In this document: one piece after another, positions 1 to 64,000 of the stretch
Layout of the letters: each line of letters begins with the position of its first letter
How positions within the stretch are numbered: position 1 is the first letter of the stretch
From: a virus
Length of the DNA: 64,000 nucleotides
Reading direction: 5' to 3' (one strand)
IMG/VR virus record: IMGVR_UViG_3300006919_000043
Coordinates: 1 to 64,000 of that record
The notes under the pieces: generated by a model
What the model saw: the letters and a program-made list of their open reading frames with translations, nothing else
What the model was told of the DNA's origin: nothing
Database searches by the model: none
Translations under genes and position numbers: made by a program

Positions 1-3000
1 TATCATGGACTCCCAGTTAGATTCGTGATTGAAGCCGTTGCTGGTAGTGGTAAAACAACCCTCCTTAGAATGCTCTTTAGCATCCTTGCCAATGCTCATC
101 ACTGTGGTCGGAAATACTCAATCACAGCCACCGCTTTCAATGGCACAATTGCCAAAGTAATTGTTGAGGCTATGGATGCTGTAAAACCCGATGGTGCCGA
201 CTGGACATCCGGTGGTGGCACTGGAACACTGAACAGTCATGGCAAGAAAACTGTGGTCAAATTCTTCGACCATCCTGTATCGCTGGTAACTGGTGTTGAC
301 CTGTGGTTGAAGTATGCCAAGATCGTTGTCTGTAATGCTTTAGCGAATGAGGATTTGCTTGAGGATTTCACAGCCAATGTCCTAATCAGCCCCAACGGAT
401 TCAAGCGAAGAATGTCCTCATGGTATGCTCTTTGCCGACTGGTTGCCAATGTCACAAAGAAGGCTCTCGGTGCTGGATTCTATGCACCGATTGACTCCAC
501 TGTTGATGCTGAAACATGGGAGAATTTCATGGGTCAAAATTTGGGTTCACTAAGACTGTCCGAACAGCCAATTGGTGCTGTATGGACAGCCTATCTTCAA
601 CAGGCTGTTGAGGACACTATCTCACTCCGAATGTATCACTTAGAGAACCCCAGTGAAGTCGCTGTGGTCAATGCTGATGCACTGCTATGGAAAGGTGACG
701 CACTCAATGGATTCTTCGATACTGCGGAGAACACAATTCAATCGGATCTCGTCAAGATGGGATTGAGGATTGAACCAGTATCAACCAATGCTGGCGACAG
801 CATTCAAGTCATACCATACCATGCTCGTAATTACCGCACTGGCAGGTTCGATGTCAAGCGTTTGGAGATTGTTTGGCCTAAAGGCACATGGGATGAAATG
901 AAGGCTGTTCAAAACGCTTGCTATGCCATGAAAGATGATGATATTTTCACCCCATACAGTGGATTCTCAAACTGTGGTAGCCGCAAGCCGGAAAACTACG
1001 ATAAGCGTTCACAGGCCAAATTCCAAACTGATGAATGGGTATTCTCAATCAAGGATTGTAAGCGTGATATTGATGCGTTCATTCAAGCGGCTACAACAGC
1101 AGGTTTTGACTACGCTGGTGCCTTCGATGGTTCGACACCAATTGCTGGCCAAGAAGAGGCGTTTATCGCTGAAATTAACCACATTGATTGTATCTATGCC
1201 CCAGCATATTTCGACATGCCAGCATGGAGAACATTTGACTTCATGTTCTGTGATGAAGTGCAAGATATGAGTCCACTACAACATGGCCTTCTTGAGCGAT
1301 TGGTGGCTAAGGATGGGAATGTAGTTATTGTCGGAGATAGAAGGCAAAGTTTGTATTTATTTTCGGGTGCTGACAGCCGTTCTATGGACTATGCAATTGA
1401 CACCTATGGATGCCAGTCATTCCCAATGACAGTGTGCTGGCGACAGTCCGATGTGCTTGCCAATGAAGTGGTATCAGCACTGGGATATGTTGACGGTGAA
1501 AAGACGATCTTCGCTGACCACAAATCAGCAAAAACACTGGTCAATTCATGGCGTGATGGATTCCATTCATATCAACACCACATCAGTGATTTGACACACA
1601 ATGTGGAGATTGGCGACATGGTTCTATGCCGCATATCAGCACCACTGGTTCACTATGCTATGGCTACTCTCAAGTCCGGTATTCCGGTTCGATTGGCTGG
1701 TGGTGGCGACCTTGAATCTCAAGTCAAATCCATGTGGTCAAGTAAGAACAAATTGAACATGGAGAACCGCCCAATTGGTGAGATATTCACAGCGATTGAG
1801 GATTACTTGACAGCACTGTTGACACGAATCACAAAGCGGGTAAATGGTGATGAAACACTGGCTCGCCAGCATGATGATTACAAGTCGGCACAGGATATGA
1901 CAACAGCAGTTACAGCATTGTTTGGTCGCTACGGAACCACAGTCTTGACCCATGAATTATCCAGCGATGGATTCCTTGCATGGCTTGAGGATCTCTTCGT
2001 TGACCCAACCGATACTGGCGAAGGATATGTCATGTTCTCCACTGTCCACCGTGCTAAGGGATTAGAGCGTGATACTGTCCACATTATCGTTGACCGCATG
2101 ACCAAAGACAAAGAAGGTAAAGAAACTGTATCACCATGTTTCATGCTTCCGTGGTCAATGAATAACAGTGCTGAAATCCAGCAAGAATTGAACGCTGTCT
2201 ATGTCTGTATCACACGGGCTATGAACACCCAGCGTTTTTACACAAACCACCCACTTGAATCGGGTTCATGTGGTATTGCTGACATCCTGTGGATGCTTGA
2301 CAATGAAGCACCTTCTAATGATGCCCCAGTGGCCTCAAATGTTGAAGTGGTCGAAGAGTCCACCAGTGATGAAGAAGAAGCCATAGAGGCCGTTAAAATG
2401 CCTCAATTCGCATTGTTTGAAGGTGGTGTCTGTGTGTCATTGACTGATGATGCGGATAAGGCCATGAAACATATCATCGAATGTGCTGGTGAGGACTATG
2501 ACATCAGTGAGTATGAAGCGGGAACCTATGTCAATGATAACCGTGTGTATGCTAACCCAAATCACCCATTGATTGACCACGCTGTGTATCTCACAGACCT
2601 CCCAATGGGCAACGATGTTGGAGAGTCCATCAATGAATATCTCAAGGACATGCACGACATCTATGACCACGCTGACCACATCGAATTATTTGGTGCTGGG
2701 ATCCCAACATTCTATTTCCACACAACAGACTTCGCACAGCCAGTGGTTGGTGATGAATTACCAGCACCTTTGGAAAACATGAAAGAAGCCTGTTGTGTCG
2801 CCAAATACAATTTCCCCAACAGAACATGCGATTGTGAAAAAGCACCAGCAAGAACCCGCAAGACAAGTGAGGAACGCTGGCATGATGTCATTGACGCATA
2901 CTTCGCAATCGAGATTAGTGAACAACCCAGCATCAATGCCGAGCGTGAAATTTGTGATGTAGCATCAGTGTGTTATCACAAAGCACTGGCCGAAGAAGCG

Positions 3001-3294
3001 GGAATGTCCGACAAGACATTCAAGCGTGTTCTTGAAGATGCCATAGAAGCCGATTCAAACTGTCAAGGATTGAAGGAAATTGGTGTTGGGTATGTCATAG
3101 GCCACTGGCAAGATGTCATGCTATACACAGTCCACAACGGTGAAGAATTGGAGATACAAGTCACCCGTGAATTTGCTCGATCTGGTGGCGAGATTAACCC
3201 ACCAAAATTGAAGCGTGGTTCACAGATTAGAATTGCCATTCACAATCAAACATACTCATCGAGAACAGCACTGGGATTGAATGAAGAAGAATGA
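1..3294 (+). CDS. SF1 (UvrD/Rep-like) DNA helicase with a large insertion and acidic C-terminal extension; 5'-truncated by the window
   Basis: Motifs: Walker A AVAGSGKTT, Walker B FCDEVQD, motif III VGDRRQSLY, motif V STVHRAKGLE, motif VI VYVCITRA. Frame 1 is open from base 1. Confidence 0.9.
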   Translation, partial: YHGLPVRFVIEAVAGSGKTTLLRMLFSILANAHHCGRKYSITATAFNGTIAKVIVEAMDAVKPDGADWTSGGGTGTLNSHGKKTVVKFFDHPVSLVTGVDLWLKYAKIVVCNALANEDLLEDFTANVLISPNGFKRRMSSWYALCRLVANVTKKALGAGFYAPIDSTVDAETWENFMGQNLGSLRLSEQPIGAVWTAYLQQAVEDTISLRMYHLENPSEVAVVNADALLWKGDALNGFFDTAENTIQSDLVKMGLRIEPVSTNAGDSIQVIPYHARNYRTGRFDVKRLEIVWPKGTWDEMKAVQNACYAMKDDDIFTPYSGFSNCGSRKPENYDKRSQAKFQTDEWVFSIKDCKRDIDAFIQAATTAGFDYAGAFDGSTPIAGQEEAFIAEINHIDCIYAPAYFDMPAWRTFDFMFCDEVQDMSPLQHGLLERLVAKDGNVVIVGDRRQSLYLFSGADSRSMDYAIDTYGCQSFPMTVCWRQSDVLANEVVSALGYVDGEKTIFADHKSAKTLVNSWRDGFHSYQHHISDLTHNVEIGDMVLCRISAPLVHYAMATLKSGIPVRLAGGGDLESQVKSMWSSKNKLNMENRPIGEIFTAIEDYLTALLTRITKRVNGDETLARQHDDYKSAQDMTTAVTALFGRYGTTVLTHELSSDGFLAWLEDLFVDPTDTGEGYVMFSTVHRAKGLERDTVHIIVDRMTKDKEGKETVSPCFMLPWSMNNSAEIQQELNAVYVCITRAMNTQRFYTNHPLESGSCGIADILWMLDNEAPSNDAPVASNVEVVEESTSDEEEAIEAVKMPQFALFEGGVCVSLTDDADKAMKHIIECAGEDYDISEYEAGTYVNDNRVYANPNHPLIDHAVYLTDLPMGNDVGESINEYLKDMHDIYDHADHIELFGAGIPTFYFHTTDFAQPVVGDELPAPLENMKEACCVAKYNFPNRTCDCEKAPARTRKTSEERWHDVIDAYFAIEISEQPSINAEREICDVASVCYHKALAEEAGMSDKTFKRVLEDAIEADSNCQGLKEIGVGYVIGHWQDVMLYTVHNGEELEIQVTREFARSGGEINPPKLKRGSQIRIAIHNQTYSSRTALGLNEEE

Positions 3295-3330
3295 TAAGCA
3301 CTGGGTAATTGGACACGAAAGCCGGAGGAT

Positions 3331-3795
3331 ATGAAGATGAAGCCACACACACTCACCAGCCGTCGTAGTGTCGGCCACTGGCCGGACATGTCCACCAAAG
3401 ATAAGGAGGCTGTCTATGCCACTATTGGTCGGTTCATCAAGGCCAAGCACCCTCAATTCATTGAGGATTCTGTGCGACCAAAATATGAGCGTGTTTTGTT
3501 CTGTAAGCATCATGGTATTGTCGGCTTTTCATCGCAAATCACTGACGCTAAATGTCCATGTGCTGATTCATCAGCACCCTCCAAATCTATCTCACAGAAC
3601 AGCATTCATTTCGCTGTGCTGATGAAGGACAAATACATCGCTGGTTGCACACCAGTCAAAAGAATGCCATACACTCTCCGTGATGATAAGTGGGCTGGGG
3701 CTGATATTCTCCCAGTTACCACAGACCCAGCGAAGGTGTCCTGTGGGGCTTGCCGTGCCAAGATCGAAGCGGCTCTCAAAAGACTCGGAGATTGA
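3331..3795 (+). CDS. hypothetical protein with Cys/His motifs
   Basis: 154-aa ORF preceded by GGAGG RBS; CKHH, CPC and CGAC motifs. Confidence 0.7.
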   Translation: MKMKPHTLTSRRSVGHWPDMSTKDKEAVYATIGRFIKAKHPQFIEDSVRPKYERVLFCKHHGIVGFSSQITDAKCPCADSSAPSKSISQNSIHFAVLMKDKYIAGCTPVKRMPYTLRDDKWAGADILPVTTDPAKVSCGACRAKIEAALKRLGD

Positions 3796-3893
3796 CCACA
3801 AATGACTCATGGTGGGTCGGGCACTATGTTCCACCATGCCCCAAAAAACGGGGCATAAATGTGCCCGCCCGCCACCTTTCAAAATCAAGATCC

Positions 3894-3927
3894 AGTCTTA
3901 TTTTTATTCAATATTAAAAAAAAGACT
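3894..3927. repeat. AT-rich imperfect inverted repeat (13-bp arms)
   Basis: AGTCTTATTTTTA-ttcaatat-TAAAAAAAAGACT, one mismatch. Confidence 0.7.
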
Positions 3928-3987
3928 ATATACTCCCATATTACCTGCGCTGGGAGTCGGGCTGACCCGACCTCCGAAATCGCCACC

Positions 3988-4002
3988 TTCATATACACCC
4001 GA
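3988..4002 (+). promoter_or_regulatory. putative archaeal TATA-type viral promoter
   Basis: TTCATATACACCCGA, 14/15 identical to 8216-8230; lies upstream of GAGGTGA RBS and ATG 4056. Confidence 0.6.
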
Positions 4003-4055
4003 TGGTGTGGACAACATGAAGCGGGCAAGAAACCCGCCATAATGAGGTGAAAAAT

Positions 4056-5891
4056 ATGAATAAGAATACCCCCGAAAATGTAGTAACATCTAACGATAAC
4101 ATAGTTGTCGTTGGAGAAGTAGTTAGCCGAACCCCAACCCATGTTGTTGTGTTGTATCAGTCCATGTCCGGACTACAACAATTGAACATTACCCGCACAG
4201 AATTTGATGTGGGCAACAGCACTGGTGTCAAGTTAGACGAGAGAAGCACTGATACACAGCGTGCATTTGCTGTCAAGCGATGTGAATGCCCAGTATGTAA
4301 CAACAACAATGACGGTGCTGATGAAGTCGTAGCAAACAATGACGATCCCTCCACACTTCGTGGTGAATTACAGGCAATAAATGTCCGAAGGCAAGTCATT
4401 GAAATTGATGGCGAAAGAAGTGTCGTAAAATGCGATACCTGTGCCGGTAAAGGCAAGATTAACTCACTACCACACCACGCTGTTTTCAGTGGTCATACAA
4501 TCAATCTAACACCAGTTATTGACGGTGAATGGGGCGACCTTGTGGAATCCATGAGAGTCGGTGAATTACCAGCAAAGCAAATCAAGCCATTCATGGGTCG
4601 TTTTAGCGGCAAGAGAGCCGGTATTGTTGATGAGTGGGATATTCCTATGTCATACAAGGAATTGACCGTTGACAACATTCATGGTGAAACTGTCGGCACT
4701 GGCAATCACATGGTTATCAATGAAGCCTATGCAAATGAATCCAACAATTTTGTCGGTATGCAAATTGGTCGCACAAAGACCGATGTGTATGCTTTCGCTC
4801 AACACAGTGATGTGCTACCACACTTCATTGACTGGGCTTCACAAAACGGCTTACCATTCCATGCTTATGCAACCAATTTCGGCTGTGATGCTATGGTTGA
4901 CATTCACATCTGTGACCTTCAATCCAAAGAGCAAGCAATTGAATCAATGCGTGATGCAAGGGAAAACGGCACAGGAATTTCAACCACTGGGTTTGAAGCA
5001 TTTGACGATCTTCTCAACCCAGCCAACATGTCATTCGGTGTTCAAATCCGACATTCCTTTGACGGTTCTCTAAGCATTCGTGGTGTCATGCAAAGACTGG
5101 TTTGTGCTAACGGTATGGTTGGCACCCGTGAAATCAATCTAATGGCCGCACAGCACAAGAAGGGTGTATGGGAAACTATCTCTTTCAGTGCTATTGCTGA
5201 AATGGTCATGACACTGGTTGCTGAATTATTCAACCAGTATGAGGCTGTTGAATCCATGAATGAAATCACACTGAACCCAACCGACCTTGAGGCTCTAATT
5301 GCACTACAAGTCGAAAGAGGTATCATGTCTTATCCATCCATTGGACAGGATGCTCAATTGACTGGTGGCCGCCAATACAGACTATTCACACAAGGCTGGG
5401 CTGACCCTAACCAAGCATGGGTATCAGTCGGTGAACAGCACGATGGCTCACAGGCTGGCACACTTTACCAAGCATACCAAAACATGAACGGTATCATCAA
5501 CCACCAACCATCCCTTCGTGATGCACACGGTAGTGTTGATGGTGGCAAGGCTATCTCTTTCTCCAAGACCGAGCAAGATCTTGAGAAGCAACACAGCCTG
5601 TTCATTGAAGTCCAAGAAGATGCTGTCCGTGCTTTCACACAGGCCACTGGTGCCGCACCAAAGGCTGGCGAATTACAGGCTTATGTTGACGAGTATGGAA
5701 TCCCTATGCTCAACATGATGGTCGCACATGAACCACGCACTGAAACAGTTAGCAAAGACCGTGCTGGTAATGTAACTATCCGCCAGTGGAATGCTGGTGA
5801 CATACTACCAACCATCGTCAAGAATGTCGGCTCTAACAATGAAGTCACACGCACACTGAACGCACAATTCAACATGGCGGTGGTTGCCTAA
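4056..5891 (+). CDS. DUF932/DUF945-like protein with N-terminal Cys-rich Zn-binding region
   Basis: IRHSFDGSLSIRGVMQRLVCANGMV matches the DUF932 signature (NS.DGS...R.VC.NG); CECPVC and CDTCAGKG; start set at ATG 4056 after GAGGTGA. Confidence 0.7.
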   Translation: MNKNTPENVVTSNDNIVVVGEVVSRTPTHVVVLYQSMSGLQQLNITRTEFDVGNSTGVKLDERSTDTQRAFAVKRCECPVCNNNNDGADEVVANNDDPSTLRGELQAINVRRQVIEIDGERSVVKCDTCAGKGKINSLPHHAVFSGHTINLTPVIDGEWGDLVESMRVGELPAKQIKPFMGRFSGKRAGIVDEWDIPMSYKELTVDNIHGETVGTGNHMVINEAYANESNNFVGMQIGRTKTDVYAFAQHSDVLPHFIDWASQNGLPFHAYATNFGCDAMVDIHICDLQSKEQAIESMRDARENGTGISTTGFEAFDDLLNPANMSFGVQIRHSFDGSLSIRGVMQRLVCANGMVGTREINLMAAQHKKGVWETISFSAIAEMVMTLVAELFNQYEAVESMNEITLNPTDLEALIALQVERGIMSYPSIGQDAQLTGGRQYRLFTQGWADPNQAWVSVGEQHDGSQAGTLYQAYQNMNGIINHQPSLRDAHGSVDGGKAISFSKTEQDLEKQHSLFIEVQEDAVRAFTQATGAAPKAGELQAYVDEYGIPMLNMMVAHEPRTETVSKDRAGNVTIRQWNAGDILPTIVKNVGSNNEVTRTLNAQFNMAVVA

Positions 5892-5975
5892 GCGGGCTAA
5901 TCATTTGTTCCCTCACCGGTATGACGGCCAGCATAATTGCTTGCTCGACTGGTGATTGGGCACAAATGACCCAGC
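5892..5975 (+). other. long intergenic RNA stem-loop (possible ncRNA, processing or regulatory element)
   Basis: TCATTTGT/ACAAATGA, CCC/GGG, TCACCGGT/ACTGGTGA (one G-U) and apical AGCA-taat-TGCT. Confidence 0.55.
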
Positions 5976-5993
5976 AAATTTGGAGAGATTATC

Positions 5994-6521
5994 ATGAGCG
6001 CATTGAACCCCCCACAAAGACCGAATGTGAAGGTATGCTTTCGCACATTTATCAAGGCACCAGCCGTAACTGGTGTGCTTGCTGAAATGGCTGGAATAAA
6101 CATACCTAACAGGCAAGTATTTGGCATACTCCCATACACACCCCTTGAAGATGGTTTGAAGGCCAGCAACCATGTTGCTTGCGTCGGATTGAACGGTGAA
6201 AGATTCATTGGAGATTATACCACACTGATTGCTGAAACAAAGCCATCAACCGCACAGGAATTGAAGCCACTAATGAATGAAATGACTCACTTCGGTGGCT
6301 GGGATGTTGAGCCGATCATGGCGACACAAATCAACCACCAATTACGCAAGATGGAGTCGGTAGTTAGCGATGCTCAAGAAGTCGGTGATTCGTCACAGAA
6401 CACCGAAGAAGATGTTGAGATTGTCAAAGAGGACATATCCATTGAGGTTGATGTAGTGAACATTGATGTTGATTCTAATGCTGGATTTGGTGGTAGTGCA
6501 TTCACGGAGGAATGGGCATGA
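5994..6521 (+). CDS. hypothetical protein
   Basis: 175-aa ORF, GGAGA RBS, acidic tail. Confidence 0.7.
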   Translation: MSALNPPQRPNVKVCFRTFIKAPAVTGVLAEMAGINIPNRQVFGILPYTPLEDGLKASNHVACVGLNGERFIGDYTTLIAETKPSTAQELKPLMNEMTHFGGWDVEPIMATQINHQLRKMESVVSDAQEVGDSSQNTEEDVEIVKEDISIEVDVVNIDVDSNAGFGGSAFTEEWA

Positions 6522-6697
6522 CACCGGAAATGTCGCAATTGTATTCGGACTTAGAAGCCGCCTGTAATTCAGCACATGCGATGATGAAAACAGGCGAATT
6601 GCCTTTAGTCAAATACCGTCAAATCAACAACACTATCGCTCGCTGGGAGGACATGCTTCGCACAATTAGACTTGACCAAAGGAGTGGATCTCAATGA
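6518..6697 (+). CDS. hypothetical protein
   Basis: ATGA-coupled to both neighbours; GGAGG RBS. Confidence 0.6.
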   Translation: MTPEMSQLYSDLEAACNSAHAMMKTGELPLVKYRQINNTIARWEDMLRTIRLDQRSGSQ

Positions 6698-7011
6698 ATG
6701 ACATACAACAAAGATGGATTGAAAACAACCCTTGCATGTTCTGTGGCAAACCACTGAACAAACCATTCAACCGCTTGAGGAAACATGCACAATACATTCT
6801 ATTGCGAAAGATGGGCAGTGGTGGTTCTCCAAAGACTCACAAGATCGCTAATTCATTAACCGGAAAAGGACTCTATGTTGGTGAATGTTGCTTCCATGTT
6901 TTGACACAAGAAGCGGAGGAATGCACTAACTCACAATGCTATTGTGATGAAGTCGCTGATTGTGAGATATTCAAATCCGATTTAGAGAAAACATTGGAGG
7001 AATCTCAATGA
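6694..7011 (+). CDS. Cys-rich hypothetical protein
   Basis: CMFC, ECC, CxxxxCxC; ATGA coupling. Confidence 0.65.
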   Translation: MNDIQQRWIENNPCMFCGKPLNKPFNRLRKHAQYILLRKMGSGGSPKTHKIANSLTGKGLYVGECCFHVLTQEAEECTNSQCYCDEVADCEIFKSDLEKTLEESQ

Positions 7012-7337
7012 CCTGTGAATGCTGTGATTACGAAGAAGTCAGTGTTGGCTATTTCCAGTGTGTCAATGATGATTGCGACCCAGTGGGTGCTGTTGTCATT
7101 GATGTATTTGATTACGGTGAGATTGTATTCCCCGAAGGTATTTCATTCGACCAGCGTGCTAAGATGTTGCCACCACCCCGTGCTGGCTATGTCATGTTCG
7201 CTGATTCAGCACCGGACATCAATGTGCCGCATTTGCTCGCACAGGGAATTTCACCGGAGAAGATCTGTATCACAACAATGGGTGAGGCTGATGCTGTTTG
7301 GCACTTTGTCGCAAACGATGGAGAGGATTCACAATGA
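7008..7337 (+). CDS. hypothetical protein
   Basis: ATGA coupling, GGAGG RBS. Confidence 0.65.
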   Translation: MTCECCDYEEVSVGYFQCVNDDCDPVGAVVIDVFDYGEIVFPEGISFDQRAKMLPPPRAGYVMFADSAPDINVPHLLAQGISPEKICITTMGEADAVWHFVANDGEDSQ

Positions 7338-7690
7338 GGGAAATTTACACAGTCCAAGACGGCTGGGGTATTCAGTGCTTTAGCACATGGCGTGCGCTTA
7401 GTAGGTATCTATTTGTGCTTCGTGGCCGCTTCGCTAATCAGCCGAAAACTGGCTACGAAAACGGCCTGTTCTTTGACACAGACAACCCAACATCCGATAG
7501 TCATTCTTATTTTCCACACGGCACACCGGCTACAAGTCATAGAGTCAAGAAGGTTCTCGATGCTGGGTTCCAATGCACGCTGGTTGACGGTGCGAATCGG
7601 CATCCACAACACATCGTCATTACACCAGTGCCGTTATTCACAGCGAATGATATGGATGCCCATTGGCACCATCTTTCGGAGGATTCTTGA
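7334..7690 (+). CDS. hypothetical protein
   Basis: Start reassigned to ATG 7334 (ATGA overlap, GAGG RBS). Confidence 0.6.
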   Translation: MREIYTVQDGWGIQCFSTWRALSRYLFVLRGRFANQPKTGYENGLFFDTDNPTSDSHSYFPHGTPATSHRVKKVLDAGFQCTLVDGANRHPQHIVITPVPLFTANDMDAHWHHLSEDS

Positions 7691-7974
7691 TGTCGGGATT
7701 TGTTGAACAGCAATTCAATGCGCCGCCTAAAGGAAAGGGTCGCCATCGAAAGGTGCGAACCCTTTGGAGGACAGTGAAGCAAACCACAGGCTCACCGCCC
7801 ACACTTATTCACTACATGCCAGCAAGACGCTGGTATGAGATCGATGGTGAGCGAGTTTTCACCGAGCGAGCGACATGGGTGATTCATCACAAAACAGGGA
7901 GGTTCACTTACACTGGCACTTCACCGGAGATTGTTCAACAAATTCACACAGACGGACTTACAGGAGAGGCTTAG
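7690..7974 (+). CDS. hypothetical protein
   Basis: TGATG overlap, GGAGG RBS. Confidence 0.6.
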   Translation: MSGFVEQQFNAPPKGKGRHRKVRTLWRTVKQTTGSPPTLIHYMPARRWYEIDGERVFTERATWVIHHKTGRFTYTGTSPEIVQQIHTDGLTGEA

Positions 7975-7975
7975 A

Positions 7976-8167
7976 ATGAGGATGAATGAGCGATTACATG
8001 CTTTGAGAAGGTTCCTTATCTTTGAGGGTCTTTCGTGGCTTGATAGGTGGGGTAATGACGCTGTATTGTATGTCAATGACACTTTCGACAATGAAGGTTA
8101 CAGTTACACACTGGATGAGATCGAGTATGTCAAAAACTGGATTGTAAAGAGGACAGGAGGTTATTGA
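7976..8167 (+). CDS. hypothetical protein
   Basis: ATG 7976 after GGAGAGG. Confidence 0.55.
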   Translation: MRMNERLHALRRFLIFEGLSWLDRWGNDAVLYVNDTFDNEGYSYTLDEIEYVKNWIVKRTGGY

Positions 8168-8215
8168 ACATGACCAGCCAAAACCGCACAACAGCGAGCC
8201 AATTTCGCCAGCACA

Positions 8216-8230
8216 TTGATATACACCCGA
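8216..8230 (+). promoter_or_regulatory. putative viral promoter
   Basis: TTGATATACACCCGA, near-copy of 3988-4002, about 40 nt before ATG 8260. Confidence 0.6.
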
Positions 8231-8259
8231 CCCCTATAATAGAGCGAGGGAACCCCAAT

Positions 8260-9552
8260 ATGACGATTGACGGAGAAAGAAACGAATGGTATTACAATGA
8301 GAAATACTCATTGATTAATCCAACGAATAAGAATGTGAGAATAAACATCATGGATGTAGCAAAGCACCTGTGCTTGAACACAAACTGGGAGGCACTTGCC
8401 GAAGAAGCATACAATTATGCTATTCGTGAAGGTGAGCGACCAACCAAGAAAAGCACCAGTAACAGTATCAGCAAACACATGTGTGCTATGTGGCAAAAGA
8501 CTGACGAAATGAGAGGTAAGTATCGTGGTGTAAGAGGCACTATTCGCATATCACAAAGCAAGCAAGGTTGTAAGAGCGCACGGGCTTCACCATCGTATGG
8601 TATTACTATGTCCGTGCATGACAAATCAGCATACACATACCGATCTATCTTTGTGCTGTTTCATGAGATTATCCACTGTTCACAATTGTATGGATATGAT
8701 TGCCATAGAGATAAGAAAAAGCGACCACACGACATCATGTTCAACCGTATGATGCTCAAACTAATGCAACCATACTTCAACCTAACAGACGACCAGTGTA
8801 ATGTGTTTGAGCAGGGCTACAAGCGAGGTAATGGATATGCGCCCAGTCGCAAGATTGAGCGTGTTGTTCAACATAAGTTTCAACACGGTATGGCAGGGAA
8901 TCATGCTATCACAAACTTCTTCCATCTTTGGACACGAAAAGCCCAGCATAAATTAAGTGGGAGGAAATCAAAAGATCCCGAGCGCACACATGCTATGAGG
9001 TATTTGACTGACATCGAGAAGCGCATGGAGAATGAGCATGGTGACGACTGGTGTAGCGATGATGAGTATTTCATCAAGTGCCGTGAATACTACGACAGCA
9101 AATTTCCTTTTGACCAGCCACGCATGAGTTGTTTTCGTGGTATTACAGCACACATTGTCAAGAAATTCAAGGCCATGAAGGTAATGCACCTTAGCAAGTT
9201 AGCACAGCCCGAACAGGATGCGTGGTTTGCTATCATGTATGACTGTATGGATGAATGGAATACATGGTCTTACAATACCAGTGATGCACGCTACAATGGA
9301 CTCAAGCGATTGGAGGATTACTTATCCCGTGATTTGACACAAGCCTCCCAGCAAGTAAAACCATTCAGTGAGCATATACCACAGCCACAGGAACCACAGC
9401 CAGTGGTTACATACACATCATGGTTCGATGCCCCAATAGAGGCGATTGTAGCGGCCATTAGACAGGCTCAACCATCAGTGGTGCTGACAGGACATGAATC
9501 AAGATTGGCTCTCATACGAGTCTGTGATAGATACAGGATTGAGTTATCATGA
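8260..9552 (+). CDS. SprT-like zinc metalloprotease domain protein
   Basis: FHEIIH (HExxH) followed by PHDIMFNRMM, the SprT-family third-His pattern. Confidence 0.7.
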   Translation: MTIDGERNEWYYNEKYSLINPTNKNVRINIMDVAKHLCLNTNWEALAEEAYNYAIREGERPTKKSTSNSISKHMCAMWQKTDEMRGKYRGVRGTIRISQSKQGCKSARASPSYGITMSVHDKSAYTYRSIFVLFHEIIHCSQLYGYDCHRDKKKRPHDIMFNRMMLKLMQPYFNLTDDQCNVFEQGYKRGNGYAPSRKIERVVQHKFQHGMAGNHAITNFFHLWTRKAQHKLSGRKSKDPERTHAMRYLTDIEKRMENEHGDDWCSDDEYFIKCREYYDSKFPFDQPRMSCFRGITAHIVKKFKAMKVMHLSKLAQPEQDAWFAIMYDCMDEWNTWSYNTSDARYNGLKRLEDYLSRDLTQASQQVKPFSEHIPQPQEPQPVVTYTSWFDAPIEAIVAAIRQAQPSVVLTGHESRLALIRVCDRYRIELS

Positions 9553-9707
9553 GGCCATACAGAAACCCAGTCGGTGAATGCGTTGTATGCGGTGAATCCT
9601 ATTATGCAAATAGCCACGATGAAAACGGTGTTCATTATCACGATAAATACGGTGTATGTTCGGGCAAATGCTGGCGAATCAAGAGCAAGAAGGAGGATAA
9701 GAAATGA
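9549..9707 (+). CDS. small Zn-finger protein (52 aa, not in ORF track)
   Basis: MRPYRNPVGECVVCGESY...GVCSGKCWR; ATGA overlaps at both ends. Confidence 0.7.
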   Translation: MRPYRNPVGECVVCGESYYANSHDENGVHYHDKYGVCSGKCWRIKSKKEDKK

Positions 9708-10303
9708 ATCTATTTTTCCTCCATCGTTTGGCGTGGCTTGCTGGCATTATGCACTGCGACAAACATGTGCCTAAGATGATTGTTGAAACATGTCAAATGC
9801 TATCAACGGCTCTCATGAAGCACACAGGACTGGGAGAGTTAATGCCGATGCGTGTTGACGGTAAGACCCCCTATTCGGGCAATAGTTATCCACACCATCC
9901 CAGCACTAAGTGGGTGGGCTTGACAAGAGCAAACTACCAGTGGGCTGTCGATCTGGGAATGTCATTACTCAATGAATACGAAAAGAGATTCGGCAAGACT
10001 CATGGTTGCACTGATGCTCTCCATCATTTCGCACAAAACGCTGATTGGATTCCGGACTTGACTGATGGAGTAATTACACCTATGGCACTGGCTATGGCTA
10101 CCCAGTATGATTACATCATTGAGGAACACCAGCACACCGACCGTGTGCAAGCATACCGTGATTTCTATGTCGCTGATAAGATACGATTCGCTAAGTGGGA
10201 AAAGGGCACACCAGCCCCACGCTGGTGGACAGAAGCCCTTGCTATACCACAGCCCACCGAACCCAGCAAACCGTTGGTTAAATACCCCGAACCCACTGGG
10301 TGA
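9704..10303 (+). CDS. pyrimidine-dimer DNA glycosylase / T4 endonuclease V-like protein
   Basis: MNLFFL..HCDKHVPKMIVETCQMLSTA..HPSTKWV..EYEKRFGKTH, typical of this phage family. Confidence 0.8.
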   Translation: MNLFFLHRLAWLAGIMHCDKHVPKMIVETCQMLSTALMKHTGLGELMPMRVDGKTPYSGNSYPHHPSTKWVGLTRANYQWAVDLGMSLLNEYEKRFGKTHGCTDALHHFAQNADWIPDLTDGVITPMALAMATQYDYIIEEHQHTDRVQAYRDFYVADKIRFAKWEKGTPAPRWWTEALAIPQPTEPSKPLVKYPEPTG

Positions 10304-10307
10304 TGAT

Positions 10308-10940
10308 ATGGCGAAGAAGAACAATATTCCGAAAGCACACCGAAATCCACCAAAACCAAAGGCGGAAAAGAAGAAGCGAAAGAAAAACCGCTTCGTTGAT
10401 TTAGAACAGATCCGAAGGTTGTTCACCACTAATCATTACGATGAAGAAACGCCCGAAACATTTGTCGTGAGCGAAGTTTTCTCTTGCTACAAACACCCCA
10501 AAGGCAAGCACAAGCCACTGGCATCTTCAATCAAGCAAGCCATCCGAAGAGAATGGAAACGCTGGGAAAAGCCCACATCAAAGGAGAGGCGACAGAAACA
10601 ATACAATCCTTACGACAACCCCGATATTACCCACCACATGAACCCAAGTGATAGGGCAACGATGATGAGGGTTGAATACCCTCAAGGAAAGCATGTTTAT
10701 GATAATTTTCAAAAGCAAAAGAATCCGCACAATGCGCTGGGTAATGTTGATGCTTTAGCACGAAAGATACAGCGAGATCTGACAAAGACAGAACAGCAAA
10801 TCCAGCGACTAAAGAAGGAATTACTTGCGGCTCAAACCAACCAATTGCGACTACAACAAAAACAGGGCAAACTCAACAATTTCCTTCAACATGATATGAC
10901 CGTTGAAGTAATTTCTCTTGTCGAAAACGACCTGCAATAA
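10308..10940 (+). CDS. basic hypothetical protein with C-terminal coiled coil
   Basis: ATG 10308 after GGTGA; TTAAATACCCCGA upstream; Lys-rich N-terminus. Confidence 0.65.
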   Translation: MAKKNNIPKAHRNPPKPKAEKKKRKKNRFVDLEQIRRLFTTNHYDEETPETFVVSEVFSCYKHPKGKHKPLASSIKQAIRREWKRWEKPTSKERRQKQYNPYDNPDITHHMNPSDRATMMRVEYPQGKHVYDNFQKQKNPHNALGNVDALARKIQRDLTKTEQQIQRLKKELLAAQTNQLRLQQKQGKLNNFLQHDMTVEVISLVENDLQ

Positions 10941-10946
10941 GGTGGG

Positions 10947-11297
10947 TTGTTCGTGACAAAACGCAAGCCACTCGATGTCTATGAATCCGATTTTATGGCG
11001 GCTGAAAGACATTACAGGAAAAAGAAAGACGACTGGGAATCAGTCATACAAGAATTACATGCCGATAGAGGATTGCTTCTCGGTTCGACACAATACGGTG
11101 ACTTCACTGGGGTTGAGCGTTGTGAATCATTATCCAAGATCGACACGGCCATTAAAGAAGCACATGAACACATAGCATGGTTGCGGGTGCTTCGTGACAA
11201 AACGGTGAGCATACCTTTCCCATACAAAAATAGAGCGAGGCGTGTTAGAAGGAGAGTGTCGGCACTTAGTGACGAAGCACTGGGGGTGAGTGAATGA
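10947..11297 (+). CDS. hypothetical protein
   Basis: 116-aa ORF in a tightly packed operon. Confidence 0.6.
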   Translation: MFVTKRKPLDVYESDFMAAERHYRKKKDDWESVIQELHADRGLLLGSTQYGDFTGVERCESLSKIDTAIKEAHEHIAWLRVLRDKTVSIPFPYKNRARRVRRRVSALSDEALGVSE

Positions 11298-11572
11298 TAT
11301 TATGGACTGACCCCGAAGATGAACAGCGAGTTTGCTACATCAGCATTAGTGACGCTGACCGTGCTGGCTGGCACGAAGCACTGGTCAAATTCCCCGATGA
11401 AGAGGATTTGGCACTGGCTACAAATATACTCAAAGAACAAGGATATGTTCGACCCAATAATAGGTGGGGTCGCAATTCATGGCACAAGGAGGAATCCACA
11501 TACATGAGGAAAACCGAAACCTATTGGACTATCAAAATGCGTAAAGGTGGTGAGGATGATGGAGATAATTAA
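11294..11572 (+). CDS. hypothetical protein
   Basis: ATGA coupling, GGTGA RBS. Confidence 0.6.
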   Translation: MILWTDPEDEQRVCYISISDADRAGWHEALVKFPDEEDLALATNILKEQGYVRPNNRWGRNSWHKEESTYMRKTETYWTIKMRKGGEDDGDN

Positions 11573-11738
11573 GACAGAAGGAATAACTGATGTGGATTGC
11601 CCCGATTGTGGGAGTCCTATGTATCGCTGGACTGATGGAGATCATCCAGTTAAGGGAATGACACCAAGACTCAAATGCACACAATGTGGTCGTTGGATAT
11701 ACCACACGCACCGTGTAATGGAGGCGATGGATAAATGA
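11556..11738 (+). CDS. small Zn-ribbon protein
   Basis: CPDCG...CTQCG. Confidence 0.65.
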   Translation: MMEIIKTEGITDVDCPDCGSPMYRWTDGDHPVKGMTPRLKCTQCGRWIYHTHRVMEAMDK

Positions 11739-12403
11739 CGACAGAAGTGGATATTGGTGCTTTACCACAGCCCAGTGAAGATGATTTTGTTTGGGCACAC
11801 AGACTATGGAATACCTTAGTCGTTAGTGACGAAACACAGGGTGTTTCGGGTGGCGTTTGGGATATGCCTAATGTTGGCCGTTACAGGAGAACGGGCGTTG
11901 CTGAATTGACACTGATAGAGATTCATGGGAACATGGCGGCTGATAGGTTCGGCATTACGCTATGGCATAAGCATGATTGGATTAGATTACTCGCTGACAG
12001 GATTGGGTGGTTTGTGCATAGTGATAAGGTTGAGAAGGCTGACTTCAATGAAGAAGCACAAGATCAAGACGAACCAGCATTAGAGGACATAGGGCGAGTA
12101 TTTGCTTGCGGTTGTGGCATGGTCTATACTTTACTGGATAATACAGCACAAGAAACGAGGCTCAAGGTGCCCGATGATGGATTGTGTTTGAATCCTAATT
12201 GCGACTTAATTATACCAGCACCGCACGCTGGTGTTCTAAACGCTGTGAATGATACAGCCGTGATTGCTAAAATGCAAGCACAGGAATACATTGAAATTGC
12301 TATGGATGAAGATGAATACCCTGCCCCACCGTTGGACACAAACGACGGGGATTTAGAGGCACTAATTGGCGAGCCGTTCACCGTTTTGAGCGAAGAAGAA
12401 TAA
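11735..12403 (+). CDS. hypothetical acidic protein with Zn-binding motif
   Basis: CGCG...CLNPNC; ATGA coupling. Confidence 0.7.
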   Translation: MTTEVDIGALPQPSEDDFVWAHRLWNTLVVSDETQGVSGGVWDMPNVGRYRRTGVAELTLIEIHGNMAADRFGITLWHKHDWIRLLADRIGWFVHSDKVEKADFNEEAQDQDEPALEDIGRVFACGCGMVYTLLDNTAQETRLKVPDDGLCLNPNCDLIIPAPHAGVLNAVNDTAVIAKMQAQEYIEIAMDEDEYPAPPLDTNDGDLEALIGEPFTVLSEEE

Positions 12404-12441
12404 TCGGCATGTTAATATAGGCTACCCTGTGTGGATAGACC

Positions 12442-12615
12442 ATGACAGGAGAGAACCCCCCGATTACAGGATTAAAATGCGTTGGCTGTGGCCGACCTAT
12501 GATAGCAAACCCAACCCGTGCTGATATTGCGAAGCAGGGCGAGAATGACAGTAAAAGATGCACCACTTGTATTGAAGTGGGCGATCTTTTCCTTATACTG
12601 GGGGGAGAGGCTTGA
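12442..12615 (+). CDS. small Zn-finger protein (57 aa, not in ORF track)
   Basis: MTGENPPITGLKCVGCGRPM...RCTTC; TTAATATA about 29 nt upstream; TTGA overlap with next gene. Confidence 0.65.
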   Translation: MTGENPPITGLKCVGCGRPMIANPTRADIAKQGENDSKRCTTCIEVGDLFLILGGEA

Positions 12616-12851
12616 GCGAAGAATTTACTCATACAATTGTTGCACACCAATATAGAGTTTGGCCGCACGAATACGAAGAAAGATACATTCAACATGGTGT
12701 TCTTGAAGAAACATCCGTTTCCGATGATAATGATGTGGTATATGACGGTGAATGGCGGGATGATGGAGAGCGTATGATGCGTTCTTTCATCGTTGGTTAT
12801 TTGACCGAAGAACAGGCTGATTTGATTAGAAAATGGAAGGTGATTTACTGA
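12612..12851 (+). CDS. hypothetical protein
   Basis: TTG start coupled to the upstream stop. Confidence 0.55.
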   Translation: MSEEFTHTIVAHQYRVWPHEYEERYIQHGVLEETSVSDDNDVVYDGEWRDDGERMMRSFIVGYLTEEQADLIRKWKVIY

Positions 12852-13642
12852 TGAGTAAGAAGAGATTTACAGAATTTGTTGAAGCATTAGATGATGGTCA
12901 AATAGAGTCAATGACTGGCGTTGGGGCAACCTTGCGTGATTTTGGCACATGTCTTGAGGCTGAATGGCTGAAAAGGAACGGTAAATTACTCAATGCTGAT
13001 GAACGCAAAGAGAACGATGGCCGACCTAATGCTGTCGCCAACCCAGTGGTTGATGTCGAAATACCGAATGTAATGTTCGTTACCCTTCAACCATGTGACG
13101 AGAACAATAAGACGAGGGGGCATGGCTATGCTAACGATGTCGGATTGTCGGATAAAGTCAAGACTGGTAATGTTCCACCCACACTGGTAGCGGAGATCTT
13201 GCTTGACAAACTAATTGGTATGCTTAACGGTAAGGTTGCTGACAAAGCACTTACCCAAGTCAAAGAAGCATTGAAGTCGGGTATGACCGTTGACAACGGT
13301 AAATTCAAATTCAACAAAGATGCGGCACCGCCACTAAAGCACGCTGTTGAAGTGGCCGAATGGATGGCTGAATTAAAGACATCATTCGTGGGCACTACCA
13401 ACGGTGCTACACACACCAGCATGGCTGTTGTGCCTATTCCTATGGATTACTCCACTCCACCAATAGCACAAACCGACACGGCAGACATCCCATCCCCTGC
13501 CGATGTGTTATTGCCGATTCCGGCCAACGGGGGTTCGGCTGATGTTTCGGCACAAACAGTGGAGGCAAGCCCCGATGTGGTCGCATCGGGCAATCCACCT
13601 TCTTTTATTGATGTATTTGGACAAATGGAGGGGGTCGAATGA
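12851..13642 (+). CDS. hypothetical protein
   Basis: ATG 12851 (TGATG overlap, GGTGA RBS); low-complexity C-terminus. Confidence 0.7.
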   Translation: MSKKRFTEFVEALDDGQIESMTGVGATLRDFGTCLEAEWLKRNGKLLNADERKENDGRPNAVANPVVDVEIPNVMFVTLQPCDENNKTRGHGYANDVGLSDKVKTGNVPPTLVAEILLDKLIGMLNGKVADKALTQVKEALKSGMTVDNGKFKFNKDAAPPLKHAVEVAEWMAELKTSFVGTTNGATHTSMAVVPIPMDYSTPPIAQTDTADIPSPADVLLPIPANGGSADVSAQTVEASPDVVASGNPPSFIDVFGQMEGVE

Positions 13643-13917
13643 ACCTTCAAGAAGTAATTGCTAAACTACAATTTATACTCGATGATGAGGAAATTATGTC
13701 TTACATTCACGAAAAAGAAGCGGCGCATGAAGATTTCAATGGTGAAAAACTGGCGTGGAATGAACAGAAAGGCTGGACTGTCCAAGAGGTTCTTGATGCA
13801 CAGGCCGAAGCCTATAATCAATTGAGTGCTGGTAATGAAACCTTAGACAGATCTGACTTCTCCGATGCGGAATGGGCTGAATGGATTGAAGAGATTTTAC
13901 AGGAGGAATCGGCATGA
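13639..13917 (+). CDS. small acidic hypothetical protein
   Basis: ATGA coupling; very E/D-rich. Confidence 0.6.
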   Translation: MNLQEVIAKLQFILDDEEIMSYIHEKEAAHEDFNGEKLAWNEQKGWTVQEVLDAQAEAYNQLSAGNETLDRSDFSDAEWAEWIEEILQEESA

Positions 13918-14303
13918 GTGATTCACCACAAGACACCAACATTTACTATGCCCGTATCAAGAAACTTCAAGAGTCTATTGACGAATTAGAACATGAACAT
14001 CAGCGCATGATTAAATGGATGGAGGGCATTGATGAAAGGCTCGGTGCGGTTGAAACAACCACCCATGATGAACAAATAGAGCGTAAATTAAACACGGCTG
14101 TTTGTGATAAGGTGGGAAAGACCATTGAAGATGCCATAGATGATGCACTTTCTTTTATTGATGTCGGTTCTCTTATGGTTGAAACCGCCAAAGCGGTCGA
14201 GGAATTGCATGAGAAATTGACGGAAAAATATCCCAATATGTATTTCGGCCAAGATCAGTTAGTCCGAAGGATGAATAAATGGAGGCGAGATAGTGTCCGA
14301 TAA
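13914..14303 (+). CDS. coiled-coil hypothetical protein
   Basis: ATGA coupling, heptad pattern. Confidence 0.65.
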   Translation: MSDSPQDTNIYYARIKKLQESIDELEHEHQRMIKWMEGIDERLGAVETTTHDEQIERKLNTAVCDKVGKTIEDAIDDALSFIDVGSLMVETAKAVEELHEKLTEKYPNMYFGQDQLVRRMNKWRRDSVR

Positions 14304-14607
14304 TCGTTACAATCAATCCTTGCATGGTAAGATTGAAACATCTTTCAGTGCTGGTGAAGAAGTCCATGTCTTGACACAAGATGCCCATGATAGCCGCATA
14401 ATGAACATTAGAGTCTATCGTGTTGCGCCAAACAGGACAGGTCATGTCGGTTACACAAAGAAGGGATTTTATCTTACAGAAGATGAAGCACTGGAATTGC
14501 GTGACATGCTCAATAAGTTACTAAGCGAGGAAAACATGTCCGAATTGTTTGATAAGACGGACAAAAAAATGAAGCCAGTATCTAACAAATTGGAGGCTAA
14601 AGAATGA
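14293..14607 (+). CDS. PC4/YdbC-like ssDNA-binding protein
   Basis: IMNIRVY...GYTKKGFYLTEDEALELRDML matches the PC4 pattern IR.....TKKG..L. Confidence 0.7.
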   Translation: MSDNRYNQSLHGKIETSFSAGEEVHVLTQDAHDSRIMNIRVYRVAPNRTGHVGYTKKGFYLTEDEALELRDMLNKLLSEENMSELFDKTDKKMKPVSNKLEAKE

Positions 14608-15080
14608 AGCCAAAGGCATTTTCTCAAGAATGGAAAGATTCGTATTTAGAAAAGTGTTACGATCTTGCTAATCACTTAATCGCCAGCGAAGGTTGGCGAC
14701 TGGCACCACCCATTGAAGGGGAATTAGATACATGGGTCGGGATATGCGATACTGCACACGACTTATGGCTGAATGCCGTTGGTCGCATAGGCAGGGCACC
14801 ACAGCCGTTGCTTGTGGATTGCCTGTATATATGTGCTAAACTGTCGGGCAACCGTGTTGGTATCAAGGCCATCAAGCGTGCGACTAAGGATTTGTGGGGC
14901 AAGAGCATAGAGGTATTGCCCCTTGACAGGAGAAGGGATAACAGGCGTTGGGTATGGGCATATCGCTACGAGATACTACAACACTATCCCGATGAAGCCG
15001 CATGGGAGGATTTCGTAGGTGCGTGGAGAGATAAAGTAGTCGATCCTGCATACTTTGATGAGGGTGAAAATCATGATTAG
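14604..15080 (+). CDS. single cyclin-fold (TFB/TFIIB repeat-like) protein
   Basis: GRAPQPLLVDCLYICAKLSGNRVGIKAI resembles the TFB repeat GR.P..laAa.lYia....g......ei. Confidence 0.5.
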   Translation: MKPKAFSQEWKDSYLEKCYDLANHLIASEGWRLAPPIEGELDTWVGICDTAHDLWLNAVGRIGRAPQPLLVDCLYICAKLSGNRVGIKAIKRATKDLWGKSIEVLPLDRRRDNRRWVWAYRYEILQHYPDEAAWEDFVGAWRDKVVDPAYFDEGENHD

Positions 15081-15130
15081 AGAATGGTTAGATCTGGTGT
15101 TTCGGCTCATAACATGGGATTGGTGATAGG

Positions 15131-15418
15131 ATGTTAGGTATTGACGAAGATGGATTTGAAATAGGCGCACGATGGGTGAACAATCACACTGGTGATGTAG
15201 CACGAATGGTGGGGGCTAACACTGTATGTATCGGCAATCGTGGTGTTCGTGTCTTTCGCTTAGAGTATGAAGATGGTTCGATATACAAAAGGGAGGCTGT
15301 CAAGTATAAGTTTGATTTTATCAGCAATTACGATGAGGAATCACTAAGAAAACATTTCACACATTTACCACCACTGGCCGAACATCTTGCCAGTATTTTA
15401 CCGGATAGCGAGGAATGA
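15131..15418 (+). CDS. hypothetical protein
   Basis: GGTGA RBS, ATGA coupling to the next gene. Confidence 0.6.
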   Translation: MLGIDEDGFEIGARWVNNHTGDVARMVGANTVCIGNRGVRVFRLEYEDGSIYKREAVKYKFDFISNYDEESLRKHFTHLPPLAEHLASILPDSEE

Positions 15419-16863
15419 GCATGAGCGTCAATTTCCGCCACATCTCCGCTTGCTGTCGCCAAGCATACAATGGTGTTAGGCGACCTGCGGTTGTAGCGGA
15501 ATCAGCGTTTGCGCTCTCTCCCCGTGATATACCACAACTGATAGACTTCTTTTACGAGGATAGTCGCATTGACAGGAAATTGACTGATGAGGATTTGCGT
15601 GAGATATTTTATCATCTCACCGACCTTTACCCCGAAGAATGTCAAGACGATCCCGACATCGTTGATTTATTGTCAAACCTTGCACCAAAGGATAAGGAAA
15701 CGAGAATGACATTTGCTTTTGCATATCAAAGAATGCAAGACATACTAAATGAAACAGACAACCGTATTCGTGCATTTGCTGTTCGTGTTGTGTTGAAGCG
15801 TAGTGAACCTAAAGACGCATACTGGTTCCTCCTTCGTTTGACACGAACCGCCAACCCTTTCAAGAGGCGTGATATTATACACGCACTGGCTAAACACTAC
15901 GACATACCGGCTGAAAGGTTGAAGCGTGAATCAATGTTCACTACATTGAAGGAATTGGCTGTTAGGGCTAATGAGGACAAACTGGTTGGTGTTCCCACTA
16001 TTGGTGAGCGTATGCTATTACCGCTACCAAGAAGGCACACCGACATAGAAAAGCCGTTCTCTAAGATGGCTATGGAGGTAATTCGTGGTGAAAGACTGAC
16101 GCTACATACACACCCGACATTCTATTGTTTGACATACGATCCGCATGGTGAACAAATTGATACTGACGACATAGACACTACACAATTAACAGCGTGCTTG
16201 CCGAATGGAATATACATCGTTGAACACACACCACAAGACGATTTCCCATTGAAAGTGTGTGATGCTTTGCATGTAGTGGACACTGATATTTTCGACAAAG
16301 ACTACAATGCAAGAAGGGAATGGCTTGAGGAAACTGTTTCGGATTTACTACTCAAAGAAATAGAGCGTGTTGATAACATGAAGCAAGTGATAGGTGCCGC
16401 ACCTAAGAATGGCGTTGTTTTCTTGCATAACCTTGAGGCGAACACTACCTTCACTACTTCACCTAATGAAACTGTATTGTTCAGCACAAAACACAGGGGA
16501 GAGGTATTCCGTGTGTTGGGTGGTGTGTGGAGGCATGAGCCAGCCAAAGGTCTTGCATTGACTGGCTGGCGTATTGGTGCCCGTGATGGGATCGATGGTT
16601 ACTATGAGGTTGGAACAATTACAGCCGAGCCGGATGTGCAAAAGCGTCTATTCCGTTTGACTGAAAAATCCACAGCCGCCGAAGGCACAAGGGTGGACAT
16701 GAAAGGTGCTACCTTTGTTGAGGTTGAAATCCATACAACCGACTATGATGAGCGAGGAATACACCTTCAAGGTATTATCACTGATTTAGCACCGAGTATG
16801 GGTATATCCGATGTGGTTGCTGTGGAGGATATTGAGTATTTGGTTGGTGATGTTGATGAATGA
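15415..16863 (+). CDS. ATP-dependent DNA ligase-like protein, apparently lacking the catalytic Lys
   Basis: DBD-NTase-OB layout; motif I region MEVIRGERLTLH, motif IIIa LKVCDAL..DYNARREWLE, OB-domain EVGTI and FVEVE. Confidence 0.65.
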   Translation: MSMSVNFRHISACCRQAYNGVRRPAVVAESAFALSPRDIPQLIDFFYEDSRIDRKLTDEDLREIFYHLTDLYPEECQDDPDIVDLLSNLAPKDKETRMTFAFAYQRMQDILNETDNRIRAFAVRVVLKRSEPKDAYWFLLRLTRTANPFKRRDIIHALAKHYDIPAERLKRESMFTTLKELAVRANEDKLVGVPTIGERMLLPLPRRHTDIEKPFSKMAMEVIRGERLTLHTHPTFYCLTYDPHGEQIDTDDIDTTQLTACLPNGIYIVEHTPQDDFPLKVCDALHVVDTDIFDKDYNARREWLEETVSDLLLKEIERVDNMKQVIGAAPKNGVVFLHNLEANTTFTTSPNETVLFSTKHRGEVFRVLGGVWRHEPAKGLALTGWRIGARDGIDGYYEVGTITAEPDVQKRLFRLTEKSTAAEGTRVDMKGATFVEVEIHTTDYDERGIHLQGIITDLAPSMGISDVVAVEDIEYLVGDVDE

Positions 16864-17224
16864 AAATGACATCGCTTTGTTGTATTTGGCTACAAATGCG
16901 AGGTTTAGAATTGCCTCACGCTTGACCACAAGAAGCCAAACTGGCTACCAAATACGCCCCGAATGCGATATTATGGGAAGAAAGACAATACCCGCTAAAG
17001 TAAGCAAATTACTCAAGTCGCAAGGGCTACCAGTCCAGCAACGCTATACTAAACCCGAACATCTAACGAGGTTATTGCGTTTAGTAAAGCCATTCAAAGA
17101 CTTCACTAAAGATCCCGAAGGCTATGAAAGTGTGGTGAATTGGGAACATTGGGATGAGGAACCTTTGAAAACTCATGCTGATGTGCTTGACATCTTAGGG
17201 AGGTTGGAAAATGAATCTGTTTGA
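16856..17224 (+). CDS. degenerate single-domain LAGLIDADG-fold protein
   Basis: LLYLATNARFRIASRLTTRSQTGYQIRPECDI...LLRLVKPF echoes I-CreI-type proteins but has no acidic catalytic residue. Confidence 0.45.
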   Translation: MNENDIALLYLATNARFRIASRLTTRSQTGYQIRPECDIMGRKTIPAKVSKLLKSQGLPVQQRYTKPEHLTRLLRLVKPFKDFTKDPEGYESVVNWEHWDEEPLKTHADVLDILGRLENESV

Positions 17225-17780
17225 AGATGAGTCATTGGACACAAACGACTGGTTCTCCGTGTGCCCTAATTCTGTGGATATTATATTTGAGGAAAAGAAG
17301 CATGGTTTGTTTTACACTATGCGCCAATTTATGACAAACTGGGATAGGTTGGAGGTTGCTAAGATGTTGTTGAAAACACAATCAAGCGAGCGCATGATAC
17401 TCGATACCATGAATTGCACAATCCCCAACAATCCAGTAATACAATTTGTAGCAAGGGAATTGACGCTTCGTGTTGACCCTAAGATCTTATTCACTATACT
17501 GGCACTGTCAAACGACGGCACCAGTCGAGGTAAGATATTGTTTCCCGATAAGCAGAAGGCTGTGCCAAAGCACCTGCTGAAAGTGTTTGGGTTGCGGCCA
17601 ACCGAAGGTGAGTGGTTTGAGCCAATTACTGGGAGAATAGAGAATGTTCGGGCTGTCGTTTCACTGTTGAAAGACAGCGATTATGAACACATCATACATG
17701 ATAAACCAACGGTCTTAAATTTTGAAGAAGAACAGGGCACTGCGACCCTGTTTAGCGGTGAATGGGGGTCAAGACAATGA
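17211..17780 (+). CDS. hypothetical protein, possibly an RFC large-subunit C-terminal (collar) remnant
   Basis: LFYTMRQFMTNWDRLEVAKML and C-terminal ATLF; lies directly upstream of RFC-S. Confidence 0.4.
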   Translation: MNLFEDESLDTNDWFSVCPNSVDIIFEEKKHGLFYTMRQFMTNWDRLEVAKMLLKTQSSERMILDTMNCTIPNNPVIQFVARELTLRVDPKILFTILALSNDGTSRGKILFPDKQKAVPKHLLKVFGLRPTEGEWFEPITGRIENVRAVVSLLKDSDYEHIIHDKPTVLNFEEEQGTATLFSGEWGSRQ

Positions 17781-17788
17781 CACCGAAT

Positions 17789-17802
17789 CTTTTATACCCA
17801 AG
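17789..17802 (+). promoter_or_regulatory. putative promoter of the core replication operon
   Basis: CTTTTATACCCAAG, a TATA box followed by CCC like the other viral promoters. Confidence 0.5.
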
Positions 17803-17837
17803 CCCCTATTGGGTTGAACCCTGCGAGAGATGATACT

Positions 17838-18797
17838 ATGACGCAATTATGGATGAAACACAGACCCGACCGATTGAACGATATGGTTGGGCTTGAGGAA
17901 TTGAAACTTGATGTTCCTAACTGGGTTGTCTATGAGCAAAACAAGCACAAACTCCGATGTGGTGGTGTTATCTTCTTTGGGTCAAGCGGCACTGGTAAAT
18001 CCAGTGGTGCGAGAGCCATAGGTATGGATCTTTTGGGCGATTCATTCTCGCAGAACTTTCACCCCTTCAATGCCTCCGATGATAGAGGAATACAATTTAT
18101 CCGTAACAGGTTGAAGCCTCTTGCTGAACAGCGAGCCGTTGGGCATGATTTCAAGATTATATTCCTTGATGAAGCCGATGGGTTGACTAATGATGCTCAA
18201 GACGCACTTAGAGAAATCATTGAGTCAACGGGCACACATGTCCTTTGGATATTGGCGTGTAACCGTATTGGTCGCATTATCCCAGCCTTGAGGTCAAGGC
18301 TACCTGCATACAATTTTACTCCCTTGAACGGTGATGATGCCGAAGGTTTCATCTTGCGTATCATAGAACAAGAGGACTTGCCTCAAGAATGGCTTGACTC
18401 CGTTCCACAATTGGTGAAGAAATACAAAGGTGATATGCGTGCCTGTTTGAAACTTCTCCAAACTCTCAATCCAAAAGACGCTGATGCTTTGAGTCGAAGC
18501 GTGGAGAAAGATACAGACGGGATTAGAAGTCTTTACTCGGCTATGGCTGGTGCTGGTGAATTGATTGAATTATCAAGCGATTTAGTAATACAGCGAGGTT
18601 ATTCCCGTGATGATATTATTGATGGTATGCACGATGCGATTATCCATCATTACAATGAAGGTGATGTGGGGCAAGCGGTTGCCCTCAAGCACCTTATGAT
18701 ACTGGGTCAGTGGGCGGCAAGATCTTCCGACTGGCTATCAAGCGATGTCCTATTCCTCCAATCAATGGTTGGGGATTACAGACAAAGAGGTTTTTGA
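17838..18797 (+). CDS. rfcS: replication factor C small subunit (clamp loader)
   Basis: W..KHRP, GSSGTGKS, NASDDRGI, LDEADGLT.DAQ.ALR, LRSR, GDMR. Confidence 0.95.
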   Translation: MTQLWMKHRPDRLNDMVGLEELKLDVPNWVVYEQNKHKLRCGGVIFFGSSGTGKSSGARAIGMDLLGDSFSQNFHPFNASDDRGIQFIRNRLKPLAEQRAVGHDFKIIFLDEADGLTNDAQDALREIIESTGTHVLWILACNRIGRIIPALRSRLPAYNFTPLNGDDAEGFILRIIEQEDLPQEWLDSVPQLVKKYKGDMRACLKLLQTLNPKDADALSRSVEKDTDGIRSLYSAMAGAGELIELSSDLVIQRGYSRDDIIDGMHDAIIHHYNEGDVGQAVALKHLMILGQWAARSSDWLSSDVLFLQSMVGDYRQRGF

Positions 18798-18798
18798 A

Positions 18799-20139
18799 AT
18801 GAGCGAAAATAGAGAATTAGGTAACGAATGTATTGAAGAAGCGAGCAAGATATTGGGTATCAGTGTTGAAGAAGCACGGGCATCCTTTGGTTCGTGGATG
18901 AACGAAACTTTCCCCGATATGTGGGATATGGTCGGTAAAACGATTGATGGTCTTGATGATGATGATTACAATGACTTTGCTGATATGTTCGTTTGTGCAA
19001 ACCGCCCAACAGGCGGTGGCGGTGGTTCCGGTGAGGAATGGGTCGGTGCATTCATTGGTTTTGATAGAAGAATTGACTTGATGAAAAGAAAGCGTGAAAT
19101 GGCTATTGACATAGCCACTGCTGATTTATCGGGTGCTATCAATAACGGTTTCACTTACAATGGTAACAAGGTCGGTATAGGTCGAGCCTTTACTGCTGAT
19201 GGTGTTTGGCGTGCTGAACACAGTGCGGGCACCTTCGTGTCCACTGTGGCTTCCGATACTACACCGGACTGGGTTATCCCTCTCAATGAGAAACTATCTA
19301 TTTGTATGCTCAAGCCGGACAATACCCCACAGCGTGCATCAGCACTGAAATCTGTATGGGCGTTTCATGGCAATACCAAAGAGCAATTCCTTGAGATCGG
19401 TCCGATCACAATCGCTGTTGAGGGTGCCTTTGAGGCCGCAAAGCATGACTGGAAACTATTTACTCCTGTAACCATTAAAGGTAAATTCGATGAAGAAGGT
19501 TGGAAGGGTAGCGGTGCTACTCTCACTGTTTCATCACCAAACGCTGAATATGGCCTTGACTGGGTTCCCGATGGCAAAAAGCGTGAAACCTGTGAAAAAC
19601 TATTCCAGCCCGACCAGTATCTTACTACCACTGGTGAATGCGCTGTGAATGTCAAGGATTTACTACAACACCACTTAGATAACCGAAGGGAATCTTATGT
19701 TGACCGTAATGGTGTTCAGCGATATGATGGTGCTTTGGTTGCTGTTGTGGGTGGTGTCATGGACATCAACCATGAAGGCCGTGAAACCGAATGGGATCCA
19801 ACAGGCCGTGATTACTACTTATCTATCAGCACACAGGTTCTAAGGCGGGAAAATCCAAACGCTCGCATTGGTATCAAAGTCGGTGGATTACTCAAAGAGA
19901 ATCACAATGGGCTATCTGTGCTGAAAGGTGGAGAATGGGTGCCGTTTGCTAAAGGCTCAAGAATTTGGGTTGTTGGCCGCACTGATTCATACATGAACCA
20001 AGACGGTGATGAGGTAGTCAGCATTCAAGCGCAGGGTATCTATGCCATCCCACACAAATCTATTCCAGCACGCAAGCCAAGCGAGGACAGCAACGATCTC
20101 GGCAACCTAAGTGGCTTCGGTGTCGGGGGTGATGAATGA
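18799..20139 (+). CDS. OB-fold ssDNA-binding (RPA-like) protein
   Basis: C-terminal OB-like strand run RIWVVGRT..VSIQAQGIYAIP; position within the replisome operon. Confidence 0.55.
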   Translation: MSENRELGNECIEEASKILGISVEEARASFGSWMNETFPDMWDMVGKTIDGLDDDDYNDFADMFVCANRPTGGGGGSGEEWVGAFIGFDRRIDLMKRKREMAIDIATADLSGAINNGFTYNGNKVGIGRAFTADGVWRAEHSAGTFVSTVASDTTPDWVIPLNEKLSICMLKPDNTPQRASALKSVWAFHGNTKEQFLEIGPITIAVEGAFEAAKHDWKLFTPVTIKGKFDEEGWKGSGATLTVSSPNAEYGLDWVPDGKKRETCEKLFQPDQYLTTTGECAVNVKDLLQHHLDNRRESYVDRNGVQRYDGALVAVVGGVMDINHEGRETEWDPTGRDYYLSISTQVLRRENPNARIGIKVGGLLKENHNGLSVLKGGEWVPFAKGSRIWVVGRTDSYMNQDGDEVVSIQAQGIYAIPHKSIPARKPSEDSNDLGNLSGFGVGGDE

Positions 20140-21335
20140 TGGGAACAGGATTCTTAGACGGCTTCAAAGAAAAGAAGGGTAACTACGAACCACCAACCAA
20201 AGAGGCTGGTGGTAACAAGAAGGCTAAGGCGAAGCCAAAGGCCAAACCTGCACCGAAGAAGCAAGAGCAAATTCCTATCGAGGCATTGGTTGACGATGCA
20301 CCGCCAGTGGTTGACCACGAACCGGAGGAACCGGTTGAGGAACCTATGCCACAGCCACCTGCAAAGCCTAAACCTTCACCGAAGGCCAAAGGCGACTCTC
20401 ACCTTGACCGTGTTAATTCTTCTATTGCTAACATGATTAGACAGGCAAGAAACAGCGTTCCAATCCAAACCTATGTTATGTGTGGTATCGCTGGTATGCC
20501 TAAGACTGGTAAGACTGGTATGGTTCTTGACAGCCTTACAGAACAAGAAGTGCAAAATGGTGCTGAAATATGGCATATTGATTTTGATTTGGGTGGAGAA
20601 ACTACAAAGGCGGCTCACCATCAAGACAAGATGGACAACCTTGTGGTGCTTAATCCGTGGGTTTTCAATTACGGACAAAGCCGTGTGCCTTACGATTTCC
20701 CAGCCACATTCCAACAGACTATTGACATACTAAAGACAGCACAGGCTCAAATGCAAGCACAGAATGATTACTATGCTGAACATGGTAAGATGCCTAACCC
20801 GTATCTAAAGACTGTCGTGTTCGATGGTGCCGACCATTGGTTACATATCACTGAAACCTGTATGAAGGTGGATGATTTGGATTTGGGTGTTGACGGTATT
20901 GCTGTATCAAGCAAGAAGGCTACTACACAGATCGGTCGTTTCAATTGGAATATCCGTGCTACACGATACCAAACCGCTATGGTTGCTCTCCGTGAGTTAT
21001 GTCGTGGTGGTGTTCACTGTTATGTCATTACACACATGAAGCCAGCATACGATTCATCGGGTAATGAATTATCCGGACAGCATTCTCCAAAGTGGCTCAA
21101 AGATACCGAAGGACATCTTCAACAGGTTATTCATACCGAGTTAGAAGAAGAAAGGAATGAGCAAGGTGAATTGACTGGTGTAGTGCGTGGCTACGCTGTT
21201 ATTGTTGCCGACAGGACTTCACTGCAAGCCAGTGGTCGTGTTCTGTTGTTTGAGCGCAACCAAGACGGTGGTGTTTGGCACGGATGGCAAGGACTCAAGA
21301 CTGGCGATTTCAATGTTTTAAGGGGCGATGAGTGA
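20136..21335 (+). CDS. RecA-fold/AAA_24 (Sak4/RadA-like) ATPase with Pro/Lys-rich N-terminus
   Basis: GMPKTGKT, WHIDFDLG, TVVFDG, YVITHMK. Confidence 0.75.
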   Translation: MMGTGFLDGFKEKKGNYEPPTKEAGGNKKAKAKPKAKPAPKKQEQIPIEALVDDAPPVVDHEPEEPVEEPMPQPPAKPKPSPKAKGDSHLDRVNSSIANMIRQARNSVPIQTYVMCGIAGMPKTGKTGMVLDSLTEQEVQNGAEIWHIDFDLGGETTKAAHHQDKMDNLVVLNPWVFNYGQSRVPYDFPATFQQTIDILKTAQAQMQAQNDYYAEHGKMPNPYLKTVVFDGADHWLHITETCMKVDDLDLGVDGIAVSSKKATTQIGRFNWNIRATRYQTAMVALRELCRGGVHCYVITHMKPAYDSSGNELSGQHSPKWLKDTEGHLQQVIHTELEEERNEQGELTGVVRGYAVIVADRTSLQASGRVLLFERNQDGGVWHGWQGLKTGDFNVLRGDE

Positions 21336-22129
21336 TGGTGGTTGCTGTAACTTTACATCAACACACAATCAAGCATTTCCTAAATGCGTTCAAAGGCATG
21401 GATGATTTGGTTATCAGCATAGGTGAAAGCGGTATTAGTGCGGCTGGAACAATGGACAAAGCATACTTTGTATCTCGCCACTTTCAATATCGTAACGAAG
21501 AAGAATGTCACACTGCTGGTGACATAGCACTGGGTCAATTGTCCACCTTTGCCGCACTTGTTGAAGAATGTGGTAATGGTGGTGAATTGGTTAAGATCTC
21601 CTTAGACGACAAAGGCGTGTTAAGGGTGGTTGGTGACAGTCAAGATTTCAAAATGCCGACAATCCAAACCGCTACATCACAGGCCGGTGTATCAGTAATC
21701 AAAAAACAAATTGCCCTGTCAGCCGACACGGAATACAAGACATTTGGTAACGATGAAATACCGTTTGACTTTGGTATGTGGTTTTGGGCACATGACTTTA
21801 CGACTTTACAGACGACTGGTAAATCAATACAGAACGGTGCATTGTTTTGCCTATCGGTCGAAAGCGACAACACACTCAATCTCGGTGTTCAGCGTGATTC
21901 TATCCGTATGAATGCCAACCTTGAACCCGAACCTCCACACACTGTGTTAAACGACACAGTAATGTGGTTTGGAAAGTGGCTGATGGATGCTCTTAGGGCT
22001 ATGCCTAAGACTGGGGTAATCCATTTGCACGGTGGTAACAATACGCCTTTGCTCATAAGACATGAGTTAGACGGCATCATGTCCACCACCGCTATCATCG
22101 CACCCCGCCAAGAGGAAAGCGGGGAGTAA
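21332..22129 (+). CDS. pcn: PCNA-like sliding clamp
   Basis: 265 aa; C-terminal IHLHGGNNTPLLIRHE..TAIIAPR is typical of PCNA; directly upstream of PolB. Confidence 0.8.
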   Translation: MMVVAVTLHQHTIKHFLNAFKGMDDLVISIGESGISAAGTMDKAYFVSRHFQYRNEEECHTAGDIALGQLSTFAALVEECGNGGELVKISLDDKGVLRVVGDSQDFKMPTIQTATSQAGVSVIKKQIALSADTEYKTFGNDEIPFDFGMWFWAHDFTTLQTTGKSIQNGALFCLSVESDNTLNLGVQRDSIRMNANLEPEPPHTVLNDTVMWFGKWLMDALRAMPKTGVIHLHGGNNTPLLIRHELDGIMSTTAIIAPRQEESGE

Positions 22130-22131
22130 TT

Positions 22132-24459
22132 TTGATTGTCACAACATACGATACCGAAGATCAAGATTGTCCTTCAATCCACATTCGTTTCCGCAACCAA
22201 GACGGAAAGGTGATGGAGAAGGTTGTGGATAAATACTATCCATACTTCTCCATTTCAGCCGACAGTGATATGGCACATATCACCCAACTCTTTGACGAAA
22301 GGTGTCATGGTTGGTATGTTGGTGCTGTTGAGGCAAACTCACTGCCCACGAAGGAATACCCCGAAGGGAGGAAATTGATACAGGTGGTTGCACCCGACTT
22401 GAAGGCACTGAAACAGATGCGAGATGTTTGTGATGAAACATGGGAGGCAGACATTGGTTATGCCGACCGGTATTTGATAGATGAGATCGCACCCGAAGAT
22501 TTCCCCGACTGGTTTCCGAACATGGTTCGTGCCGGTGGCCTTGACTTAGAATGGAATAAAGACGGTGAGATTACTGCTATGGGTTTCACCACAGATGGTG
22601 TGGTTGTAAAGCAGTGGGCGTGGCATCCAACTATGCCCGAAGTCGGTCTTATGCGATTTTCGCCAACCGATGATGTAGCCAGCGTGTTCTCTAATGAAAG
22701 GGATATGCTGGTTTCTTTTGCCAACGCATTTCAAGAATTAGACCCCGACCTAATTACAACATGGTCGGGGAACCGTGCCGATTGGCCTAAGATATACGAA
22801 AGATACAAACACCATGACATCGGTTTAGATTGGATTTCGCCGTTGGCTGGGGTCAGTGCTTCGCCACCAATGATGCACTTGCCGAGAGATGGTCGCTACA
22901 ATGATGGTAGCCAAATCATACTCGGTCGCATGGTTTTAGACTTAGCGGATCGAAATCATGGTTTTGAGCGTGTATGGAAAGACAGTGGCAACGGCCAATT
23001 ATCCGACAGGCGTTTAGGTGCTGTTGGTAAAGTGGCGTTCCCTAATAATCCCGAATTGTGGAAAATAGATACGGGTGGTTTTACGCATCACGAATTGTGG
23101 CTTGACCACTTTGCTCACTTTTTGAAGTATCACCGTGCCGATGTTTTACTAACAGACAAATTGGATAGAGAGTATCATGTAGCACGCTTCTTCATGGCAT
23201 TACAACGAGTATGTGGCGTTTCTTTCTCATCAGTATTTACTGTCAGCAAATTCGCAAGAGGACTATTGCGAAGGCGTGCCACATGGGCGGCACCCACTGG
23301 AACATACAAGAAGGGCGTTGGTGATTCATACGGTGGTGGCTTTGTTCCGCACCCAAAGACTGGGCGTTTCTATGATGTAGCCTGTTTCGATTTCCGAGCC
23401 ATGTATGCTGAAATACAACGTGGTAACAACATCAGCCCCGAAACCATACGCTTTGGCACAGGAGATGGAATCCGTGAATTGGGTAATGGCACTTATTGGT
23501 ATCAAGATGAGCGTGGGGTATTGCCCCAACTGCAAATGGATCTTGCCGATGCGAGGAATGCCGCCAAAGCGGAGATGAAAAAACATGCACCGGAATCATC
23601 CGAGTATGCCGGTTTCAACACACTACAATTGGCCTTCAAGCGTGCCGCGGCGAGCGTATATGGCCTAATGGGTCATACTGGGCACGGTGAGTCGCACAAG
23701 ACTGTTGCCTCAACAATTACCTATGTGGGTCGCCAATTGACATCACGCTTGATGGAGATATGCGAGGACATGGGTTTTGAGCCATTGGCTGGACATACCG
23801 ACAGCGCATACATACAAATTGGCGATAACGATGGTGAGAATATCGCTGATGCTTTGACACAAACCATACAGAAGGAGTTTGACTCCGATAGGTTTGTTGT
23901 CGAGTATGAGAAGCACATGAGGGCGTGGGTAGCGGCTAAGAAGAATAGAAACTTTGGCTGGGTTACTTGGCCGAAAGAAGGACTACACTGCACAGGCTTT
24001 GAGATGAAAAAGTCAAATGCGGCACAGATAACAAAAACAATACAAGAAAATTCCTTTGAGGCTATGTGTAAAGACAATGCCGATGAGTCATACATACAAG
24101 GGCTGGTCAATGATGCAATCGCTGATGTCCGAAATATGAACCGCAAGGATCTTGTTATGCGCTCTCGCTTAGGTGCGAAAGCCGAATCATATTCACAAAA
24201 CGGTGGTTTTCAAGGTGCCGCTAAGAAATACAACCGCTTGAACCCCAACAATCGCTTCGACAAAGGCGATGGTGTTCCTCATGTATATACCACAAAGGGC
24301 ATTGAAGCGTTCAAGACCGACGAAGAATTAAGCAAATTAGACATAGATTTCACCACAGTGATAGAAAAGCAAATTATAGCACCCGTTTCCCTTATCTTTG
24401 AGGCGATGGGTTGGCGTTTGCCGTCAGCCGATGGTGCTAAACCACAGGAGTGGTGGTAA
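22132..24459 (+). CDS. polB: family B DNA polymerase
   Basis: ExoI LDLEW, ExoII W.G.RADWP, ExoIII YHRAD, polymerase motifs A DFRAMY, B K.AAASVYG, C GHTDS; C-terminal EWW. Confidence 0.95.
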   Translation: MIVTTYDTEDQDCPSIHIRFRNQDGKVMEKVVDKYYPYFSISADSDMAHITQLFDERCHGWYVGAVEANSLPTKEYPEGRKLIQVVAPDLKALKQMRDVCDETWEADIGYADRYLIDEIAPEDFPDWFPNMVRAGGLDLEWNKDGEITAMGFTTDGVVVKQWAWHPTMPEVGLMRFSPTDDVASVFSNERDMLVSFANAFQELDPDLITTWSGNRADWPKIYERYKHHDIGLDWISPLAGVSASPPMMHLPRDGRYNDGSQIILGRMVLDLADRNHGFERVWKDSGNGQLSDRRLGAVGKVAFPNNPELWKIDTGGFTHHELWLDHFAHFLKYHRADVLLTDKLDREYHVARFFMALQRVCGVSFSSVFTVSKFARGLLRRRATWAAPTGTYKKGVGDSYGGGFVPHPKTGRFYDVACFDFRAMYAEIQRGNNISPETIRFGTGDGIRELGNGTYWYQDERGVLPQLQMDLADARNAAKAEMKKHAPESSEYAGFNTLQLAFKRAAASVYGLMGHTGHGESHKTVASTITYVGRQLTSRLMEICEDMGFEPLAGHTDSAYIQIGDNDGENIADALTQTIQKEFDSDRFVVEYEKHMRAWVAAKKNRNFGWVTWPKEGLHCTGFEMKKSNAAQITKTIQENSFEAMCKDNADESYIQGLVNDAIADVRNMNRKDLVMRSRLGAKAESYSQNGGFQGAAKKYNRLNPNNRFDKGDGVPHVYTTKGIEAFKTDEELSKLDIDFTTVIEKQIIAPVSLIFEAMGWRLPSADGAKPQEWW

Positions 24460-24460
24460 G

Positions 24461-25408
24461 ATGATAACATATAGAGAACCCCGACCATATCCCGTGCCCG
24501 ACCATGACGATTTATTCTCATGTTACAACTGGCACCCCGATATGCCGGACAATGTTATTCTCCGTGCGAGTAAATCATCGGTGGGTGACTTTACCTTCTG
24601 TAAGCAACAATACGCAATCAGCAGGGTTCTCGGCATGAAAGAGCCACAGAATGAGAACATGCTACGAGGAACAAATGTCCACGATAGTGTCGAATTGTTT
24701 TACCAGCGTGTTGATGTTGACAAGGCAAGTGAAGAACACGACCTTGAAAGATACTTTCGTGATTGTATTCCACATTCCAGTGAGATACGCTCGGCTCAAG
24801 ATAATTTCTTCTTAGAAGAGGACTTACACATTGACAGATTCTTAGAGAAAGAGATTCAGCGTTTTAACGCAAGCGACCCACAACACTTCTTACCAACTGG
24901 CAACGAATTGGTAATTAACCATGTTCATGAAATAGAAGTGGATGGTATATCACAAAGGGTGCATTTCACCGGTATCATAGATAGGATATTTACCAACCCC
25001 GATGGGTCATTACACATACACGAATTGAAAACTGGTGCATGGAAAGATAGCGCAAGTAAATTTAGAAACATGAGAAAGGAAATGGCTTTCTATGTATGGT
25101 TGCTAAGAAAGTCCGACCCAACCAATGCAATCACACACTGGGGTTGGGATCACACTAAAGGTGTCAAGAATACCGACACCTTTGACGCTGAAATGTTCCG
25201 TTATGTTGAGGCTGTCCGTGCAAAAGAGATAGGCGAAATGCTGGGCGACATACAGAATCTAATCCGCACGCACAGGAAATACAAAGGTGATGATGATATT
25301 AGCATGTTCCCCTTGTTACCATCGGGTGCCCAATATATGATATGCGATCCGTGGTGTGGCTTGAAAGAATTTTGCCCACGCTACCACCAACACATAGGAG
25401 ATGAGTAA
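24461..25408 (+). CDS. Cas4-like PD-(D/E)xK nuclease
   Basis: FCKQQY, RGTNVH, GIIDRI, HELKTG, C-terminal CDPWCGLKEFC (Fe-S staple). Confidence 0.85.
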   Translation: MITYREPRPYPVPDHDDLFSCYNWHPDMPDNVILRASKSSVGDFTFCKQQYAISRVLGMKEPQNENMLRGTNVHDSVELFYQRVDVDKASEEHDLERYFRDCIPHSSEIRSAQDNFFLEEDLHIDRFLEKEIQRFNASDPQHFLPTGNELVINHVHEIEVDGISQRVHFTGIIDRIFTNPDGSLHIHELKTGAWKDSASKFRNMRKEMAFYVWLLRKSDPTNAITHWGWDHTKGVKNTDTFDAEMFRYVEAVRAKEIGEMLGDIQNLIRTHRKYKGDDDISMFPLLPSGAQYMICDPWCGLKEFCPRYHQHIGDE

Positions 25409-26621
25409 TATGACACGAAACACGGACAAGGACTTCGGACATGGCAAGCATATTGACATTATGGTTGGCGATTGTGTTGAAAGCATGAAATCACTACCGG
25501 ATAAGAGTGTGCAAACTTGTATCACCAGCCCACCATACTGGGGGTTGCGTGATTACGGTCATGAAAAACAGTTAGGTATGGAAAAGACACCCGAAGAATT
25601 TGTGGCTAATATGGTCGAAGTGTTCCGTGAAGTGAGGCGTGTCTTGCGTGATGATGGCACGCTATGGCTCAATCTTGGAGATAGTTATGCCAGTGGTAAA
25701 GCAAGATATTCCACGAAAGAGCAATCATTTCTTGGTGGTAAAAGAAATGACGCTAAGTTAGGGGCACTGCAAGACGGTAAGCGTGCTTGTGTTAAACATC
25801 ACGATTACTTGAAGGATAAAGATCTTGTTGGCATACCGTGGCTTGTGGCGTTTGCATTACAGCGTGATGGCTGGTGGCTAAGACAAGATATAATTTGGCA
25901 TAAGCCAAACCCAATGCCCGAATCGGTAAAGGATAGATGCACTAAATCTCACGAATACATTTTCTTGTTGACCAAATCGCCAACATACTACTATGATGAT
26001 GAAGCGGTCAAAATTCCAGTCAATGACCCAAGCCGAAAAAACTACCAAAGTGGTGCGAGGACTAACGGTTTCAATTTAGATAGGAATGATAATGACATGG
26101 CCGAGCGCATGAAAGGCGTAATCTTCGACAAAAAGAAAAAGCGTTCTGTATGGTCGGTAAAAGTAAAACCATTCAAGGAGGCGCACTTTGCCACTTATCC
26201 CCCCGAATTGATTGAGCCGTGTATATTGGCATCAACATCGGAACACGGGTGTTGCGCTGAATGCGGTGCCCCTTATGTTAGAGAAATAAAAACCACTTAC
26301 CCTAAGATGAGAGGTATAGAAGCAAGAGATGTGCCGGGTCAAAACAAGCATGGCTCATTTGGTGCCACAAGGTTTGACGACCCAATAGTAACCGAAACTA
26401 CGGGTTGGAAACCATCGTGCGATTGTAATGCTGAAATATCAAGATGCACCGTATTAGATCCGTTTGGTGGTTCGGGAACCACTGGGGCGGTTGCGCTAAA
26501 GCATGGGAGAAAAGCAATACTGTGTGAGTTAAACGAAGAATATGCAAAGATAATACCAAAGAGGATAGAATCTATCACTGGTTTGTCGGCAACACAAAAG
26601 ACATTCGATGATTGGTGGTGA
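25401..26621 (+). CDS. beta-class amino (N4-C/N6-A) DNA methyltransferase with C-terminal PIP box
   Basis: TSPPYW catalytic motif precedes the DPFGGSGTT SAM motif; Cys insert CCAEC..CDC; ends QKTFDDWW. Confidence 0.92.
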   Translation: MSNMTRNTDKDFGHGKHIDIMVGDCVESMKSLPDKSVQTCITSPPYWGLRDYGHEKQLGMEKTPEEFVANMVEVFREVRRVLRDDGTLWLNLGDSYASGKARYSTKEQSFLGGKRNDAKLGALQDGKRACVKHHDYLKDKDLVGIPWLVAFALQRDGWWLRQDIIWHKPNPMPESVKDRCTKSHEYIFLLTKSPTYYYDDEAVKIPVNDPSRKNYQSGARTNGFNLDRNDNDMAERMKGVIFDKKKKRSVWSVKVKPFKEAHFATYPPELIEPCILASTSEHGCCAECGAPYVREIKTTYPKMRGIEARDVPGQNKHGSFGATRFDDPIVTETTGWKPSCDCNAEISRCTVLDPFGGSGTTGAVALKHGRKAILCELNEEYAKIIPKRIESITGLSATQKTFDDWW

Positions 26622-26862
26622 TACAATGACAATGAGTGACCATCAAGACAGTGAGCATTTTGCCGGTGTGCGAAATGAAGATGCTATTCTTAAAATGCTG
26701 GACAAGGCCGAGCGCAAGCAAAATATACACTACACTAAAATGCAAGACGGGAGAAGATCCGAGCGCATTTTTCACATGAGAAACTACAAAGCGTTGGAGG
26801 GTGTGGTCAAAGCCCTGCGATGGACATTAGGTGATAAAGAAATAGACCATCCGTTGGAGTGA
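26608..26862 (+). CDS. hypothetical protein
   Basis: Coupled small ORF between the MTase and primase. Confidence 0.65.
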   Translation: MIGGDTMTMSDHQDSEHFAGVRNEDAILKMLDKAERKQNIHYTKMQDGRRSERIFHMRNYKALEGVVKALRWTLGDKEIDHPLE

Positions 26863-27932
26863 ATGAAATGGCGCACATGTTTAGACACTTTCCCCGTGAG
26901 ATAGACATGCGTAAGCGTAAGGTGGTTCATTCAATGGATGAATTACAGCACTATGTTACAGCAACAAACGGTGCTGACAATCTAACCACTACTGTGTATG
27001 GCTTTAGACAATTGAAGCCGAATGGTCATAGAGGGGAATACAACACTGCTGTGATACCACACTTTGTCATGGACTTTGACTATGAACGGGCACTGAATGA
27101 AAATACATCAGCGAAGCAAGCAGGTGAAGAGTGTTTCAAGCAAGTCTATGCTTTGCATCAGCATCTTGTGTCAAACGACTGGCGACATGCTATGTTCTTC
27201 ACTGGGGGCGGTGTCCACATTTGGGTTAGCCTTGACAAGACATACGAGCCTACACCGGCTGAATTGGGCGACTTCTTATTCAGTGGGCGTAAATTGATTG
27301 AGAAGTGGGTCAAGACATGGGATTTGACCACGCTTGACCCTGTTGTTTCTTTCCGACCCGACCGGCACATTCGTATTCCAAACACATACAATTTCAAGCG
27401 TGGGCTTTGGGGTATGCCTCTTTCGACACAAGACATAGAGCAGGGCTGGGAGTATGTATTGAAGAAGGCTCAAGAACCACATGGTGGTATGACCATGTAT
27501 GGCAAACATGGCATGGCTATGAAAGTCAAGAAGCGTGATCCTAACCAGCCATTTGCGGCTGAAAAGATTGATGTGAACATGAAGCGTATTGGTAAAATGA
27601 CAGTGTTACCCTGTTTGGCATCAGCCGCATGTGAGAAAGGTAGTAACCCCACCCATGAAGCAAGGGTGTATTTGGTTCAGTATCTTCAAGACAGACTACG
27701 CTCATTTGCACGCCCTCCTTCTTCGTCACCAATTACCAAGTCAAGTATCAAGAATACAATCGCATCTTTCATAGCCGACTTACAATGGTCGGACTACAAT
27801 GAGGAAACTACACGGGGCTACATCGAACACAGCGTCAACAGGGCATACATCACACCCTCTTGTCGCACCCTCTATGAGAAGGGGTATTGTATAGGGAGAT
27901 GTCCGTTTTACGACAGGAGTGGTGGACAGTGA
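26859..27932 (+). CDS. archaeo-eukaryotic primase, PriS-PriL fusion
   Basis: AEP motifs DFD, FTGGGVH, DRHIRIPNT; PriL-CTD Fe-S motifs LPCL, HEAR, PSC..L...GYC...C. Confidence 0.88.
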   Translation: MNEMAHMFRHFPREIDMRKRKVVHSMDELQHYVTATNGADNLTTTVYGFRQLKPNGHRGEYNTAVIPHFVMDFDYERALNENTSAKQAGEECFKQVYALHQHLVSNDWRHAMFFTGGGVHIWVSLDKTYEPTPAELGDFLFSGRKLIEKWVKTWDLTTLDPVVSFRPDRHIRIPNTYNFKRGLWGMPLSTQDIEQGWEYVLKKAQEPHGGMTMYGKHGMAMKVKKRDPNQPFAAEKIDVNMKRIGKMTVLPCLASAACEKGSNPTHEARVYLVQYLQDRLRSFARPPSSSPITKSSIKNTIASFIADLQWSDYNEETTRGYIEHSVNRAYITPSCRTLYEKGYCIGRCPFYDRSGGQ

Positions 27933-28000
27933 ATTTTTCAATTGGAAATTTGATTTTTCAATTGGGAAATTCAATATCAATTTCCAATTGGATAATGAAA
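27931..28000. repeat. AT-rich element with two direct and one inverted CAATTGG(G)AAATT copies
   Basis: gaattttt-CAATTGGAAATT-tgattttt-CAATTGGGAAATT-caatatc-AATTTCCAATTG. Confidence 0.7.
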
Positions 28001-28014
28001 AAAAGGTGAAAAAT

Positions 28015-28137
28015 ATGGCGAGATTAACAGCAAGATTTTGTGTGAAGAAGGACTGTAATAAAATAGCATTAAGCGGATTCCGTAAGTGCGGTGATTGTAT
28101 GTTTGGGAGAACCAAAAAGGTCGGTGAAGAAGAATGA
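28015..28137 (+). CDS. small Cys-rich protein
   Basis: ATG 28015 after GGTGAAAAAT (same as at 4056); CVKKDC..CGDC. Confidence 0.55.
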   Translation: MARLTARFCVKKDCNKIALSGFRKCGDCMFGRTKKVGEEE

Positions 28138-28454
28138 GTGAAGATATAGAGAAGATCCGTGCTGAAAAGATAGCGGCACTACAAGCAAAGATGAAGAAGG
28201 CTGATGAAGAAAACGAAGAAATAACCGCCATGAAGCAAGAATTTACATGGTCGGATTTCGGATATGAAGAACCACCATTCGGTTTCCGTGAAAGCGAAGA
28301 AATGGCGGGTGCATTCGATATTTGCCAAGAGCGTCAATCCGTTGCCATAACTGGCGACCCAAGATTCGCTATGCTTGTTACGGACTTACTGAACAGGGCT
28401 AAGAAAGAAGAACTCATCGTTAACCACAAAGCAGGGGAGATAAAGGATGAGTAA
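28134..28454 (+). CDS. hypothetical protein
   Basis: ATGA coupling. Confidence 0.65.
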   Translation: MSEDIEKIRAEKIAALQAKMKKADEENEEITAMKQEFTWSDFGYEEPPFGFRESEEMAGAFDICQERQSVAITGDPRFAMLVTDLLNRAKKEELIVNHKAGEIKDE

Positions 28455-29151
28455 GATACTATACATTGACAACCGTGAAAGGTCGGGTCTTGAACAGGCA
28501 GTGAAAGATAAGGCCGACAAAGCCGGTATCAAGTGGGAAGTAAATCAAAATCTTATCACTGATTACTCATACGGGCAAATTGGCATTGAGGCCAAAAGCA
28601 TAGATGATTATTTTTCCTCACTACAAGGCGGGCACCTTGCCAGTCAATTAGCGAGCATGGATGAAAACTACAACCACATGATACTGGTCATTCACGGTAA
28701 GTTAGACGCTTACATATCCCGTTTGAAGAAGCGTGGTAATAGAACACCATACGCACGCATACAGGCTCAATTTGTGGGTTCGCTTGCGAGGCTTGATGTG
28801 GACTATGATATGACCATCATGCACTTTCCTACGCCCTCCACAGCCGCCTATTGGATTGTTCAGCGTTGTGCTAAAGACGGCACACTGGGTAGTATATCCA
28901 CATACAGAACAATGAGGCGAACATCAAGCGAGGATATACGCATTGATGGGCTAAGGGCACTTGGTTGTAGCGAAGCGATAGCGAAGCGGTTGCTCAAGGA
29001 GTTTGGTTCAATCACCGAGATCGCTGGTGCTAATGCAAAGGAATTGATGGCTCTTGAAGGCATAGGAAAAATCCGTGCTAAGGCAATTGTAAATGCTCTA
29101 AATAGTGAGTCGGCTGTGTCAAAAGAGAAGGTAAAAATCACCAACGCCTAA
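28447..29151 (+). CDS. ERCC4/XPF-family structure-specific nuclease with HhH domain
   Basis: IDNRE, IEAKSIDD..SL..GHL.SQ, C-terminal LEGIGKIRA. Confidence 0.88.
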   Translation: MSKILYIDNRERSGLEQAVKDKADKAGIKWEVNQNLITDYSYGQIGIEAKSIDDYFSSLQGGHLASQLASMDENYNHMILVIHGKLDAYISRLKKRGNRTPYARIQAQFVGSLARLDVDYDMTIMHFPTPSTAAYWIVQRCAKDGTLGSISTYRTMRRTSSEDIRIDGLRALGCSEAIAKRLLKEFGSITEIAGANAKELMALEGIGKIRAKAIVNALNSESAVSKEKVKITNA

Positions 29152-29201
29152 GCGTTGATATATGAGAGGCAAATAGGGCAAAGTCCAACGGAGGTAGTGA
29201 G

Positions 29202-30740
29202 ATGGGAATATCAGTTAATAGTGACATGAATGATATAATGGCGCAACAAAGACAGTGGGATGATTACCAAGTCGTAGCAAGTGAAAACGAAGGTTCAAGG
29301 TTTATTCGTGGATATATTGAGCGTTTCAATACTGTATCGTTTTTCAACGAATACGCTGGCCTGTTGTCCTTCTTTTTCGTCATGGGTCAATTGTGTGCCC
29401 CATACATGAGAATACCCATACACGGCACTTTCATTGATTGCAGGGTGCATATTTATTGGATTCAACAATCAAGGACTGGTAAATCAATTGCATGGGAATT
29501 TACGGACAGGTTGTTAGATGCTTGCGGTATTGAGAGCGATACTTTCACCGCAGGTTCGGATGCTAAACTCATAGGAACAGTCCAGCAAACACCCGTTGTT
29601 GATGAGAATGGTCGCCCAACGGGTGAAGTCAATCACATCACTGTGCCGGGTTTGCTGAACGGCTACAAGACACTACTGTTCGATGAGGCTTCTATATTGT
29701 TAAATGACTCAAAAGCGCACTTTTCCGATAAGATCCTTTACCTTCAACAAGCGATGGCACCTTTAGGTTCACGAACCAATGTATTGGTTAAGCACCTTGT
29801 TGGTGGCGATGTGAGAACACCATCGGGTGTTTCACTGTGGATGACAACATTCCCGCCAAAAGACATCATGGCACATGTGCTGGACAAAGGTTTCTTTCAG
29901 CGTGTATTCTTATTCCAAAACGACATATCCAGTGAACAGCGACAAACCACCAGCGAACACCGTGTGGGTGGTGCTTATGTCCGTGTGCGTGAGGAAATCA
30001 TGGACTACGGCAATTTGGCTGAATATCTTACAGCGTGTGTCAATGATGTAAGAGAACGCCTGTTTGATGCTATGGGTCTTTCGTGGCAAACTGTGGAGAT
30101 TAGAAACGAAGAAGGCGAGTTAGAAGAACGCCGTATAAGCCGTGAAGATGTGTGGGCACAGATGGAAGATGGTGAGCGTGAGCAAGCCGCTATGAGGCAC
30201 GCACACGACATATTCACCGTATCATCGGGCTACCACCCAGCGATACTCAACGCTGTTGACGATTACTATGGCTTGGTCAACAACATAGCCAGTGAGAATG
30301 TCCGTGAAACAGCACTGTCATTCTTGCCTAACATAGAAAACTATACTATGATTTTCTCCAACTTGATTGCGGTTCTCATGCGTTCACCACAAATAACTGA
30401 AGATCATGTGATGATGGCGAGCGAGATAATCTTCGATAACTTACACAATCTAACTATTTGGCTTGAACAAAAAGAATCGGCTAAGGATAGAAAGAAGGTT
30501 AGTGCCGAGCGTGCGTCATGGATGGCCGCATTCCGCCAGTGTCAAAAGTATGTCAATGAGGCTGATGGTATCGAGAGAGTCATGCAATCCGATCTTCTCA
30601 AGGTGTATGCGGCACAACAATCGGTTGCCGATATAACAGCACAGCGAAGATACAACGCACTGCGTAAAGGTGGGCAGGTTGAGGTTGTCAAGCAAGGAAA
30701 AGGCGGTCGCAATTATGTATCTTTCAAGTGGGGGAATTGA
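29202..30740 (+). CDS. MCM-like AAA+ replicative helicase (divergent, no typical N-terminal domain)
   Basis: SRTGKS Walker A, T.AGSDAKLIG, PGLL, LLFDEA Walker B, LQQAM, FFQR. Confidence 0.7.
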   Translation: MGISVNSDMNDIMAQQRQWDDYQVVASENEGSRFIRGYIERFNTVSFFNEYAGLLSFFFVMGQLCAPYMRIPIHGTFIDCRVHIYWIQQSRTGKSIAWEFTDRLLDACGIESDTFTAGSDAKLIGTVQQTPVVDENGRPTGEVNHITVPGLLNGYKTLLFDEASILLNDSKAHFSDKILYLQQAMAPLGSRTNVLVKHLVGGDVRTPSGVSLWMTTFPPKDIMAHVLDKGFFQRVFLFQNDISSEQRQTTSEHRVGGAYVRVREEIMDYGNLAEYLTACVNDVRERLFDAMGLSWQTVEIRNEEGELEERRISREDVWAQMEDGEREQAAMRHAHDIFTVSSGYHPAILNAVDDYYGLVNNIASENVRETALSFLPNIENYTMIFSNLIAVLMRSPQITEDHVMMASEIIFDNLHNLTIWLEQKESAKDRKKVSAERASWMAAFRQCQKYVNEADGIERVMQSDLLKVYAAQQSVADITAQRRYNALRKGGQVEVVKQGKGGRNYVSFKWGN

Positions 30741-30741
30741 T

Positions 30742-31287
30742 ATGAAAGGAATGGCTGTATTGTATGATTTTGAATTTGAAGATGGCTACCGTAAAGATGC
30801 CGATATTTGGCTCATCGCCACATGGGATGGCAACAAAGCGGTTGTTTATACCGATGCGTCTATGAGCGAAAAGATCCTAAAGGCTGAATTAAAAGACTTA
30901 TCGGAATGGGATATTAATGATGATGAATATGTTGGTCACAATTTGCATAGCCTGTTTGACGGCAAGGCATTTGATATTCTCAAAGCAACCAAACAGGCCA
31001 GTGCGCCTGTGCTTCAAAATGAAGGTAAGCGTTTTCAATTATATGATTTAGCAAGGTGGAACGGTGTGCGTGGCATACCCATTGAGTTTGTTACACGAAT
31101 GAGGAAAGCAACCGCATGGTTTAGAGGCCAGCACATAAAGTCGGCAAGATGGGCAATCGAAGATGCCATAATGTGTCATGACCTGTTCAATAAAGTGAAA
31201 AGGAAAGGACATGTTAGATTTCTTGACGCAAAGACCGGCAAACGGCCTTCGGCCAGTGTTTCGTGGTCAATTGCAGAAGAGGAATAG
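30742..31287 (+). CDS. degenerate RNase H-fold (DnaQ/YprB-like) exonuclease
   Basis: YVGHN, FDIL, L.DLA.WN, W..G......WAIEDA.MCHDLF. Confidence 0.5.
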   Translation: MKGMAVLYDFEFEDGYRKDADIWLIATWDGNKAVVYTDASMSEKILKAELKDLSEWDINDDEYVGHNLHSLFDGKAFDILKATKQASAPVLQNEGKRFQLYDLARWNGVRGIPIEFVTRMRKATAWFRGQHIKSARWAIEDAIMCHDLFNKVKRKGHVRFLDAKTGKRPSASVSWSIAEEE

Positions 31288-31289
31288 GA

Positions 31290-31514
31290 ATGCCTTACCA
31301 ATGGTGGGAATGTGGCACCAAGAAGTGCGACAAGAAAAAAAAATGGTCAATTGCTAAAAGGCCGGGATGCCGAAACTGTGGTCGAAAAAAGAATATGGAG
31401 ATAATGGAACCTCAACCTCCACCACCGAAAGACTTTTTCAAGCAAGACCGTATAGAGGCCGCAGATCGTGTGTTAAAGGGCTGGATTGATACCTTCAAGG
31501 GTCGCTCAAAATAG
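31290..31514 (+). CDS. small Zn-ribbon protein; last gene of the + arm
   Basis: CGTKKC..CRNCG; stop overlaps the convergent MTase stop. Confidence 0.6.
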   Translation: MPYQWWECGTKKCDKKKKWSIAKRPGCRNCGRKKNMEIMEPQPPPPKDFFKQDRIEAADRVLKGWIDTFKGRSK

Positions 31515-32861
31515 ACGCTGTTGTAGTGTAGTCGGCATTTGTAGTCCTTTCAACCCGAACATCTCCACCTGTGGGAATTTGTTTGATTTTGGCTTACGAA
31601 GCCACGGATATAAAGTGTAGCCACTGTCTAACGCATCTTTGATATATTCCTCTAATGGTTGGTTCTTATCCTTAGCATACATGTAGTTAGACAGTATAGA
31701 TGGTCCGGAATGTTCCCTGCCTAAGCGCAAAATACCACGCTGGAAATCATCGTATGTTCTCCCCAACTGCTGTAAGCCCGTAGCACCATAATCCATATCA
31801 CGGGATATGTAAGGCGGATCTAGATACAACAGGTCGGTGGGTCGTAACAAATCACCGATGTCTAACGCATTACCCTGTGTAATATCCACGCCTTTGTAGC
31901 GTGGTGCGTAAGCATCGAGATTTATTTTACGACTCATAAAAGGAAAAGCACGGAAGTCCTTTGCTTTCTTTTTCTCCGCTTCACTGAACCCATCCCACGA
32001 ACCCTGTGCGTGGTATCTGTTGAATTGTTCCATAGTGGCTTGACTGTTATCTCGGAATTTTTGGTTGGGGTATCGGCCTTCTGTATATGGCACACGATAA
32101 TCGCCTTCAAAATTCTTCATGGGCACTTCTTTGCCTTTCTCGTTCATTTCGGTGCGACCCTGCCAATCTGTGCCTCTCCAATCGGTGCGGAAACTTGCTA
32201 AGTTATTTCCTACAAACAAGCGAGCCATTCTCAACATTTCCTCATCGGTCATGTCCTCTCCATGCACATCACGCCTCATTCTCAAATGGTTCAATTCGGC
32301 AAAGTTATCATCTAACTCCTGTTGATTTTGAGGAATTACTACATCACCCATGCCTCTCTTGGCCTGTCTATGTATGTTCACTATATCGGGATTCATGTCA
32401 TTAATCAGCCCAGTGCCACGATTCATACCTAACACGAATGAACCACTACCACCCATAGCCTCAACGGGTCTATCCCATTCACCTAACTTTGATGCCATTA
32501 CACGAAACTTAGGCATCTCACTGGTCTTACCCCCCTCCCAATTGATGAAACTTGTGAGCATATTGTTTTCCGAATCAGTAAATCCTCTCATAGCATCAAA
32601 GATAGGTTGAGGGTCTTGTCCGGCCAGCACTGCGTTACGCATAGCCATGAGGGGCGTTCCCTCACGCCTACCAATAGAACCCTCTCTTTGCGCCTTTGTG
32701 GGCTTGAAAGGCGGGGCTGGTAGTGCTTGCCCTTCTTCTGTGAGTAAGCGCAAGGATTCGACAATCATAGGGTCTAATTCGTCTATGTCCTCATACTCAA
32801 CTCCGTTGAATACAATACCTTTCATGATCGACCACGCTTCGGAGAACGCATCACGATTCAT
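31506..32861 (-). CDS. Dam/D12-class N6-adenine DNA methyltransferase with insertions
   Basis: NWEGGK, EAMGGSGS, INDMNPDIVN, YLDPPY, LSN. Confidence 0.85.
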   Translation of the reverse strand: MNRDAFSEAWSIMKGIVFNGVEYEDIDELDPMIVESLRLLTEEGQALPAPPFKPTKAQREGSIGRREGTPLMAMRNAVLAGQDPQPIFDAMRGFTDSENNMLTSFINWEGGKTSEMPKFRVMASKLGEWDRPVEAMGGSGSFVLGMNRGTGLINDMNPDIVNIHRQAKRGMGDVVIPQNQQELDDNFAELNHLRMRRDVHGEDMTDEEMLRMARLFVGNNLASFRTDWRGTDWQGRTEMNEKGKEVPMKNFEGDYRVPYTEGRYPNQKFRDNSQATMEQFNRYHAQGSWDGFSEAEKKKAKDFRAFPFMSRKINLDAYAPRYKGVDITQGNALDIGDLLRPTDLLYLDPPYISRDMDYGATGLQQLGRTYDDFQRGILRLGREHSGPSILSNYMYAKDKNQPLEEYIKDALDSGYTLYPWLRKPKSNKFPQVEMFGLKGLQMPTTLQQRLF

Positions 32862-32872
32862 AAACCAACGCC

Positions 32873-33034
32873 TCACTTTTTCGTATGCCTAAGACCCGAC
32901 CAGCATATCTCTTGTAATTCGGCATCATCTTCAAAGATAGTGAAATTCAATTCATCGGTGTTAATTGTATCATAAGCAATCCAAGTCACAATAAAGCCAA
33001 CTATCATTCCACCTACAAACAAATATCCTATCAT
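32873..33034 (-). CDS. small single-TM membrane protein (53 aa, not in ORF track)
   Basis: MIGYLFVGGMIVGFIVTWIAY then acidic tail; ATGA overlap with the upstream gene. Confidence 0.65.
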   Translation of the reverse strand: MIGYLFVGGMIVGFIVTWIAYDTINTDELNFTIFEDDAELQEICWSGLRHTKK

Positions 33035-33306
33035 CTATCTCTCGCCACCCTTTGTCCACCTGCACCTAATTGCCTTCGCATCTTAGGTCTTGCGCCCGAA
33101 CCGCTACCTCTCTTCTTACTTCTCTTGTATCGGTTCGCTGTTCGCTTGGATTTGTTCTTGCGTGATACACCCCACGCCCTTCTTTTTGCCTGTCGTTCAG
33201 CACGGCCTGTGAGAGTATTCTTAGAATAACCTCTAAAATTGCCTTTAATTACTGACCATCCGACATCTGCGGCACGCTTTTCAACTTGGGATTTGCGTTC
33301 CGCCAT
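33031..33306 (-). CDS. small, highly basic (Arg/Lys-rich) protein
   Basis: 91 aa, very R/K-rich; GGTGA RBS. Confidence 0.7.
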   Translation of the reverse strand: MAERKSQVEKRAADVGWSVIKGNFRGYSKNTLTGRAERQAKRRAWGVSRKNKSKRTANRYKRSKKRGSGSGARPKMRRQLGAGGQRVARDR

Positions 33307-33485
33307 ATATCACCGCACGATGGACATTCCCATAAAAATATCCTATCACGACTACCCGCATAGAACCCATTTATGCGTATTGCCAGCACTTCGGAATTAC
33401 AGGATTTGCATACTTGTGTTACCTTAGACTTGTATGTTCGTGACTTTATACCAATCAAATCTAAATCCACTTCAATACCCCGCAT
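33249..33485 (-). CDS. Zn-ribbon protein
   Basis: CKSC...WECPSCG. Confidence 0.6.
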   Translation of the reverse strand: MRGIEVDLDLIGIKSRTYKSKVTQVCKSCNSEVLAIRINGFYAGSRDRIFLWECPSCGDIWRNANPKLKSVPQMSDGQ

Positions 33486-34587
33486 GTGTGTAAGTTACTT
33501 GAACCAATTGGGATGGCATATTCACCAGCGTAGTTATCACTTTACCCGAAACGGAATAGTCAACTCCTTCGGTCAAAAGCCCACCGGAAAAAGGGTCGGG
33601 ATTTTCTATTGAAATTAAATGTAAATTGTTGACTTGAGATAATAGTGGTTCAAAGGCCAGTGGTGCTATCGGACCGGCTTGAGCAGGGGTGGTAATGTGT
33701 TCCTTTTCCATTCGATGAACCGGTGTTATTTGATACGAACCACCATTACCTACACCCACCGCTTGGTCGGACTGGAAAAACAAATGCGTTTGCCCAGCCC
33801 CATGTGGTTGAGTATTGCTTGGTGAATGCCCTGTCGGATCTCTCGTATAGAACATACCAAGTCCGGCTATCGGTAAGTTTCCAGCGTTCAATGCTGGTGT
33901 CAAAGAATAATCATTCAATGGATCTGTTCCAGCACCGCCAGCATTCACCAACTTAGTCAACGGTATCGGACCACCACGAATGAACATGCGCTTATCTTCT
34001 ATGGCGGCTACATTCAAAGGATTAGCAAAGGTAACACGCACTGCACCCAACACAACTGATTGTTTGACAAGGTGTGAATACGGCATCTGTGGATATACAC
34101 CAGTGCTTATGTCAACAATATCTCCACAAACCAAACCAATGTTGTTGCTGTTTTGTATTTCGGGGTCAACTATCACAAGAACCCAGCATTCTTGGTTTGC
34201 TTGTGTTGGTAAAACCATACCTGCGGCATTGAACCGTGAATTGTAATAACTCGCTGTGTCAATGTTGAAAGCGTTAGCCGAGCCAACATTGTAAAAACAG
34301 CCGTCAAGACAAGCCACACCTTGATCGACAAAGATTGAGTTAGTGCCACCACCACTGTTTGGTCTTACCACACAATTTCCAACAAGTGGATTATTCCTAT
34401 CACTACCACCACTATCTTGAGAATAGTTTGTTAGCGTTATGGGCACAACCCCGTTGTGAATACCACGCTCAACCATGTTGGTTAGTGTGGCTGATGATAG
34501 GACATCTGTATCTCGCAAGCCATCGGCTTGCCATGTAGCACCTGTTCCCGTCTTTTCGTGCCCTTCATTCAGTCCTGTCGTGCCCAT
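33472..34587 (-). CDS. putative tail-tip/baseplate protein
   Basis: 371 aa, beta-rich, DQGVACLDG..IEDKR pattern; distal end of the tail module. Confidence 0.55.
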   Translation of the reverse strand: MGTTGLNEGHEKTGTGATWQADGLRDTDVLSSATLTNMVERGIHNGVVPITLTNYSQDSGGSDRNNPLVGNCVVRPNSGGGTNSIFVDQGVACLDGCFYNVGSANAFNIDTASYYNSRFNAAGMVLPTQANQECWVLVIVDPEIQNSNNIGLVCGDIVDISTGVYPQMPYSHLVKQSVVLGAVRVTFANPLNVAAIEDKRMFIRGGPIPLTKLVNAGGAGTDPLNDYSLTPALNAGNLPIAGLGMFYTRDPTGHSPSNTQPHGAGQTHLFFQSDQAVGVGNGGSYQITPVHRMEKEHITTPAQAGPIAPLAFEPLLSQVNNLHLISIENPDPFSGGLLTEGVDYSVSGKVITTLVNMPSQLVQVTYTHAGY

Positions 34588-34928
34588 TATCTCACTTCCA
34601 TTACTACATCTATTCTTACTTCATTGGTAGCGTTCTTACTTATTGGTATGAAAGAGGATCTAAACGCTGGGTCGTCTAACGGTGTGCTACCGTGTATCAC
34701 GACTTCTTTGATTGATTGCGAAGATACTTGGTCGGTTCCAAATATTGCATTGACCGATATGGTTCTATCATCAACACGCTGAACCACAGGCGTTTTAGTC
34801 AATGCAACATTACCTACACCGTTGTTCCTTCTTGACGCTTCTCCACCTGTTGTTCCAAGACTCATGTTTTTCATAAGAGTCTGTAAATGGTCTGTTAATT
34901 TTGCTTTTATTGAATCTAATATTGGCAC
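34587..34928 (-). CDS. putative baseplate/tail protein
   Basis: 113 aa, SLGT.G..IKEV..F.PISK..EVRID. Confidence 0.55.
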   Translation of the reverse strand: MPILDSIKAKLTDHLQTLMKNMSLGTTGGEASRRNNGVGNVALTKTPVVQRVDDRTISVNAIFGTDQVSSQSIKEVVIHGSTPLDDPAFRSSFIPISKNATNEVRIDVVMEVR

Positions 34929-37900
34929 TATCTCACCTCGTAAAACACCGACTTAGAATGACCCAGTGGGTCTGCCCTGTTAGAACTTACCCTAAATTCT
35001 GCCCCATCGGGTATGGTTACTAAATTATTGGCTGTAAGCGTGAATTGAAGAACCGATACTGGGTCAACTGCTACCACCCCAACAAATTGCCCATCGGTCA
35101 AATACACACGGTCATTGGCTTTTATTCGTGTTCTCACATCAACACCATTGACCGCAATAAACGGTGTTGTATTAGCGTTTATACCACCGTTCTTTAGCAC
35201 ACCAGTAAGACCACCCTTGACACCAATAGCACCCAACTGACTGGTTTGCTCGGTGTTTCGCCACCTACCACCAATCAACAGCCTGTTGTTAAGGACAAGC
35301 CTTGTCAATATTCTTTGTGCTGATAGTATGCGAACAGTGTCCGACATACTTACTGATACTTGTTCACTAAATTCTCCCGTTGGTTTCTCACTGGTGGTTT
35401 GTAATGAAGATAATATATCCGCCAACAATCCTTCAATACCCTTTTCATACTGTCCTATGACCATAGATGTCATTCCGGTAGTGCTATCGTGCGTTGTTTC
35501 AAACACAGCGAACAGTCCTTTGATACCTTCATTTGTAAAGTCCACCGCTATGATTTCACCGGGTTCAATATGGCTGGCACTTACTAAACCATCAACCTTA
35601 ATGAGCGAAGCACCTTGCTCACTTCTATTCATAATTCTCTTAGCCATTTTCTTTGCTACGGAGTTAGATGTCAAACCGGCTACAATATTTGTTGAAGTCC
35701 TTGTTACGCCTTCTTCATTACCAGTGCCGCCCATTTGTTTTATTTTCTCTAAATCTTTTATCTCGGAACGCACCTTTTCATTCTCCGCCAACCTTTCACC
35801 TTCAACAATAACATGGTTAGCCATTTCTAACATAGCACTTATCTCTATGTTTTGAGGACCACTACTTGTTCCAAGTCGCTTCTCCTTTGCTACAAAGGCA
35901 TCGTTTGAATACAATATAATTCCGTTGCTATCCATTACCAACTGCTTGTCGTCAAACTGGGATAGCGTTCTCAAAACCTCCATCAAACCAACACCATTGA
36001 CATCTCGATCTGTAAATACACTGCTATGTTCAACGGTGGCATACAATGAAGGGTGTGCGTTCAAATACGCTTCTTGTGATTGTCCACCCATAGACCCACC
36101 CAAATCAGTAACAAGAGCATTTTCAACAACCTTTTGCGATAATACCGACTCATAAGGTAGTAAATCGGCACCGGCAATTGTTTGTTCAACATCTTTCAAT
36201 AACATCAAAGCGGCATCACTGGTTCTTACACCAACGCTCATGTAGTGTGCAAGCCTAACATATCCATCTAAAGAAATACCGGAGTCTGCCAGTGAGTTTT
36301 CTTTTAGGTTACGGAATTTCAATGTGTTGTCAACAGCACCCGATACTCTCCACCGGTTTCTTGCGGCATCGAGTAAATATGGGGAGAAGTGATTTGACGA
36401 AAGAGCCTTACCATCAACATATACAGTGGTTAAACCGCCTGTTCCCGGCTTGCGTATGTAAGACAATGAACCCTCTTTGTTTCCATCGTTTAGCACAAAA
36501 CGCTGGGGAGTTAGCATTGTGAAGTCCGAAGGTTCGTAATGACCCAAAGCACGATATGAGAGTGCTGTGGATATTGGTGTGTCATTAAGTGTGTTTGTCG
36601 CCTCCCACTTTTCAGCCTCATAACCAGCCATCGTGATAGCATTATCAACAAACGAAGGCAACACTACCAGCGAATGCCTTGATGGATATGTATTCGCTAT
36701 TGTGGATTTTACAGTAATTGATGCGTTCTTTCCAAATATTACCTCCCTACCGGACAAGTCGTTAATCGAAAGACAATCTCCGGTTGAATTATAAACAAAG
36801 AAATGGTTTTCATCTCGGCTGTTGTAAAATAATGACCCACTCAAACCAATAATAACCAGTGAACCCGAATATGGGAAGCCTGTTGCATCTTCAACAACTA
36901 ACATATTCCCAGCATCAACTTTGATGGTAGTCCTTGAGCCAAGCGTAGTCATTGTATGATCTGGTTGGGCACGCACAGCAATCTCATCGTTTGCCATTCT
37001 CAAATACGGTCGCATTCTCTTGAATTGATTTGTATAATTCAATCCCGTTTGCACTTCTGTTTGTGATACAATATCACCACCACCGGGGTGTGTGCTTTGA
37101 GAATATCTTGCATCAATCTTGGTGTCTAATTGTCCGTCTTGATTTCGTCTTGCCGCATCGGATTTGAAGTGTTGAAGCATGTTAGCACTGGGTATTAGAT
37201 GCCAAACTTCATTTCGATTGTTCCCATCCGGCCATGTCATGACTGGTGATCTATCTTCACTTGCTGTAATAGGTTCAATGTTACCATAGGTTTTGTTGCT
37301 GTTTAACTCAAACATGCCGTATCTCTTATCACGGGTGAATGGCTGGTGGGTGTTACCCGTTTGCGACAGTGTGCTAAACCCACCAAGCAACCATCCGTCT
37401 TGACCCAAATCAATGCCACCACCTTGTTGCCTTGACGACCAGCCAAAGACTTTCAATGGCCTTACCATACGCATGATGTAGTGTGCTTCTTTACGCACTG
37501 GTTGTAAAGTCGCTGACGACTGTGGTGCATTGAATCCAGTGTTGCTAAGGGCACCGCTTATATCTCCAACTGGCGTAATTGAGCGAACCCTGTTACTGTT
37601 TTCTTCATACTCTAACCATTCTCGCTTCAAAATATACACACCACCCCACGGTGGTAAATCACCACAGCCTCTTACAGCCCAATGGTCTTTTATGTATTCA
37701 GTAAAGTTAGATACTGTATCGCTCAATGTTGGACTACCTAGATCGGCTTTACCATTCAAAATCCATTCGGGATAAGATGTCCTTTGGTTAGTGCCCAATC
37801 CATCCGGACCTCCGTATGTTCGTTCAAAGGTCGAAGCATTGGTTCTTGATGAACCAGCGTTCTTTGACATAACAGTTTCAGTAACATAAGATGGAGTCAA

Positions 37901-40900
37901 TGGGAATTGCTGTCCTACCGCTAAATCACTGTGTAAAGAAACAGCCTTTGTGCTGGTAACAAGATATTCTTCATTCTTGTTGTCTTTCCTTTCGCTATTA
38001 GTTTCGACAACCATACCAAGTCTTGGCGATAAGTCGGATTGGACTTGTCTGTGATCGGCTATCTCGGATAATGGAATTGGCATTACGCCTCTTTCAGCAC
38101 TTGTTCCGCCCGTAGCGTCTTTCATGTTTAATGACCGACCCCAATTGTTGGCTGGATAGTGGATTAAATCTCCACTGCTTTGAGCATTGTCTGTTGGGTG
38201 TGCGTTGATATGCAGGTTGTTTCCTTTAGGTGTGGCTTGACTAATTGGATCGGAACCTTTATTCAACACTTTAGCATGTAAGAATTTAGCATTCGCACCT
38301 GTTAAATCCGTTTTGTTTGTTCTTTCAGCAGTGATTATACCTGCTGGCATCGCTTTGGGAGATACCATACCTAAACTTTCAATTTCTAATGTCCTACCCA
38401 TACCGACCTTTCTTTCCTTTGGAGTCCACTTATCGTTAGACAACCTTGTGTAGCCTTGTAAATCAAATGCTTCGTTAGTGTGTTCGCTCATTACTACACC
38501 AATAGGAACGGTTCTATGTATTCCATCATTCAGTGCTGATGTTTGCCAATCGCCACCAACAGGCAATTTGTTCATGGTGTCATGTATTCCTCCGTCAAAC
38601 CTACCCGAAGCCTGTATCTTTTGTTGATTGACGGCATCAACATTGGGCTTACCGGCAAGCATGTTCAAAGCATCGCTACCGCTTCGGAAACCAAAGGCTC
38701 TTACTGGCAACCTACGACTCCAATCAACAGCAACCATAGGATTTCTTACTGATGTTACCTCATTCCAAACATCATTGTTTTGACTATTATCCATGTCCAA
38801 AATAGAACGGAGAATGTTCTTTGTTGGGTTTAAGCCATCACCTATGCCCTCACCACGACTCTTTCTCCTTGTGTAACCGTAGTAAGAAAAGTGTGGTCGC
38901 AATTCAAGTGTTCCTTCGGCTTCATTAATACCATCATGCCCCATCAAAACTGCACCTGCGGCTCTTTGACCCAAAACACTGCCGTGCCCTGCGGCAAGGA
39001 GTCCGTTGTAGCCGTAATTCTGTAACCACTGGAACGCATATAGCCTCTCAAACGGCATAGAAACCTTTGGTGTTCCTTCTTGTTGGTTTCCACCCGCCTC
39101 AACATTTGCATTTCTTAACATCAAGCCCCGTAGTGGAGGACTGTTGATACCCTTCGGCATACCTGCACTTCTATACCGGAATGTCATGTAATGCTCACGG
39201 CTTGTGCCAAACAGTGCAGGGTGGCTATACTCCGCAAGCCATGTGCATAGGAAAGCATCGGGGGTAGCACCGGAGTTAGTGCCATCAGCCTTGACTAAAG
39301 CCAAGTCATTGTGTTCAGCATTTCTATCAAAATCACTTGACGATGCCAAGACTTGTCTTTTTGGTATTGGTGAAGCGGAGGCATTCACAAGATCTGGGTC
39401 ATGTGCTATAAGAGGCGGCACCGTTCCTAACTCCGTTCCTACACGGGGTTGTAACCAACCAGCAGGGTGTCCATAATATGTGTTAGTGCATCGGATTTGC
39501 AGACCGCCGCTTTCTTTCTTTTGGAAGTTTTGTAAAGAAGGCTGTGGGCGACCGCCCATCAATAAATACTGACTTACGATAAAGCCATTTAATGTAAATT
39601 CTTCACCTGCGTTGTGTCTATTTCCTACAACTCTTGATGTTGCTAAATCTAAAGCCACAGCCGCATTGTGAGAGGCATTACCATACCCACCAAAATTCTG
39701 TAATTCTTTTCCTATAACGCCTTGAACAAAGTGTTGTTGTTCTTTAGCACCTTCTGTGTTAGTGTGTTCTTGACCCGGTGCGAATAAAATGTCATAGTTA
39801 TCTTTTGGCGCACTACCGAAATACTGATGATGGCGAGGCAAAGTGTTATTTTTGATTTCACCATGTGGTAATCCATCAGCCGAGAAAGAACCTGCGTTAG
39901 AAGAATGACCCCTTACTTCTAATGTATCAAGATAATAAGATGTTGCACCTTGATTGCTATTTGCTGATTGGAAGCCCCAGTGTTTGTTCTCGGACTCGGC
40001 TTCAAACATCAAGGAATAAGCCGAACCACTTGACCGATGCAATTGCCTACGCATAGAAATTGGTGTTCCTCTTACCGTCATTGGCGTTACGAATGAATGC
40101 CCCTGCCTACCAAATCTAATTCGGTGGTGTGCTAATTTGTATGGTGCTAAACCTGCATTACCATCAAGCACTGAACCCCTTTCCACATGATCTGATAATC
40201 TATGAGATGCAAACAGTCGTGTGGTGCCGCTTGGTTTAGCACCGGGTGTATTGTTCAAGTCTAAACCAAATTTGCTGGTCAAAGTATCGTGAAGAATACG
40301 AACAGGATGGAAATGGAGAACCATATCGTTTGTGTCAAACTGTGAGGCTTCGTCTATTGTTGAATATGGACTTAGCCCAGCCTCAATTACCCCCGCTTTA
40401 TCGGGTCTTGGTATGCTCAAACCACCCATTCCCCAAGATAAGTGTCGCCATGCTTGCACCCTATCATGACCGGAATATACAATTATGTTACCCGGTATCT
40501 CATCTTGACTTGGCAAGCGCAATTGCAGGTTCGATTCTATACCACTGTTTGGAGATGAAGGCAGTGTAGTTTCTTGTTTGGTTGCAGGATCTATTCGTGA
40601 TTGTTTGTAATTGTAATCTCTAATGACTGTGCCAAAAGGTGAGCCACCTTCAAGAATTAACTGGGCACCAGTATCGTCAACTACTGGTAGTGAATCAAAG
40701 ACCATTTCTTCATTTGGTATCTGTAATCCTTTGATTTGTTCAGTGTTGACATCCCTTACAATTCTATATGGCCTATGCACATACCCAGCGTTAAGGTGCG
40801 GTTGTCCGTTTGTTGATGTTAATGTTGACAAAACGCCCGATTTCAAACTATATTGACGCAGTGCTTGATGTTTGTCTATATCACCCGTTGTCATGTTTGT

Positions 40901-43900
40901 AAATTCGGTGTGTTCATCAGCGTTTCCGTCACGCAACTCGGAGAATCGTGAATCTAAAACCCCACCATCTTCAAACGCAACTTTCCATTTACTCGTTTCT
41001 TTACCTTTGAAAAGCATCTCACCGTGTCGAAGCGTGGTGGCGACATTTTGGGTTAATGTTATTGTCGGTGTCGCACGGAACAAAAGTGTGTCTGTTGGTA
41101 TATCTTCAACAAGACTGGAAAACAGTAATCGTGAAAATGTAACACCGTTGACTACTCTTTCATCTAACACACCACTAATGACACCATACAATTTACCTTG
41201 AGAATCAACTAATTGACCCAAATTCCCTACGGTTCGGTTGACATAATCCGTCAATTCCATGTCGCCGCCAAAGGTTTGATTGTCAATACTTTTGATACCT
41301 ACACTGGATTTCACAACCAAATGTCTGTTAGTCGTAGCGTGTTCAGTGGTATAGGATTGTAATGTGCTTGTAGCATTTTCATAATCCATCGTTGGCTTAT
41401 ACAATGACATCCCTTTAGTCAAACTTGTTTGGTTAGTGCCGGGTGTTAGGTTCTCAAGGTTGGCGGGATCGCCAAATGTAAGTGACTGTGGCGTAAGTGA
41501 TTCTCCGTATATTGGTTCACCGGGTGTTAATCTTAAATTAACATTTTCAACACCACTCATTCTGTAAGTATGGGTGCTGGTGCTTAGGTTGCTTGCTAAT
41601 GATATTGTCCATTGACTGGTTTTTCTTGTTCTAAGACCAAACTGATAAGGCACTATTGTCAAACCAATTTGGTTTTGTTCAGCAAGGGTTATTCGTGTTT
41701 TTGTTACGCTTGATACCGTGCCCACTTCCGTTCCAGTATTTGTTTCTAAGATAGCACCCGGAACAACCCCTATTTGCCTTAAATCTTGCATAATTGTGTT
41801 AGGCTCAAATTCCAACTGTGTGGTTGACAACTGCGGAACAACAGTGCCCGCACCTAAACCCATAGAAGCCTGTGACATAAAAGCGTTAAGAGGCCGAGAA
41901 TAAGATGTTTGTTGAATTTCCGATATTGTTCCAATGTATGCCGGTGTGTATAACACTTGACCATTAGCCAAACCTTGATTGGTTGCTGAATGTAGCACTA
42001 TTGTTGTAGTGTTGACGCTTTTCACAATTCCTAACAATATGTTGGTTTGACCTGCGACTTTGTATAGAGGTTCGCCTACCTTGATACGGTCGCCATACTG
42101 ACCTGCTGATGTTGGATCAGTGGTTCCGAAACCAGTGTTCACTGTAATTGTGTCCGAGCCGTTAAATGAATTGACTGTAACGCCTGTGCTATACAATGTG
42201 TGTGTTGAATATATCCTTTCACCTTCATGAAACAACAAGTTAGGATCAGTGTTCGCCACTGCTATGGTGTTTATGTCTTGCTGACTACTTGGCTCTATCG
42301 CATTACCGGATTCTGCATAAATTAGACAACCATTATTCGATATACCCGGTGCGTATCGCTTTACAATATTTGTTATAGGTATTGTTCCAATTAAAGCATC
42401 ATTATCCTTTCTAACTTCATCTCCTTGATTGAAAACAGCATTCGCTTCACCACCTTCTTGGTCGGCCACTATTGTGCTTAAATCCCCAACTGAATGGCTA
42501 TTACCGCTTGGGTTTGGGTTGAATGTTCTGCCTTGTGTTCGGTAATGATGAGTGCCGACATTCATACTACTGTCTATGTTTTTCGGTCCTACTGCTCTTA
42601 AACCCGTTGGTGTAATTTCGCTAATAGATGATATTGTTCCTATTTCAACAGCATCGGAATTGTAAATTTTGTCGCCATCTTCAAAATGGGCTTTGATGGT
42701 GGTTGAAGGTGTTAAGACTGGAATACTTGTGCCGGTTGTTATGTTGGCATTGGCAGAAACCACACAGTTTGTGCTGAACGGTCCGGCTGTGTCCAATTCG
42801 GTGCCGTGTTCATTGTCTGTAATATACAAGGCATCGTTATTGATAACTGCGTTATCTGCTTGATTGGTTCCTCGCCATTGATACGGATCGATTTCGCTTG
42901 AACCCATGATATTGGGTCCGTCGAATGGCATATCGGGTGGTGGCATGTCGGGCATAGTGCATGAGTTAAGACCCTCTATGGAGAATCGAGAATATCCATG
43001 CCCTACGCTGTGAGTTTGAGGCTGTGCCCCCCTTGAATCAGCATTTACATTTGGCAACCCCATGTTGCCTCCATCCATTGGCTTTGCTGTCAAATGCCAT
43101 ACTGGTAAATCAACACCAAGACCTTGAACAATCGGACCTCCGTTTGCTGTTCCCCAATATCCACCACCTGTTGGAGTATCTTGTTCCCATGAAACGACAA
43201 CAGTGTGTTGTTCACTGGTTTCATTATCAATCAAGAATACTGGTTGTGAAGATCCTATATTGATGTGTTCGACATTTCCTACTACTCCGGTAGTCGTTTC
43301 TATTTTCGTAATGTTGAATGAAATGGTTGTTTCGCTGTCTATTTCATATCCATCGTATGTTAGCGTATAGACACTAACTGGTTGACCACCATCATCTTGA
43401 ATTGGTGAATTAGGATTACCTCTAATCGTGCCACGCTTAGGAATGTCGGTTGGCATATTAAGATTGTAACCTGTAAATGTTCGCCTGTTGGGGGTGCCTA
43501 TTTGTAGCATACGCAATAAGCCGCCTCTAACCGGTTGAGCGTTGCTCAAATCCACTGCAATCGGCTCATAGAACCTAATTTCTCCACCTTGTATTTCCAT
43601 TATCTTTCCTATGTATTCATTGTTTAGTGTATATAGGCTGGTGTTTGGTGACAAATAACCACCAATACCGTAATTGAAAGTTAATGTTGTTGTTGAACCA
43701 GCAACATGGTTTCCGCTTACCTGTAATACACCTTGACCAACATCCAAACCAGCACCCCATACCTTAATCGGTGCATTTCCAATACCGCTACCATACGCAC
43801 CATATTGCTTATTGCCGGACATTTTTGTATATCTTGCTCTAAGATACCTACTGACAGAATGCTGGCCTATTTGCCTGTGCCTACTTGAATTGATATGTGA

Positions 43901-44281
43901 TGCGATAAGTCGTGCCGCTTCTTCTGTTCCTAAATTAAATGTTTTTGCTGGTATGGATGAACCGTTTGCTCTTGCTGTTGCGTTAGCCTCCGCCGCCCTT
44001 TTCAAATCAATCAACTGAAAGTTTGTTCCATTCCTGTTGTCCTCTCCATTAGTTTGACCAGCAGTGCTGTCATTTGCTAAAGGTGTTCTAATCAAGAAAT
44101 TAATACCCAACTGATTGGTTCCGTTCTTAGCGAATGTCATGTCGGTTGGATCTTCATACGCAGTATCGGGATAAGTGAAATGGAGGCTGAAATAACCACT
44201 GGCCGTAACACCATTGTCTGTTCCTACTGCTGTCAATTCAGCCGGAAACTCCCGCTTCATGAAAGACAGTCTTTCGCCCAT
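34928..44281 (-). CDS. giant tail-tip/hub protein (about 3100 aa) with repeated beta modules
   Basis: Start ATG 44281 after GGTGA; C-terminal hub-like region (ANHVIVEG, IEPGEIIAVDF); internal repeats. Confidence 0.7.
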   Translation of the reverse strand: MGERLSFMKREFPAELTAVGTDNGVTASGYFSLHFTYPDTAYEDPTDMTFAKNGTNQLGINFLIRTPLANDSTAGQTNGEDNRNGTNFQLIDLKRAAEANATARANGSSIPAKTFNLGTEEAARLIASHINSSRHRQIGQHSVSRYLRARYTKMSGNKQYGAYGSGIGNAPIKVWGAGLDVGQGVLQVSGNHVAGSTTTLTFNYGIGGYLSPNTSLYTLNNEYIGKIMEIQGGEIRFYEPIAVDLSNAQPVRGGLLRMLQIGTPNRRTFTGYNLNMPTDIPKRGTIRGNPNSPIQDDGGQPVSVYTLTYDGYEIDSETTISFNITKIETTTGVVGNVEHINIGSSQPVFLIDNETSEQHTVVVSWEQDTPTGGGYWGTANGGPIVQGLGVDLPVWHLTAKPMDGGNMGLPNVNADSRGAQPQTHSVGHGYSRFSIEGLNSCTMPDMPPPDMPFDGPNIMGSSEIDPYQWRGTNQADNAVINNDALYITDNEHGTELDTAGPFSTNCVVSANANITTGTSIPVLTPSTTIKAHFEDGDKIYNSDAVEIGTISSISEITPTGLRAVGPKNIDSSMNVGTHHYRTQGRTFNPNPSGNSHSVGDLSTIVADQEGGEANAVFNQGDEVRKDNDALIGTIPITNIVKRYAPGISNNGCLIYAESGNAIEPSSQQDINTIAVANTDPNLLFHEGERIYSTHTLYSTGVTVNSFNGSDTITVNTGFGTTDPTSAGQYGDRIKVGEPLYKVAGQTNILLGIVKSVNTTTIVLHSATNQGLANGQVLYTPAYIGTISEIQQTSYSRPLNAFMSQASMGLGAGTVVPQLSTTQLEFEPNTIMQDLRQIGVVPGAILETNTGTEVGTVSSVTKTRITLAEQNQIGLTIVPYQFGLRTRKTSQWTISLASNLSTSTHTYRMSGVENVNLRLTPGEPIYGESLTPQSLTFGDPANLENLTPGTNQTSLTKGMSLYKPTMDYENATSTLQSYTTEHATTNRHLVVKSSVGIKSIDNQTFGGDMELTDYVNRTVGNLGQLVDSQGKLYGVISGVLDERVVNGVTFSRLLFSSLVEDIPTDTLLFRATPTITLTQNVATTLRHGEMLFKGKETSKWKVAFEDGGVLDSRFSELRDGNADEHTEFTNMTTGDIDKHQALRQYSLKSGVLSTLTSTNGQPHLNAGYVHRPYRIVRDVNTEQIKGLQIPNEEMVFDSLPVVDDTGAQLILEGGSPFGTVIRDYNYKQSRIDPATKQETTLPSSPNSGIESNLQLRLPSQDEIPGNIIVYSGHDRVQAWRHLSWGMGGLSIPRPDKAGVIEAGLSPYSTIDEASQFDTNDMVLHFHPVRILHDTLTSKFGLDLNNTPGAKPSGTTRLFASHRLSDHVERGSVLDGNAGLAPYKLAHHRIRFGRQGHSFVTPMTVRGTPISMRRQLHRSSGSAYSLMFEAESENKHWGFQSANSNQGATSYYLDTLEVRGHSSNAGSFSADGLPHGEIKNNTLPRHHQYFGSAPKDNYDILFAPGQEHTNTEGAKEQQHFVQGVIGKELQNFGGYGNASHNAAVALDLATSRVVGNRHNAGEEFTLNGFIVSQYLLMGGRPQPSLQNFQKKESGGLQIRCTNTYYGHPAGWLQPRVGTELGTVPPLIAHDPDLVNASASPIPKRQVLASSSDFDRNAEHNDLALVKADGTNSGATPDAFLCTWLAEYSHPALFGTSREHYMTFRYRSAGMPKGINSPPLRGLMLRNANVEAGGNQQEGTPKVSMPFERLYAFQWLQNYGYNGLLAAGHGSVLGQRAAGAVLMGHDGINEAEGTLELRPHFSYYGYTRRKSRGEGIGDGLNPTKNILRSILDMDNSQNNDVWNEVTSVRNPMVAVDWSRRLPVRAFGFRSGSDALNMLAGKPNVDAVNQQKIQASGRFDGGIHDTMNKLPVGGDWQTSALNDGIHRTVPIGVVMSEHTNEAFDLQGYTRLSNDKWTPKERKVGMGRTLEIESLGMVSPKAMPAGIITAERTNKTDLTGANAKFLHAKVLNKGSDPISQATPKGNNLHINAHPTDNAQSSGDLIHYPANNWGRSLNMKDATGGTSAERGVMPIPLSEIADHRQVQSDLSPRLGMVVETNSERKDNKNEEYLVTSTKAVSLHSDLAVGQQFPLTPSYVTETVMSKNAGSSRTNASTFERTYGGPDGLGTNQRTSYPEWILNGKADLGSPTLSDTVSNFTEYIKDHWAVRGCGDLPPWGGVYILKREWLEYEENSNRVRSITPVGDISGALSNTGFNAPQSSATLQPVRKEAHYIMRMVRPLKVFGWSSRQQGGGIDLGQDGWLLGGFSTLSQTGNTHQPFTRDKRYGMFELNSNKTYGNIEPITASEDRSPVMTWPDGNNRNEVWHLIPSANMLQHFKSDAARRNQDGQLDTKIDARYSQSTHPGGGDIVSQTEVQTGLNYTNQFKRMRPYLRMANDEIAVRAQPDHTMTTLGSRTTIKVDAGNMLVVEDATGFPYSGSLVIIGLSGSLFYNSRDENHFFVYNSTGDCLSINDLSGREVIFGKNASITVKSTIANTYPSRHSLVVLPSFVDNAITMAGYEAEKWEATNTLNDTPISTALSYRALGHYEPSDFTMLTPQRFVLNDGNKEGSLSYIRKPGTGGLTTVYVDGKALSSNHFSPYLLDAARNRWRVSGAVDNTLKFRNLKENSLADSGISLDGYVRLAHYMSVGVRTSDAALMLLKDVEQTIAGADLLPYESVLSQKVVENALVTDLGGSMGGQSQEAYLNAHPSLYATVEHSSVFTDRDVNGVGLMEVLRTLSQFDDKQLVMDSNGIILYSNDAFVAKEKRLGTSSGPQNIEISAMLEMANHVIVEGERLAENEKVRSEIKDLEKIKQMGGTGNEEGVTRTSTNIVAGLTSNSVAKKMAKRIMNRSEQGASLIKVDGLVSASHIEPGEIIAVDFTNEGIKGLFAVFETTHDSTTGMTSMVIGQYEKGIEGLLADILSSLQTTSEKPTGEFSEQVSVSMSDTVRILSAQRILTRLVLNNRLLIGGRWRNTEQTSQLGAIGVKGGLTGVLKNGGINANTTPFIAVNGVDVRTRIKANDRVYLTDGQFVGVVAVDPVSVLQFTLTANNLVTIPDGAEFRVSSNRADPLGHSKSVFYEVR

Positions 44282-44285
44282 GTTA

Positions 44286-47200
44286 TCACCAAGTGTTCCT
44301 CGCATTATAGAGATTGGTGACTTGTTGTGATGTCATACCGTAATTCCACATAGCCATCTCACTAAGCACACCTTTCCAATATCTTGGGTCGTCATTACCA
44401 TTACCTGTGGTTCCTTTATAGTAACCCGGAAATGATGTCGGGTGCAAAAGATCTATACCAACACAGTGCATGTATGAGGCTTTACCAAAAAGACCACTTG
44501 CTAACGCATTACCGACACCAATAGTTTGTGGCAAGTGCCTTCCACTATCCAACCCTAACGGTTCCGATAAAGTCCACGGTGCATCTGCTGGAATTGCGCC
44601 GTTAACATAAAGGATAGCCTGTGCTGATGTCGGACTTCTTGTGATAACTATGTGTTGATATTCGTCTTTTGGTCTATCAGTTATTTCGGCTGATAGCCTA
44701 ACAGTGGTGCCGTTAGTATGCGGTGTCATTACTATAACACGATAAGAAAATACCCCACTTGAAGAACCCTGCTTTGAAAGTATTGACACACCTAACCCTT
44801 TGTAATCGGTTGCCCCTGTGTTAATAAAACCGTGATACACCGGACCGTTACCCCATGCTTGATTAGACCAATTGCCAGTGTTACCCGGCTTGAAAAAGAA
44901 AGAAAAGGTATATTGTGATTCCGTATTGTCAACCCATTCTCTTTGCATGGGCACTAAACTTGGCACTTGAACCGTGTTAGAATTATTATTCGTTACCAAG
45001 TCTTTGTCGTGCAAAGCAATTGCGAATGCTGATGTGTGACCGTTGGATAACACCCCTTTACAACTCGGATCTGCTGTTGGTCCGGCCACTAATGCAACAC
45101 TGTCGCTTCGATTGACATACACTTTAGAGCCATGAATTGTGTCTATGGCTAACTTCTTTCTTGCCTGTGGCTGTCCTAATTCCTCTTGGCTCATTGGCAA
45201 ATACCAAACACATGTATTCCTTGCATCTAATTTATTGGCGGCATCGGGCAAAGCCCCAGTGACAACTGTGTTCACTTGATGGTGCATCCCACGATATGTG
45301 TTGGAATTTACAGTATCTTCATTCTTCAACTCACTAAAGTCAAGCACTGCGGCTGATGTTTGCACACCTTCTAAGTTTTGGAAACCACTGTGCCCAGCCG
45401 GACCTTTAGAATAGTGGTGTGTATAGAAGTCGCTGTAATCATTATCGGTTCCGTCGCTAATGTCGAATGTTACGCCAGTGTGCCCACCACCAAAGAATAG
45501 AATACCATTAGCATCAACAAGTGGGTTCAATAGTTTGATAGGCACTTCTTTCAATGCCCCTGTGTTATCGTAAAACAAATCTTTCCACTTCTTGCCTAAT
45601 GTTTTATCCAAAGGCTGTGTATTGAACAAACCAATACAAGAACCAACTCCGGAAACTTTGCTGGGTGGGTTGTTTTGAACACCTGTAACTATACCATCAA
45701 ACTCTCCTAAATATTCATTATCAACTAAAATCAACGCTTTACGCTCTCTTGTAATTTTTCCTTTGATTCTATACAATATATCCAGTGCTTTGCGCTCAAC
45801 CATGAGAGTCGGTTGCGATTCGGGGTCATACAACGGCATTGGATTGCCATTTTCAAATTTCGGCAAAGCCACTGTATTGAAACTAAACTCTTGTCCTACA
45901 CCTTCATAGGTGCGAAGATTGTTGTCGCTATCACTTACTGCCCCATGCACACCGCCTTGAAATGTGGTTATTGGTATATGCGTTTCTCCATCCATTCCTA
46001 ACGGTAATGGCGCAGGGAATGAACCTGCTTGATAAGAACGGCTGTTGGTAGCCAATAGTCCACCATGCCCTACTGCTTGTATTGGCCTATATGGGTATGG
46101 GCTGTTGTTATTCAACCACACTGCAAAATTTCGCCCCGATGCACCCGGCACGGTGCTATGAATTACAATTGACAATCCTTCTTCACCATCCCTGCTTTCA
46201 ACACCTTGTCCTAAGAATGCTCTCAAATACCCCATGTGAGAGCCAGTGTCAACACTTGCTGGTGCGTCATGATTACCTTTTGCGTTAGTGAACAATGGCG
46301 GTGGGTCGAATGCACTACCGCCCTGTAAATTCTTTGCGTTAGGATGTCCGGCTTGGTTTATGCGCCTTATCAATTCATTAACAGCATCTTCAAACTTGCT
46401 TACCGTTCCAGCACTTGCTACATCACCTAATTTAATCTTCATTGGCCTAACCCAATCAAGACTAATGCCGTCGCTTCTTTTACCTTTTAATGACAAATAA
46501 CCACTGCGGCATTCAACGGGCGGAACCAATGGTTTGGTATCTTGCGAATATAGATAATGTCCGGGGTCGAAGGCGAAACCCTCCATATTCGGACCATCAT
46601 ATATTAATACGGTATTTGGGTCATTGGGATCGAGATGTATTCCGCTTCTATCCACCACACCGTTTGTTGTTGTTTTACCAAGTGCAAATGTTTTTTCTAA
46701 CGGTCCAATAAAAGACTGTGCTACGGTGCTTTCCGTGCTGTTCGCACCTACTGGACCAGCGTTTAGTGCGCTAAAAGTGCCTTCAAGCAAAGTGTTAGTA
46801 TTAGGAATAACATAATTAAGTGGCGGAAAACCTACTCCAATACCACCTGCGTTAGTCAACCAACTACCCATAACAACAGGCAATCCAGCCGTAATAATAC
46901 TCTTCAACCCAGCATAATTTAAGTTATCATCATCAAAGTCTTGGTATGCGTTAAAGTATAATCTGCTTTCGGTGCCGACTGTTAGTGCTTGATGTATGTG
47001 TAATCGTATGCCTTTTTCACTGATGATGCCCTCCCCTACGGTTACTACAAAACCCGTATTGTCAAATGGTTCTGTTGCTAAGGGGGCAGTGACATAATTC
47101 CCACTGGTAGTGCCGTCAAATCCACCTTCTCCATGCAAATTGCCTTGTATGAAAGGTAAGATTGAGTCAACTAAAAGGTATGTGCCAAAGTGCGAAAAGT

Positions 47201-49613
47201 CGGCATTGTTGTTACCTCCACCAAGCACAACTTGTGTGTCGCTGGCCGCACCACTGTATGATGCGGCACGGGTGAAAGTGGATGATGATTCACGCATGGC
47301 TCTTATCCAAAAACCACTTACAACTTCATTGATGGTTAATGCTTGGACTTTATTTTTAGCCCCCCAATCAATAGCGTTTCGGCTTTCATAGTCTTTCATC
47401 TGTGGTCTATTCATAGCCGTCATTGTGGCATCCAACACCAATTCCATAGATCTGTTAGCGGGTAATGGTGAACGCTTTTTAGTGCTGGTCGCTAAACGCT
47501 GTTCAACATCGAAAAACATTGATGGGAATAGTGGCAACTCAACTAAAGCACGGGTGGATGCGTAATAGGTTGATGTTTGCTTATCATTTCGCACCGATGG
47601 GTTATCCGCACCAATCACCTTATCTTTCCATACAGGCAAGAAAGAATGCTCGGTTCTATCGGGCTTGATGTCAATACCACCTTGCCCTAACCCAGCCATC
47701 GTTAGGCTCACTGACGGTGAACCCAAATCACCTATCTCCTTGATAGCATACCCATCAGTCAATCCAAAATCTCTTTCGGCTATTCTATCTGTTATGTCCA
47801 TCAATTGTGATTTACCACGAATTAATACACCACCAGTGTTAGACTCACTGTTTGGTGCTATTTCCTCAACACGCCCTTTCATTGTAAGCAACTTGACTTG
47901 ACATACATGTGGACTATCGCTATTTTGTGTAGTGGAAAGCGATTTGAGAATACCACTTCGTTTGCGGTTCTTGGGGTGTATTAATAATAAATTCAAATCA
48001 TTATCTTTAACATTGTCAATGATGTCAAATTGTTCAAAGGCTACTGCTCTTACGGATGTTCGGGTTCTATTTATGGGTTGAACAGGGTGATTGCCGTCAA
48101 CATTACCCGTTGCGGCTGGCACTTTTTCTTTCTTAGGTGAAAGAACGGACAGTGTATGATATGACGATTCACTTTTCTTTACCGGACTAATGGTATTTGC
48201 TATCGCTTTCGGTCGCCCGTATGCACTAAACTTAGGATTCAGTTTTACATCTCTTTGGTTTTGAAAGAAAAAACTGTCGTAAATAATTGTGTGAGGGCAA
48301 TTAGATATGTCAATGAATGGAGAAAGTGTTTGGTCGCCTGTTGGGTTGACCCTCATAACATGGTCTTGAGGGGGCTTGTTGAAATTTGCGGAGGGTAACG
48401 ATATAAGCCCACCGGGTGCTTCGATGCGAAGAATATCGGGCAACGGTATTGTTGATTCAGGATCGGTTGGGTCGCCCCCGTCTGCGATAAAACGGGCATC
48501 TGTGAACGGTCGTTTCAACCAATCAGCAAGTGTTCTATTGCGGATTGCTTGTGTTGAAGTATCTGTAAAAACAGTGTTTGAGTCCGGCACTGTCTTTTCG
48601 ACAATCAACCAAGATGGTCTTTTCTTGTAAAAACGCTGTGAAGAATTGATACTTACGATGTCATTATGAGCATTTTGAAACTGTGTCCATATTGTTGGGT
48701 CAACAATTGTTAGCCAATCCGGTGCATCTTTGTATGCGGCCATCACTTCACCGGTCAAATCTATGGCATTGTAGTGAACCTCAACCACTTTTGGCAAACC
48801 GCCTCCAAATTGACATTCATCGGGAATAAATATTTTGGCGATTCTTGACTTCTTTTCGGGTGTCAAGTGTCGTATGTATTCTTGGTTTGTGGGTTTTGTT
48901 GGGTCGTTTGTGTCAAACAACGCAGTGTGTTCTGTGTCAAGACCCTTTAACAAAAACGGCCTTATGTCCTCAACAGCGATTGCCAAAATCGAATCAGCAG
49001 TGCTTGAAGGATAACTACCGGTTTGGTCGGTAAGTCCTTGACCACCCTGCACAATTATTGATGAAGCATTCTGTCCATTGAGGCTTTCATAACTTGATAC
49101 AATACTTTCAGTAATCACATCTAAAGCCTCTCCTTGATATACTGTTTCAGTAACATTGATTTTATCGTTTAATGAAACAACACTACCAATAGAAGCATCT
49201 TCATAGGTTGACTCAAATCTATCAGCAATACCTTGAACCGTGCGTGTAACCACTTCTTTGTTAGGCTGGGGTAATTGTGCTAAGAAAAAGTGCCCTTCGA
49301 CCTTATTGTATGTGGTGAAACCACATTGTCCGGCAAAATCGCTAACTGGTTCGGGTAATGTCGTAGCCATACTAAAAGCCGAACCTTCACCAGCCCGCCT
49401 TTGTTGGTTGCCCCCATCAACTCCACCCCAATTCAAACCTTGACCCGGTCGTGGTTCTTCGGGTCTTTCGGGTTCTTCGGGTGGTCTTTCGGGTTCTTCG
49501 GGTGGCCTTTCCGGTTCTTCTTCTCTCGGCCTTTCCGGTTCTTCTTCGGGCGGTCTTTCCGGTTCTTCTTCTCTTGGCCTTTCCGGATCTTCTTCATGCT
49601 CATGCTCGGACAT
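44286..49613 (-). CDS. giant tail-associated protein with N-terminal E/P/R repeat and C-terminal LamG/ConA-like domain
   Basis: Start ATG 49613 (TGATG overlap); YTFSFFFKP..YQHIVIT..ILYVNG..GVLSEMAMWN..VTNLY. Confidence 0.7.
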   Translation of the reverse strand: MSEHEHEEDPERPREEEPERPPEEEPERPREEEPERPPEEPERPPEEPERPEEPRPGQGLNWGGVDGGNQQRRAGEGSAFSMATTLPEPVSDFAGQCGFTTYNKVEGHFFLAQLPQPNKEVVTRTVQGIADRFESTYEDASIGSVVSLNDKINVTETVYQGEALDVITESIVSSYESLNGQNASSIIVQGGQGLTDQTGSYPSSTADSILAIAVEDIRPFLLKGLDTEHTALFDTNDPTKPTNQEYIRHLTPEKKSRIAKIFIPDECQFGGGLPKVVEVHYNAIDLTGEVMAAYKDAPDWLTIVDPTIWTQFQNAHNDIVSINSSQRFYKKRPSWLIVEKTVPDSNTVFTDTSTQAIRNRTLADWLKRPFTDARFIADGGDPTDPESTIPLPDILRIEAPGGLISLPSANFNKPPQDHVMRVNPTGDQTLSPFIDISNCPHTIIYDSFFFQNQRDVKLNPKFSAYGRPKAIANTISPVKKSESSYHTLSVLSPKKEKVPAATGNVDGNHPVQPINRTRTSVRAVAFEQFDIIDNVKDNDLNLLLIHPKNRKRSGILKSLSTTQNSDSPHVCQVKLLTMKGRVEEIAPNSESNTGGVLIRGKSQLMDITDRIAERDFGLTDGYAIKEIGDLGSPSVSLTMAGLGQGGIDIKPDRTEHSFLPVWKDKVIGADNPSVRNDKQTSTYYASTRALVELPLFPSMFFDVEQRLATSTKKRSPLPANRSMELVLDATMTAMNRPQMKDYESRNAIDWGAKNKVQALTINEVVSGFWIRAMRESSSTFTRAASYSGAASDTQVVLGGGNNNADFSHFGTYLLVDSILPFIQGNLHGEGGFDGTTSGNYVTAPLATEPFDNTGFVVTVGEGIISEKGIRLHIHQALTVGTESRLYFNAYQDFDDDNLNYAGLKSIITAGLPVVMGSWLTNAGGIGVGFPPLNYVIPNTNTLLEGTFSALNAGPVGANSTESTVAQSFIGPLEKTFALGKTTTNGVVDRSGIHLDPNDPNTVLIYDGPNMEGFAFDPGHYLYSQDTKPLVPPVECRSGYLSLKGKRSDGISLDWVRPMKIKLGDVASAGTVSKFEDAVNELIRRINQAGHPNAKNLQGGSAFDPPPLFTNAKGNHDAPASVDTGSHMGYLRAFLGQGVESRDGEEGLSIVIHSTVPGASGRNFAVWLNNNSPYPYRPIQAVGHGGLLATNSRSYQAGSFPAPLPLGMDGETHIPITTFQGGVHGAVSDSDNNLRTYEGVGQEFSFNTVALPKFENGNPMPLYDPESQPTLMVERKALDILYRIKGKITRERKALILVDNEYLGEFDGIVTGVQNNPPSKVSGVGSCIGLFNTQPLDKTLGKKWKDLFYDNTGALKEVPIKLLNPLVDANGILFFGGGHTGVTFDISDGTDNDYSDFYTHHYSKGPAGHSGFQNLEGVQTSAAVLDFSELKNEDTVNSNTYRGMHHQVNTVVTGALPDAANKLDARNTCVWYLPMSQEELGQPQARKKLAIDTIHGSKVYVNRSDSVALVAGPTADPSCKGVLSNGHTSAFAIALHDKDLVTNNNSNTVQVPSLVPMQREWVDNTESQYTFSFFFKPGNTGNWSNQAWGNGPVYHGFINTGATDYKGLGVSILSKQGSSSGVFSYRVIVMTPHTNGTTVRLSAEITDRPKDEYQHIVITRSPTSAQAILYVNGAIPADAPWTLSEPLGLDSGRHLPQTIGVGNALASGLFGKASYMHCVGIDLLHPTSFPGYYKGTTGNGNDDPRYWKGVLSEMAMWNYGMTSQQVTNLYNARNTW
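49445..49600 (-). repeat. coding tandem repeat (EEPERP)n
   Basis: About 7 imperfect 18-24-nt units, e.g. ggttcttcgggtggtctttc. Confidence 0.85.
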
Positions 49614-52390
49614 CAAATCCCCCACTTATCTTCAATGTATTGTCTTACATCTGCTATCTCAACATTAGTCAATTCCTTTTTGTAAAACAAAATTTCATGA
49701 ATTAAAAAGCCACTTGGGGCAGTGCCTTGAAAGCCAAATTCTCCCCTTCCCCTGCTGGCAATAGAACCAAATAAGTTTATTCCAGCATTAAATACTTCGG
49801 AGAATGATTGAGGGTTTCCTGTCGGCCAATTGCCTTGCGGATCTTCTAAAACAGGGTGAAACTTAAATTTACTTTGACCGGGATTGCCAGCAAAAAAAGC
49901 ATTAAAAACTGCCGGATTACCACCTGCTTCGGTATAAAAACGCCATTCACCGGAAAGATTTGTTTGTTGTGGATTACACCGAATAGCGACCATTGTTGGT
50001 GTTCCGGCTACTGGTGTTCCAGCCGATGGTAATGCAACCGGACCGAAACCATCAGTCGTCAAGTCCGGACCTGCGTTAGCGTTAGGAAATCCAGCGTTTA
50101 TTTGCTGGGTTCTCGCACTCAAATCGGGCGTTGTGGAATTATGGAGATTTGACGGTGTTTGGTCGCTGTAAGGCGATGGTGTTATGACAAAAATGAATGT
50201 GTATTCACCGTTGGTGTGATTTACTTCATGGTGAAATGCACTAAACTGTTGCTTTCCTTGAGGCACTAACGCAGGGAGGCTTGGAATATAGCCATAATAG
50301 CCATTTGGATTATTGGGATCGAACGGTGTCATACCAAATCTGCTACCAAACTTGTTTATCCAACCACTAAGCGCACCTGCACCCCTTCTAATTCTCGGTG
50401 GGATCCACATTAATGGGTTTTCATCGGGTTGTAGTGGTGGATTTTCTTCGGAAAATTCATCCGCCCATGCTGAAAGCATCTCATTACTGTGTAAAAAAGG
50501 CACATTAGGTTGTCCGTTTTGATTACTGGTGTAATCGCTTAACGCCGCCGCTTTGAGCGAACCCAATCCGTTAGTGGAGGGGTTGTTAGGCACAAAGATC
50601 CACGGAAACATAAACATTGGACCGGAATAGAACACTACTTCGGGGTGAAGCGTTGATTTGCTTTTCCACCATGATACTTCATTTACTTGCTTTAGAACAG
50701 TTTGACCTTGAGCGTCAAACATATATCGTGGGTCATTACCGTCTAACCAAAGAATCAACTCATCCATAAAAGGTGCGGTGACATCGGCAGGGTTGAATAT
50801 ACCAGTCTGTGCTGTCGGGGTTGTCCTATTTGCTTCCGTGTTTCGTGATGTTTTACTGACCCAATACGCATCGTTTCCAAAGCCCGACTTATCAGTAAAG
50901 AATTGACCTTGAGTAAATCTCGCTCTTGTCATTTGGCCTTTCTTTCTCAACTTACCACCGTTGTCAATAATCAAATCGCCATTACCTAATGTGAACCAAA
51001 CAAGTGTGTTATCGGTATGCTCAAACAAGAAGCCTTGAGTATGAGGTTCAGCATCGGTATCAGCATCACGCAATATACTGTTTTGCACAATTACCAATCC
51101 ATTAAGAAAATCCAGTGCTACGATTCTCACCCTTTCGATAGGATTTCCTATTGGCTCTAACGATATTCCACCATCGGTATCATCATCAATAGGGTTGTAA
51201 GAATATGAAGTGAAGGGCAAACCGGTGATAGGGTCGGTGCCCGATGTGTTGACTATTGCATTTAGGTTGGTCACTGGCAAACCATCTGTATGATAAGTGG
51301 CCTTTGTCACAATGGTGCCGATGTCTAAAATTTTACTGTTCCACCAAGTTTGAAGCGGCAATTCTTCGACGGGTATTTTCAACAAGTAAGATGCAATCAA
51401 TTCTAAAGCGGTGGCTTTGCCGGAAAAATGATTTCTTATTTTGAATGTTCCATAGTCCATACCTGTGGCTAAAGATATGGGGTTGGTTATCGGCTGTGTT
51501 ACTGATATATTGGTGAAGTCGTAAGCCACGCATACCATCGGTATTGGCATATTGCTATCCTCATCACCTGCCCCATCAACAAGTGGTGTGCTAAAAGCCG
51601 GTGCTTTGTTATTGTAAAAATACAAGTCCGGAACATCAATTTCATCTTCAAAATCCCATAGTCCTATCGTATCTTGTGTTTTAGTAAATGGTTGTAAATT
51701 CGGTGCAACAATACCCCTGCTAATACGGACACTTTCAATAATTCCTCTATACTGTCCTCCTGTTCCACCAATGTAAAGATCTGATGAGAAAGACTGTGTG
51801 GTTCGTGTTTCTCCGCCAAAATCCAATTCACCAAACAACTCACCGTTGACAAATACTCTTAGCCCATCCCCTGTAAATTGAGCATTGATGTAATACATTG
51901 GGTTTTCACTTAAAGCCAAATCATGGGGCATAGTGCCCCCATTGTTGTAACCGACTACACTATATTGGTCTGTTCTTGGCGACCAAAGGTGCGGAATTGT
52001 TAATGTTTCAGTGACTTCATTATTCCCAGCGTTTCGTGTCAAAACACTGAAAATAAGATTATCGCTTTGTCGTATGCTACCGAATTTCAGTGTATAGCAA
52101 CCCTCTTTATGCACTATGACACCACCACTATCGGGTATAACATAGGCTTCTATGGTAAATGCACCAATCAAATTGTTTAGCGGATTACCTTCGTTTGGTA
52201 TGTGTCTTTGTCCTATCTTTGGCTCATCGCTGTTATACGAAGTAACCTTGTTAGTCAAGCCCTTTTTTTCCGGATGGCGACTTGAAAATAAATCAACACC
52301 GGTTTCTCTAAATGACCCAGTGGGAACCACTATACCATCGGTATAACCGTTTAGCCTAACGGCCTGTGTTTTTACCTTCTCCACCGCCAT
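49613..52390 (-). CDS. tail protein with two LamG/ConA-like domains
   Basis: FTIEAYV..VFVNG..LYIGG..GIIESVRIS..GLWDFE; second domain LWLDG..EILFY..V.QYI..KWGI. Confidence 0.75.
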   Translation of the reverse strand: MAVEKVKTQAVRLNGYTDGIVVPTGSFRETGVDLFSSRHPEKKGLTNKVTSYNSDEPKIGQRHIPNEGNPLNNLIGAFTIEAYVIPDSGGVIVHKEGCYTLKFGSIRQSDNLIFSVLTRNAGNNEVTETLTIPHLWSPRTDQYSVVGYNNGGTMPHDLALSENPMYYINAQFTGDGLRVFVNGELFGELDFGGETRTTQSFSSDLYIGGTGGQYRGIIESVRISRGIVAPNLQPFTKTQDTIGLWDFEDEIDVPDLYFYNNKAPAFSTPLVDGAGDEDSNMPIPMVCVAYDFTNISVTQPITNPISLATGMDYGTFKIRNHFSGKATALELIASYLLKIPVEELPLQTWWNSKILDIGTIVTKATYHTDGLPVTNLNAIVNTSGTDPITGLPFTSYSYNPIDDDTDGGISLEPIGNPIERVRIVALDFLNGLVIVQNSILRDADTDAEPHTQGFLFEHTDNTLVWFTLGNGDLIIDNGGKLRKKGQMTRARFTQGQFFTDKSGFGNDAYWVSKTSRNTEANRTTPTAQTGIFNPADVTAPFMDELILWLDGNDPRYMFDAQGQTVLKQVNEVSWWKSKSTLHPEVVFYSGPMFMFPWIFVPNNPSTNGLGSLKAAALSDYTSNQNGQPNVPFLHSNEMLSAWADEFSEENPPLQPDENPLMWIPPRIRRGAGALSGWINKFGSRFGMTPFDPNNPNGYYGYIPSLPALVPQGKQQFSAFHHEVNHTNGEYTFIFVITPSPYSDQTPSNLHNSTTPDLSARTQQINAGFPNANAGPDLTTDGFGPVALPSAGTPVAGTPTMVAIRCNPQQTNLSGEWRFYTEAGGNPAVFNAFFAGNPGQSKFKFHPVLEDPQGNWPTGNPQSFSEVFNAGINLFGSIASRGRGEFGFQGTAPSGFLIHEILFYKKELTNVEIADVRQYIEDKWGI

Positions 52391-52394
52391 ATCA

Positions 52395-53654
52395 TCAAAT
52401 CCCTATCAACTGTTCAACTGCGGCAAATCCTATGTTAAATGTATATACCGAATCACCTGCCGCATAGGCTGGGGTGAAAGTCTGTATTACACCGGGTATT
52501 GCCACCTTTTGCCGGAAAAAGGGATTCGGTCTATTCGGCACGCCTCCTTCAACAGTAATAGGATCAAAGGGTTCGGTGTTTTCTTCGGAGGGATAGTCCG
52601 TGCCCGGTCCGGAAGGTATGATAAATTGCCTCAAAACCTCACCACTTGCCCCAGCAGTTATCATGGATTCGTAAGGCACCCTTAAACCAACGATATACTT
52701 CTTTACCGATGCGGATTCATCTATGTTTAACAATTTAGAAACATCTAACGATGATAGCGAATCGGGCAATTCAACTAAATCACCAGTCAAGGCTTGCGGA
52801 GAAATCATACCACCACCAGCCGAAGCGTTCATGGTCATGTTTAGTAAATCTTGAACCTTATCGCCTTTGCTTTTTCGTGAACCGCTTACACCGCCAGTAA
52901 AAGCCGATACAAAGAATGAGTCAGTCCACACGCTGGTATTTGCTATCGTTACATCAGCCCTCTTTATCACTGGCCTATTGCCCTTTTCGCTTTTTACCTT
53001 ATTTGTGATAGTGACCTTAGCGTTGCCCTGCCCTACTGAAAAATTGTTGCTCAATATTTGGTTTGCACCTGCGTTTATTGACACATCAACAAGGGTGTTT
53101 ATCGCTACTCCCCCTCCATTGACAAGAACATTTGAAGCACCACCAAGAGCCGTTTGTATGGCTGTGGCAACAGCCCCTATGTTATTGGCCGCTTGTATGT
53201 TGATAGGGATCATAGATTCATTACCAACTACCGGTGATATTGCGCCAGTCTTGTCGAACCTCAAAACAATTGATTCGCCATTCCCTGCATCAACTTGACC
53301 AGCAGTGCTGAACACTATTTCTTTACCATGCAATTCATCTCTCAAATTTTGCCCAGTGGGAGATGTAATCGAAAGTGTGTTGCTCAATTGTGAAGCCCAT
53401 GAAGTGTAATTACCTGTTGCTCTTGTCATATCAACAACGCATGATGCGGCACTACCAGCCGAAGCAAACTCATCATCAGTAATTATACCATCAATGGTAA
53501 TCGCCAGCATATTACTATTGAGATCTAATGCGGCACGGGTGGCAACAATCGGTATAGGCCATGTCGCTACACCCCTTGTAACAGCAAAGGATATTGCCGA
53601 GGCTTTCAATTCAATAACTTGCCCATCTTTACGAATCAATTGTATCATTGGCAT
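52395..53654 (-). CDS. putative distal tail (Dit-like) protein
   Basis: Directly follows the tape measure gene; ALDLN..ITIDG and C-terminal YTFNIGF. Confidence 0.55.
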   Translation of the reverse strand: MPMIQLIRKDGQVIELKASAISFAVTRGVATWPIPIVATRAALDLNSNMLAITIDGIITDDEFASAGSAASCVVDMTRATGNYTSWASQLSNTLSITSPTGQNLRDELHGKEIVFSTAGQVDAGNGESIVLRFDKTGAISPVVGNESMIPINIQAANNIGAVATAIQTALGGASNVLVNGGGVAINTLVDVSINAGANQILSNNFSVGQGNAKVTITNKVKSEKGNRPVIKRADVTIANTSVWTDSFFVSAFTGGVSGSRKSKGDKVQDLLNMTMNASAGGGMISPQALTGDLVELPDSLSSLDVSKLLNIDESASVKKYIVGLRVPYESMITAGASGEVLRQFIIPSGPGTDYPSEENTEPFDPITVEGGVPNRPNPFFRQKVAIPGVIQTFTPAYAAGDSVYTFNIGFAAVEQLIGI

Positions 53655-53656
53655 GA

Positions 53657-55231
53657 CTAAATCCCCCTACTAAATCCACCTTGTCTTGAACGGTTCTTGA
53701 ACAATCGCCCAACTTCTTCGCCCACCATTCGTGCTATCTTACGGGGGTCGCCATTCGCACCGCTTACATTGATGTTGACTGTGGTTTCTCCGCCTCCCAA
53801 GCCGCCCGCACTTTGTATTGTCACAGGTATGGTTCGACCATCGGGTAGTGGCACTACTGCTTCTGTGCCGTGCAATTCAGCAGGGTAGCCGGACTTAGGA
53901 CCACTTACCACACCACCTTTTGCCAGTTTGAGTCCACCGATGTCAATTTCCGGAATATCCTTAAACGGATTGATTTTGTTAAATACACCAATTACTTTGT
54001 TCAATAACTTCAATGCTGGTGAAACAAAGTCAATTATGCTGTTAATAAATTGCTTGAAGAATGCTTTGACTCCGCCTAATACATCTTTCCAAACATCACC
54101 AATTGATATTAGAATCTCCTTGACCTTACCAAAGTCACCACGCAGTAATGCTACAAACGCACTAACAAGTTTCATGGCGGTTCTAACAATACCCATGAAT
54201 ACGGTCAGTATCATACCAAATGCGGCCATCAGCATTTTGTAGTAAGGTGCAACATACGGATATACGAAACGCACGATCCTAATTACAATAGAAATGATAG
54301 CCGCCGCAAGGAACACTACGGTTGCTATAATCTCACTTACTAACTGGATTATGTCACCTATGAAAGCAAATATGCCGGAATTGACCAAGAAATCCATAAG
54401 ATATTGGAATAATCCGACAACCATATCGAAGAATTGTTGAACACCACCGTCACCAAGCGCACCCATTATCATATCCCATGCGTCAGCAAACCCTTCGTAA
54501 ATTGTAACAATTCCGTCAAGCACTGCTTGTAAGAAACCGGACTCGGCTAATGCTGTAATTAAAGACATGATAACTTCGCTTATCATTGTCCAATAACCCA
54601 TAAACAATTCAACCACAAATGTTAGCCCCTCAACAACCTTATCCACTACTGTTTGGAAATCAAGACCTTCGGGCAGTGTTAAATTGTCTTTGAGGGTTTG
54701 CCATGTTTCCTTTATTCTCGCAATAGCATCATCAATTGCACCCATCAGTCCACCGATGATTGGCAGATCTTCCAACCACTTTCTAAGTGAACCTCCACCT
54801 GTATCGAAAGCGGCGACGAGTAACATAACGACACCTACCACCCCCATCATTAGCCCCATAAGCGGTAGTATAGACATCAATAACCCCTTGAAGAAACCAC
54901 CAACCCCTTTGACTACACCGCCAAGCAACAAAAATGGTGCGGCAAGGACTGTGGCCGCTACACCCATGCGCTCACTGGAATCTTCGGTTTTGTCAGCCGA
55001 TTCTTCCATAGTGTTGCCTAAATCTTGTGCTGGCTTGTTGGCATCTGTGAAGGTTGAGGTTAGACTCTTTACGGCCATATCCACTTTCATATATGTTTTC
55101 ATCAAAGGACCGAATACTTTGAGCAATACACGGGTTTTGTCCGGTAAAACTGTCAAGACATCGTTAAATTCTTGATAGGTAGCAATCAAATCCGCCATAG
55201 CGTAATTGTTTTGCTTTAACGAATTAGCCAT
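53657..55231 (-). CDS. tape measure protein
   Basis: Amphipathic helical repeats; C-terminal LAKGGVVSGP..ELHGTEAVVPL; follows the tail chaperones. Confidence 0.85.
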   Translation of the reverse strand: MANSLKQNNYAMADLIATYQEFNDVLTVLPDKTRVLLKVFGPLMKTYMKVDMAVKSLTSTFTDANKPAQDLGNTMEESADKTEDSSERMGVAATVLAAPFLLLGGVVKGVGGFFKGLLMSILPLMGLMMGVVGVVMLLVAAFDTGGGSLRKWLEDLPIIGGLMGAIDDAIARIKETWQTLKDNLTLPEGLDFQTVVDKVVEGLTFVVELFMGYWTMISEVIMSLITALAESGFLQAVLDGIVTIYEGFADAWDMIMGALGDGGVQQFFDMVVGLFQYLMDFLVNSGIFAFIGDIIQLVSEIIATVVFLAAAIISIVIRIVRFVYPYVAPYYKMLMAAFGMILTVFMGIVRTAMKLVSAFVALLRGDFGKVKEILISIGDVWKDVLGGVKAFFKQFINSIIDFVSPALKLLNKVIGVFNKINPFKDIPEIDIGGLKLAKGGVVSGPKSGYPAELHGTEAVVPLPDGRTIPVTIQSAGGLGGGETTVNINVSGANGDPRKIARMVGEEVGRLFKNRSRQGGFSRGI

Positions 55232-55571
55232 CTTGATACCCCAGTTTTGCGTTCATGCGTTCAAAGAAGTCAGCGTCACTTGTTGTTTTTACGCTACGCC
55301 CCTTATTACCGCCCACATCGTTCTCACGCTTTAATTTCTCCATCTCATTGGCTTCGATTTCTTTATATGTGGACAAAATATAGTAATCCATGATTACCTG
55401 TTCGGGTGGCATGTTATCCCACGCTTGTGGAGAACACTTGAAAAAATGGGCGAGAAAAAACACTGGTAATCTGTGTGCAATCACTGGGATTTTGTATTCA
55501 TCAATTGGCGAACCGCCCTCTCCATCCCAAGTCATGAATGACCGAACATCGTCAAGGGTTATCCCAAAGGG
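55224..55571 (-). CDS. tail assembly chaperone, -1 frameshift extension (gpGT-like)
   Basis: The -1 frame is open from the slippery site into the ORF at 55535. Confidence 0.75.
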   Translation of the reverse strand, partial: PFGITLDDVRSFMTWDGEGGSPIDEYKIPVIAHRLPVFFLAHFFKCSPQAWDNMPPEQVIMDYYILSTYKEIEANEMEKLKRENDVGGNKGRSVKTTSDADFFERMNAKLGYQDG

Positions 55572-55921
55572 GCTGAACCGCCCGCAATACCACGCATCAA
55601 ATCCTCAAACGAAGGCAGTAAAGATTGTAATGCTTCACCGACTTCGGGCTTGATGTTTAGCAATTGAGATGTTGTCAATGATGGTTCGGTCTTTTCAATA
55701 CATGTTGTAATTACGAATTTCCAATACCCACCAAAGTCAATTTTTGGTGTCATATCTCCACCATCAGCACTAATACTAACGAATTTTGTCAAAGCGTTTT
55801 GACGCTCAAGCCAAGTCAATTGCTTGACCCACACTTTCATTTCGCCAAATGGCGTTTCAATTGTATGTTCGTCTGCTTCGTTTCCAATCAATAAATCATT
55901 CGCTGTCGCTTTCTCCGCCAT
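55559..55921 (-). CDS. tail assembly chaperone (gpG-like)
   Basis: About 120 aa between tail tube and tape measure; ends in the slippery site. Confidence 0.75.
   Translation of the reverse strand: MAEKATANDLLIGNEADEHTIETPFGEMKVWVKQLTWLERQNALTKFVSISADGGDMTPKIDFGGYWKFVITTCIEKTEPSLTTSQLLNIKPEVGEALQSLLPSFEDLMRGIAGGSAPLG
55565..55571 (-). other. programmed -1 ribosomal frameshift slippery heptamer C CCT TTG
   Basis: XXXYYYZ in the correct phase, one codon before the chaperone stop. Confidence 0.8.
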
Positions 55922-56261
55922 CTGTTTCACCTTCGGTTACTGGCTCGGCTTCACCTGCATCATCTTCGCTCAAGCGAGCGATAAGATCTGCTTTCAGTCC
56001 GGTAGTATCAAGACCACGCTGGCTACACAAGACCTGCAATTCGGTCTTGTTCATATCGCCATATTCTTTGCTCTCCACTACCGGTGCCTCAACAGCCACT
56101 TCCGGTGATGATGTCGGTTCAACAACAGGAACAGTGCTTGCGGAAACTTCTATGCCTTGTGCTGAAACACCAACGCCTTCAATAATCCGGCCATTGGCAA
56201 TAGTCCAATTCAAAAATTCCCTGCGCCCTGCGATTTCAACATATCCTGTTAGCCTTACCAT
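55896..56261 (-). CDS. SAP-domain protein
   Basis: YGDMNKTELQVLCSQRGLDTTGLKADLIARL. Confidence 0.8.
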   Translation of the reverse strand: MVRLTGYVEIAGRREFLNWTIANGRIIEGVGVSAQGIEVSASTVPVVEPTSSPEVAVEAPVVESKEYGDMNKTELQVLCSQRGLDTTGLKADLIARLSEDDAGEAEPVTEGETDGGESDSE

Positions 56262-56298
56262 TATTCTCACCCTTGTCATGCTTGTTAATTAACTTTAT

Positions 56299-58569
56299 TC
56301 AAATGATGTAATACGGGTTATGCTCTTGAACCTTTAGATGTCGGACAGCAAACTCCACGCTTGCAGTTACCGGTCCTTTATCGTCGGGCATTGGATGTTC
56401 CGCTTTCATCAAAGTATAATCTTCAAGTGTAATTGTGCCTCTTTGTCTTGTGCCAGCCGAGCCGGGTTTGTTCAAAACCAGTGTGCAATCGTTTGTATTT
56501 ATGTTGTGCTTACGGGTTCTTAATTCCTCAAAGAACCTATCATCTTCAACCAGTGCGGTGAATGTGAATGTGTATTCTCTTGCCGCCTCCGTGATTTCCG
56601 AAGCATACTGTGTAGCGGCTTCTTGCACCTGATCTGCATCAGCATACGCACCATCTGTGCCTCTAATGTAAAACTGTGCGGTGTTACCATTAGCAATACT
56701 GATGTTGACATCTTTTGCTCGCAATACGGTAGCACCAAAGGCACTGAATAACATGTGCTGGAATAGGTATGGCTTTTCGCCATTGACAGCGATACCGGAC
56801 ACACTACGCTTGGTTATGTCATTTGCAGTGTTCTCAAACATACGGTGCGGTGTAATGAATTGGTTGTTGGTGTCTTTGAACATGCGTGTTGCTTCAAAGT
56901 TAGTGGTCATTTTTAACTCACCTTCACTGTCAGCAGTTAGACTCAAATCACTCACTTTACAACCGGAGAACACCCGTAGCATTTGGTTTGTGCCCGGTGT
57001 TGTATCGGTGGTGCGGAATGATTGCTCAAAGCAAAAGGTCGGTAGTGTAGTGTAACCAAAGAAATTATGCTCAACACCATTCTTTAATTCGCCAGTGGAC
57101 AATAGTGCTGGTGAGCCACGCTCATGCGCTACTGTGCCGTCAAGAGTATATTGTAGTCTTTCCACACCACATGATGCGGCTACATGGTCGAATAAGAATG
57201 GTTCTTCGACATAGATGTAGCCATGATCTTGACCGTTAGCACTACCCTTTCCGATAACCCTACGGATTTCATGTTTGTTTAATGTGGGTGCTGTAACATC
57301 AGCACCCGGCACTTGAACAGTATCTTTGTCGAAGATTTGAATGTAATCACCAAGAGTAAATTTGTCGGCATTGGTTGTTGAAAGTTTGATGCGTATATCG
57401 CCAGCAGTTACAGCAAGGGTTGGTTGAGCCAGTAAGTAAAGTGGCACACCGACAGTCTGTGCCCTTAGTTTAGCATCTGTATCAATGTCAGCCAAGCCAT
57501 CTATTTGTGCGTTAGCCAGTGATGTATATGAGCCAAGTAAAGGCGCACCTGCGGCACTTAGCACCTTGAACAGCCCTGCGGCTGGTGCATCTTCAAAGAT
57601 TGAAGCAAAGCCAGTGATGTTTCCACCAGCAGTGCTGATTTGTGCATCGGTAGCACCTGCCGCCGCAACGGTCAATCCACCTATCAATACATCTTTGCCA
57701 ACATGTCCAGCAGTGTCAAGACCTGCTACACCTGTTCCAGCATTGTCAATAGCCGTTATAGTGGTGTCAAGAACCGGTGTGTCAAATGTGTTTTGTGCGG
57801 CGTATGTCATGTCGGTGACATTTGTTTTGAGATTTAATGGGGTTGCTGTTATAGTTTCCGAAGCATCACAGTGAGCAAACTCACCTACGCTCTTTGCAGT
57901 GTGCCCACCCAAAGCATATTTCCACATCTTCAATGAATGTGCATTCAAGTCCATAGAACCACCAGCAAGAGTTTCCTTGCCCGATGTTAGAACATTCACA
58001 TCACGCCCCATGCCGATGATGTGTTGCTTTCTAACATCTATCTCCGGTTCGGGTAGTGTGAATGAGTTAAGCAATCCTAAGAATTGGTCGGTTTTGACTC
58101 TTTCATCGCCACCACTTGCTACTGCACCTGCTGTGCAATTGTGGTCGTATGTTGGAACACGCAGTGAATCAATAATGAAGAAATCGCCTGTGTTTGCAGT
58201 GGCCGGATTGGTTGCCAATCTCGGTGTGACGGTTATGGTAGCATCATCGTTTGCAGTGATGTAGTATGTTCGCTTTGTTGTTGGAAAGTGATCGGCAGTG
58301 AAAGCGTTGCTACCGCCCGATGAATAGATACGCAGTGTAGCACCAATCAACATACCATTGGGCACCATCATGTGCCCATCGGTGTCAACCCAATACATGG
58401 CTTCACCGATAGTAATTATACTACTGTTCTCGGTGTTGCCGTTGGCTGTTGACCAGCCCGATGTGGCACTACCTCCGCCCGCTACATTGGTTCCTTGTCC
58501 TACTAATCCGGTTTCTTTGCCCATAGATATTTCAATTAAATCTCCCTTGAATACTTGATTTACTGGCAT
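56299..58569 (-). CDS. major tail tube protein with large insertions
   Basis: Position after the terminator; GCKVSDLSLTA..GELKMT..FEA and C-terminal tube-like strands. Confidence 0.7.
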   Translation of the reverse strand: MPVNQVFKGDLIEISMGKETGLVGQGTNVAGGGSATSGWSTANGNTENSSIITIGEAMYWVDTDGHMMVPNGMLIGATLRIYSSGGSNAFTADHFPTTKRTYYITANDDATITVTPRLATNPATANTGDFFIIDSLRVPTYDHNCTAGAVASGGDERVKTDQFLGLLNSFTLPEPEIDVRKQHIIGMGRDVNVLTSGKETLAGGSMDLNAHSLKMWKYALGGHTAKSVGEFAHCDASETITATPLNLKTNVTDMTYAAQNTFDTPVLDTTITAIDNAGTGVAGLDTAGHVGKDVLIGGLTVAAAGATDAQISTAGGNITGFASIFEDAPAAGLFKVLSAAGAPLLGSYTSLANAQIDGLADIDTDAKLRAQTVGVPLYLLAQPTLAVTAGDIRIKLSTTNADKFTLGDYIQIFDKDTVQVPGADVTAPTLNKHEIRRVIGKGSANGQDHGYIYVEEPFLFDHVAASCGVERLQYTLDGTVAHERGSPALLSTGELKNGVEHNFFGYTTLPTFCFEQSFRTTDTTPGTNQMLRVFSGCKVSDLSLTADSEGELKMTTNFEATRMFKDTNNQFITPHRMFENTANDITKRSVSGIAVNGEKPYLFQHMLFSAFGATVLRAKDVNISIANGNTAQFYIRGTDGAYADADQVQEAATQYASEITEAAREYTFTFTALVEDDRFFEELRTRKHNINTNDCTLVLNKPGSAGTRQRGTITLEDYTLMKAEHPMPDDKGPVTASVEFAVRHLKVQEHNPYYII

Positions 58570-58579
58570 ATTTATCATC

Positions 58580-59011
58580 TCATAATGTTGGTAATGGTTG
58601 GGCGAAAATTATACATTCGGCTTGCATCGTGTATCGGAACAACCTCTTGCTACGGTCCGACAAGTCGGTTCGGGTCTTGAAGATTACCCTATCAAAGTTA
58701 ACATTATCGCCCTTTCTCACCAAATGTAGTATGCGCCGAACCTCATCTCTAAGCGTGCTAAGACGCTTACGACTTTTTACGGTGCGTATGTCAATGGTAA
58801 GATTGATGTGTTCATTAACGAAGTCAAACAGCAATTCCGGCTGTGCTTCGTTATGTGCTGTTTCAAAGACACGAATAATGTCATGATCTTGTAGTCGTGT
58901 TCTTTTACCCTCGCCAGCCTCAAGGGTAGCAATATCCAAGATAGAAGGCTTGGGCGAAACATTCCAATTACTGTTCAAAGCAGTAACAATACCATCAATA
59001 GCATCGGTCAT
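58580..59011 (-). CDS. tail terminator/completion protein
   Basis: 143 aa, LTIDIRT..LRDEVRRIL..RLFRY; position. Confidence 0.6.
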   Translation of the reverse strand: MTDAIDGIVTALNSNWNVSPKPSILDIATLEAGEGKRTRLQDHDIIRVFETAHNEAQPELLFDFVNEHINLTIDIRTVKSRKRLSTLRDEVRRILHLVRKGDNVNFDRVIFKTRTDLSDRSKRLFRYTMQAECIIFAQPLPTL

Positions 59012-59286
59012 TGTTTCATCGCCTCCATAAATTTAGACTCGGCGGCCTTTACATCAAGTGCGAAAGGGCTTGCCTTTTTATGTGCCTCCATTACAACCGC
59101 TAATTCTTCTTCGGATTTAGGTTCAACGGTTTCAGCATCTTCACTATCCATGTTCTTTTCTTCTATCATTAGCCTCTCAAGGTGTGCTGGCTCACTGGCC
59201 TCTTGTGTTCGCATAGCGACAAGCAACTCTTTCAGTGCTTTACCAGCATCGTCACCAAACTGTATGAGATCTTCCACATCAACCAC
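59008..59286 (-). CDS. hypothetical acidic protein
   Basis: Coupled ORF in the head-tail region. Confidence 0.6.
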   Translation of the reverse strand: MVDVEDLIQFGDDAGKALKELLVAMRTQEASEPAHLERLMIEEKNMDSEDAETVEPKSEEELAVVMEAHKKASPFALDVKAAESKFMEAMKQ

Positions 59287-60922
59287 CCATACCTGCTACA
59301 ATAATTGACTCTTGGAACGGCACCAATAACTTAGCAACCTCCGCTTCTAACTTTTGGTGCTTGGTGTTAATGTCCATGTTTGATGTTCCTTCGGGGAATA
59401 GCACCGAATAATCATCGGACATCAGTATATCCATGACTACCAATTTGGTGCAAGCCTCTTGTATTGAACCCTCAACATATCTCTCACCGTAAATATATGC
59501 ACATCTCAAAGAATGGTTTTCAAAGAAAGGATATTCATTGTTGAATGCAATCATGCCGTTCTCTTCGATAGACCACCATGACTTTTGCCTTTCTTCGTCT
59601 GTGATGTCGCACTTGAATCTATTTTGCCTAATTACTACATCTTGAATTAGTGTGGCCGCATTGTCAAAGTCATTTTGTTCATCATTGACAATAGTGAATG
59701 TGTTGCCACTGCGAGTTACCAACGCTATCTTATTTTGATTTCCTACCGTATAATACACCAATGAATGACCCTTGACGAACCCTGTTCCATCGTCAACAGT
59801 AAATGATGTAACCGGATTTCCTGTTACTGAAACAACCTTGCTTTGTTTGGTGGTCGTTAGTCTTGCATCAATGACCACTGCTGTGTCGTTTGTGACAGCC
59901 AGTGTGGCATTTTCTCCACCTTCAGTGCTACGCATACTGCTAATCTCAATTACACCATCTCCCATATCGCTGTTAGCAAGTCCTAAAAATTCATTATGAA
60001 CATTCAATGTGCTGTCGGAGGCTGATTCCGATTCAACGGTCAAACTACCTATTGGAACAGCCGCCTTGCTAAACGCAGGGTCTTTATTGACCAAAGCCGA
60101 TAGGTTTTCAGCCGCACTTTTGTTATCAAAGTCGGCTCTCCATTTTGTTTGTGCATCACTGCCTTCGGTTAGGGTGGCTACACCATTAGCACCCGGACAT
60201 AGCAGTATTGATTCGCCAACCATAGCCGTATGATCGTTGAATCTTAATGCCGCACGGGCACCAGCCATCTCACGATAATAGTCGCCTTGCCAAGCCCCCA
60301 ACTTCAACACACGCTGGATAGCCCCCCTTTTCATGAATACTGCACCTACATAATCAGTATAGTATCGCCTTCGGAATGGCTTGAAAGTGGTAAAGTTTTG
60401 ATATTCTTCGGCCACCAATCGGGGTCGCCATGAATGTCTTGTAACCTTGTCAATGTAATCTTGCCTGTTAGCAATTAAGTGCTTCACATGGTCAAGTTTT
60501 ATGCCACGCTCATTACTGTTAGTGAACGCTGATTGGTGTTGAACATAGGCTTGGTTGTTTGTGGTAAAGGACTCCGGTGTTGTTTGGTCAGCCGCAACAG
60601 CCACCAAATATACCTGTCCGGCTGAACCGACTGATTCAATCCCTGTCAATTTGTATATGTTGCCGACAGCGTTTGCATTATCATACACAAGAACGCTCTC
60701 CCCTGCCGCATAGCCCCAGCGTCTAAAGTCAGCACCGGTTATTGGAAATTTGATGTAGTCCACTGTAAGGACTGTGGCAACAACAGTATCACCTGCTAAG
60801 GCCACAGGATCCGGCAAAGGCAATTGAAGATACTCGCTAACCTTTTCCGGTGTTGTATATACCGTTTCATAAGGGTATAACGGTGAATCGGGTCTATGTC
60901 CGGGTGAAAAGGACTTTGGCAT
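59279..60922 (-). CDS. head-tail adaptor (connector) with insertions
   Basis: YTTPEKV..ID..T.HSW..YIYG....IQEACTKLV. Confidence 0.7.
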   Translation of the reverse strand: MPKSFSPGHRPDSPLYPYETVYTTPEKVSEYLQLPLPDPVALAGDTVVATVLTVDYIKFPITGADFRRWGYAAGESVLVYDNANAVGNIYKLTGIESVGSAGQVYLVAVAADQTTPESFTTNNQAYVQHQSAFTNSNERGIKLDHVKHLIANRQDYIDKVTRHSWRPRLVAEEYQNFTTFKPFRRRYYTDYVGAVFMKRGAIQRVLKLGAWQGDYYREMAGARAALRFNDHTAMVGESILLCPGANGVATLTEGSDAQTKWRADFDNKSAAENLSALVNKDPAFSKAAVPIGSLTVESESASDSTLNVHNEFLGLANSDMGDGVIEISSMRSTEGGENATLAVTNDTAVVIDARLTTTKQSKVVSVTGNPVTSFTVDDGTGFVKGHSLVYYTVGNQNKIALVTRSGNTFTIVNDEQNDFDNAATLIQDVVIRQNRFKCDITDEERQKSWWSIEENGMIAFNNEYPFFENHSLRCAYIYGERYVEGSIQEACTKLVVMDILMSDDYSVLFPEGTSNMDINTKHQKLEAEVAKLLVPFQESIIVAGMGG

Positions 60923-61254
60923 TACCTAAGCCCCCTACTCAAACCATGACTACCAAGATTGAATCCCATAGGCGCACCACACGCACCACACTGGGGTGTC
61001 CAACAAAAGTGTAAGCAACCGCAAGTTAAGCACCGTGTTCCGGAACCTATGTTCTGTATGTCTTTGCGATCTTTGGATTTGAGCATAATACGCTTTGTTG
61101 TAGCATGTTTCATGTTTTCTTTGGAGAAAGGACTCTCCGATTCATGGATAGATGATTTGTTTGCATTGGCGATTTCCGCCATACGGACACGCCTACGCTT
61201 TTCAATGTCAATGACTTCTCCTAAGTCAATGTCCTCAATTTCCATGCGTGCCAT
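60922..61254 (-). CDS. Zn-ribbon protein
   Basis: RCLTCG..CWTPQCGACG. Confidence 0.65.
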   Translation of the reverse strand: MARMEIEDIDLGEVIDIEKRRRVRMAEIANANKSSIHESESPFSKENMKHATTKRIMLKSKDRKDIQNIGSGTRCLTCGCLHFCWTPQCGACGAPMGFNLGSHGLSRGLR

Positions 61255-61278
61255 TTGATGCCACCCCTTGAGGCAACA

Positions 61279-61656
61279 TCAGCGACCGCCAGTAATAATG
61301 ATTTCAGCCGTTGCACCGTCTAAATCACTGCTGTTGTTGGCTAATTGAATCAAAGCAAGTCCACCTGCCGCCGCCGCAGTGGGCTTGTCAACAGCGTTAC
61401 CACTGGCTTCTGTGCTACTGGCAAACGCCATTATTTTCTTATTTGCATAATCGTATCTTAGTAAGAGTCCACCAATTCCTTTGTTTGGTATGGTTTTTAC
61501 AATAATATCAACGCTATCGGGCGTTCCGACATACGCTGTTGCGTCAAATTCTTCTCCGCCTGTTGGATAAGAATTGTCAAATGTTACATTAACAAAAGAG
61601 GTAATTCTAGATCCTACTACATTGTTTCTTTTCGACTGTGTGATAGTTAGTGCCAT
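61279..61656 (-). CDS. putative minor capsid/decoration protein
   Basis: VTFDNSYPTGGE..YD....KI.AF; downstream of the MCP. Confidence 0.55.
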   Translation of the reverse strand: MALTITQSKRNNVVGSRITSFVNVTFDNSYPTGGEEFDATAYVGTPDSVDIIVKTIPNKGIGGLLLRYDYANKKIMAFASSTEASGNAVDKPTAAAAGGLALIQLANNSSDLDGATAEIIITGGR

Positions 61657-61699
61657 GTTGCTCAACTCAAGGGAATGTGTCAGTGGTCATAAAGGTTGC

Positions 61700-62275
61700 T
61701 CAAGAATAAAGGATTGTCATACGGATTGCACCAGTGTCAGCCGCCCATGCGGCTTGACACGCAATAGTGAAACCAACTTTACCACAGACCCTACCAGTCC
61801 ACGGTTGATTTTTGTTAATTACGGTTGCCGTGCCGCCTGTGTTAGTAACCTTTGGTGCGGCTGGTGTGCTATGTCCACTTAGTCCAACTGATACGGATAA
61901 AGCATGTTCCATAGTGCCTTGAGCCGCACCTTCATTGGTTTGAAATTTATACACACGGTTTGAGCCTTTGTTGGTAAAGTCCAGTGATGTAATAACATTA
62001 CAGTATAGGTTTGAACCCCCGCTTAGAAGGGTGTAGTCTTTGTTGTCAATACCAAAAGAACCTTTTACAGTGTCAGCGTCATTGTTAGAAGTCAGTTTAG
62101 ATTGACTCACATCTAAAATTACCATGTGTATGTCGCCATTCAAATTAACTTGTGCTGATGCGGTGGTGTTACCAGCAAGATCTTCTTGTGTGAAATCATA
62201 GACCAATCTATTGACACGGGTTCGACCAGCGTATCGTGCTTCGCCATCAAAGATAGTAAAGTCGCTTTGACCCAT
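61700..62275 (-). CDS. putative virion structural protein
   Basis: 191 aa, beta-rich, in the head operon. Confidence 0.55.
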   Translation of the reverse strand: MGQSDFTIFDGEARYAGRTRVNRLVYDFTQEDLAGNTTASAQVNLNGDIHMVILDVSQSKLTSNNDADTVKGSFGIDNKDYTLLSGGSNLYCNVITSLDFTNKGSNRVYKFQTNEGAAQGTMEHALSVSVGLSGHSTPAAPKVTNTGGTATVINKNQPWTGRVCGKVGFTIACQAAWAADTGAIRMTILYS

Positions 62276-62742
62276 TACTGCTCACCCGCCGCATTTTCAA
62301 GAAGGGCGTGAGCCATTTCGGTGATTGCGGCCTTTGTAGCAGATCTTGGAACGCTTTGTCCTCTTGCTTTCATCCACTTGACCATCTCATTTCGTGTCCA
62401 AGATTCATTGAAAGCGGAGTCAGCACTGCTTGAATCGTCATTCGCTATGGCTTCGACCATTTGCTCGGACTTTTCAACTTCAACCACTGGTTCTTCAACC
62501 ACTGGTTCCTCAACTACCGGTTCCTCAATCACTGGTTCAACTGCCTCAACCATCTTTTTGGTTTTCTTTTCAGTTTCAGTTTCTTCAAGAATAACTTTCC
62601 ACTGCGGGTAGTTATCTCCTTTGAATCTGTCAGCCAATTCTTGAGGCACTTCTTGTATGGTTCCTCTTGCGAAACCACGCATTGTGCCGTTAATGGGAAA
62701 TTCCACATACGCCCTGTGGCCTATGTATTGCAGTTTAGGCAA
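62275..62742 (-). CDS. protein with PVVEE repeats and C-terminal HeH/Rho-N-like motif
   Basis: WTRNEMVKWMKARGQSVPRSATKAAI. Confidence 0.6.
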   Translation of the reverse strand: MPKLQYIGHRAYVEFPINGTMRGFARGTIQEVPQELADRFKGDNYPQWKVILEETETEKKTKKMVEAVEPVIEEPVVEEPVVEEPVVEVEKSEQMVEAIANDDSSSADSAFNESWTRNEMVKWMKARGQSVPRSATKAAITEMAHALLENAAGEQ

Positions 62743-62758
62743 CTAAAGCCCCCCAGCA

Positions 62759-63178
62759 TCAAGCACTTGGTCCGTAGTATAACAGTGTAATTCTGTGAAC
62801 ATCATCAGCAACCGAAGCATCGTTAGCGGTCTTGAATAATACTCTTGCCGCCGCATGACCCACTTCTGTTGGTGGGTGGTCGTTTTGTGTGGTGTTGACG
62901 ACTGATAGAACGGATAGAACACTACCGCCCAATCCGTCAGCACCAGTTATTGCGTTGTTGTCAACTGCACCATTTTTATCTGCAAGGTCGAATACTGTTG
63001 CGCTGTTGTGAGAACCAACTACTACATCAACCACAAGCATTTGAAGGCCGCCTGTTGGGGCGTTAGAGCCAATTGGTGCTTGTAGCCAAGAAGTGTTATC
63101 GGTGTTGTTAGACCCCGACCACATTCTAATTACGCTTACGATTTTACTGCCTGTTCCTTTTACATTTGTGTTAGCCAT
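62759..63178 (-). CDS. putative capsid-associated protein
   Basis: Directly after the MCP, GGTGA RBS. Confidence 0.6.
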   Translation of the reverse strand: MANTNVKGTGSKIVSVIRMWSGSNNTDNTSWLQAPIGSNAPTGGLQMLVVDVVVGSHNSATVFDLADKNGAVDNNAITGADGLGGSVLSVLSVVNTTQNDHPPTEVGHAAARVLFKTANDASVADDVHRITLLYYGPSA

Positions 63179-63210
63179 ATTATCACCTACTTATTATCTC
63201 CTATTTAACC

Positions 63211-64000
63211 TCAACTCAAGTCACGGATTTTACCGCTTGACTTGAAGAACGCTTGCCATAATTCACCCATTGTGTGGAACATACCCATTTGACCGAGCCT
63301 GTTGATTCCGAATGGATCGCCTGTTTCAATACCGGACTCATGGTAAAGTGTTGGTTTTGCAGTGCAGAACCACATGTAGTCAGTATCAAGGAAATATAGT
63401 CTTGAAGAACCGCCAGTGCCCTTGTGGACATCCTTAGATGGGATAATTGGAACACCATTGTATGTTGCTACCATGAATCCACCTTGAATACCCGGAACAC
63501 CTTTGACACCATTGACACCCGGCACAACTCTCTTCATTTCCATAAAGCGTTGTTGAGGCTGTAACAATTGTTGGATTGTTTCAAGAGTATCGTAGCCAGT
63601 TAAGATAACCTTTGGCTGGCCTCCGGCTTCCCAAATTTGACGGAACATTCCGTCAAGAATATTGAGAGTTAGTGGCCTATCGGTTCCGTTGCTTGCACCT
63701 GCATCAACTTGAGCATCATACCATTGAGCCGAACCTGCACCTGCACCATCTCTTGTTAGGTTGTAAATGTTGTGAACGCTTGCCCCATCAATGTCACCGA
63801 AAGCACTTGTTTCAGTAAATGATGAAGAAGTGATACGGTCAAGAGATTCAAAGTCATTTCCAGCCACAGTGTTAACATCGCTAAGAAGCATCTTGTTGAT
63901 GTGTTCTGTGTGGTGTTTTGCCATTTCCATCTTCATGACAGCCCTTGCATCGCCAAGTCCATCGTCTTTGTCAGCAAGGAACATAGCAGTTTCAGTCAAG
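63211..64000 (-). CDS. major capsid protein (HK97 fold), N-terminus outside the window
   Basis: SLDRI, LT...LD, GG.PKVILTG, TYNGVPIIPS, RLYFLDT, GKIRDL; frame open to the window end. Confidence 0.88.
   Translation of the reverse strand, partial: LTETAMFLADKDDGLGDARAVMKMEMAKHHTEHINKMLLSDVNTVAGNDFESLDRITSSSFTETSAFGDIDGASVHNIYNLTRDGAGAGSAQWYDAQVDAGASNGTDRPLTLNILDGMFRQIWEAGGQPKVILTGYDTLETIQQLLQPQQRFMEMKRVVPGVNGVKGVPGIQGGFMVATYNGVPIIPSKDVHKGTGGSSRLYFLDTDYMWFCTAKPTLYHESGIETGDPFGINRLGQMGMFHTMGELWQAFFKSSGKIRDLS

Follow-up and report, generated by a model that had tools for sequence, protein, structure and literature searches.

Why would a viral genome that has shed nearly every copy of a set of short words keep a few of them, and keep those only where they overlap GATC? 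The question is raised by IMG/VR record IMGVR_UViG_3300006919_000043, of which positions 1-64,000 were analysed (this whole 64,000-nucleotide stretch is called the window; the full record is 77,726 bp). An earlier note, made by eye from the letters, had claimed that YCWGR and CTAG are nearly absent, that every surviving copy overlaps GATC, and that host nucleases select against these sites while modified GATC, possibly GAT-m4C, shields the overlapping copies.

Purged words and the copies that survive

All 11 YCWGR and all three CTAG sites of the window overlap GATC; in the whole record the figures are 14/14 and 3/3, with no copy of either word off GATC. The survivors, which agree position by position with those picked out by eye, are as follows:

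3179..3185, GATCTGG, with a surviving TCTGG and a 2-bp overlap; YCWGR start 3181
9950..9956, GATCTGG; YCWGR start 9952
10776..10782, GATCTGA; YCWGR start 10778
13850..13856, GATCTGA; YCWGR start 13852
15091..15097, GATCTGG; YCWGR start 15093
36958..36964, GATCTGG; YCWGR start 36960
39391..39397, GATCTGG; YCWGR start 39393
40189..40195, GATCTGA; YCWGR start 40191
48457..48464, TCAGGATC, GATCCTGA on the minus strand; YCWGR start 48457, the sole YCWGR survivor with a 1-bp overlap
51778..51784, GATCTGA; YCWGR start 51780
56628..56634, CCTGATC, GATCAGG on the minus strand; YCWGR start 56628
31817..31823, GATCTAG, within the gene of the predicted methylase P0002 (described below); CTAG start 31820
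37738..37744, CTAGATC; CTAG start 37738
61607..61613, CTAGATC; CTAG start 61607

GATCWGR, which shares two base pairs with GATC, accounts for 13 of the record's 14 YCWGR sites, and each of the three CTAG survivors is part of a GATCTAG in one of the two orientations. The CTAG site in the P0002 gene (GGATCTAGATA) is conserved in three related loci (G002, L115 and L138). Control words are common in the window, as claimed for YCWGY (543) and CCGG (153) and as also found for RCWGR (544), and AGCT, GTAC and GCWGC, which had only looked scarce, are at zero, as is CCWGG; there is a single CGCG and a single ACGT. The expectation was set by 200 codon-preserving shuffles of the whole record: 427 ± 16 YCWGR (8.0% overlapping GATC), 125 ± 10 CTAG (4.8% overlapping), 251 AGCT, 223 GTAC, 209 ACGT, 121 CGCG and 100 GCWGC. 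GATC itself is reduced, at 129 copies in the record versus 241 expected. At the 8% baseline, the probability that all 14 YCWGR sites would fall on GATC is near 4e-16. Further words at zero include GTAGA, CAGAG, CTCAG, GAGAC, CGTCC, GCTCC, GGGAC and GGCCC, as well as about a dozen 6-bp palindromes, bringing the unrelated words at zero to more than 25.

No second shielding word was found among the survivors of the other purged words. All three copies of AGTTC read AGTTCT, which suggests a longer target. Some words are depleted on one strand of the record: CAACT occurs 87 times and AGTTG twice, CCTAC 53 times and GTAGG twice, and CTACT 44 times and AGTAG three times. Phage T7 reportedly evades the Type III enzyme EcoP15I through sites in one orientation, and this asymmetry is similar in kind and separate from the GATC shield.

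Relatives with 64-93% protein identity show the same overlap pattern. In G002 it covers 16/16 YCWGR and 3/3 CTAG sites, overlap is 100% in all of L002, L003, L007, L008 and L029-L033, and in relatives with no GATC the YCWGR count is exactly zero. Three non-overlapping YCWGR sites in L006 were set aside as a contig-end artefact (they involve a 260-bp tail that does not align to near-identical relatives). Pooling 22 related loci with 564 distinct GATC sites gave no YCWGR outside GATC. In that pool GATCWGR is fully relieved of the purge (about 67-68 seen vs 73.6 expected) and the class that shares a single base pair, GATCCWGR, is still purged (one seen vs 20.8 expected, with GATCCWGG at zero); the site at 48457 is thus an outlier clade-wide. 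Survivors of CTAG read GATCTAG in 10 of 10 distinct cases, and those of CGCG read GATCGCG in four of nine (3/3 in L154, 1/1 in G002). Because CCWGG, TCWGA and TCWGG/CCWGA are purged independently among lineages, YCWGR is not one specificity; it covers at least three host specificities.

Could such a pattern arise with no methylation at all, through the flank requirements of a nuclease, a Vsr-like very-short-patch repair bias (the alternative raised in the earlier note) or chance? Many prokaryotes have little CTAG for reasons other than restriction, which would fit its scarcity here. However, ATCWGR without a preceding G (HATCWGR) never occurs in the pooled loci and GATCWGR is neutral, so that a flank preference does not explain the pattern: such an enzyme would need to recognise "not GA" two bases beyond its own site. 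Repair bias, for its part, can account neither for the complete loss of more than 25 unrelated words nor for the dependence on GATC. The shuffles never came near the observed counts, and from one lineage to the next the pattern shifts with the methylases present. The pooled overlap test and the shuffles already contradict an explanation of this kind, and we regard it as extremely improbable.

Viral methylases and the retention of GATC

Two predicted methylase genes lie in the window:

25401..26621, plus strand: P0001, 406 aa, an N6_N4 methyltransferase of the beta class whose motif IV reads TSPPYW (PF01555, E 3.8e-49)
31506..32876, minus strand: P0002, 456 aa, a DNA methyltransferase of the Dam family (D12 class) carrying DPPY (PF02086)

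P0002 scores 37.6 bits against Pfam PF02086, above the gathering cut-off of 22 (a six-frame search of the record agrees), and 43.4 bits against NCBIfam TIGR00571 (dam), under the curated cut-off of 114.85, a point against the self-methylation reading given below. It is a distant member of the Dam family, with an N-terminal extension of about 100 aa and a long insert. Its motifs follow the alpha-class order (X, I, II, target-recognition region, IV = DPPY) on a Dam fold, and nine homologues share NWEGGK, GGSGS, NPD and DPPY without variation. The best sequence match in the PDB is DpnM. An AlphaFold model (pLDDT 71) gave 26 Foldseek matches at E<=1e-3, all of them to E. coli Dam, DpnM, T4 Dam or Mcbe1, with target-normalised TM of 0.53-0.64. 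P0002 is therefore a likely candidate for the GATC methylase that would provide the shield. In P0001 a PF01555 domain is combined with an (S/T)PP(Y/F) motif IV, the beta-class N4-cytosine arrangement; a TSPPYW motif IV indicates the N4-cytosine type. Its PDB relatives are CcrM, TTHA0409 and M.PvuII.

The distribution of these genes among relatives, which are mostly 10-20-kb fragments with correspondingly incomplete methylase inventories, separates the two enzymes. In sister lineages (L008/L119-L122) the slot of the D12 gene holds a divergent 420-aa C5-like methylase with the motifs FSAGGG, SSPPCEG and ENP, to be compared with C5 motifs I (FxGxG), IV (PC) and VI (ENV). In the PDB its profile finds C5 methylases and nothing else (best E 1.4e-3), three of seven members weakly match PF00145, and the AlphaFold model is unusable (pLDDT 38). 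GATC is retained wherever a locus has a D12 or C5-like gene and is absent from 40 loci without either. In an unbiased scan of all 4-5-mers and palindromic 6-mers over about 40 lineages, GATC followed these genes more closely than any other word. Retention of GATC does not follow the SPPY (m4C-type) methylase: the GATC-free loci include L140, which has a DPPY N6_N4 gene only, and L125, which has only an SPPY homologue 49% identical to P0001 and yet no GATC in 17.7 kb. The shield is also seen where the N6_N4 slot is empty (L003/L122 and L123, the latter with GATCTAG in 2/2 cases). GATC is thus probably not the target of P0001. When words were scanned for possible targets of the N6_N4 enzymes, SPPY and DPPY, no clear result emerged; GATC ranked first only because these enzymes co-occur with D12.

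A 50%-GC lineage that seemed to have no methylases by tblastn with P0001 and P0002 proved, with Pfam and jackhmmer, to carry divergent ones in the same slots. The "PPC" ORFs of L142-L153 resemble short methylases but encode a basic protein of no relation to them. A conserved PIP-like tail (QxxLF/QxxFxxWW) is shared by all three types of viral methylase, which suggests, tentatively, that methylation may be coupled to the viral sliding clamp; if true, this would explain the completeness of the shielding.

The mark could instead come from the host, with a Dam-like methylase of Poseidoniales marking GATC during replication and the viral methylases serving other targets. GATC methylation is reported across marine archaeal MAGs (PMC8919816), and relief is seen in L002, L003, L007 and L008, where no D12 was found in the sequenced region. 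But the contigs that lack D12 have the C5-like methylase in exactly its slot, and the complete purge of GATC from the 40 loci without D12 or C5-like genes would be needless if the host protected it. In a Poseidoniales single-cell genome, which is incomplete, the sole D12 match lies on a viral contig. A host origin of the mark is consequently quite improbable.

The probable marked base in GATC

That methylation shields the overlapping words is well supported, including by the GATC-free relatives, and the most likely mark, as read from sequence, is Gm6ATC rather than GAT-m4C. Under pressure from many host restriction-modification systems, which we infer to be the selective agent, the lineage would have removed their target words. 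GATC would be retained since the virus methylates it, here most likely through the Dam-family P0002 to give Gm6ATC, with the C5-like methylase occupying the same gene slot in sister lineages. Relief also occurs in the lineages where that gene replaces D12, so the mark need not be identical everywhere. A purged word that overlaps GATC with the methylated base inside it would then block the host nuclease, selection against GATCWGR would vanish, and the shielded word would sit at neutral frequency while all other YCWGR are lost. The geometry has a parallel in Hpy188I (TCNGA), which is unable to bind TCNGm6A (PMC3045582): GATCWGR is laid out like TCNGA+TC, and the Dam adenine would be the outer, final A of TCWGA+TC and CCWGA+TC. 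Genomes of marine Euryarchaeota and MGII are reported to bear marks on GATC, CGCG, GTAC and AGCT (PMC8919816, PMC9516812). Taken as a whole, self-methylation of GATC, most likely by P0002, has a good probability of being the explanation.

Some observations count against m6A. The GATCTAG (10 distinct) and GATCGCG (four) survivors share only a C:G pair with GATC, so that m6A would sit one base outside the purged word; they are unexplained. TGATCA is missing from G000 and G002, where about 10 copies are expected in each, and BclI is blocked by Dam methylation. Both facts would suit a mark on the cytosine of GATC (GAT-m4C or m5C), placed by the SPPY enzyme P0001 or by another enzyme and imitating, on one strand, cognate methylation at the second position of YCWGR and the first of CTAG and CGCG. 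The N4-cytosine-type motif of P0001 and the C5-like methylase in the Dam slot of sister lineages fit as well. The earlier note had favoured this mark on the ground that a methyl group on the C would lie inside every survivor, where m6A would miss the CTAG sites and the site at 48457. The CTAG half of that argument stands; the other half rests on the outlier and is not evidence. Against a cytosine mark, GATCCWGR contains that very cytosine and is purged all the same, and CGATCG, in which PvuI/XorII-type cognate methylation falls on the same cytosine, is at zero in almost every lineage. GATCTAG survivors number zero in the C5-like lineages, where about three are expected, and the distribution of the SPPY gene (L125, L003/L122 and L123, above) speaks against P0001 as its source. 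We consider a cytosine mark unlikely.

Alternatively, and more tentatively, the footprint may be a read-out of the methyl sensitivity of Poseidoniales nucleases that reveals more than Dam overlap, a possibility to which we give limited weight. The virus could mark the C:G pair of GATC besides or instead of the adenine, or archaeal CTAG and CGCG nucleases could be blocked by m6A one base outside their site.

The virus, its hosts and known systems

The genome is that of a tailed, magrovirus-like virus whose hosts are marine Poseidoniales archaea (Marine Group II). The capsid protein matches archaeal tailed viruses only (about 32% identity to haloarchaeal siphovirus capsids), and a replication block (PolB, clamp-loader, nuclease) is separate from the structural block. 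Compared with the published description of magrovirus modules (PMC5434244), it has the halovirus-like capsid/portal/protease/terminase module, the archaeal-type replication module and the MGII association; like magroviruses it is a marine metagenomic contig of at least 78 kb. Scanning species genomes with a conserved replication-block protein brought up a related 106-kb contig in the Ca. Poseidoniales single-cell genome, together with two bacterial MAG contigs that are probably mis-binned. A megablast of 20 kb against a phage collection gave no match, and a species-genome scan with the D12 alignment found no relative.

Phages with restriction-site avoidance and orphan methylases (T4, T2 and P1 Dam) are a close likeness: short, mostly palindromic words are purged, and a virus-encoded Dam-family enzyme permits GATC to be retained. 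In contrast, the present case concerns an archaeal virus, the purge has brought over 25 words to zero or close to it, and the exceptions coincide exactly with the methylated word. XbaI, ClaI, NruI and TaqI are blocked by overlapping Dam methylation. Here, unlike in that blocking, the signature is an evolutionary one in wild viral genomes, the nucleases are predicted archaeal ones, and GATCTAG and GATCGCG survive with no adenine of GATC in the site. No published description of such a footprint was found, and a term search of three magrovirus papers gave no mention of methylases or restriction.

Methyl cross-protection is thus visible in raw sequence. The hosts are uncultured archaea among the most abundant in the surface ocean, and we know of no experimental work on Poseidoniales restriction systems. 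From sequence alone, the list of purged words catalogues no fewer than 25 host restriction specificities, which vary by lineage; the exceptions at GATC further tell which nuclease is blocked by which methyl group. Looking for a shared overlapping word among the survivors of purged words is a test applicable to any virus collection and points to the targets of orphan methylases. The methylase swaps in fixed slots (D12 for C5-like; SPPY, DPPY or empty) make an arms race between these viruses and their hosts readable from metagenomes.

Purged words and their survivors at GATC

The record is a linear IMG/VR virus of 77,726 bp (the window being bases 1-64000), estimated to be 73% complete, with 44.6% G+C. 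An earlier note held that YCWGR and CTAG are purged except at GATC, and on recount of the window all its site coordinates were correct: 11 of 11 YCWGR and 3 of 3 CTAG survivors overlap GATC, as do all three further YCWGR copies in the rest of the record. YCWGY (543) and CCGG (153) are common in the window, as had been said, and RCWGR occurs 544 times; AGCT, GTAC and GCWGC, thought scarce, are each at 0, as is CCWGG, with one CGCG and one ACGT. The proposed comparison with codon-preserving shuffles (200, whole record) gave expectations of 427 +/- 16 YCWGR (8% overlapping GATC) and 125 +/- 10 CTAG (4.8%), so the purge and the overlap are real and far beyond chance. The shuffles also predict 251 AGCT, 223 GTAC, 209 ACGT, 121 CGCG and 100 GCWGC in the record, and 241 GATC where 129 are observed. 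The purge is much wider than first listed: GTAGA, CAGAG, CTCAG, GAGAC, CGTCC, GCTCC, GGGAC and GGCCC are at zero, as are many 6-bp palindromes (for example TTTAAA, CATATG, GAATTC, GATATC, GTATAC, ATGCAT, TTCGAA and TGATCA). All three AGTTC copies left in the window are AGTTCT, so the purged target there is probably longer (AGTTCV / BGAACT).

Scans of IMG/VR yielded about 90 related loci. In the 86-kb relative G002, whose polymerase is 93% identical, 16 of 16 YCWGR and 3 of 3 CTAG overlap GATC and the sole CGCG is GATCGCG; in a 50%-GC lineage (74-87% identity) all YCWGR overlap GATC. Distinct sequence contexts were pooled from 22 YCWGR-purging loci with 564 GATC sites, with expectations from flank composition, and no YCWGR lay outside GATC among them. 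GATCWGR (2-bp overlap) was seen 68 times vs 73.6 expected and GATCCWGR (1-bp overlap) once vs 20.8 (GATCCWGY, 36); an overlap of 2 bp thus gives full relief and one of 1 bp gives none, the sole exception being site 48457. A nuclease that prefers certain flanks is untenable as the cause, since ATCWGR is never found without the leading G. The last 260 bp of one 7.5-kb contig (L006:7265-7525) hold three YCWGR outside GATC; this tail does not align to L008, elsewhere 99.7% identical, and is probably a chimeric contig end. Shielding of overlapping sites by methylated GATC, as originally proposed, is well supported: the pattern recurs in relatives, and distant relatives with zero GATC, a natural control, have exactly 0 YCWGR. 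The alternative then offered, Vsr-type repair, is rejected.

Methylase genes and the retention of GATC

The genes and tails concerned are as follows.

Left arm, plus strand: UvrD-like helicase, clamp-loader-like AAA protein, family-B polymerase, PD-(D/E)XK nuclease, N6_N4 methylase, ERCC4/HhH nuclease
Right arm, minus strand: D12 methylase, giant tail proteins, tail tube, SU10-type capsid protein, prohead protease, portal, terminase
25401-26621, plus: P0001, predicted beta-class N6_N4 enzyme, motif IV TSPPYW, N4-cytosine type
31506-32876, minus: P0002, predicted D12/Dam-family enzyme, DPPY
26595-26618 (P0001) and 31509-31523 (P0002): PIP-like tails, also in methylases L008:14137-15369 and L008:20192-21451

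The best PDB sequence match of P0002 is DpnM, although its score against the dam model, 43 bits, is under the cut-off. Its NWEGGK, GGSGS, NPD and DPPY motifs are invariant across nine homologues, and its predicted structure (mean pLDDT 71) gave 26 significant fold matches, all to E. coli Dam, DpnM, T4 Dam or Mcbe1. The window carries two methylase genes, and clade-wide both occupy fixed slots with variable content. In the Dam slot lies either an orthologue of P0002 or a divergent protein of 420 aa that has C5-methylase motifs (FSAGGG, SSPPCEG, ENP) and retrieved only C5 methylases in a profile search of PDB; the N6_N4 slot is occupied by an enzyme of SPPY or DPPY type, or is empty. GATC is kept in every locus with the D12 or C5-like gene and is 0 in all 40 loci with neither. 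An unbiased search across every 4-5-mer and palindromic 6-mer picked out GATC as the word whose retention follows these genes best. This co-variation argues that the hosts restrict GATC too, and that the D12 or C5-like enzyme would permit its retention. The zero-GATC loci include L140 (DPPY N6_N4 only) and L125, whose sole methylase is of the SPPY type, which rules out the SPPY enzyme as the reason for retention.

In P0001, residues 288-349 form a Cys-rich insert (CCAECG...CDC) that is missing in the 77%-identical G002 orthologue (G002:C1:20173-21183); the difference may be a swapped target-recognition module. PIP-like C-terminal tails occur in all three methylase types (QKTFDDWW, QQRLF, QRSLFEW, QQSLF), QxxLF being kept in 7 of 9 D12 homologues, which suggests tethering to the sliding clamp. 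A PAPS-reductase-like gene, of a kind that often accompanies DNA-modification modules, adjoins the polymerase downstream in the 50%-GC sister lineage (L008:12284-13237, L029:18466-19422) and is absent from this record.

The probable marked base of GATC

The mark is most likely m6A from the Dam-like enzyme, judging from gene content and site patterns. If the mark is Gm6ATC, the methyl-adenine on the lower strand of GATCWGR would coincide with the outer A in TCWGA or CCWGA, whereas that of GATCCWGR would fall outside the site, an arrangement that predicts the 68-to-1 split without further assumption. Hpy188I, which is unable to bind TCNGm6A, offers a structural precedent (PMC3045582). The GAT-m4C mark proposed earlier is not favoured, because GATCCWGR is still purged and the SPPY enzyme does not permit GATC retention.

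A cytosine mark on GATC more generally is a live minority option. Every one of the 10 distinct copies of CTAG that survive has the form GATCTAG; they represent about seven independent events, of which one is conserved within the Dam gene. Among 9 distinct CGCG survivors, 4 are GATCGCG (3 of 3 in L154); in both cases, only the C:G pair is common to the purged word and GATC. These survivors are unexplained and count against a pure m6A model, as does the absence of TGATCA from this genome and G002 (~10 expected in each). They sit in D12-bearing lineages, including L123, with no N6_N4 gene in its slot; C5-like lineages have no GATCTAG where only ~3 are expected. A cytosine mark, however, must contend with the purge of GATCCWGR (1 vs 20.8) and with CGATCG, which is at 0 in nearly all lineages despite the proposed mark. 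Enzymes of the PvuI type are insensitive to Dam methylation but are stopped when the GATC cytosine in CGATCG is methylated, so this absence fits an adenine mark more easily. GATC flanks in the window are uneven (CGATCG 0, 6.4 expected; TGATCA 0, 9.9 expected; AGATCT 23, 9.9 expected), and TGATCA is also zero in L128 and L154, which expect <3 each.

Proposed host restriction and strand polarity

YCWGR is the union of at least three host specificities, since depletion separates by lineage: CCWGG is 0 in all lineages examined, TCWGA is depleted on its own in some (L129-L139, L154) and TCWGG/CCWGA in others (L158, L166). In partial TCWGA purgers, the share of survivors at GATC ranges from 1/3 to 5/7, far over the 8% baseline. 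G001 (L023-L027), a 100-kb relative with an additional canonical 603-aa C5 methylase (C1:15253-16971), purges only CCWGG of these subwords; it does not purge TCWGA, TCWGG/CCWGA, CTAG or GCWGC and is still without AGCT, GTAC, CGCG, ACGT and CCWGG, so it may follow another strategy or infect another host.

Other words are strand-polar. Plus-strand counts in the record are 87 CAACT vs 2 AGTTG (4103 and 9127 only), 53 CCTAC vs 2 GTAGG, 44 CTACT vs 3 AGTAG and 33 CACCTG vs 3 CAGGTG; one orientation dominates either side of the gene-orientation switch at ~31.5 kb, although the left arm has few copies of these words, and G002 has the same polarity. The pattern resembles that of T7, whose one-orientation sites evade Type III restriction by EcoP15I. 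In the whole record GATCTGR has 11 copies on the plus strand and 0 on the minus, in parallel with ATCTG (53) vs CAGAT (13); the 50%-GC relatives lack this bias.

A host from Marine Group II archaea is most likely, because a 106-kb contig in a single-cell genome, labelled uncultured Candidatus Poseidoniales archaeon, has a 53%-identical relative of a conserved replication-block protein, and the content is magrovirus-like: the polymerase shares ~24% identity with its counterparts in haloarchaeal tailed viruses, all nine records matched by the capsid protein are archaeal tailed viruses, and the published description of magroviruses fits these affinities and the gene content (PMC5434244). Marks published for marine archaea agree with the words purged here: GATC methylation is reported for MAGs from across the marine archaea, and Euryarchaeota and Poseidoniia show CGCG and GTAC marks plus, weakly, AGCT (PMC8919816); MGIIA has CGCG, GGTAG and TCGCGA motifs (PMC9516812). 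Three magrovirus papers, searched by term, make no mention of methylases or restriction, and a literature search that combined site avoidance and overlapping methylation turned up no account of such a footprint.

Blocking of restriction by overlapping methylation is a textbook mechanism. What appears to be new is so clean an evolutionary trace of it in viruses whose archaeal hosts are uncultured, combined with methylases that replace one another within a slot.

Follow-up and report, generated by a model that had tools for sequence, protein, structure and literature searches.

PIP-box-like C-terminal tails on the DNA methyltransferases of an uncultured marine virus group with a predicted PCNA-fold clamp

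A beta-class methyltransferase within the replication module

The sequence analyzed here, a stretch of 64,000 nucleotides referred to below as the window, comes from an uncultured marine tailed virus. Comparisons drew on this genome together with 38 related viral loci (designated by L0xx numbers), which include clades A and B. A megablast search with positions 20000–32000 against GenBank phages gave no match. The best matches of the family B DNA polymerase (PolB) are haloarchaeal tailed viruses, at 23–24% identity. An archaeal host is suggested by no more than these polymerase matches, the PCNA fold of the clamp described below, and the presence of PriL-like and ERCC4-HhH proteins. The set of PolB, clamp and loader is held in common with magroviruses (PMC5434244); identity as a classical magrovirus was rejected on the ground that no matches to MCM or RadA were found.

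The methyltransferase of interest lies in a same-strand (+) module of replication genes. The module contains a 189-aa protein (17211–17780) directly 5' of an AAA+ clamp-loader-like ATPase (17814–18797; PF00004, E = 2.4e-12; PF13177 DNA_pol3_delta2, E = 3.4e-7), and further along a sliding clamp of 265 aa (21332–22129), PolB (775 aa, 22132–24459; PF00136, E = 1.5e-23; phrog_262, E = 8e-55) and a PD-(D/E)XK nuclease of the Cas4/AddB type (24398–25408; PF12705, E = 1.4e-17). The true start of the nuclease gene is probably near 24461, because its homologues align from residue 22. The methyltransferase gene, whose start overlaps the stop of the nuclease gene, is followed by an 84-aa ORF and then by a 357-aa protein (26859–27932) with weak similarity to the primase large subunit PriL (NF002588, E = 0.007; the L003 orthologue matches PF04104 with E = 0.0013). 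The preliminary description of this locus had given the gene order correctly, with the methyltransferase between PolB/Cas4 and a primase and near the clamp, and the PolB and Cas4-like neighbours stand as described, while its “primase” amounts to the weak PriL similarity. The 189-aa protein yielded no family match in profile searches, and a protein-atlas search returned only uninformative scores below 0.9; its position and size, and nothing else, suggest a possible clamp-loader accessory subunit.

The methyltransferase itself (25401–26621, + strand, 406 aa, P0001) is a real ORF of the SPPY type, as first proposed, with profile matches to PF01555 N6_N4_Mtase (E = 3.8e-49, 168 bits against a cut-off of 26.7) and phrog_67 (E = 3e-77). 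Its catalytic motif IV, SPPY, occupies residues 43–46 (25527–25538) in the context TSPPYW (residues 42–47), and all four residues (S43, P44, P45, Y46) are invariant in alignment A2. The SAM-binding motif I, DPFGGSGTT, is found at residues 353–361 (26457–26483), with D353, P354, F355, G357 and T360 invariant in the same alignment. Because motif IV precedes motif I, the enzyme belongs to the beta class of N6/N4 DNA methyltransferases, and the chains matched by its sequence include CcrM (E = 7.6e-17), M.RsrI, M.PvuII and N4CMT. Motif IV reads SPPY in the N4-cytosine enzyme N4CMT and DPPY in the N6-adenine enzyme CcrM (PMC10406627). The viral enzyme has the Ser-type motif of the N4-cytosine subgroup, which is a rule of thumb and not a proof of specificity. 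The protein looks active, and from its SPPY motif N4-methylcytosine appears the more likely product. Between motif VIII and motif I lies a variable Cys-rich insert (CxxC ... CxC, residues 284–349, 26250–26447), a probable target-recognition element, which P0001, P0002 and L019 possess. The L002 orthologue, although 77% identical, lacks this insert, as do L023 and L018.

The clamp gene is located 3.3 kb 5' of the SPPY gene on the same strand. An AlphaFold (AF2) model of its product reached a pLDDT of 91, and Foldseek matched the model to P. furiosus PCNA with E = 3e-15 and probability 1.00. VIA-align superimposed it on Haloferax volcanii PCNA with Z = 21.2 and an rmsd of 3.2 over 229 of 240 residues. 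The modelled fold is that of a two-domain beta-clamp, and the match spans the whole PCNA monomer. The clamp sequence gave no Pfam, PHROG or PDB match, either singly or with a 21-sequence profile; tblastn against phages was likewise negative, and a profile scan of genome contigs found no relative, hence no host clue. The “viral PCNA” of the preliminary description is thus borne out at the level of predicted structure: judged by the model, the protein is a PCNA-fold clamp and not a demonstrable PCNA orthologue, and its PIP pocket is assumed from the fold because there is no sequence-level link to PCNA.

A second methyltransferase is encoded on the opposite strand (31506–32876, − strand). This alpha-class, Dam-family D12 enzyme of 456 aa, which ends in LQQRLF, matches PF02086 with E = 2.7e-9 (37.6 bits against a cut-off of 22) and TIGR00571 dam with E = 3.3e-11, where its 43 bits fall under the cut-off of 114.85. 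It is a divergent member of the Dam family, and specificity for GATC is no more than what the family as a whole would predict. All clade A and B contigs that extend to its locus encode the D12 enzyme.

Terminal peptides of methyltransferases and replication proteins

Translation of the last eight codons of the SPPY gene (26595–26618) gives Q K T F D D W W, with the stop codon TGA next, which confirms the ending reported earlier. This peptide (residues 399–406) had been called a canonical PIP box. Q399 and the aromatic residues W405 and W406 agree with that term, which is nevertheless slightly overstated, in that position 4 is Phe402 and not Leu, Ile or Met, and the aromatic pair is Trp-Trp. 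Leu occupies position 4 in most relatives (QRTLFDW, QRSLFEW, QQTLF). Both positions 7 and 8 are aromatic in the SPPY enzyme, and relatives often have a single aromatic residue (..DW) or a short L-[FWY] end. The lineage consensus, Q-x-[TS]-L-F-[DE]-W or Q-x-x-L-[FWY], is shorter than the canonical box.

In the predicted structure the last helix comprises residues 379–393, and residues 396–406 have pLDDT values below 50. Homologue alignments reach only to about residue 390–400, with both Pfam and BLAST alignments ending before the tail, and relatives keep the tail even where the recognition region has been exchanged or lost. As modelled, the tail is an add-on outside the catalytic fold, situated in a flexible segment.

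We compared the C-termini of 533 distinct, complete, conserved ORFs of at least 100 aa, with methyltransferase families assigned by Pfam. The set contains 20 distinct complete methyltransferases (6 SPPY-beta, 6 DPPY-beta, 4 C5 and 4 D12), all 20 of which have Phe, Trp or Tyr as the last residue, compared with 49 of the 513 other ORFs (p = 1e-19). The patterns Q..[LFM][FWY]$ or Q..[LFI].[DE]W(W)$, which were composed after the data had been seen, match 19 of 20 methyltransferases and 5 of 513 other ORFs (p = 2e-29), and all five of the latter are the protein adjoining the clamp loader. Gln is retained in 19 of the 20 methyltransferase tails. Orthologues of the SPPY enzyme end in QKTFDDWW, QRTLFDW, QQTLF or (L)EQITDW, and a terminal peptide of this kind is also carried by the DPPY-beta, C5 and D12 methyltransferases of the group, which are not homologous to it; the clade B orthologues of the D12 enzyme, for example, end in QTKLY and QRTLF. 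Conservation of the motif among homologues in clamp-encoding viruses, a check suggested in the preliminary description, was clearly positive and stronger than had been proposed there. A chance origin of the tail was rejected on its recurrence on four unrelated methyltransferase families (p = 2e-29), and by comparison of these sequences the tail is a convergent gain of the four families.

Outside the virus group, 51 of 98 unique tails of metagenomic homologues contain [LM]F, compared with 8.5 ± 2.7 in shuffled sequences. The homologue in Pseudomonas phage LESphi3 carries QLDLL, which is a clamp motif in its bacterial form, and the enzyme of Methanoculleus virus L4768, the nearest cultured relative, has no obvious PIP tail.

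Aromatic tails occur on a few other proteins. The PolB tail, SADGAKPQEWW (24424–24456, + strand), extends beyond the Pfam domain, which stops at residue 749; it has neither the Gln nor the aliphatic residue, and only its acidic-Trp-Trp end is common to the SPPY enzyme. Depending on the lineage, PolB ends in PQEWW, PQDWWN, PVSLW, AKPLF or AKPLW. The 189-aa loader neighbour has a conserved aromatic C-terminal tail, ..TLFSGEWGSRQ in the window and QGALF, QDALF, GFLW or ATLW in relatives. A PAPS-reductase-like protein of clade B ends in P(E/K)PKEWW or PKELW, resembling PolB. The variation of the tails follows lineage and is common to the methyltransferases and PolB, though the match within a lineage is imperfect. 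In L019, PLF ends PolB and TLF ends both methyltransferases, and in L020 the endings are PLW for PolB, FLW and SLW for the methyltransferases, and FLW for the loader neighbour. L021 is a mismatch, with a PolB that ends in F, yet a C5 enzyme and loader neighbour that end in W.

Proposed clamp tethering and competing explanations

Because four methyltransferase families end in a PIP-box-like peptide, as PolB ends in aromatic residues, we propose that these enzymes probably ride the PCNA-like clamp of the virus and place their marks on new DNA at the fork. Taken as a whole, the best explanation is that the C-terminal tail docks the SPPY enzyme on the viral clamp and couples methylation to replication, which we regard as likely. 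The viral clamp as the receptor, the link of tethering to replication, and the modified base with its target sequence are inferred.

According to this scenario, the final ~11 residues after the last helix, ending in Q-K-T-F-D-D-W-W-COOH, would form a flexible add-on that acts as a PIP-box-type short linear docking motif and inserts into a hydrophobic pocket of the viral PCNA-fold clamp. The C-terminal tail of PolB, a poorer fit to the motif, probably docks on the same clamp. The adjacent AAA+ loader would put the clamp on primer ends, and the clamp would then stay on the duplex just synthesised. A tethered methyltransferase would thereby be concentrated on nascent viral DNA, which would be marked during synthesis and thus shielded from host restriction. 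Every methyltransferase of the virus group, of whatever family, and probably also the PAPS-reductase-like DNA-modification enzyme, would have arrived at the same solution.

The peptide could be a genuine docking motif for a different receptor, such as host PCNA, the clamp loader, a single-strand-binding protein, a helicase or PolB. The shared endings point to a common receptor without identifying which protein it is; the module contains conserved proteins with no assigned function (15415–16863, 18745–20139, 20136–21335 and 29202–30740), and LF-type tails also occur on relatives of the family in phages with no obvious clamp gene, where a host clamp would be required. However, PCNA-fold clamps have as their known ligand an extreme C-terminal peptide of the form Q-x-x-L-x-x-aromatic, in archaea and T4-like phages the classical clamp ligand is the polymerase tail, and close relatives differ in their tails (LF in L019, LW in L020), which is easier to understand with a virus-encoded receptor. 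We consider a different receptor unlikely. Still less probable, to the point of being hard to credit, is a tail with no docking role, whether as a by-product of gene overlap or an embedded Shine–Dalgarno sequence, as a structural C-terminal element, or as a stability or degradation signal. The terminal TGG TGG TGA does spell GGTGGTGA, six bases 5' of a plausible next-gene start at ATG 26626, so that the need for a ribosome-binding site may be a further constraint on the last residues. More generally, Glu ends (EEE, GDE) are found in 114 of the 533 conserved ORFs, evidence that the following gene's ribosome-binding site shapes 3' ends here. Such a site, however, constrains at most the last two or three codons and not the Q-x-[TS]-L-F part. 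A pure ribosome-binding-site or gene-overlap artefact was rejected on the evidence of the D12 gene, which closes its strand arm and has no gene after it, yet retains Q-x-x-L-[FY]. A common structural C-terminal element is impossible for four unrelated folds, and Trp/Phe ends are restricted to DNA-transaction proteins instead of being spread over all genes.

A separate question is which enzyme writes the mark associated with GATC. The preliminary description favoured the SPPY enzyme, since SPPY often indicates m4C; on that reading an N4-cytosine mark in GATC would shield overlapping YCWGR and CTAG sites. Within the 64-kb window every one of the 11 YCWGR and 3 CTAG sites overlaps GATC, and the 7 non-redundant CTAG sites that survive in clades A and B all read CTAGATC. 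In this arrangement CTAG takes in no part of GATC other than its C:G pair, so that a methylated cytosine would fall within the site and a methylated adenine beyond it; a cytosine mark is thus possible in the sense of being compatible with the geometry of the surviving CTAG sites. No C5 methyltransferase was found in the genome record, which leaves the SPPY enzyme, with its N4-cytosine form of motif IV, as the only candidate cytosine methylase there. Against this assignment, the GATC-shielding footprint is equal in clade B loci, where the overlap is 100%, the slot holds a DPPY-type enzyme, and no SPPY enzyme was found in the sequence examined. The closest relative, L002, has an SPPY enzyme that lacks the Cys-rich insert, and yet shows the same footprint, whereas the D12 enzyme is shared by all the clade A and B contigs that extend to it. 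Moreover, 60 of 61 surviving YCWGR sites are 2-bp overlaps of the form YCWGATC, which places the Dam-type adenine inside the site. The D12 enzyme is consequently the better candidate for writing the GATC mark, and the SPPY enzyme as its writer, though not refuted, is a doubtful proposition.

If the methyltransferases do ride the viral clamp, the clamp may, besides serving replication, be a platform for the whole DNA self-marking machinery in viruses with a clamp of their own, such that every methyltransferase, of whatever origin, and other DNA-modifying enzymes such as the PAPS-reductase-like protein would need the docking tail of their lineage to be useful, the tail “code” would drift with the clamp, and the principle would extend to bacterial phages and cells via the beta-clamp motif on this methyltransferase family. 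We see the chances of this broader generalization as about even. Prokaryotic and viral methyltransferases are generally regarded as free enzymes, and PCNA-based replication-coupled methylation is textbook knowledge for eukaryotic DNMT1; it was recently shown for ciliate 6mA as well (PMC11761967). If the generalization is true, replication-coupled methylation would be widespread among prokaryotes and viruses and would have evolved independently of DNMT1. A virus must methylate each copy of its genome ahead of the host restriction enzymes, and tethering to the clamp would win this kinetic race. A practical consequence would be an annotation rule, by which a C-terminal Q-x-x-L-aromatic tail flags clamp clients and unknown DNA-modification enzymes, and one tail on four enzyme families makes for a clean and directly testable prediction.

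Comparison with known systems

The SPPY enzyme shares its domain, motif order, SPPY/DPPY motif and FxGxG motif I with the PF01555 enzymes CcrM, M.RsrI, M.PvuII and rotifer N4CMT, and differs from them in its Cys-rich insert and C-terminal docking tail. It is an orphan in that the gene of a cognate restriction enzyme was not found nearby. In the literature searched we found no report of PIP or clamp-binding tails on archaeal, bacterial or phage DNA methyltransferases. The bacterial beta-clamp-binding motif is QL[SD]LF, and distant homologues of the viral enzyme in bacterial phages have ..PLF.., ..QLDLL.. or ..QMDVF.. at the place of the tail. DnaN, the bacterial clamp, would be the receptor for these homologues, a tentative suggestion from the tail enrichment statistics.

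The T4 and RB69 polymerase gp43 binds the gp45 clamp via its extreme C-terminus, and gp55 and gp33 are likewise clients through their C-termini. The arrangement proposed here resembles this system in its virus-encoded clamp, a PCNA-like two-domain monomer, in its extreme C-terminal hydrophobic docking peptides, and in the gene neighbourhood of small protein, AAA+ loader, clamp and PolB. The known clients of T4 gp45 are the polymerase and transcription factors, whereas here they would be methyltransferases; to our knowledge, no binding of T4 Dam to gp45 has been described.

PIP boxes of the form QxxLxxFx are found on archaeal PolB, the RFC large subunit, Fen1, RNase HII and Hef (PMC7776575). 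The viral tails are similar to those of the archaeal clients as short terminal Q-x-x-hydrophobic-x-x-aromatic peptides outside the catalytic fold, with a PCNA-fold clamp encoded alongside and several clients using one motif. They differ in that the clients are DNA methyltransferases, which were not found among archaeal PCNA clients in the literature searched, in that the viral clamp has no sequence similarity to PCNA, and in their shorter consensus with Trp in place of Phe or Tyr.

A functional parallel is offered by DNMT1 and the Tetrahymena AMT6 complex, where PIP boxes serve replication-coupled methylation; the proposed recruitment of a methyltransferase to new DNA by a PIP box on PCNA is the same (PMC11761967). 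The viral enzymes have no homology with either. DNMT1 is a large C5 enzyme with a PIP box in its N-terminal region, and AMT6 has its PIP box in an internal loop and belongs to an MT-A70 complex. The viral enzymes are in contrast small and of prokaryotic type, with the peptide in a C-terminal tail, and its purpose is probably anti-restriction self-marking and not epigenetic maintenance.

The SPPY methyltransferase and its genomic setting

The virus record comprises 77.7 kb and is estimated to be 73% complete; the window is its first 64 kb, with an early and replication arm on the plus strand up to approximately 31.5 kb and a structural arm on the minus strand. The early arm includes a UvrD-like helicase of superfamily 1, longer than 1089 aa (25–3294, +), and a protein whose N-terminus resembles pyrimidine-dimer DNA glycosylases (PF03013, E = 3e-4; 9704–10303, +), and the structural arm contains giant ORFs of 3125 aa (34928–44305, −) and 1779 aa (44286–49625, −), presumably tail or fibre proteins. 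An AAA+ clamp-loader-like ATPase gene lies 5′ of the genes for the clamp, PolB, a PD-(D/E)XK nuclease of the Cas4/AddB type and the SPPY methyltransferase, which follow on the plus strand in this order. Immediately 5′ of the loader, a 189-aa protein (17211–17780, +) with no family match carries a conserved, lineage-specific aromatic C-terminal tail; in size and position it resembles T4 gp62, the small clamp-loader subunit, or the PIP-bearing large subunit of RFC. The start codon region of the SPPY gene overlaps the stop of the nuclease gene, and on its 3′ side are a protein with weak PriL similarity and then an ERCC4-HhH nuclease.

The SPPY gene (25401–26621, +) is open throughout and encodes 406 aa ending in QKTFDDWW followed by TGA. 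The product matches PF01555 (E = 3.8e-49) and phrog_67 (E = 3e-77), its motif IV SPPY (residues 43–46) precedes motif I DPFGGSGTT (residues 353–361), and the solved structures matched in sequence include CcrM, M.RsrI, M.PvuII and N4-cytosine enzymes; by these features it classifies as a beta-class amino-methyltransferase. The predicted structure is of moderate quality (pLDDT 63), with the tail beyond the last helix (379–393) and residues 396–406 below pLDDT 50, as would be expected of a linear motif. Translation, family matches and gene order bear out the preliminary description of the gene, its tail and its replication-gene setting, including the placement of its neighbours, although the call of a primase among them is weak. 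The PIP box described there as canonical is better termed near-canonical, with Phe at position 4 and Trp-Trp as the aromatic pair.

A sister virus that is 91–97% similar carries the same methyltransferase (L002:14043–15053). The last 57 residues, tail included, are 98% identical, while residues 205–240 diverge and a 66-residue Cys-rich insert (window 26250–26447, +) is missing; the two differences amount to a recent exchange of what is probably the recognition region.

Aromatic tails and their receptor

The tail after the last helix is kept in the closest metagenomic homologues of the SPPY enzyme (53–98% identity), with examples such as ATQKTLMDW, GQKRLFGGDWGF, TQETLF and QQTTLW. We compared 32 syntenic viral loci, collected with the clamp as bait, and six loci around the Dam-like gene. 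The SPPY orthologues in related loci end in QKTFDDWW, QRTLFDW, QQTLF or EQITDW, in agreement with the expectation that the motif should be conserved among related viral methyltransferases. In other clades (lineages of the virus group) the slot between the nuclease and the PriL-like gene is occupied by different methyltransferases: a DPPY-type PF01555 enzyme with tails QRSLFEW, QTSLFDW, QKSLFDW, QTTLF or QTFLW, or C5 cytosine methyltransferases (PF00145) with tails QRTLFEW, QKTLW or QKSLW; one more C5 enzyme, upstream of the slot, ends in QMRLW. The final gene on the minus-strand arm (31506–32876, −) codes for a Dam-family D12 methyltransferase that is extended at length on its N-terminal side and ends in LQQRLF; the clade B orthologues of this enzyme (64% identity) end in QTKLY or QRTLF.

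Among 533 distinct complete conserved ORFs, an aromatic last residue (F, W or Y) is present in all 20 methyltransferases compared with 49 of the 513 others (p = 1e-19). The Q-anchored tail pattern, which was defined after the data were seen and with which the plain last-residue test agrees, fits 19 of 20 methyltransferases and 5 of 513 others (p = 2e-29), all five being the small protein adjoining the clamp loader. The gain of one terminal peptide by four unrelated folds is convergence on a function.

The proposed receptor (21332–22129, +) has no sequence match in Pfam, PHROG or PDB, including searches with a 21-sequence profile. Its confident AlphaFold model (pLDDT 91, pTM 0.87) is a full PCNA monomer, for which the best 50 Foldseek matches are all archaeal or eukaryotic PCNA (E about 1e-14), and VIA-align superimposes 229 of 240 residues on Haloferax volcanii PCNA (Z = 21.2, rmsd 3.2). 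We call the protein a viral clamp of the PCNA fold, as distinct from a demonstrable PCNA orthologue.

Past its Pfam domain, PolB carries a lineage-specific aromatic tail as well: PQEWW in clades A and B, and elsewhere PQDWWN, PVSLW, AKPLF or AKPLW. The tails covary within single viruses: in L019 the PolB tail PLF is paired with TLF on the two methyltransferases, and in L020 the PLW of PolB is accompanied by FLW on the loader neighbour and by FLW or SLW on the methyltransferases. The agreement is imperfect, L021 having F at the end of PolB and W at the end of the others. The only real genes with aromatic ends are PolB, the loader neighbour, the methyltransferases, a PAPS-reductase-like protein and a 512-aa protein (29202–30740, +).

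The PAPS-reductase-domain gene (PF01507, E = 4e-14), absent from the window, lies between PolB and the nuclease in clade B (L003:13081–14037, +, with orthologues in L004–L015). Its product has a tail of the PolB type, PEPKEWW or PKELW, and may be a clamp-tethered DNA-modification enzyme. In the replication arm, the 512-aa protein has a conserved F-x-W-G at its end, a 269-aa protein (12833–13642, +) a conserved SFIDxFG near the C-terminus, and relatives of a 222-aa protein (11735–12403, +) carry QQ(D/E)LF followed by EEE. These three proteins, which have no assigned function, may be additional clamp clients.

The T4 and RB69 polymerases dock on their clamp via the extreme C-terminus. The same region is the PCNA-binding PIP box of archaeal PolB and the RFC large subunit (PMC7776575), and because of these parallels the viral PCNA-fold clamp is the most economical receptor. 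We infer that the tail of the SPPY enzyme probably tethers the methyltransferase to this clamp; docking on some other receptor is unlikely, and explanations without docking share the little probability that is left. One constraint on gene ends is the ribosome-binding site: 114 of the 533 conserved ORFs end in Glu (EEE, GDE, GGE), and such Glu-rich ends evidently encode the Shine–Dalgarno sequence of the next gene. Plus-strand window genes with 3′ ends of this kind include those at 3294, 12403, 21335, 25408 and 28137, where stop and start codons often overlap. The SPPY gene ends in TGG TGG TGA (GGTGGTGA), six bases 5′ of the ATG at 26626, so that its Trp-Trp end may do double duty as a Shine–Dalgarno sequence. 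However, this constraint can account neither for the Q-x-[TS]-L-F part of the tails nor for the tail of the D12 enzyme, which has no gene downstream.

The GATC-linked mark and its writer

Short words are extremely avoided across the 64 kb: AGCT (0 occurrences, 221 expected), GTAC (0, 181), ACGT (1, 116), CGCG (1, 102), CTAG (3, 121) and YCWGR (11, compared with 543 for YCWGY). Strong avoidance was noted in the related loci L002–L016 too; the sets avoided in clades C–E are different. Since every surviving YCWGR or CTAG site in the window (14 of 14) overlaps GATC, the sequence argues firmly for a real GATC-linked protective mark.

The SPPY enzyme had been put forward as the best candidate for its writer, a view that our comparisons disfavour. 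In clades A and B all seven surviving CTAG sites are CTAGATC, in which only the cytosine pair of GATC falls inside CTAG, and a search for a C5 methyltransferase in the virus record found none; both points favour the SPPY enzyme. However, clade B loci, where a DPPY enzyme occupies the slot and the sequence examined contains no SPPY gene, have a footprint identical to that of the window, and the sister virus L002 has the same footprint with an SPPY enzyme from which the Cys-rich insert is missing. The Dam-family D12 enzyme, found in each contig of clades A and B that extends as far as its locus, is the one common to these viruses, and 60 of the 61 surviving YCWGR sites of clades A and B are YCWGATC, with the Dam adenine inside the site. 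It is therefore doubtful that the SPPY enzyme writes the mark; the D12 enzyme is a somewhat probable writer, and there is a slight chance that the writer is something else.

The wider family and known systems

In the 120 metagenomic homologues that match the SPPY enzyme best, [LM]F occurs in 51 of 98 unique tails compared with 8.5 ± 2.7 in shuffles, and the dipeptide is 64-fold denser in the tails than in the enzyme bodies. [LM][FWY] is found in the last 15 residues of 33% of 61 homologues from other viral contigs compared with 10% of other ORFs (p = 2e-6). In distant homologues from bacterial phages and metagenomes (P0013–P0121, L045–L124, L036), the short C-terminal tail shows a strong excess of P(L/M)F, QLDLL or QMDVF, the form of the bacterial beta-clamp-binding motif; the enzyme of Pseudomonas phage LESphi3 has this form (AAQLDLL), and inspection of the tail of the Methanoculleus virus enzyme found no obvious motif. 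These patterns suggest that tails matched to the type of clamp could be a general property of the methyltransferase family.

Proteins of replication and repair are known to carry clamp tails at the C-terminus. A search of openly accessible papers turned up no account of DNA methyltransferases from archaea, bacteria or phages with tails that dock on a clamp. PCNA-recruited methylation itself is already known from DNMT1 and the Tetrahymena AMT6 complex (PMC11761967).

Follow-up and report, generated by a model that had tools for sequence, protein, structure and literature searches.

The 3125-aa open reading frame described here (34928..44305, minus strand) lies in the window, the whole 64,000-nucleotide stretch of DNA that was analysed, which belongs to a virus record consisting of a 77.7-kb contig. 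It stands at the end of a tail-gene block whose same-strand order runs from Phage_tube_2 (56299-58578) and TMP_2 (53657-55231, a weak match) to genes for proteins of 419, 925, 1779 and 3125 aa, placing it downstream of the tube and tape-measure genes. Its designation as a tail protein rests on this gene order and on weak leads. The best Pfam match is YQBQ-like (E 0.061, below the Pfam cut-off), and the Protein Atlas points to Phage-tail_3, YQBQ and Prophage_tail at 0.77-0.80, all scores there being ≤0.81 and serving as leads only. The PHROG search returned no family and the PDB sequence search no match for the protein; across Pfam, PHROGs, PDB sequences and a phage genome collection, no family was obtained for either the protein or its modules.

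The source is an uncultured marine virus, probably an archaeal one. It encodes a PolB, the nearest relatives of which belong to haloarchaeal tailed viruses (23-24% identity), together with an RFC-like clamp loader; no Pfam match to MCM, primase or PCNA was obtained among the scanned ORFs. Magrovirus-like genomes have been defined by a head-tail module combined with an archaeal-type replication set of PolB, clamp, clamp loader, primase and MCM (PMC5434244).

The 3125-aa protein comprises a conserved scaffold of ~2200 aa and accessory barrels. Most of the barrels lie within residues 525-1101, where members of a ~60-aa module family are arranged in the bracket order M1[M2[M3[M4, M5]], M6], and two further copies, A and B, lie outside this interval. 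The features are as follows, with HMM columns referring to a 60-column module profile.

34928..44305, minus strand: host ORF, 3125 aa, last in the tail-gene block
43520..43696, minus strand: module A, contiguous copy (residues 204-262; HMM 1-59, 68 bits)
42608..42727, minus strand: M1 opening half (residues 527-566; HMM 1-39, 42 bits)
42359..42475, minus strand: M2 opening half (residues 611-649; HMM 11-32)
42203..42280, minus strand: M3 first piece, with GERIYS at its end (residues 676-701; HMM 4-24)
41942..42196, minus strand: M4, contiguous barrel in the first hairpin of M3 (residues 704-788; HMM 3-59, 55 bits)
41903..41941, minus strand: M3 second piece, AYIGTISEI (residues 789-801; HMM 28-38)
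41630..41824, minus strand: M5, contiguous barrel in the beta3/beta4 loop of M3 (residues 828-892; HMM 6-59, 49 bits)
41498..41617, minus strand: putative M3 closing half, WTISLAS ... LTPGEPIYG (residues 897-936; HMM 44-59 at 920-935)
41387..41491, minus strand: M2 closing half, SLTF ... KGMSLYK (residues 939-973; HMM match in homologues P0003 and P0004)
41072..41329, minus strand: M6, a further domain carried by the M1 loop (residues 993-1078; conserved in short and long forms)
41003..41071, minus strand: M1 closing half, TITLT ... HGEMLFKG (residues 1079-1101; HMM 38-59, 22 bits)
34982..35158, minus strand: module B, contiguous C-terminal copy (residues 3050-3108; HMM 4-60, 53 bits)

A sequence-only reading of this DNA had described recursively nested repeat modules here, and all of the motifs that it quoted were found in their places, the interval corresponding to residues 525-1101 of the minus-strand ORF. 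The module signal is weak at the pairwise level, as neither self-BLAST of the 3125-aa protein (E 10) nor phmmer with single modules (E 0.1-0.3 only) gave a usable internal repeat. For the 60-column HMM the four contiguous copies were combined with the spliced M1, and M2 and M3 were left out. Over the whole protein it matches contiguous modules at 204-262, 729-788, 837-891 and 3050-3108, and fragments at 527-565 (hmm 1-39), 621-642 (11-32), 681-701 (4-24), 790-800 (28-38), 920-935 (44-59) and 1079-1101 (38-59). These fragments are absent elsewhere in the 3125 aa, and their profile coordinates are complementary and follow a last-in-first-out order. When the inter-module sequence was shuffled (n = 100), no weak match arose in 93 shuffles, one in 7 and at least two in none, compared with four collinear weak matches in the unshuffled protein. 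Complementary fragments at a level reached by 0/100 shuffles support the proposal that domains were inserted into loops of the same domain type.

Split-module matches were also obtained in six homologues, and the layout of the window was matched in the four long forms; the M2 closing half was matched in P0003 (39-56) and P0004 (34-58), the M3 second piece in P0002, P0003 and P0004, and the M3 closing half in P0002 (HMM 39-48). An HMM derived from the contiguous modules of other viruses alone re-finds the same parse bar three parts, giving no match to the M3 second strand, the M2 closing half or the M3 closing half. Family membership of the contiguous copies is apparent from hhalign, which gives 95% for module A against both B and M1, and 95-97% for M4 and M5. 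As pairings swapped between opening and closing halves score equally in sequence comparison, the pairing of the M1 halves rests on the AF2 model described below and that of the M2 halves on orthology with short forms. Neither direct nor tandem repeats were detected at the DNA level, so the module copies are old.

M1, the outermost barrel, is split in the loop that follows strand three, with its halves 513 residues apart; the strands of the opening half carry t.i.v, GDxIY and IGTISSI. Across its splice M1 aligns at hhalign 95-97% with contiguous modules (A, B, M4/M5 and the independent profile), except for 86% with B in the group-I profile. The true closing half scores 43/55/41 in hhalign, against decoy maxima of 35/43/39, and 0/45 decoys reach it. 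AF2 models of moderate confidence were obtained for residues 500-1110 (mean pLDDT 66) and 600-985 (mean pLDDT 62.5) and were read through aligned ranges. For the first of these, 22 of the 50 matches listed by VIA span model positions ~10..605 yet align just 72-88 residues (rmsd 2.6-4.3, maximum Z 8.2), indicating that the two M1 ends are modeled as parts of one barrel. The M1 halves are thus predicted to form one compact barrel: AF2 joins the ends of M1 over a long range, with ~75-80 residues superposed on solved barrels, instead of laying out contiguous sequential domains, the outcome that would have spoken against nesting. However long the cargo, in every relative the M1 closing half adjoins the conserved scaffold that lies downstream.

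At the next level, spliced M2 (611-649 + 939-973) aligns with independent contiguous modules at 90.5% (columns 2-73 of 76, across the splice) and with modules A and B at 38-42%. Deleting residues 650-936 from the long-form profile restores collinearity with the natural short forms (score 333, 275/288 columns, through the junction), which marks M3[M4, M5] as a 287-aa insert in M2. The M2 closing half also lines up with that of the contiguous modules in short forms. These alignments support M2 as a putative split barrel holding M3. For M3, joining the N-terminal pieces (676-701 + 789-801) raises the score against module A from 19 to 39.5 (95.6%, with module A only), and a first split of the candidate barrel, by M4, is clear from the profiles. 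The four-piece M3 splice aligns over columns 2-65 of 67 with module A and scores 27.3 against M1, for which the shuffle maximum is 21.9. The closing half contributes 7 score units against M1, a gain reached by 0/25 column shuffles, and gives no gain above controls in hhalign against module A; this putative half is weakly supported and is the least secure part of the parse. Of the three opening and three closing halves originally proposed, those of M1 are therefore upheld by AF2 and those of M2 by the short forms, and the splitting of M3 by M4 also stands, leaving the M3 closing half as the weak member.

The inner levels are not visible in either AF2 model owing to low pLDDT, with values <50 over most of M2 and in places along M3; in the 600-985 model M2 again falls below 50 and no clear M3 barrel is present. 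Long modeled strands (697-714, 784-805 and 891-906) connect parent and children. M4 is modeled with a pLDDT of ~80, and the M5 barrel extends over ~802-896 in the model, with VIA matches to M5 covering model range 200..297 at Z up to 6.4. The GQLVDSQGKLYGVISGV module (M6, 993-1078) had been counted in the same family, an assignment that was not confirmed: hhalign probabilities against the modules of the window stay <7% with three boundary choices and peak at 63% with the independent profile. M6 is found in all module-bearing relatives and is modeled with pLDDT 75-83 for about 1030-1090. The branched appendage that had been suggested follows from the connectivity as parsed here, in which M3 would carry M4 and M5 in two loops and the M1 loop would carry the M2 tree and M6.

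Relatives were compared using a homologue set of 39 IMG/VR contigs, in which the site is empty, singly filled or multiply filled. M1 is present in 28/39 and is split at hmm 38/39 in 28/28, with a cargo of 171-627 aa that consists of one contiguous module, of two or three side by side, or of the nested form; two contigs, L019 and L036, represent divergent cargo loci. The other 11/39 are compact relatives without A, M1 and its cargo, or B, lacking residues 172-261, 475-1175 and 3030-3125. The barrels, all of which these eleven do without, are therefore hypervariable accessories on a conserved scaffold. In a tree of the scaffold the architectures follow clades, requiring 6 changes where shuffled labels need 21.8, and the nested form occupies a 9-row clade plus L034, with the root assumed; L034 groups with single-guest forms (support 92). 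Very few columns are invariant in the module region, compared with many in the flanks. Located at one scaffold site, the array is a fast-evolving accessory outgrowth whose presence and content both vary between relatives.

The predicted module fold is similar to that of EF-Tu domain 2 and to the barrels that decorate siphophage tube, Dit and hub proteins. In VIA, M4 matches the tube decoration domain of 9n71 at Z 7.9 and lambda gpJ 490-561 at Z 6.5, as well as many EF-Tu, aEF1A, eRF3 and Hbs1 chains at Z 5.5-6.3 (rmsd about 3.0 Å, 70 aligned), and the structural neighbours of M1 include eIF5B, Hbs1l and eRF3. VIA rates Z values of 5-8 as middling, so the EF-Tu domain 2 match is read as fold likeness only. 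The module profile gave no match in Pfam at E 10 and, against the PDB, only aIF5B 514-538 at E 0.061. With whole models, Foldseek found nothing in the PDB at E ≤0.001 and only low-TM multi-domain matches in BFVD; the Si3 structure 8emb appeared only at E 0.017-0.02, and no SBHM chain was among the top VIA matches.

Taken together, we consider it likely, with a probability of about 0.75, that residues ~525-1101 form a tree of small beta-barrels made by domain-in-domain insertion and carried as an accessory on a tail-protein scaffold. On this model, the loop after the third strand of M1 would have been opened by the 513 residues holding M2 and M6, M2 would be broken at the equivalent loop with M3 inside it, and M3 would be broken twice, its first hairpin receiving the intact barrel M4 and the same beta3/beta4 loop as in M1 and M2 the intact barrel M5. 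The chain would then run outward through the opening halves and come back through the closing ones, taken in the opposite order, two strands tying each child domain to its parent.

The most serious competitor, which we regard as unlikely, keeps two levels only and treats the M3 pieces (676-701, 789-801 and 897-936) as a three-stranded beta-ribbon stalk bearing M4 and M5 next to each other inside the M2 loop. The very long strands that AF2 draws at 697-714, 784-805 and 891-906 would suit such a stalk, as would the small contribution of the M3 closing half against module A in hhalign; moreover, no VIA match clearly isolates an M3 barrel, the nearest being weak ones over 47..336 (Z 4.2) and 151..443 (Z 5.8). 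A stalk does not, however, account for M3 pieces that match complementary profile segments (4-24, 28-38 and 44-59) in the right order, for the 95.6% match of the joined N-terminal pieces to module A, or for a four-piece splice that covers columns 2-65/67 of module A and exceeds the shuffle maximum against M1 (27.3 compared with 21.9). In addition, GERIY comes after a first strand of the t.i.v type (TIAV), an order shared by all full modules.

An array of plain tandem domains, in which a closing strand doubles as the next opening strand and the halves are degenerate repeats, is suggested by the likeness of the closing motif G..lY to the opening motif GD.lY, and a shifted register can be drawn locally where GQVLY, the last strand of M4, directly precedes AYIGTISEI. 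This arrangement is highly improbable: it is largely refuted by half matches that carry complementary rather than full profile coordinates, by the single barrel that AF2 makes from the two ends, by the constant position of the M1 closing half beside the conserved scaffold in relatives with cargo of any length, and by the collinearity with short forms gained on removing 650-936, and tandem repeats were not found, at the DNA level or otherwise. Chance recurrence of motifs in a composition rich in beta-strands, with no homology, could explain the empty self-BLAST at E 10 and the phmmer values of 0.1-0.3, but is refuted by the shuffle and decoy controls; profile-profile matches of 95-97%, the recovery of the same sites by the HMM from other viruses and the agreement of the fold models also count against it, leaving its likelihood negligible.

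Same-fold nesting has already been published for Si3 of RNA polymerase. In Si3 of the cyanobacterial beta' subunit (RpoC2), SBHM-2 to -5 are discontinuous (PMC10895346) and the architecture is recursive over six levels (PMC13114784); a 2026 survey gives the cyanobacterial polymerase as an example of six-level nesting (PMC13114784). In both systems a small beta-rich domain has been inserted into further copies of itself, several domains are assembled from distant parts of the chain, and the accretion on a conserved core varies between lineages. They differ in the best structural neighbours, which here are EF-Tu-domain-2-like barrels, with Si3 appearing only weakly, in the depth of nesting (3 here, 6 there) and in the host, a viral tail-module protein as opposed to a polymerase. 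The tree here is also branched, and closely related viruses hold one to three un-nested modules in the same loop, or none.

Among siphophage proteins, decoration and insertion barrels lie on the tail surface (PMC11445458). Similar small barrels in VIA are those of 9n71 (JBD30 gp44 88-175; Z 7.9-8.2, rmsd 2.3 and 3.7 Å, 70-76 aligned), the 727-residue chain o of 8rk3 (Z 7.8), lambda gpJ 490-561 (Z 6.1-6.5) and T5 pb9 (Z 5.5); no sequence relation to these decoration barrels was detected. Such barrels, and the OB domains in JBD30 Dit gp49, are likewise insertions into another domain, but each sits once in a domain of unlike fold, either a beta-sandwich or a hub domain, whereas here the domain that receives the insertion is itself a copy of the barrel. 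The 'evolved' Dit and Tal proteins of siphophages of lactic acid bacteria contain inserted carbohydrate-binding modules thought to add host adhesion (PMC8540738). They share with the present protein the placement of accessory modules in loops or extensions of tail-tip proteins and their variability between related phages; their modules, however, are beta-sandwiches of the CBM type, single or serial, and not self-nested.

The likeness to siphophage tube, Dit and hub decoration barrels makes it probable that the cluster extends outward at the tail tip, with surface adhesion as its probable function; it could attach to structures on the host surface or serve as a spacer. The two ends of an inserted barrel are near one another, which may be why the beta3/beta4 loop tolerates insertion, and this tolerance could allow new cassettes to dock there repeatedly. 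A further step, rather doubtful at present, is that this loop acts as a reusable socket at which these probably archaeal marine viruses swap or duplicate whole barrel cassettes, thereby retargeting the tail tip to different host surfaces. The cassettes in question would be a single module, a row of two or three, a nested tree or a GSGY-rich domain. If true, this would be a plug-in host-range system that works by domain insertion and not by swapping of fibre tips.

Self-nested domains are rare, and the family of the 3125-aa protein adds a natural graded series in one protein, from no barrel, through a split barrel with a single guest and two or three guests abreast, to a three-level branched nest. 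Because this series occurs at one site, stepwise domain insertion and the tolerance of loops become testable on real sequences. Within the tail tip of these uncultured marine viruses, a group that has no host system, the module array is the region that varies most and probably lies exposed, and is a place to seek the determinants of host recognition.

The interval 41002-42733 lies in a giant gene that is the last of a block of same-strand genes:

34928-44305, minus strand: giant ORF of 3125 codons, holding the interval as residues 525-1101
Same-strand block: 759-aa protein with a Phage_tube_2 domain
Same-strand block: 524-aa protein with a weak tape-measure match
Same-strand block: 419-, 925- and 1779-aa proteins, the 925- and 1779-aa proteins with LamG-type domains

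In the scaffold of the giant protein, Pfam offers one lead to a domain of baseplate type, a weak YQBQ-like (PF24032) match at residues 2881-2948 (window 35600-35800; E 0.061, below the Pfam cut-off). Such weak leads, together with gene order, point to a tail protein. The 1779-aa ORF (44286-49625), upstream of the giant ORF, overlaps its start by 20 bases (44286-44305), and the next ORF upstream shows a like overlap (49613-49625); overlapping starts along the tail block suggest translational coupling. In the 1779-aa and 925-aa neighbours (44286-52390), Laminin_G_3/concanavalin-like domains were found (E 9e-08 and 1.6e-04), and no barrel copy was detected in either by the barrel HMM.

Internal repeats in the giant protein are invisible to pairwise methods (self-BLAST, phmmer), so the barrel repeats are old and divergent; no DNA-level repeats were found. 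Module profiles were cut from an alignment of eight full-length or partial homologues. The contiguous ~60-aa modules A (204-262), B (3050-3108), M4 and M5, and the split module M1 after splicing (527-566 joined to 1079-1102), align with one another at hhalign probabilities of 89-97%, with all pairs that include spliced M1 at 95-97% and their alignments crossing the splice. A and B are the intact modules that the sequence-only reading had placed near 43530-43700 and 34985-35165. The M1 opening half alone scores 32-38, rising to 43, 55 and 41 with its true closing half; joined instead to 45 decoy segments, it reaches maxima of 35, 43 and 39, all below the true closing half.

A 60-column HMM built from these five modules, with the split modules M2 and M3 left out, was run over the whole 3125 aa. 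It matches the four contiguous copies, M1 in two parts (hmm 1-39 and hmm 38-59), the M2 opening half (621-642, hmm 11-32) and three M3 pieces (681-701, hmm 4-24; 790-800, hmm 28-38; 920-935, hmm 44-59), and has no other matches anywhere in the protein; when the inter-module segments were shuffled 100 times, at least two weak matches arose in 0 runs. Three halves do open in turn, as had been proposed. The layout recurs in the homologous proteins P0002, P0003, P0004 and P0006, and the M2 closing half is detected in P0003 and P0004. An HMM made exclusively from the contiguous modules of other viruses recovers A, M1, the M2 and M3 opening pieces, M4, M5 and B in the window protein, and misses the M3 second strand and the M2 and M3 closing halves. 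The claim that further full modules are inserted holds for M5 and is not supported for M6, the second cargo domain in the M1 loop (993-1078), for which hhalign found no tie to the family. The module profile matched no Pfam family and, against PDB sequences, aIF5B alone (E 0.061).

The second level of nesting is revealed by comparison with shorter relatives. Deleting residues 650-936 from the alignment of the long forms makes its profile match that of the short forms from end to end (275/288 columns, score 333), with no break at the junction in the beta3/beta4 loop of M2; with those residues left in, the two profiles align only in part. M3, with M4 and M5, is therefore a 287-aa unit inside M2. 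Independent contiguous modules also match spliced M2, in an alignment that bridges the splice (hhalign, 90.5%). At the third level, M4 was removed by joining 676-701 to 789-801, and the score with module A rose from 19 to 39.5 (95.6%), in agreement with the earlier view that this half is itself split by a full module. The M3 closing half gains 7 score units against M1, a value reached by 0/25 column shuffles, and its gain against module A is not above controls. From these alignments, it appears less secure than the first split of M3; of the three closing halves that had been proposed, those of M1 and M2 are upheld and that of M3 is the weaker.

The AlphaFold2 model of residues 500-1110 was built from a 10-row alignment (mean pLDDT 66), and barrels were read from the aligned ranges of an exhaustive structural comparison. 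One group of matches (among them 9n71_B, Z 8.2; 8rk3_o, Z 7.8; 8vjh_A, Z 6.5; eIF5B, eRF3 and Hbs1 barrels, Z about 6) spans model residues ~10 to 605 with just 72-88 residues aligned (rmsd 2.6-4.3 Å), which means that the two construct ends, separated by 513 residues, form one barrel, M1. A second group (EF-Tu domain 2, aEF1A, lambda gpJ 490-561, the F1-ATPase N-terminal barrel and a tail-tube decoration domain; Z 5.5-7.9) covers model residues 205-288, which are M4 as a contiguous barrel. The model of 600-985 (mean pLDDT 62.5) again contains M4, and M5 as a barrel over ~802-896, with M2 below pLDDT 50 and no clear M3 barrel; the expected pairing of distant halves is seen in the models for M1, and M2 and M3 lie in their low-confidence parts. 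In both models, long strands (697-714, 784-805 and 891-906) run from parent into children. The predicted fold resembles the small barrel of EF-Tu domain 2, as in tail decoration domains, a likeness claimed at the level of fold rather than homology because the Z values lie in the tool's middling range.

An IMG/VR scan returned 39 homologous loci, and each homologue was scanned with the module HMM and BLAST. Nesting varies among these related viruses, from an empty site through one, two and three guests to the nested form:

Array architectures among the 39 loci (cargo, sequence inside split M1)
Compact form: 11/39; ORF segments of ~1160-2720 aa, complete ones ~2200-2700; without A, M1 and its cargo, and B
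One guest: 6/39; a single contiguous guest in split M1; cargo 171-200 aa in loci with a detected closing half
Two guests side by side: 7/39; cargo ~342-351 aa
Three guests: 3/39; cargo ~411-416 aa
Nested form, the window's pattern: 10/39; cargo 516-627 aa
Other, divergent variants: 2/39 (L019, L036)

The array is accessory and variable. The compact form has ~80 aa in place of query 475-1175, the one-guest form also has M6 where the region is alignable (four rows), and the M1 split position is constant (profile 38/39). In a tree of the scaffold built on residues 1180-2140, which lie outside the array, proteins with modules and proteins without them form separate groups with full support; architectures cluster on this tree (6 changes vs 21.8 for shuffled labels), with the nested form in one 9-row clade plus L034. 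Invariant columns are very few in the array region and many in its flanks. The compact loci (L008, L010, L015-L017, L020, L021, L033, L035, L038 and L039) lack the three barrel sites (query 172-261, 475-1175 and 3030-3125), retain the scaffold (33-59% identical within individual aligned segments), and form a separate clade with full support. A glycine-rich, GSGY-rich domain of a different kind (motifs SGGSGYS, GTGSGLTV and GTGYSHGDSITISGG) fills, in L034 (L034:9950-19831, protein residues ~885-955) and P0010 (~760-830), the barrel loops that carry barrel modules in the window protein. An 85%-identical relative, L002:1999-11383 (also P0003, 1963 aa), matches the whole 3125-aa query by tblastn; its longest open frame stops after ~1972 codons, where the gene is interrupted, either by a real split or by an assembly error.

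The best account of the array is M1[ M2[ M3[ M4 | M5 ] ] M6 ], in which brackets denote a domain inside a domain. The module family itself, the splits in M1 and M2, the first split in M3, M4 and M5 as intact copies, and the accessory and variable character of the array are shown by the data. Three of the four insertion events would have occurred at one loop, after the IGxIxS strand, and the fourth at the preceding hairpin. M3 probably closes as a barrel, and the array may branch in three dimensions. By analogy with the barrels that decorate tube, Dit and hub proteins (PMC11445458) and with the binding modules inserted in evolved Dit and Tal proteins (PMC8540738), it could be exposed on the tail tip and serve in adhesion or as a spacer.

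The assembly is one 77.7-kb contig, and its other arm encodes replication proteins:

17814-18797: RFC-like clamp loader
22132-24459: family B DNA polymerase (PolB)
24398-25408: PD-(D/E)XK nuclease

The closest database relatives of the polymerase are from haloarchaeal tailed viruses (23-24% identity), and several ORFs near the replication genes have no Pfam match. These features are compatible with a magrovirus-like archaeal tailed virus (PMC5434244).

Recursive insertion within one fold has a published precedent in cyanobacterial RNA polymerase, whose Si3 region is reported to have discontinuous SBHM-2 to -5 (PMC10895346) and, at six levels, serves to illustrate complex nesting in a survey of 48,551 insertion events (PMC13114784). 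The architecture of the array works as in Si3, although it is three levels deep rather than six and sits in a viral tail-module protein, and the likeness is claimed for architecture alone. What the locus newly contributes is a series of natural forms that runs from the empty site up to the branched nest, in a setting that is probably that of an archaeal virus.
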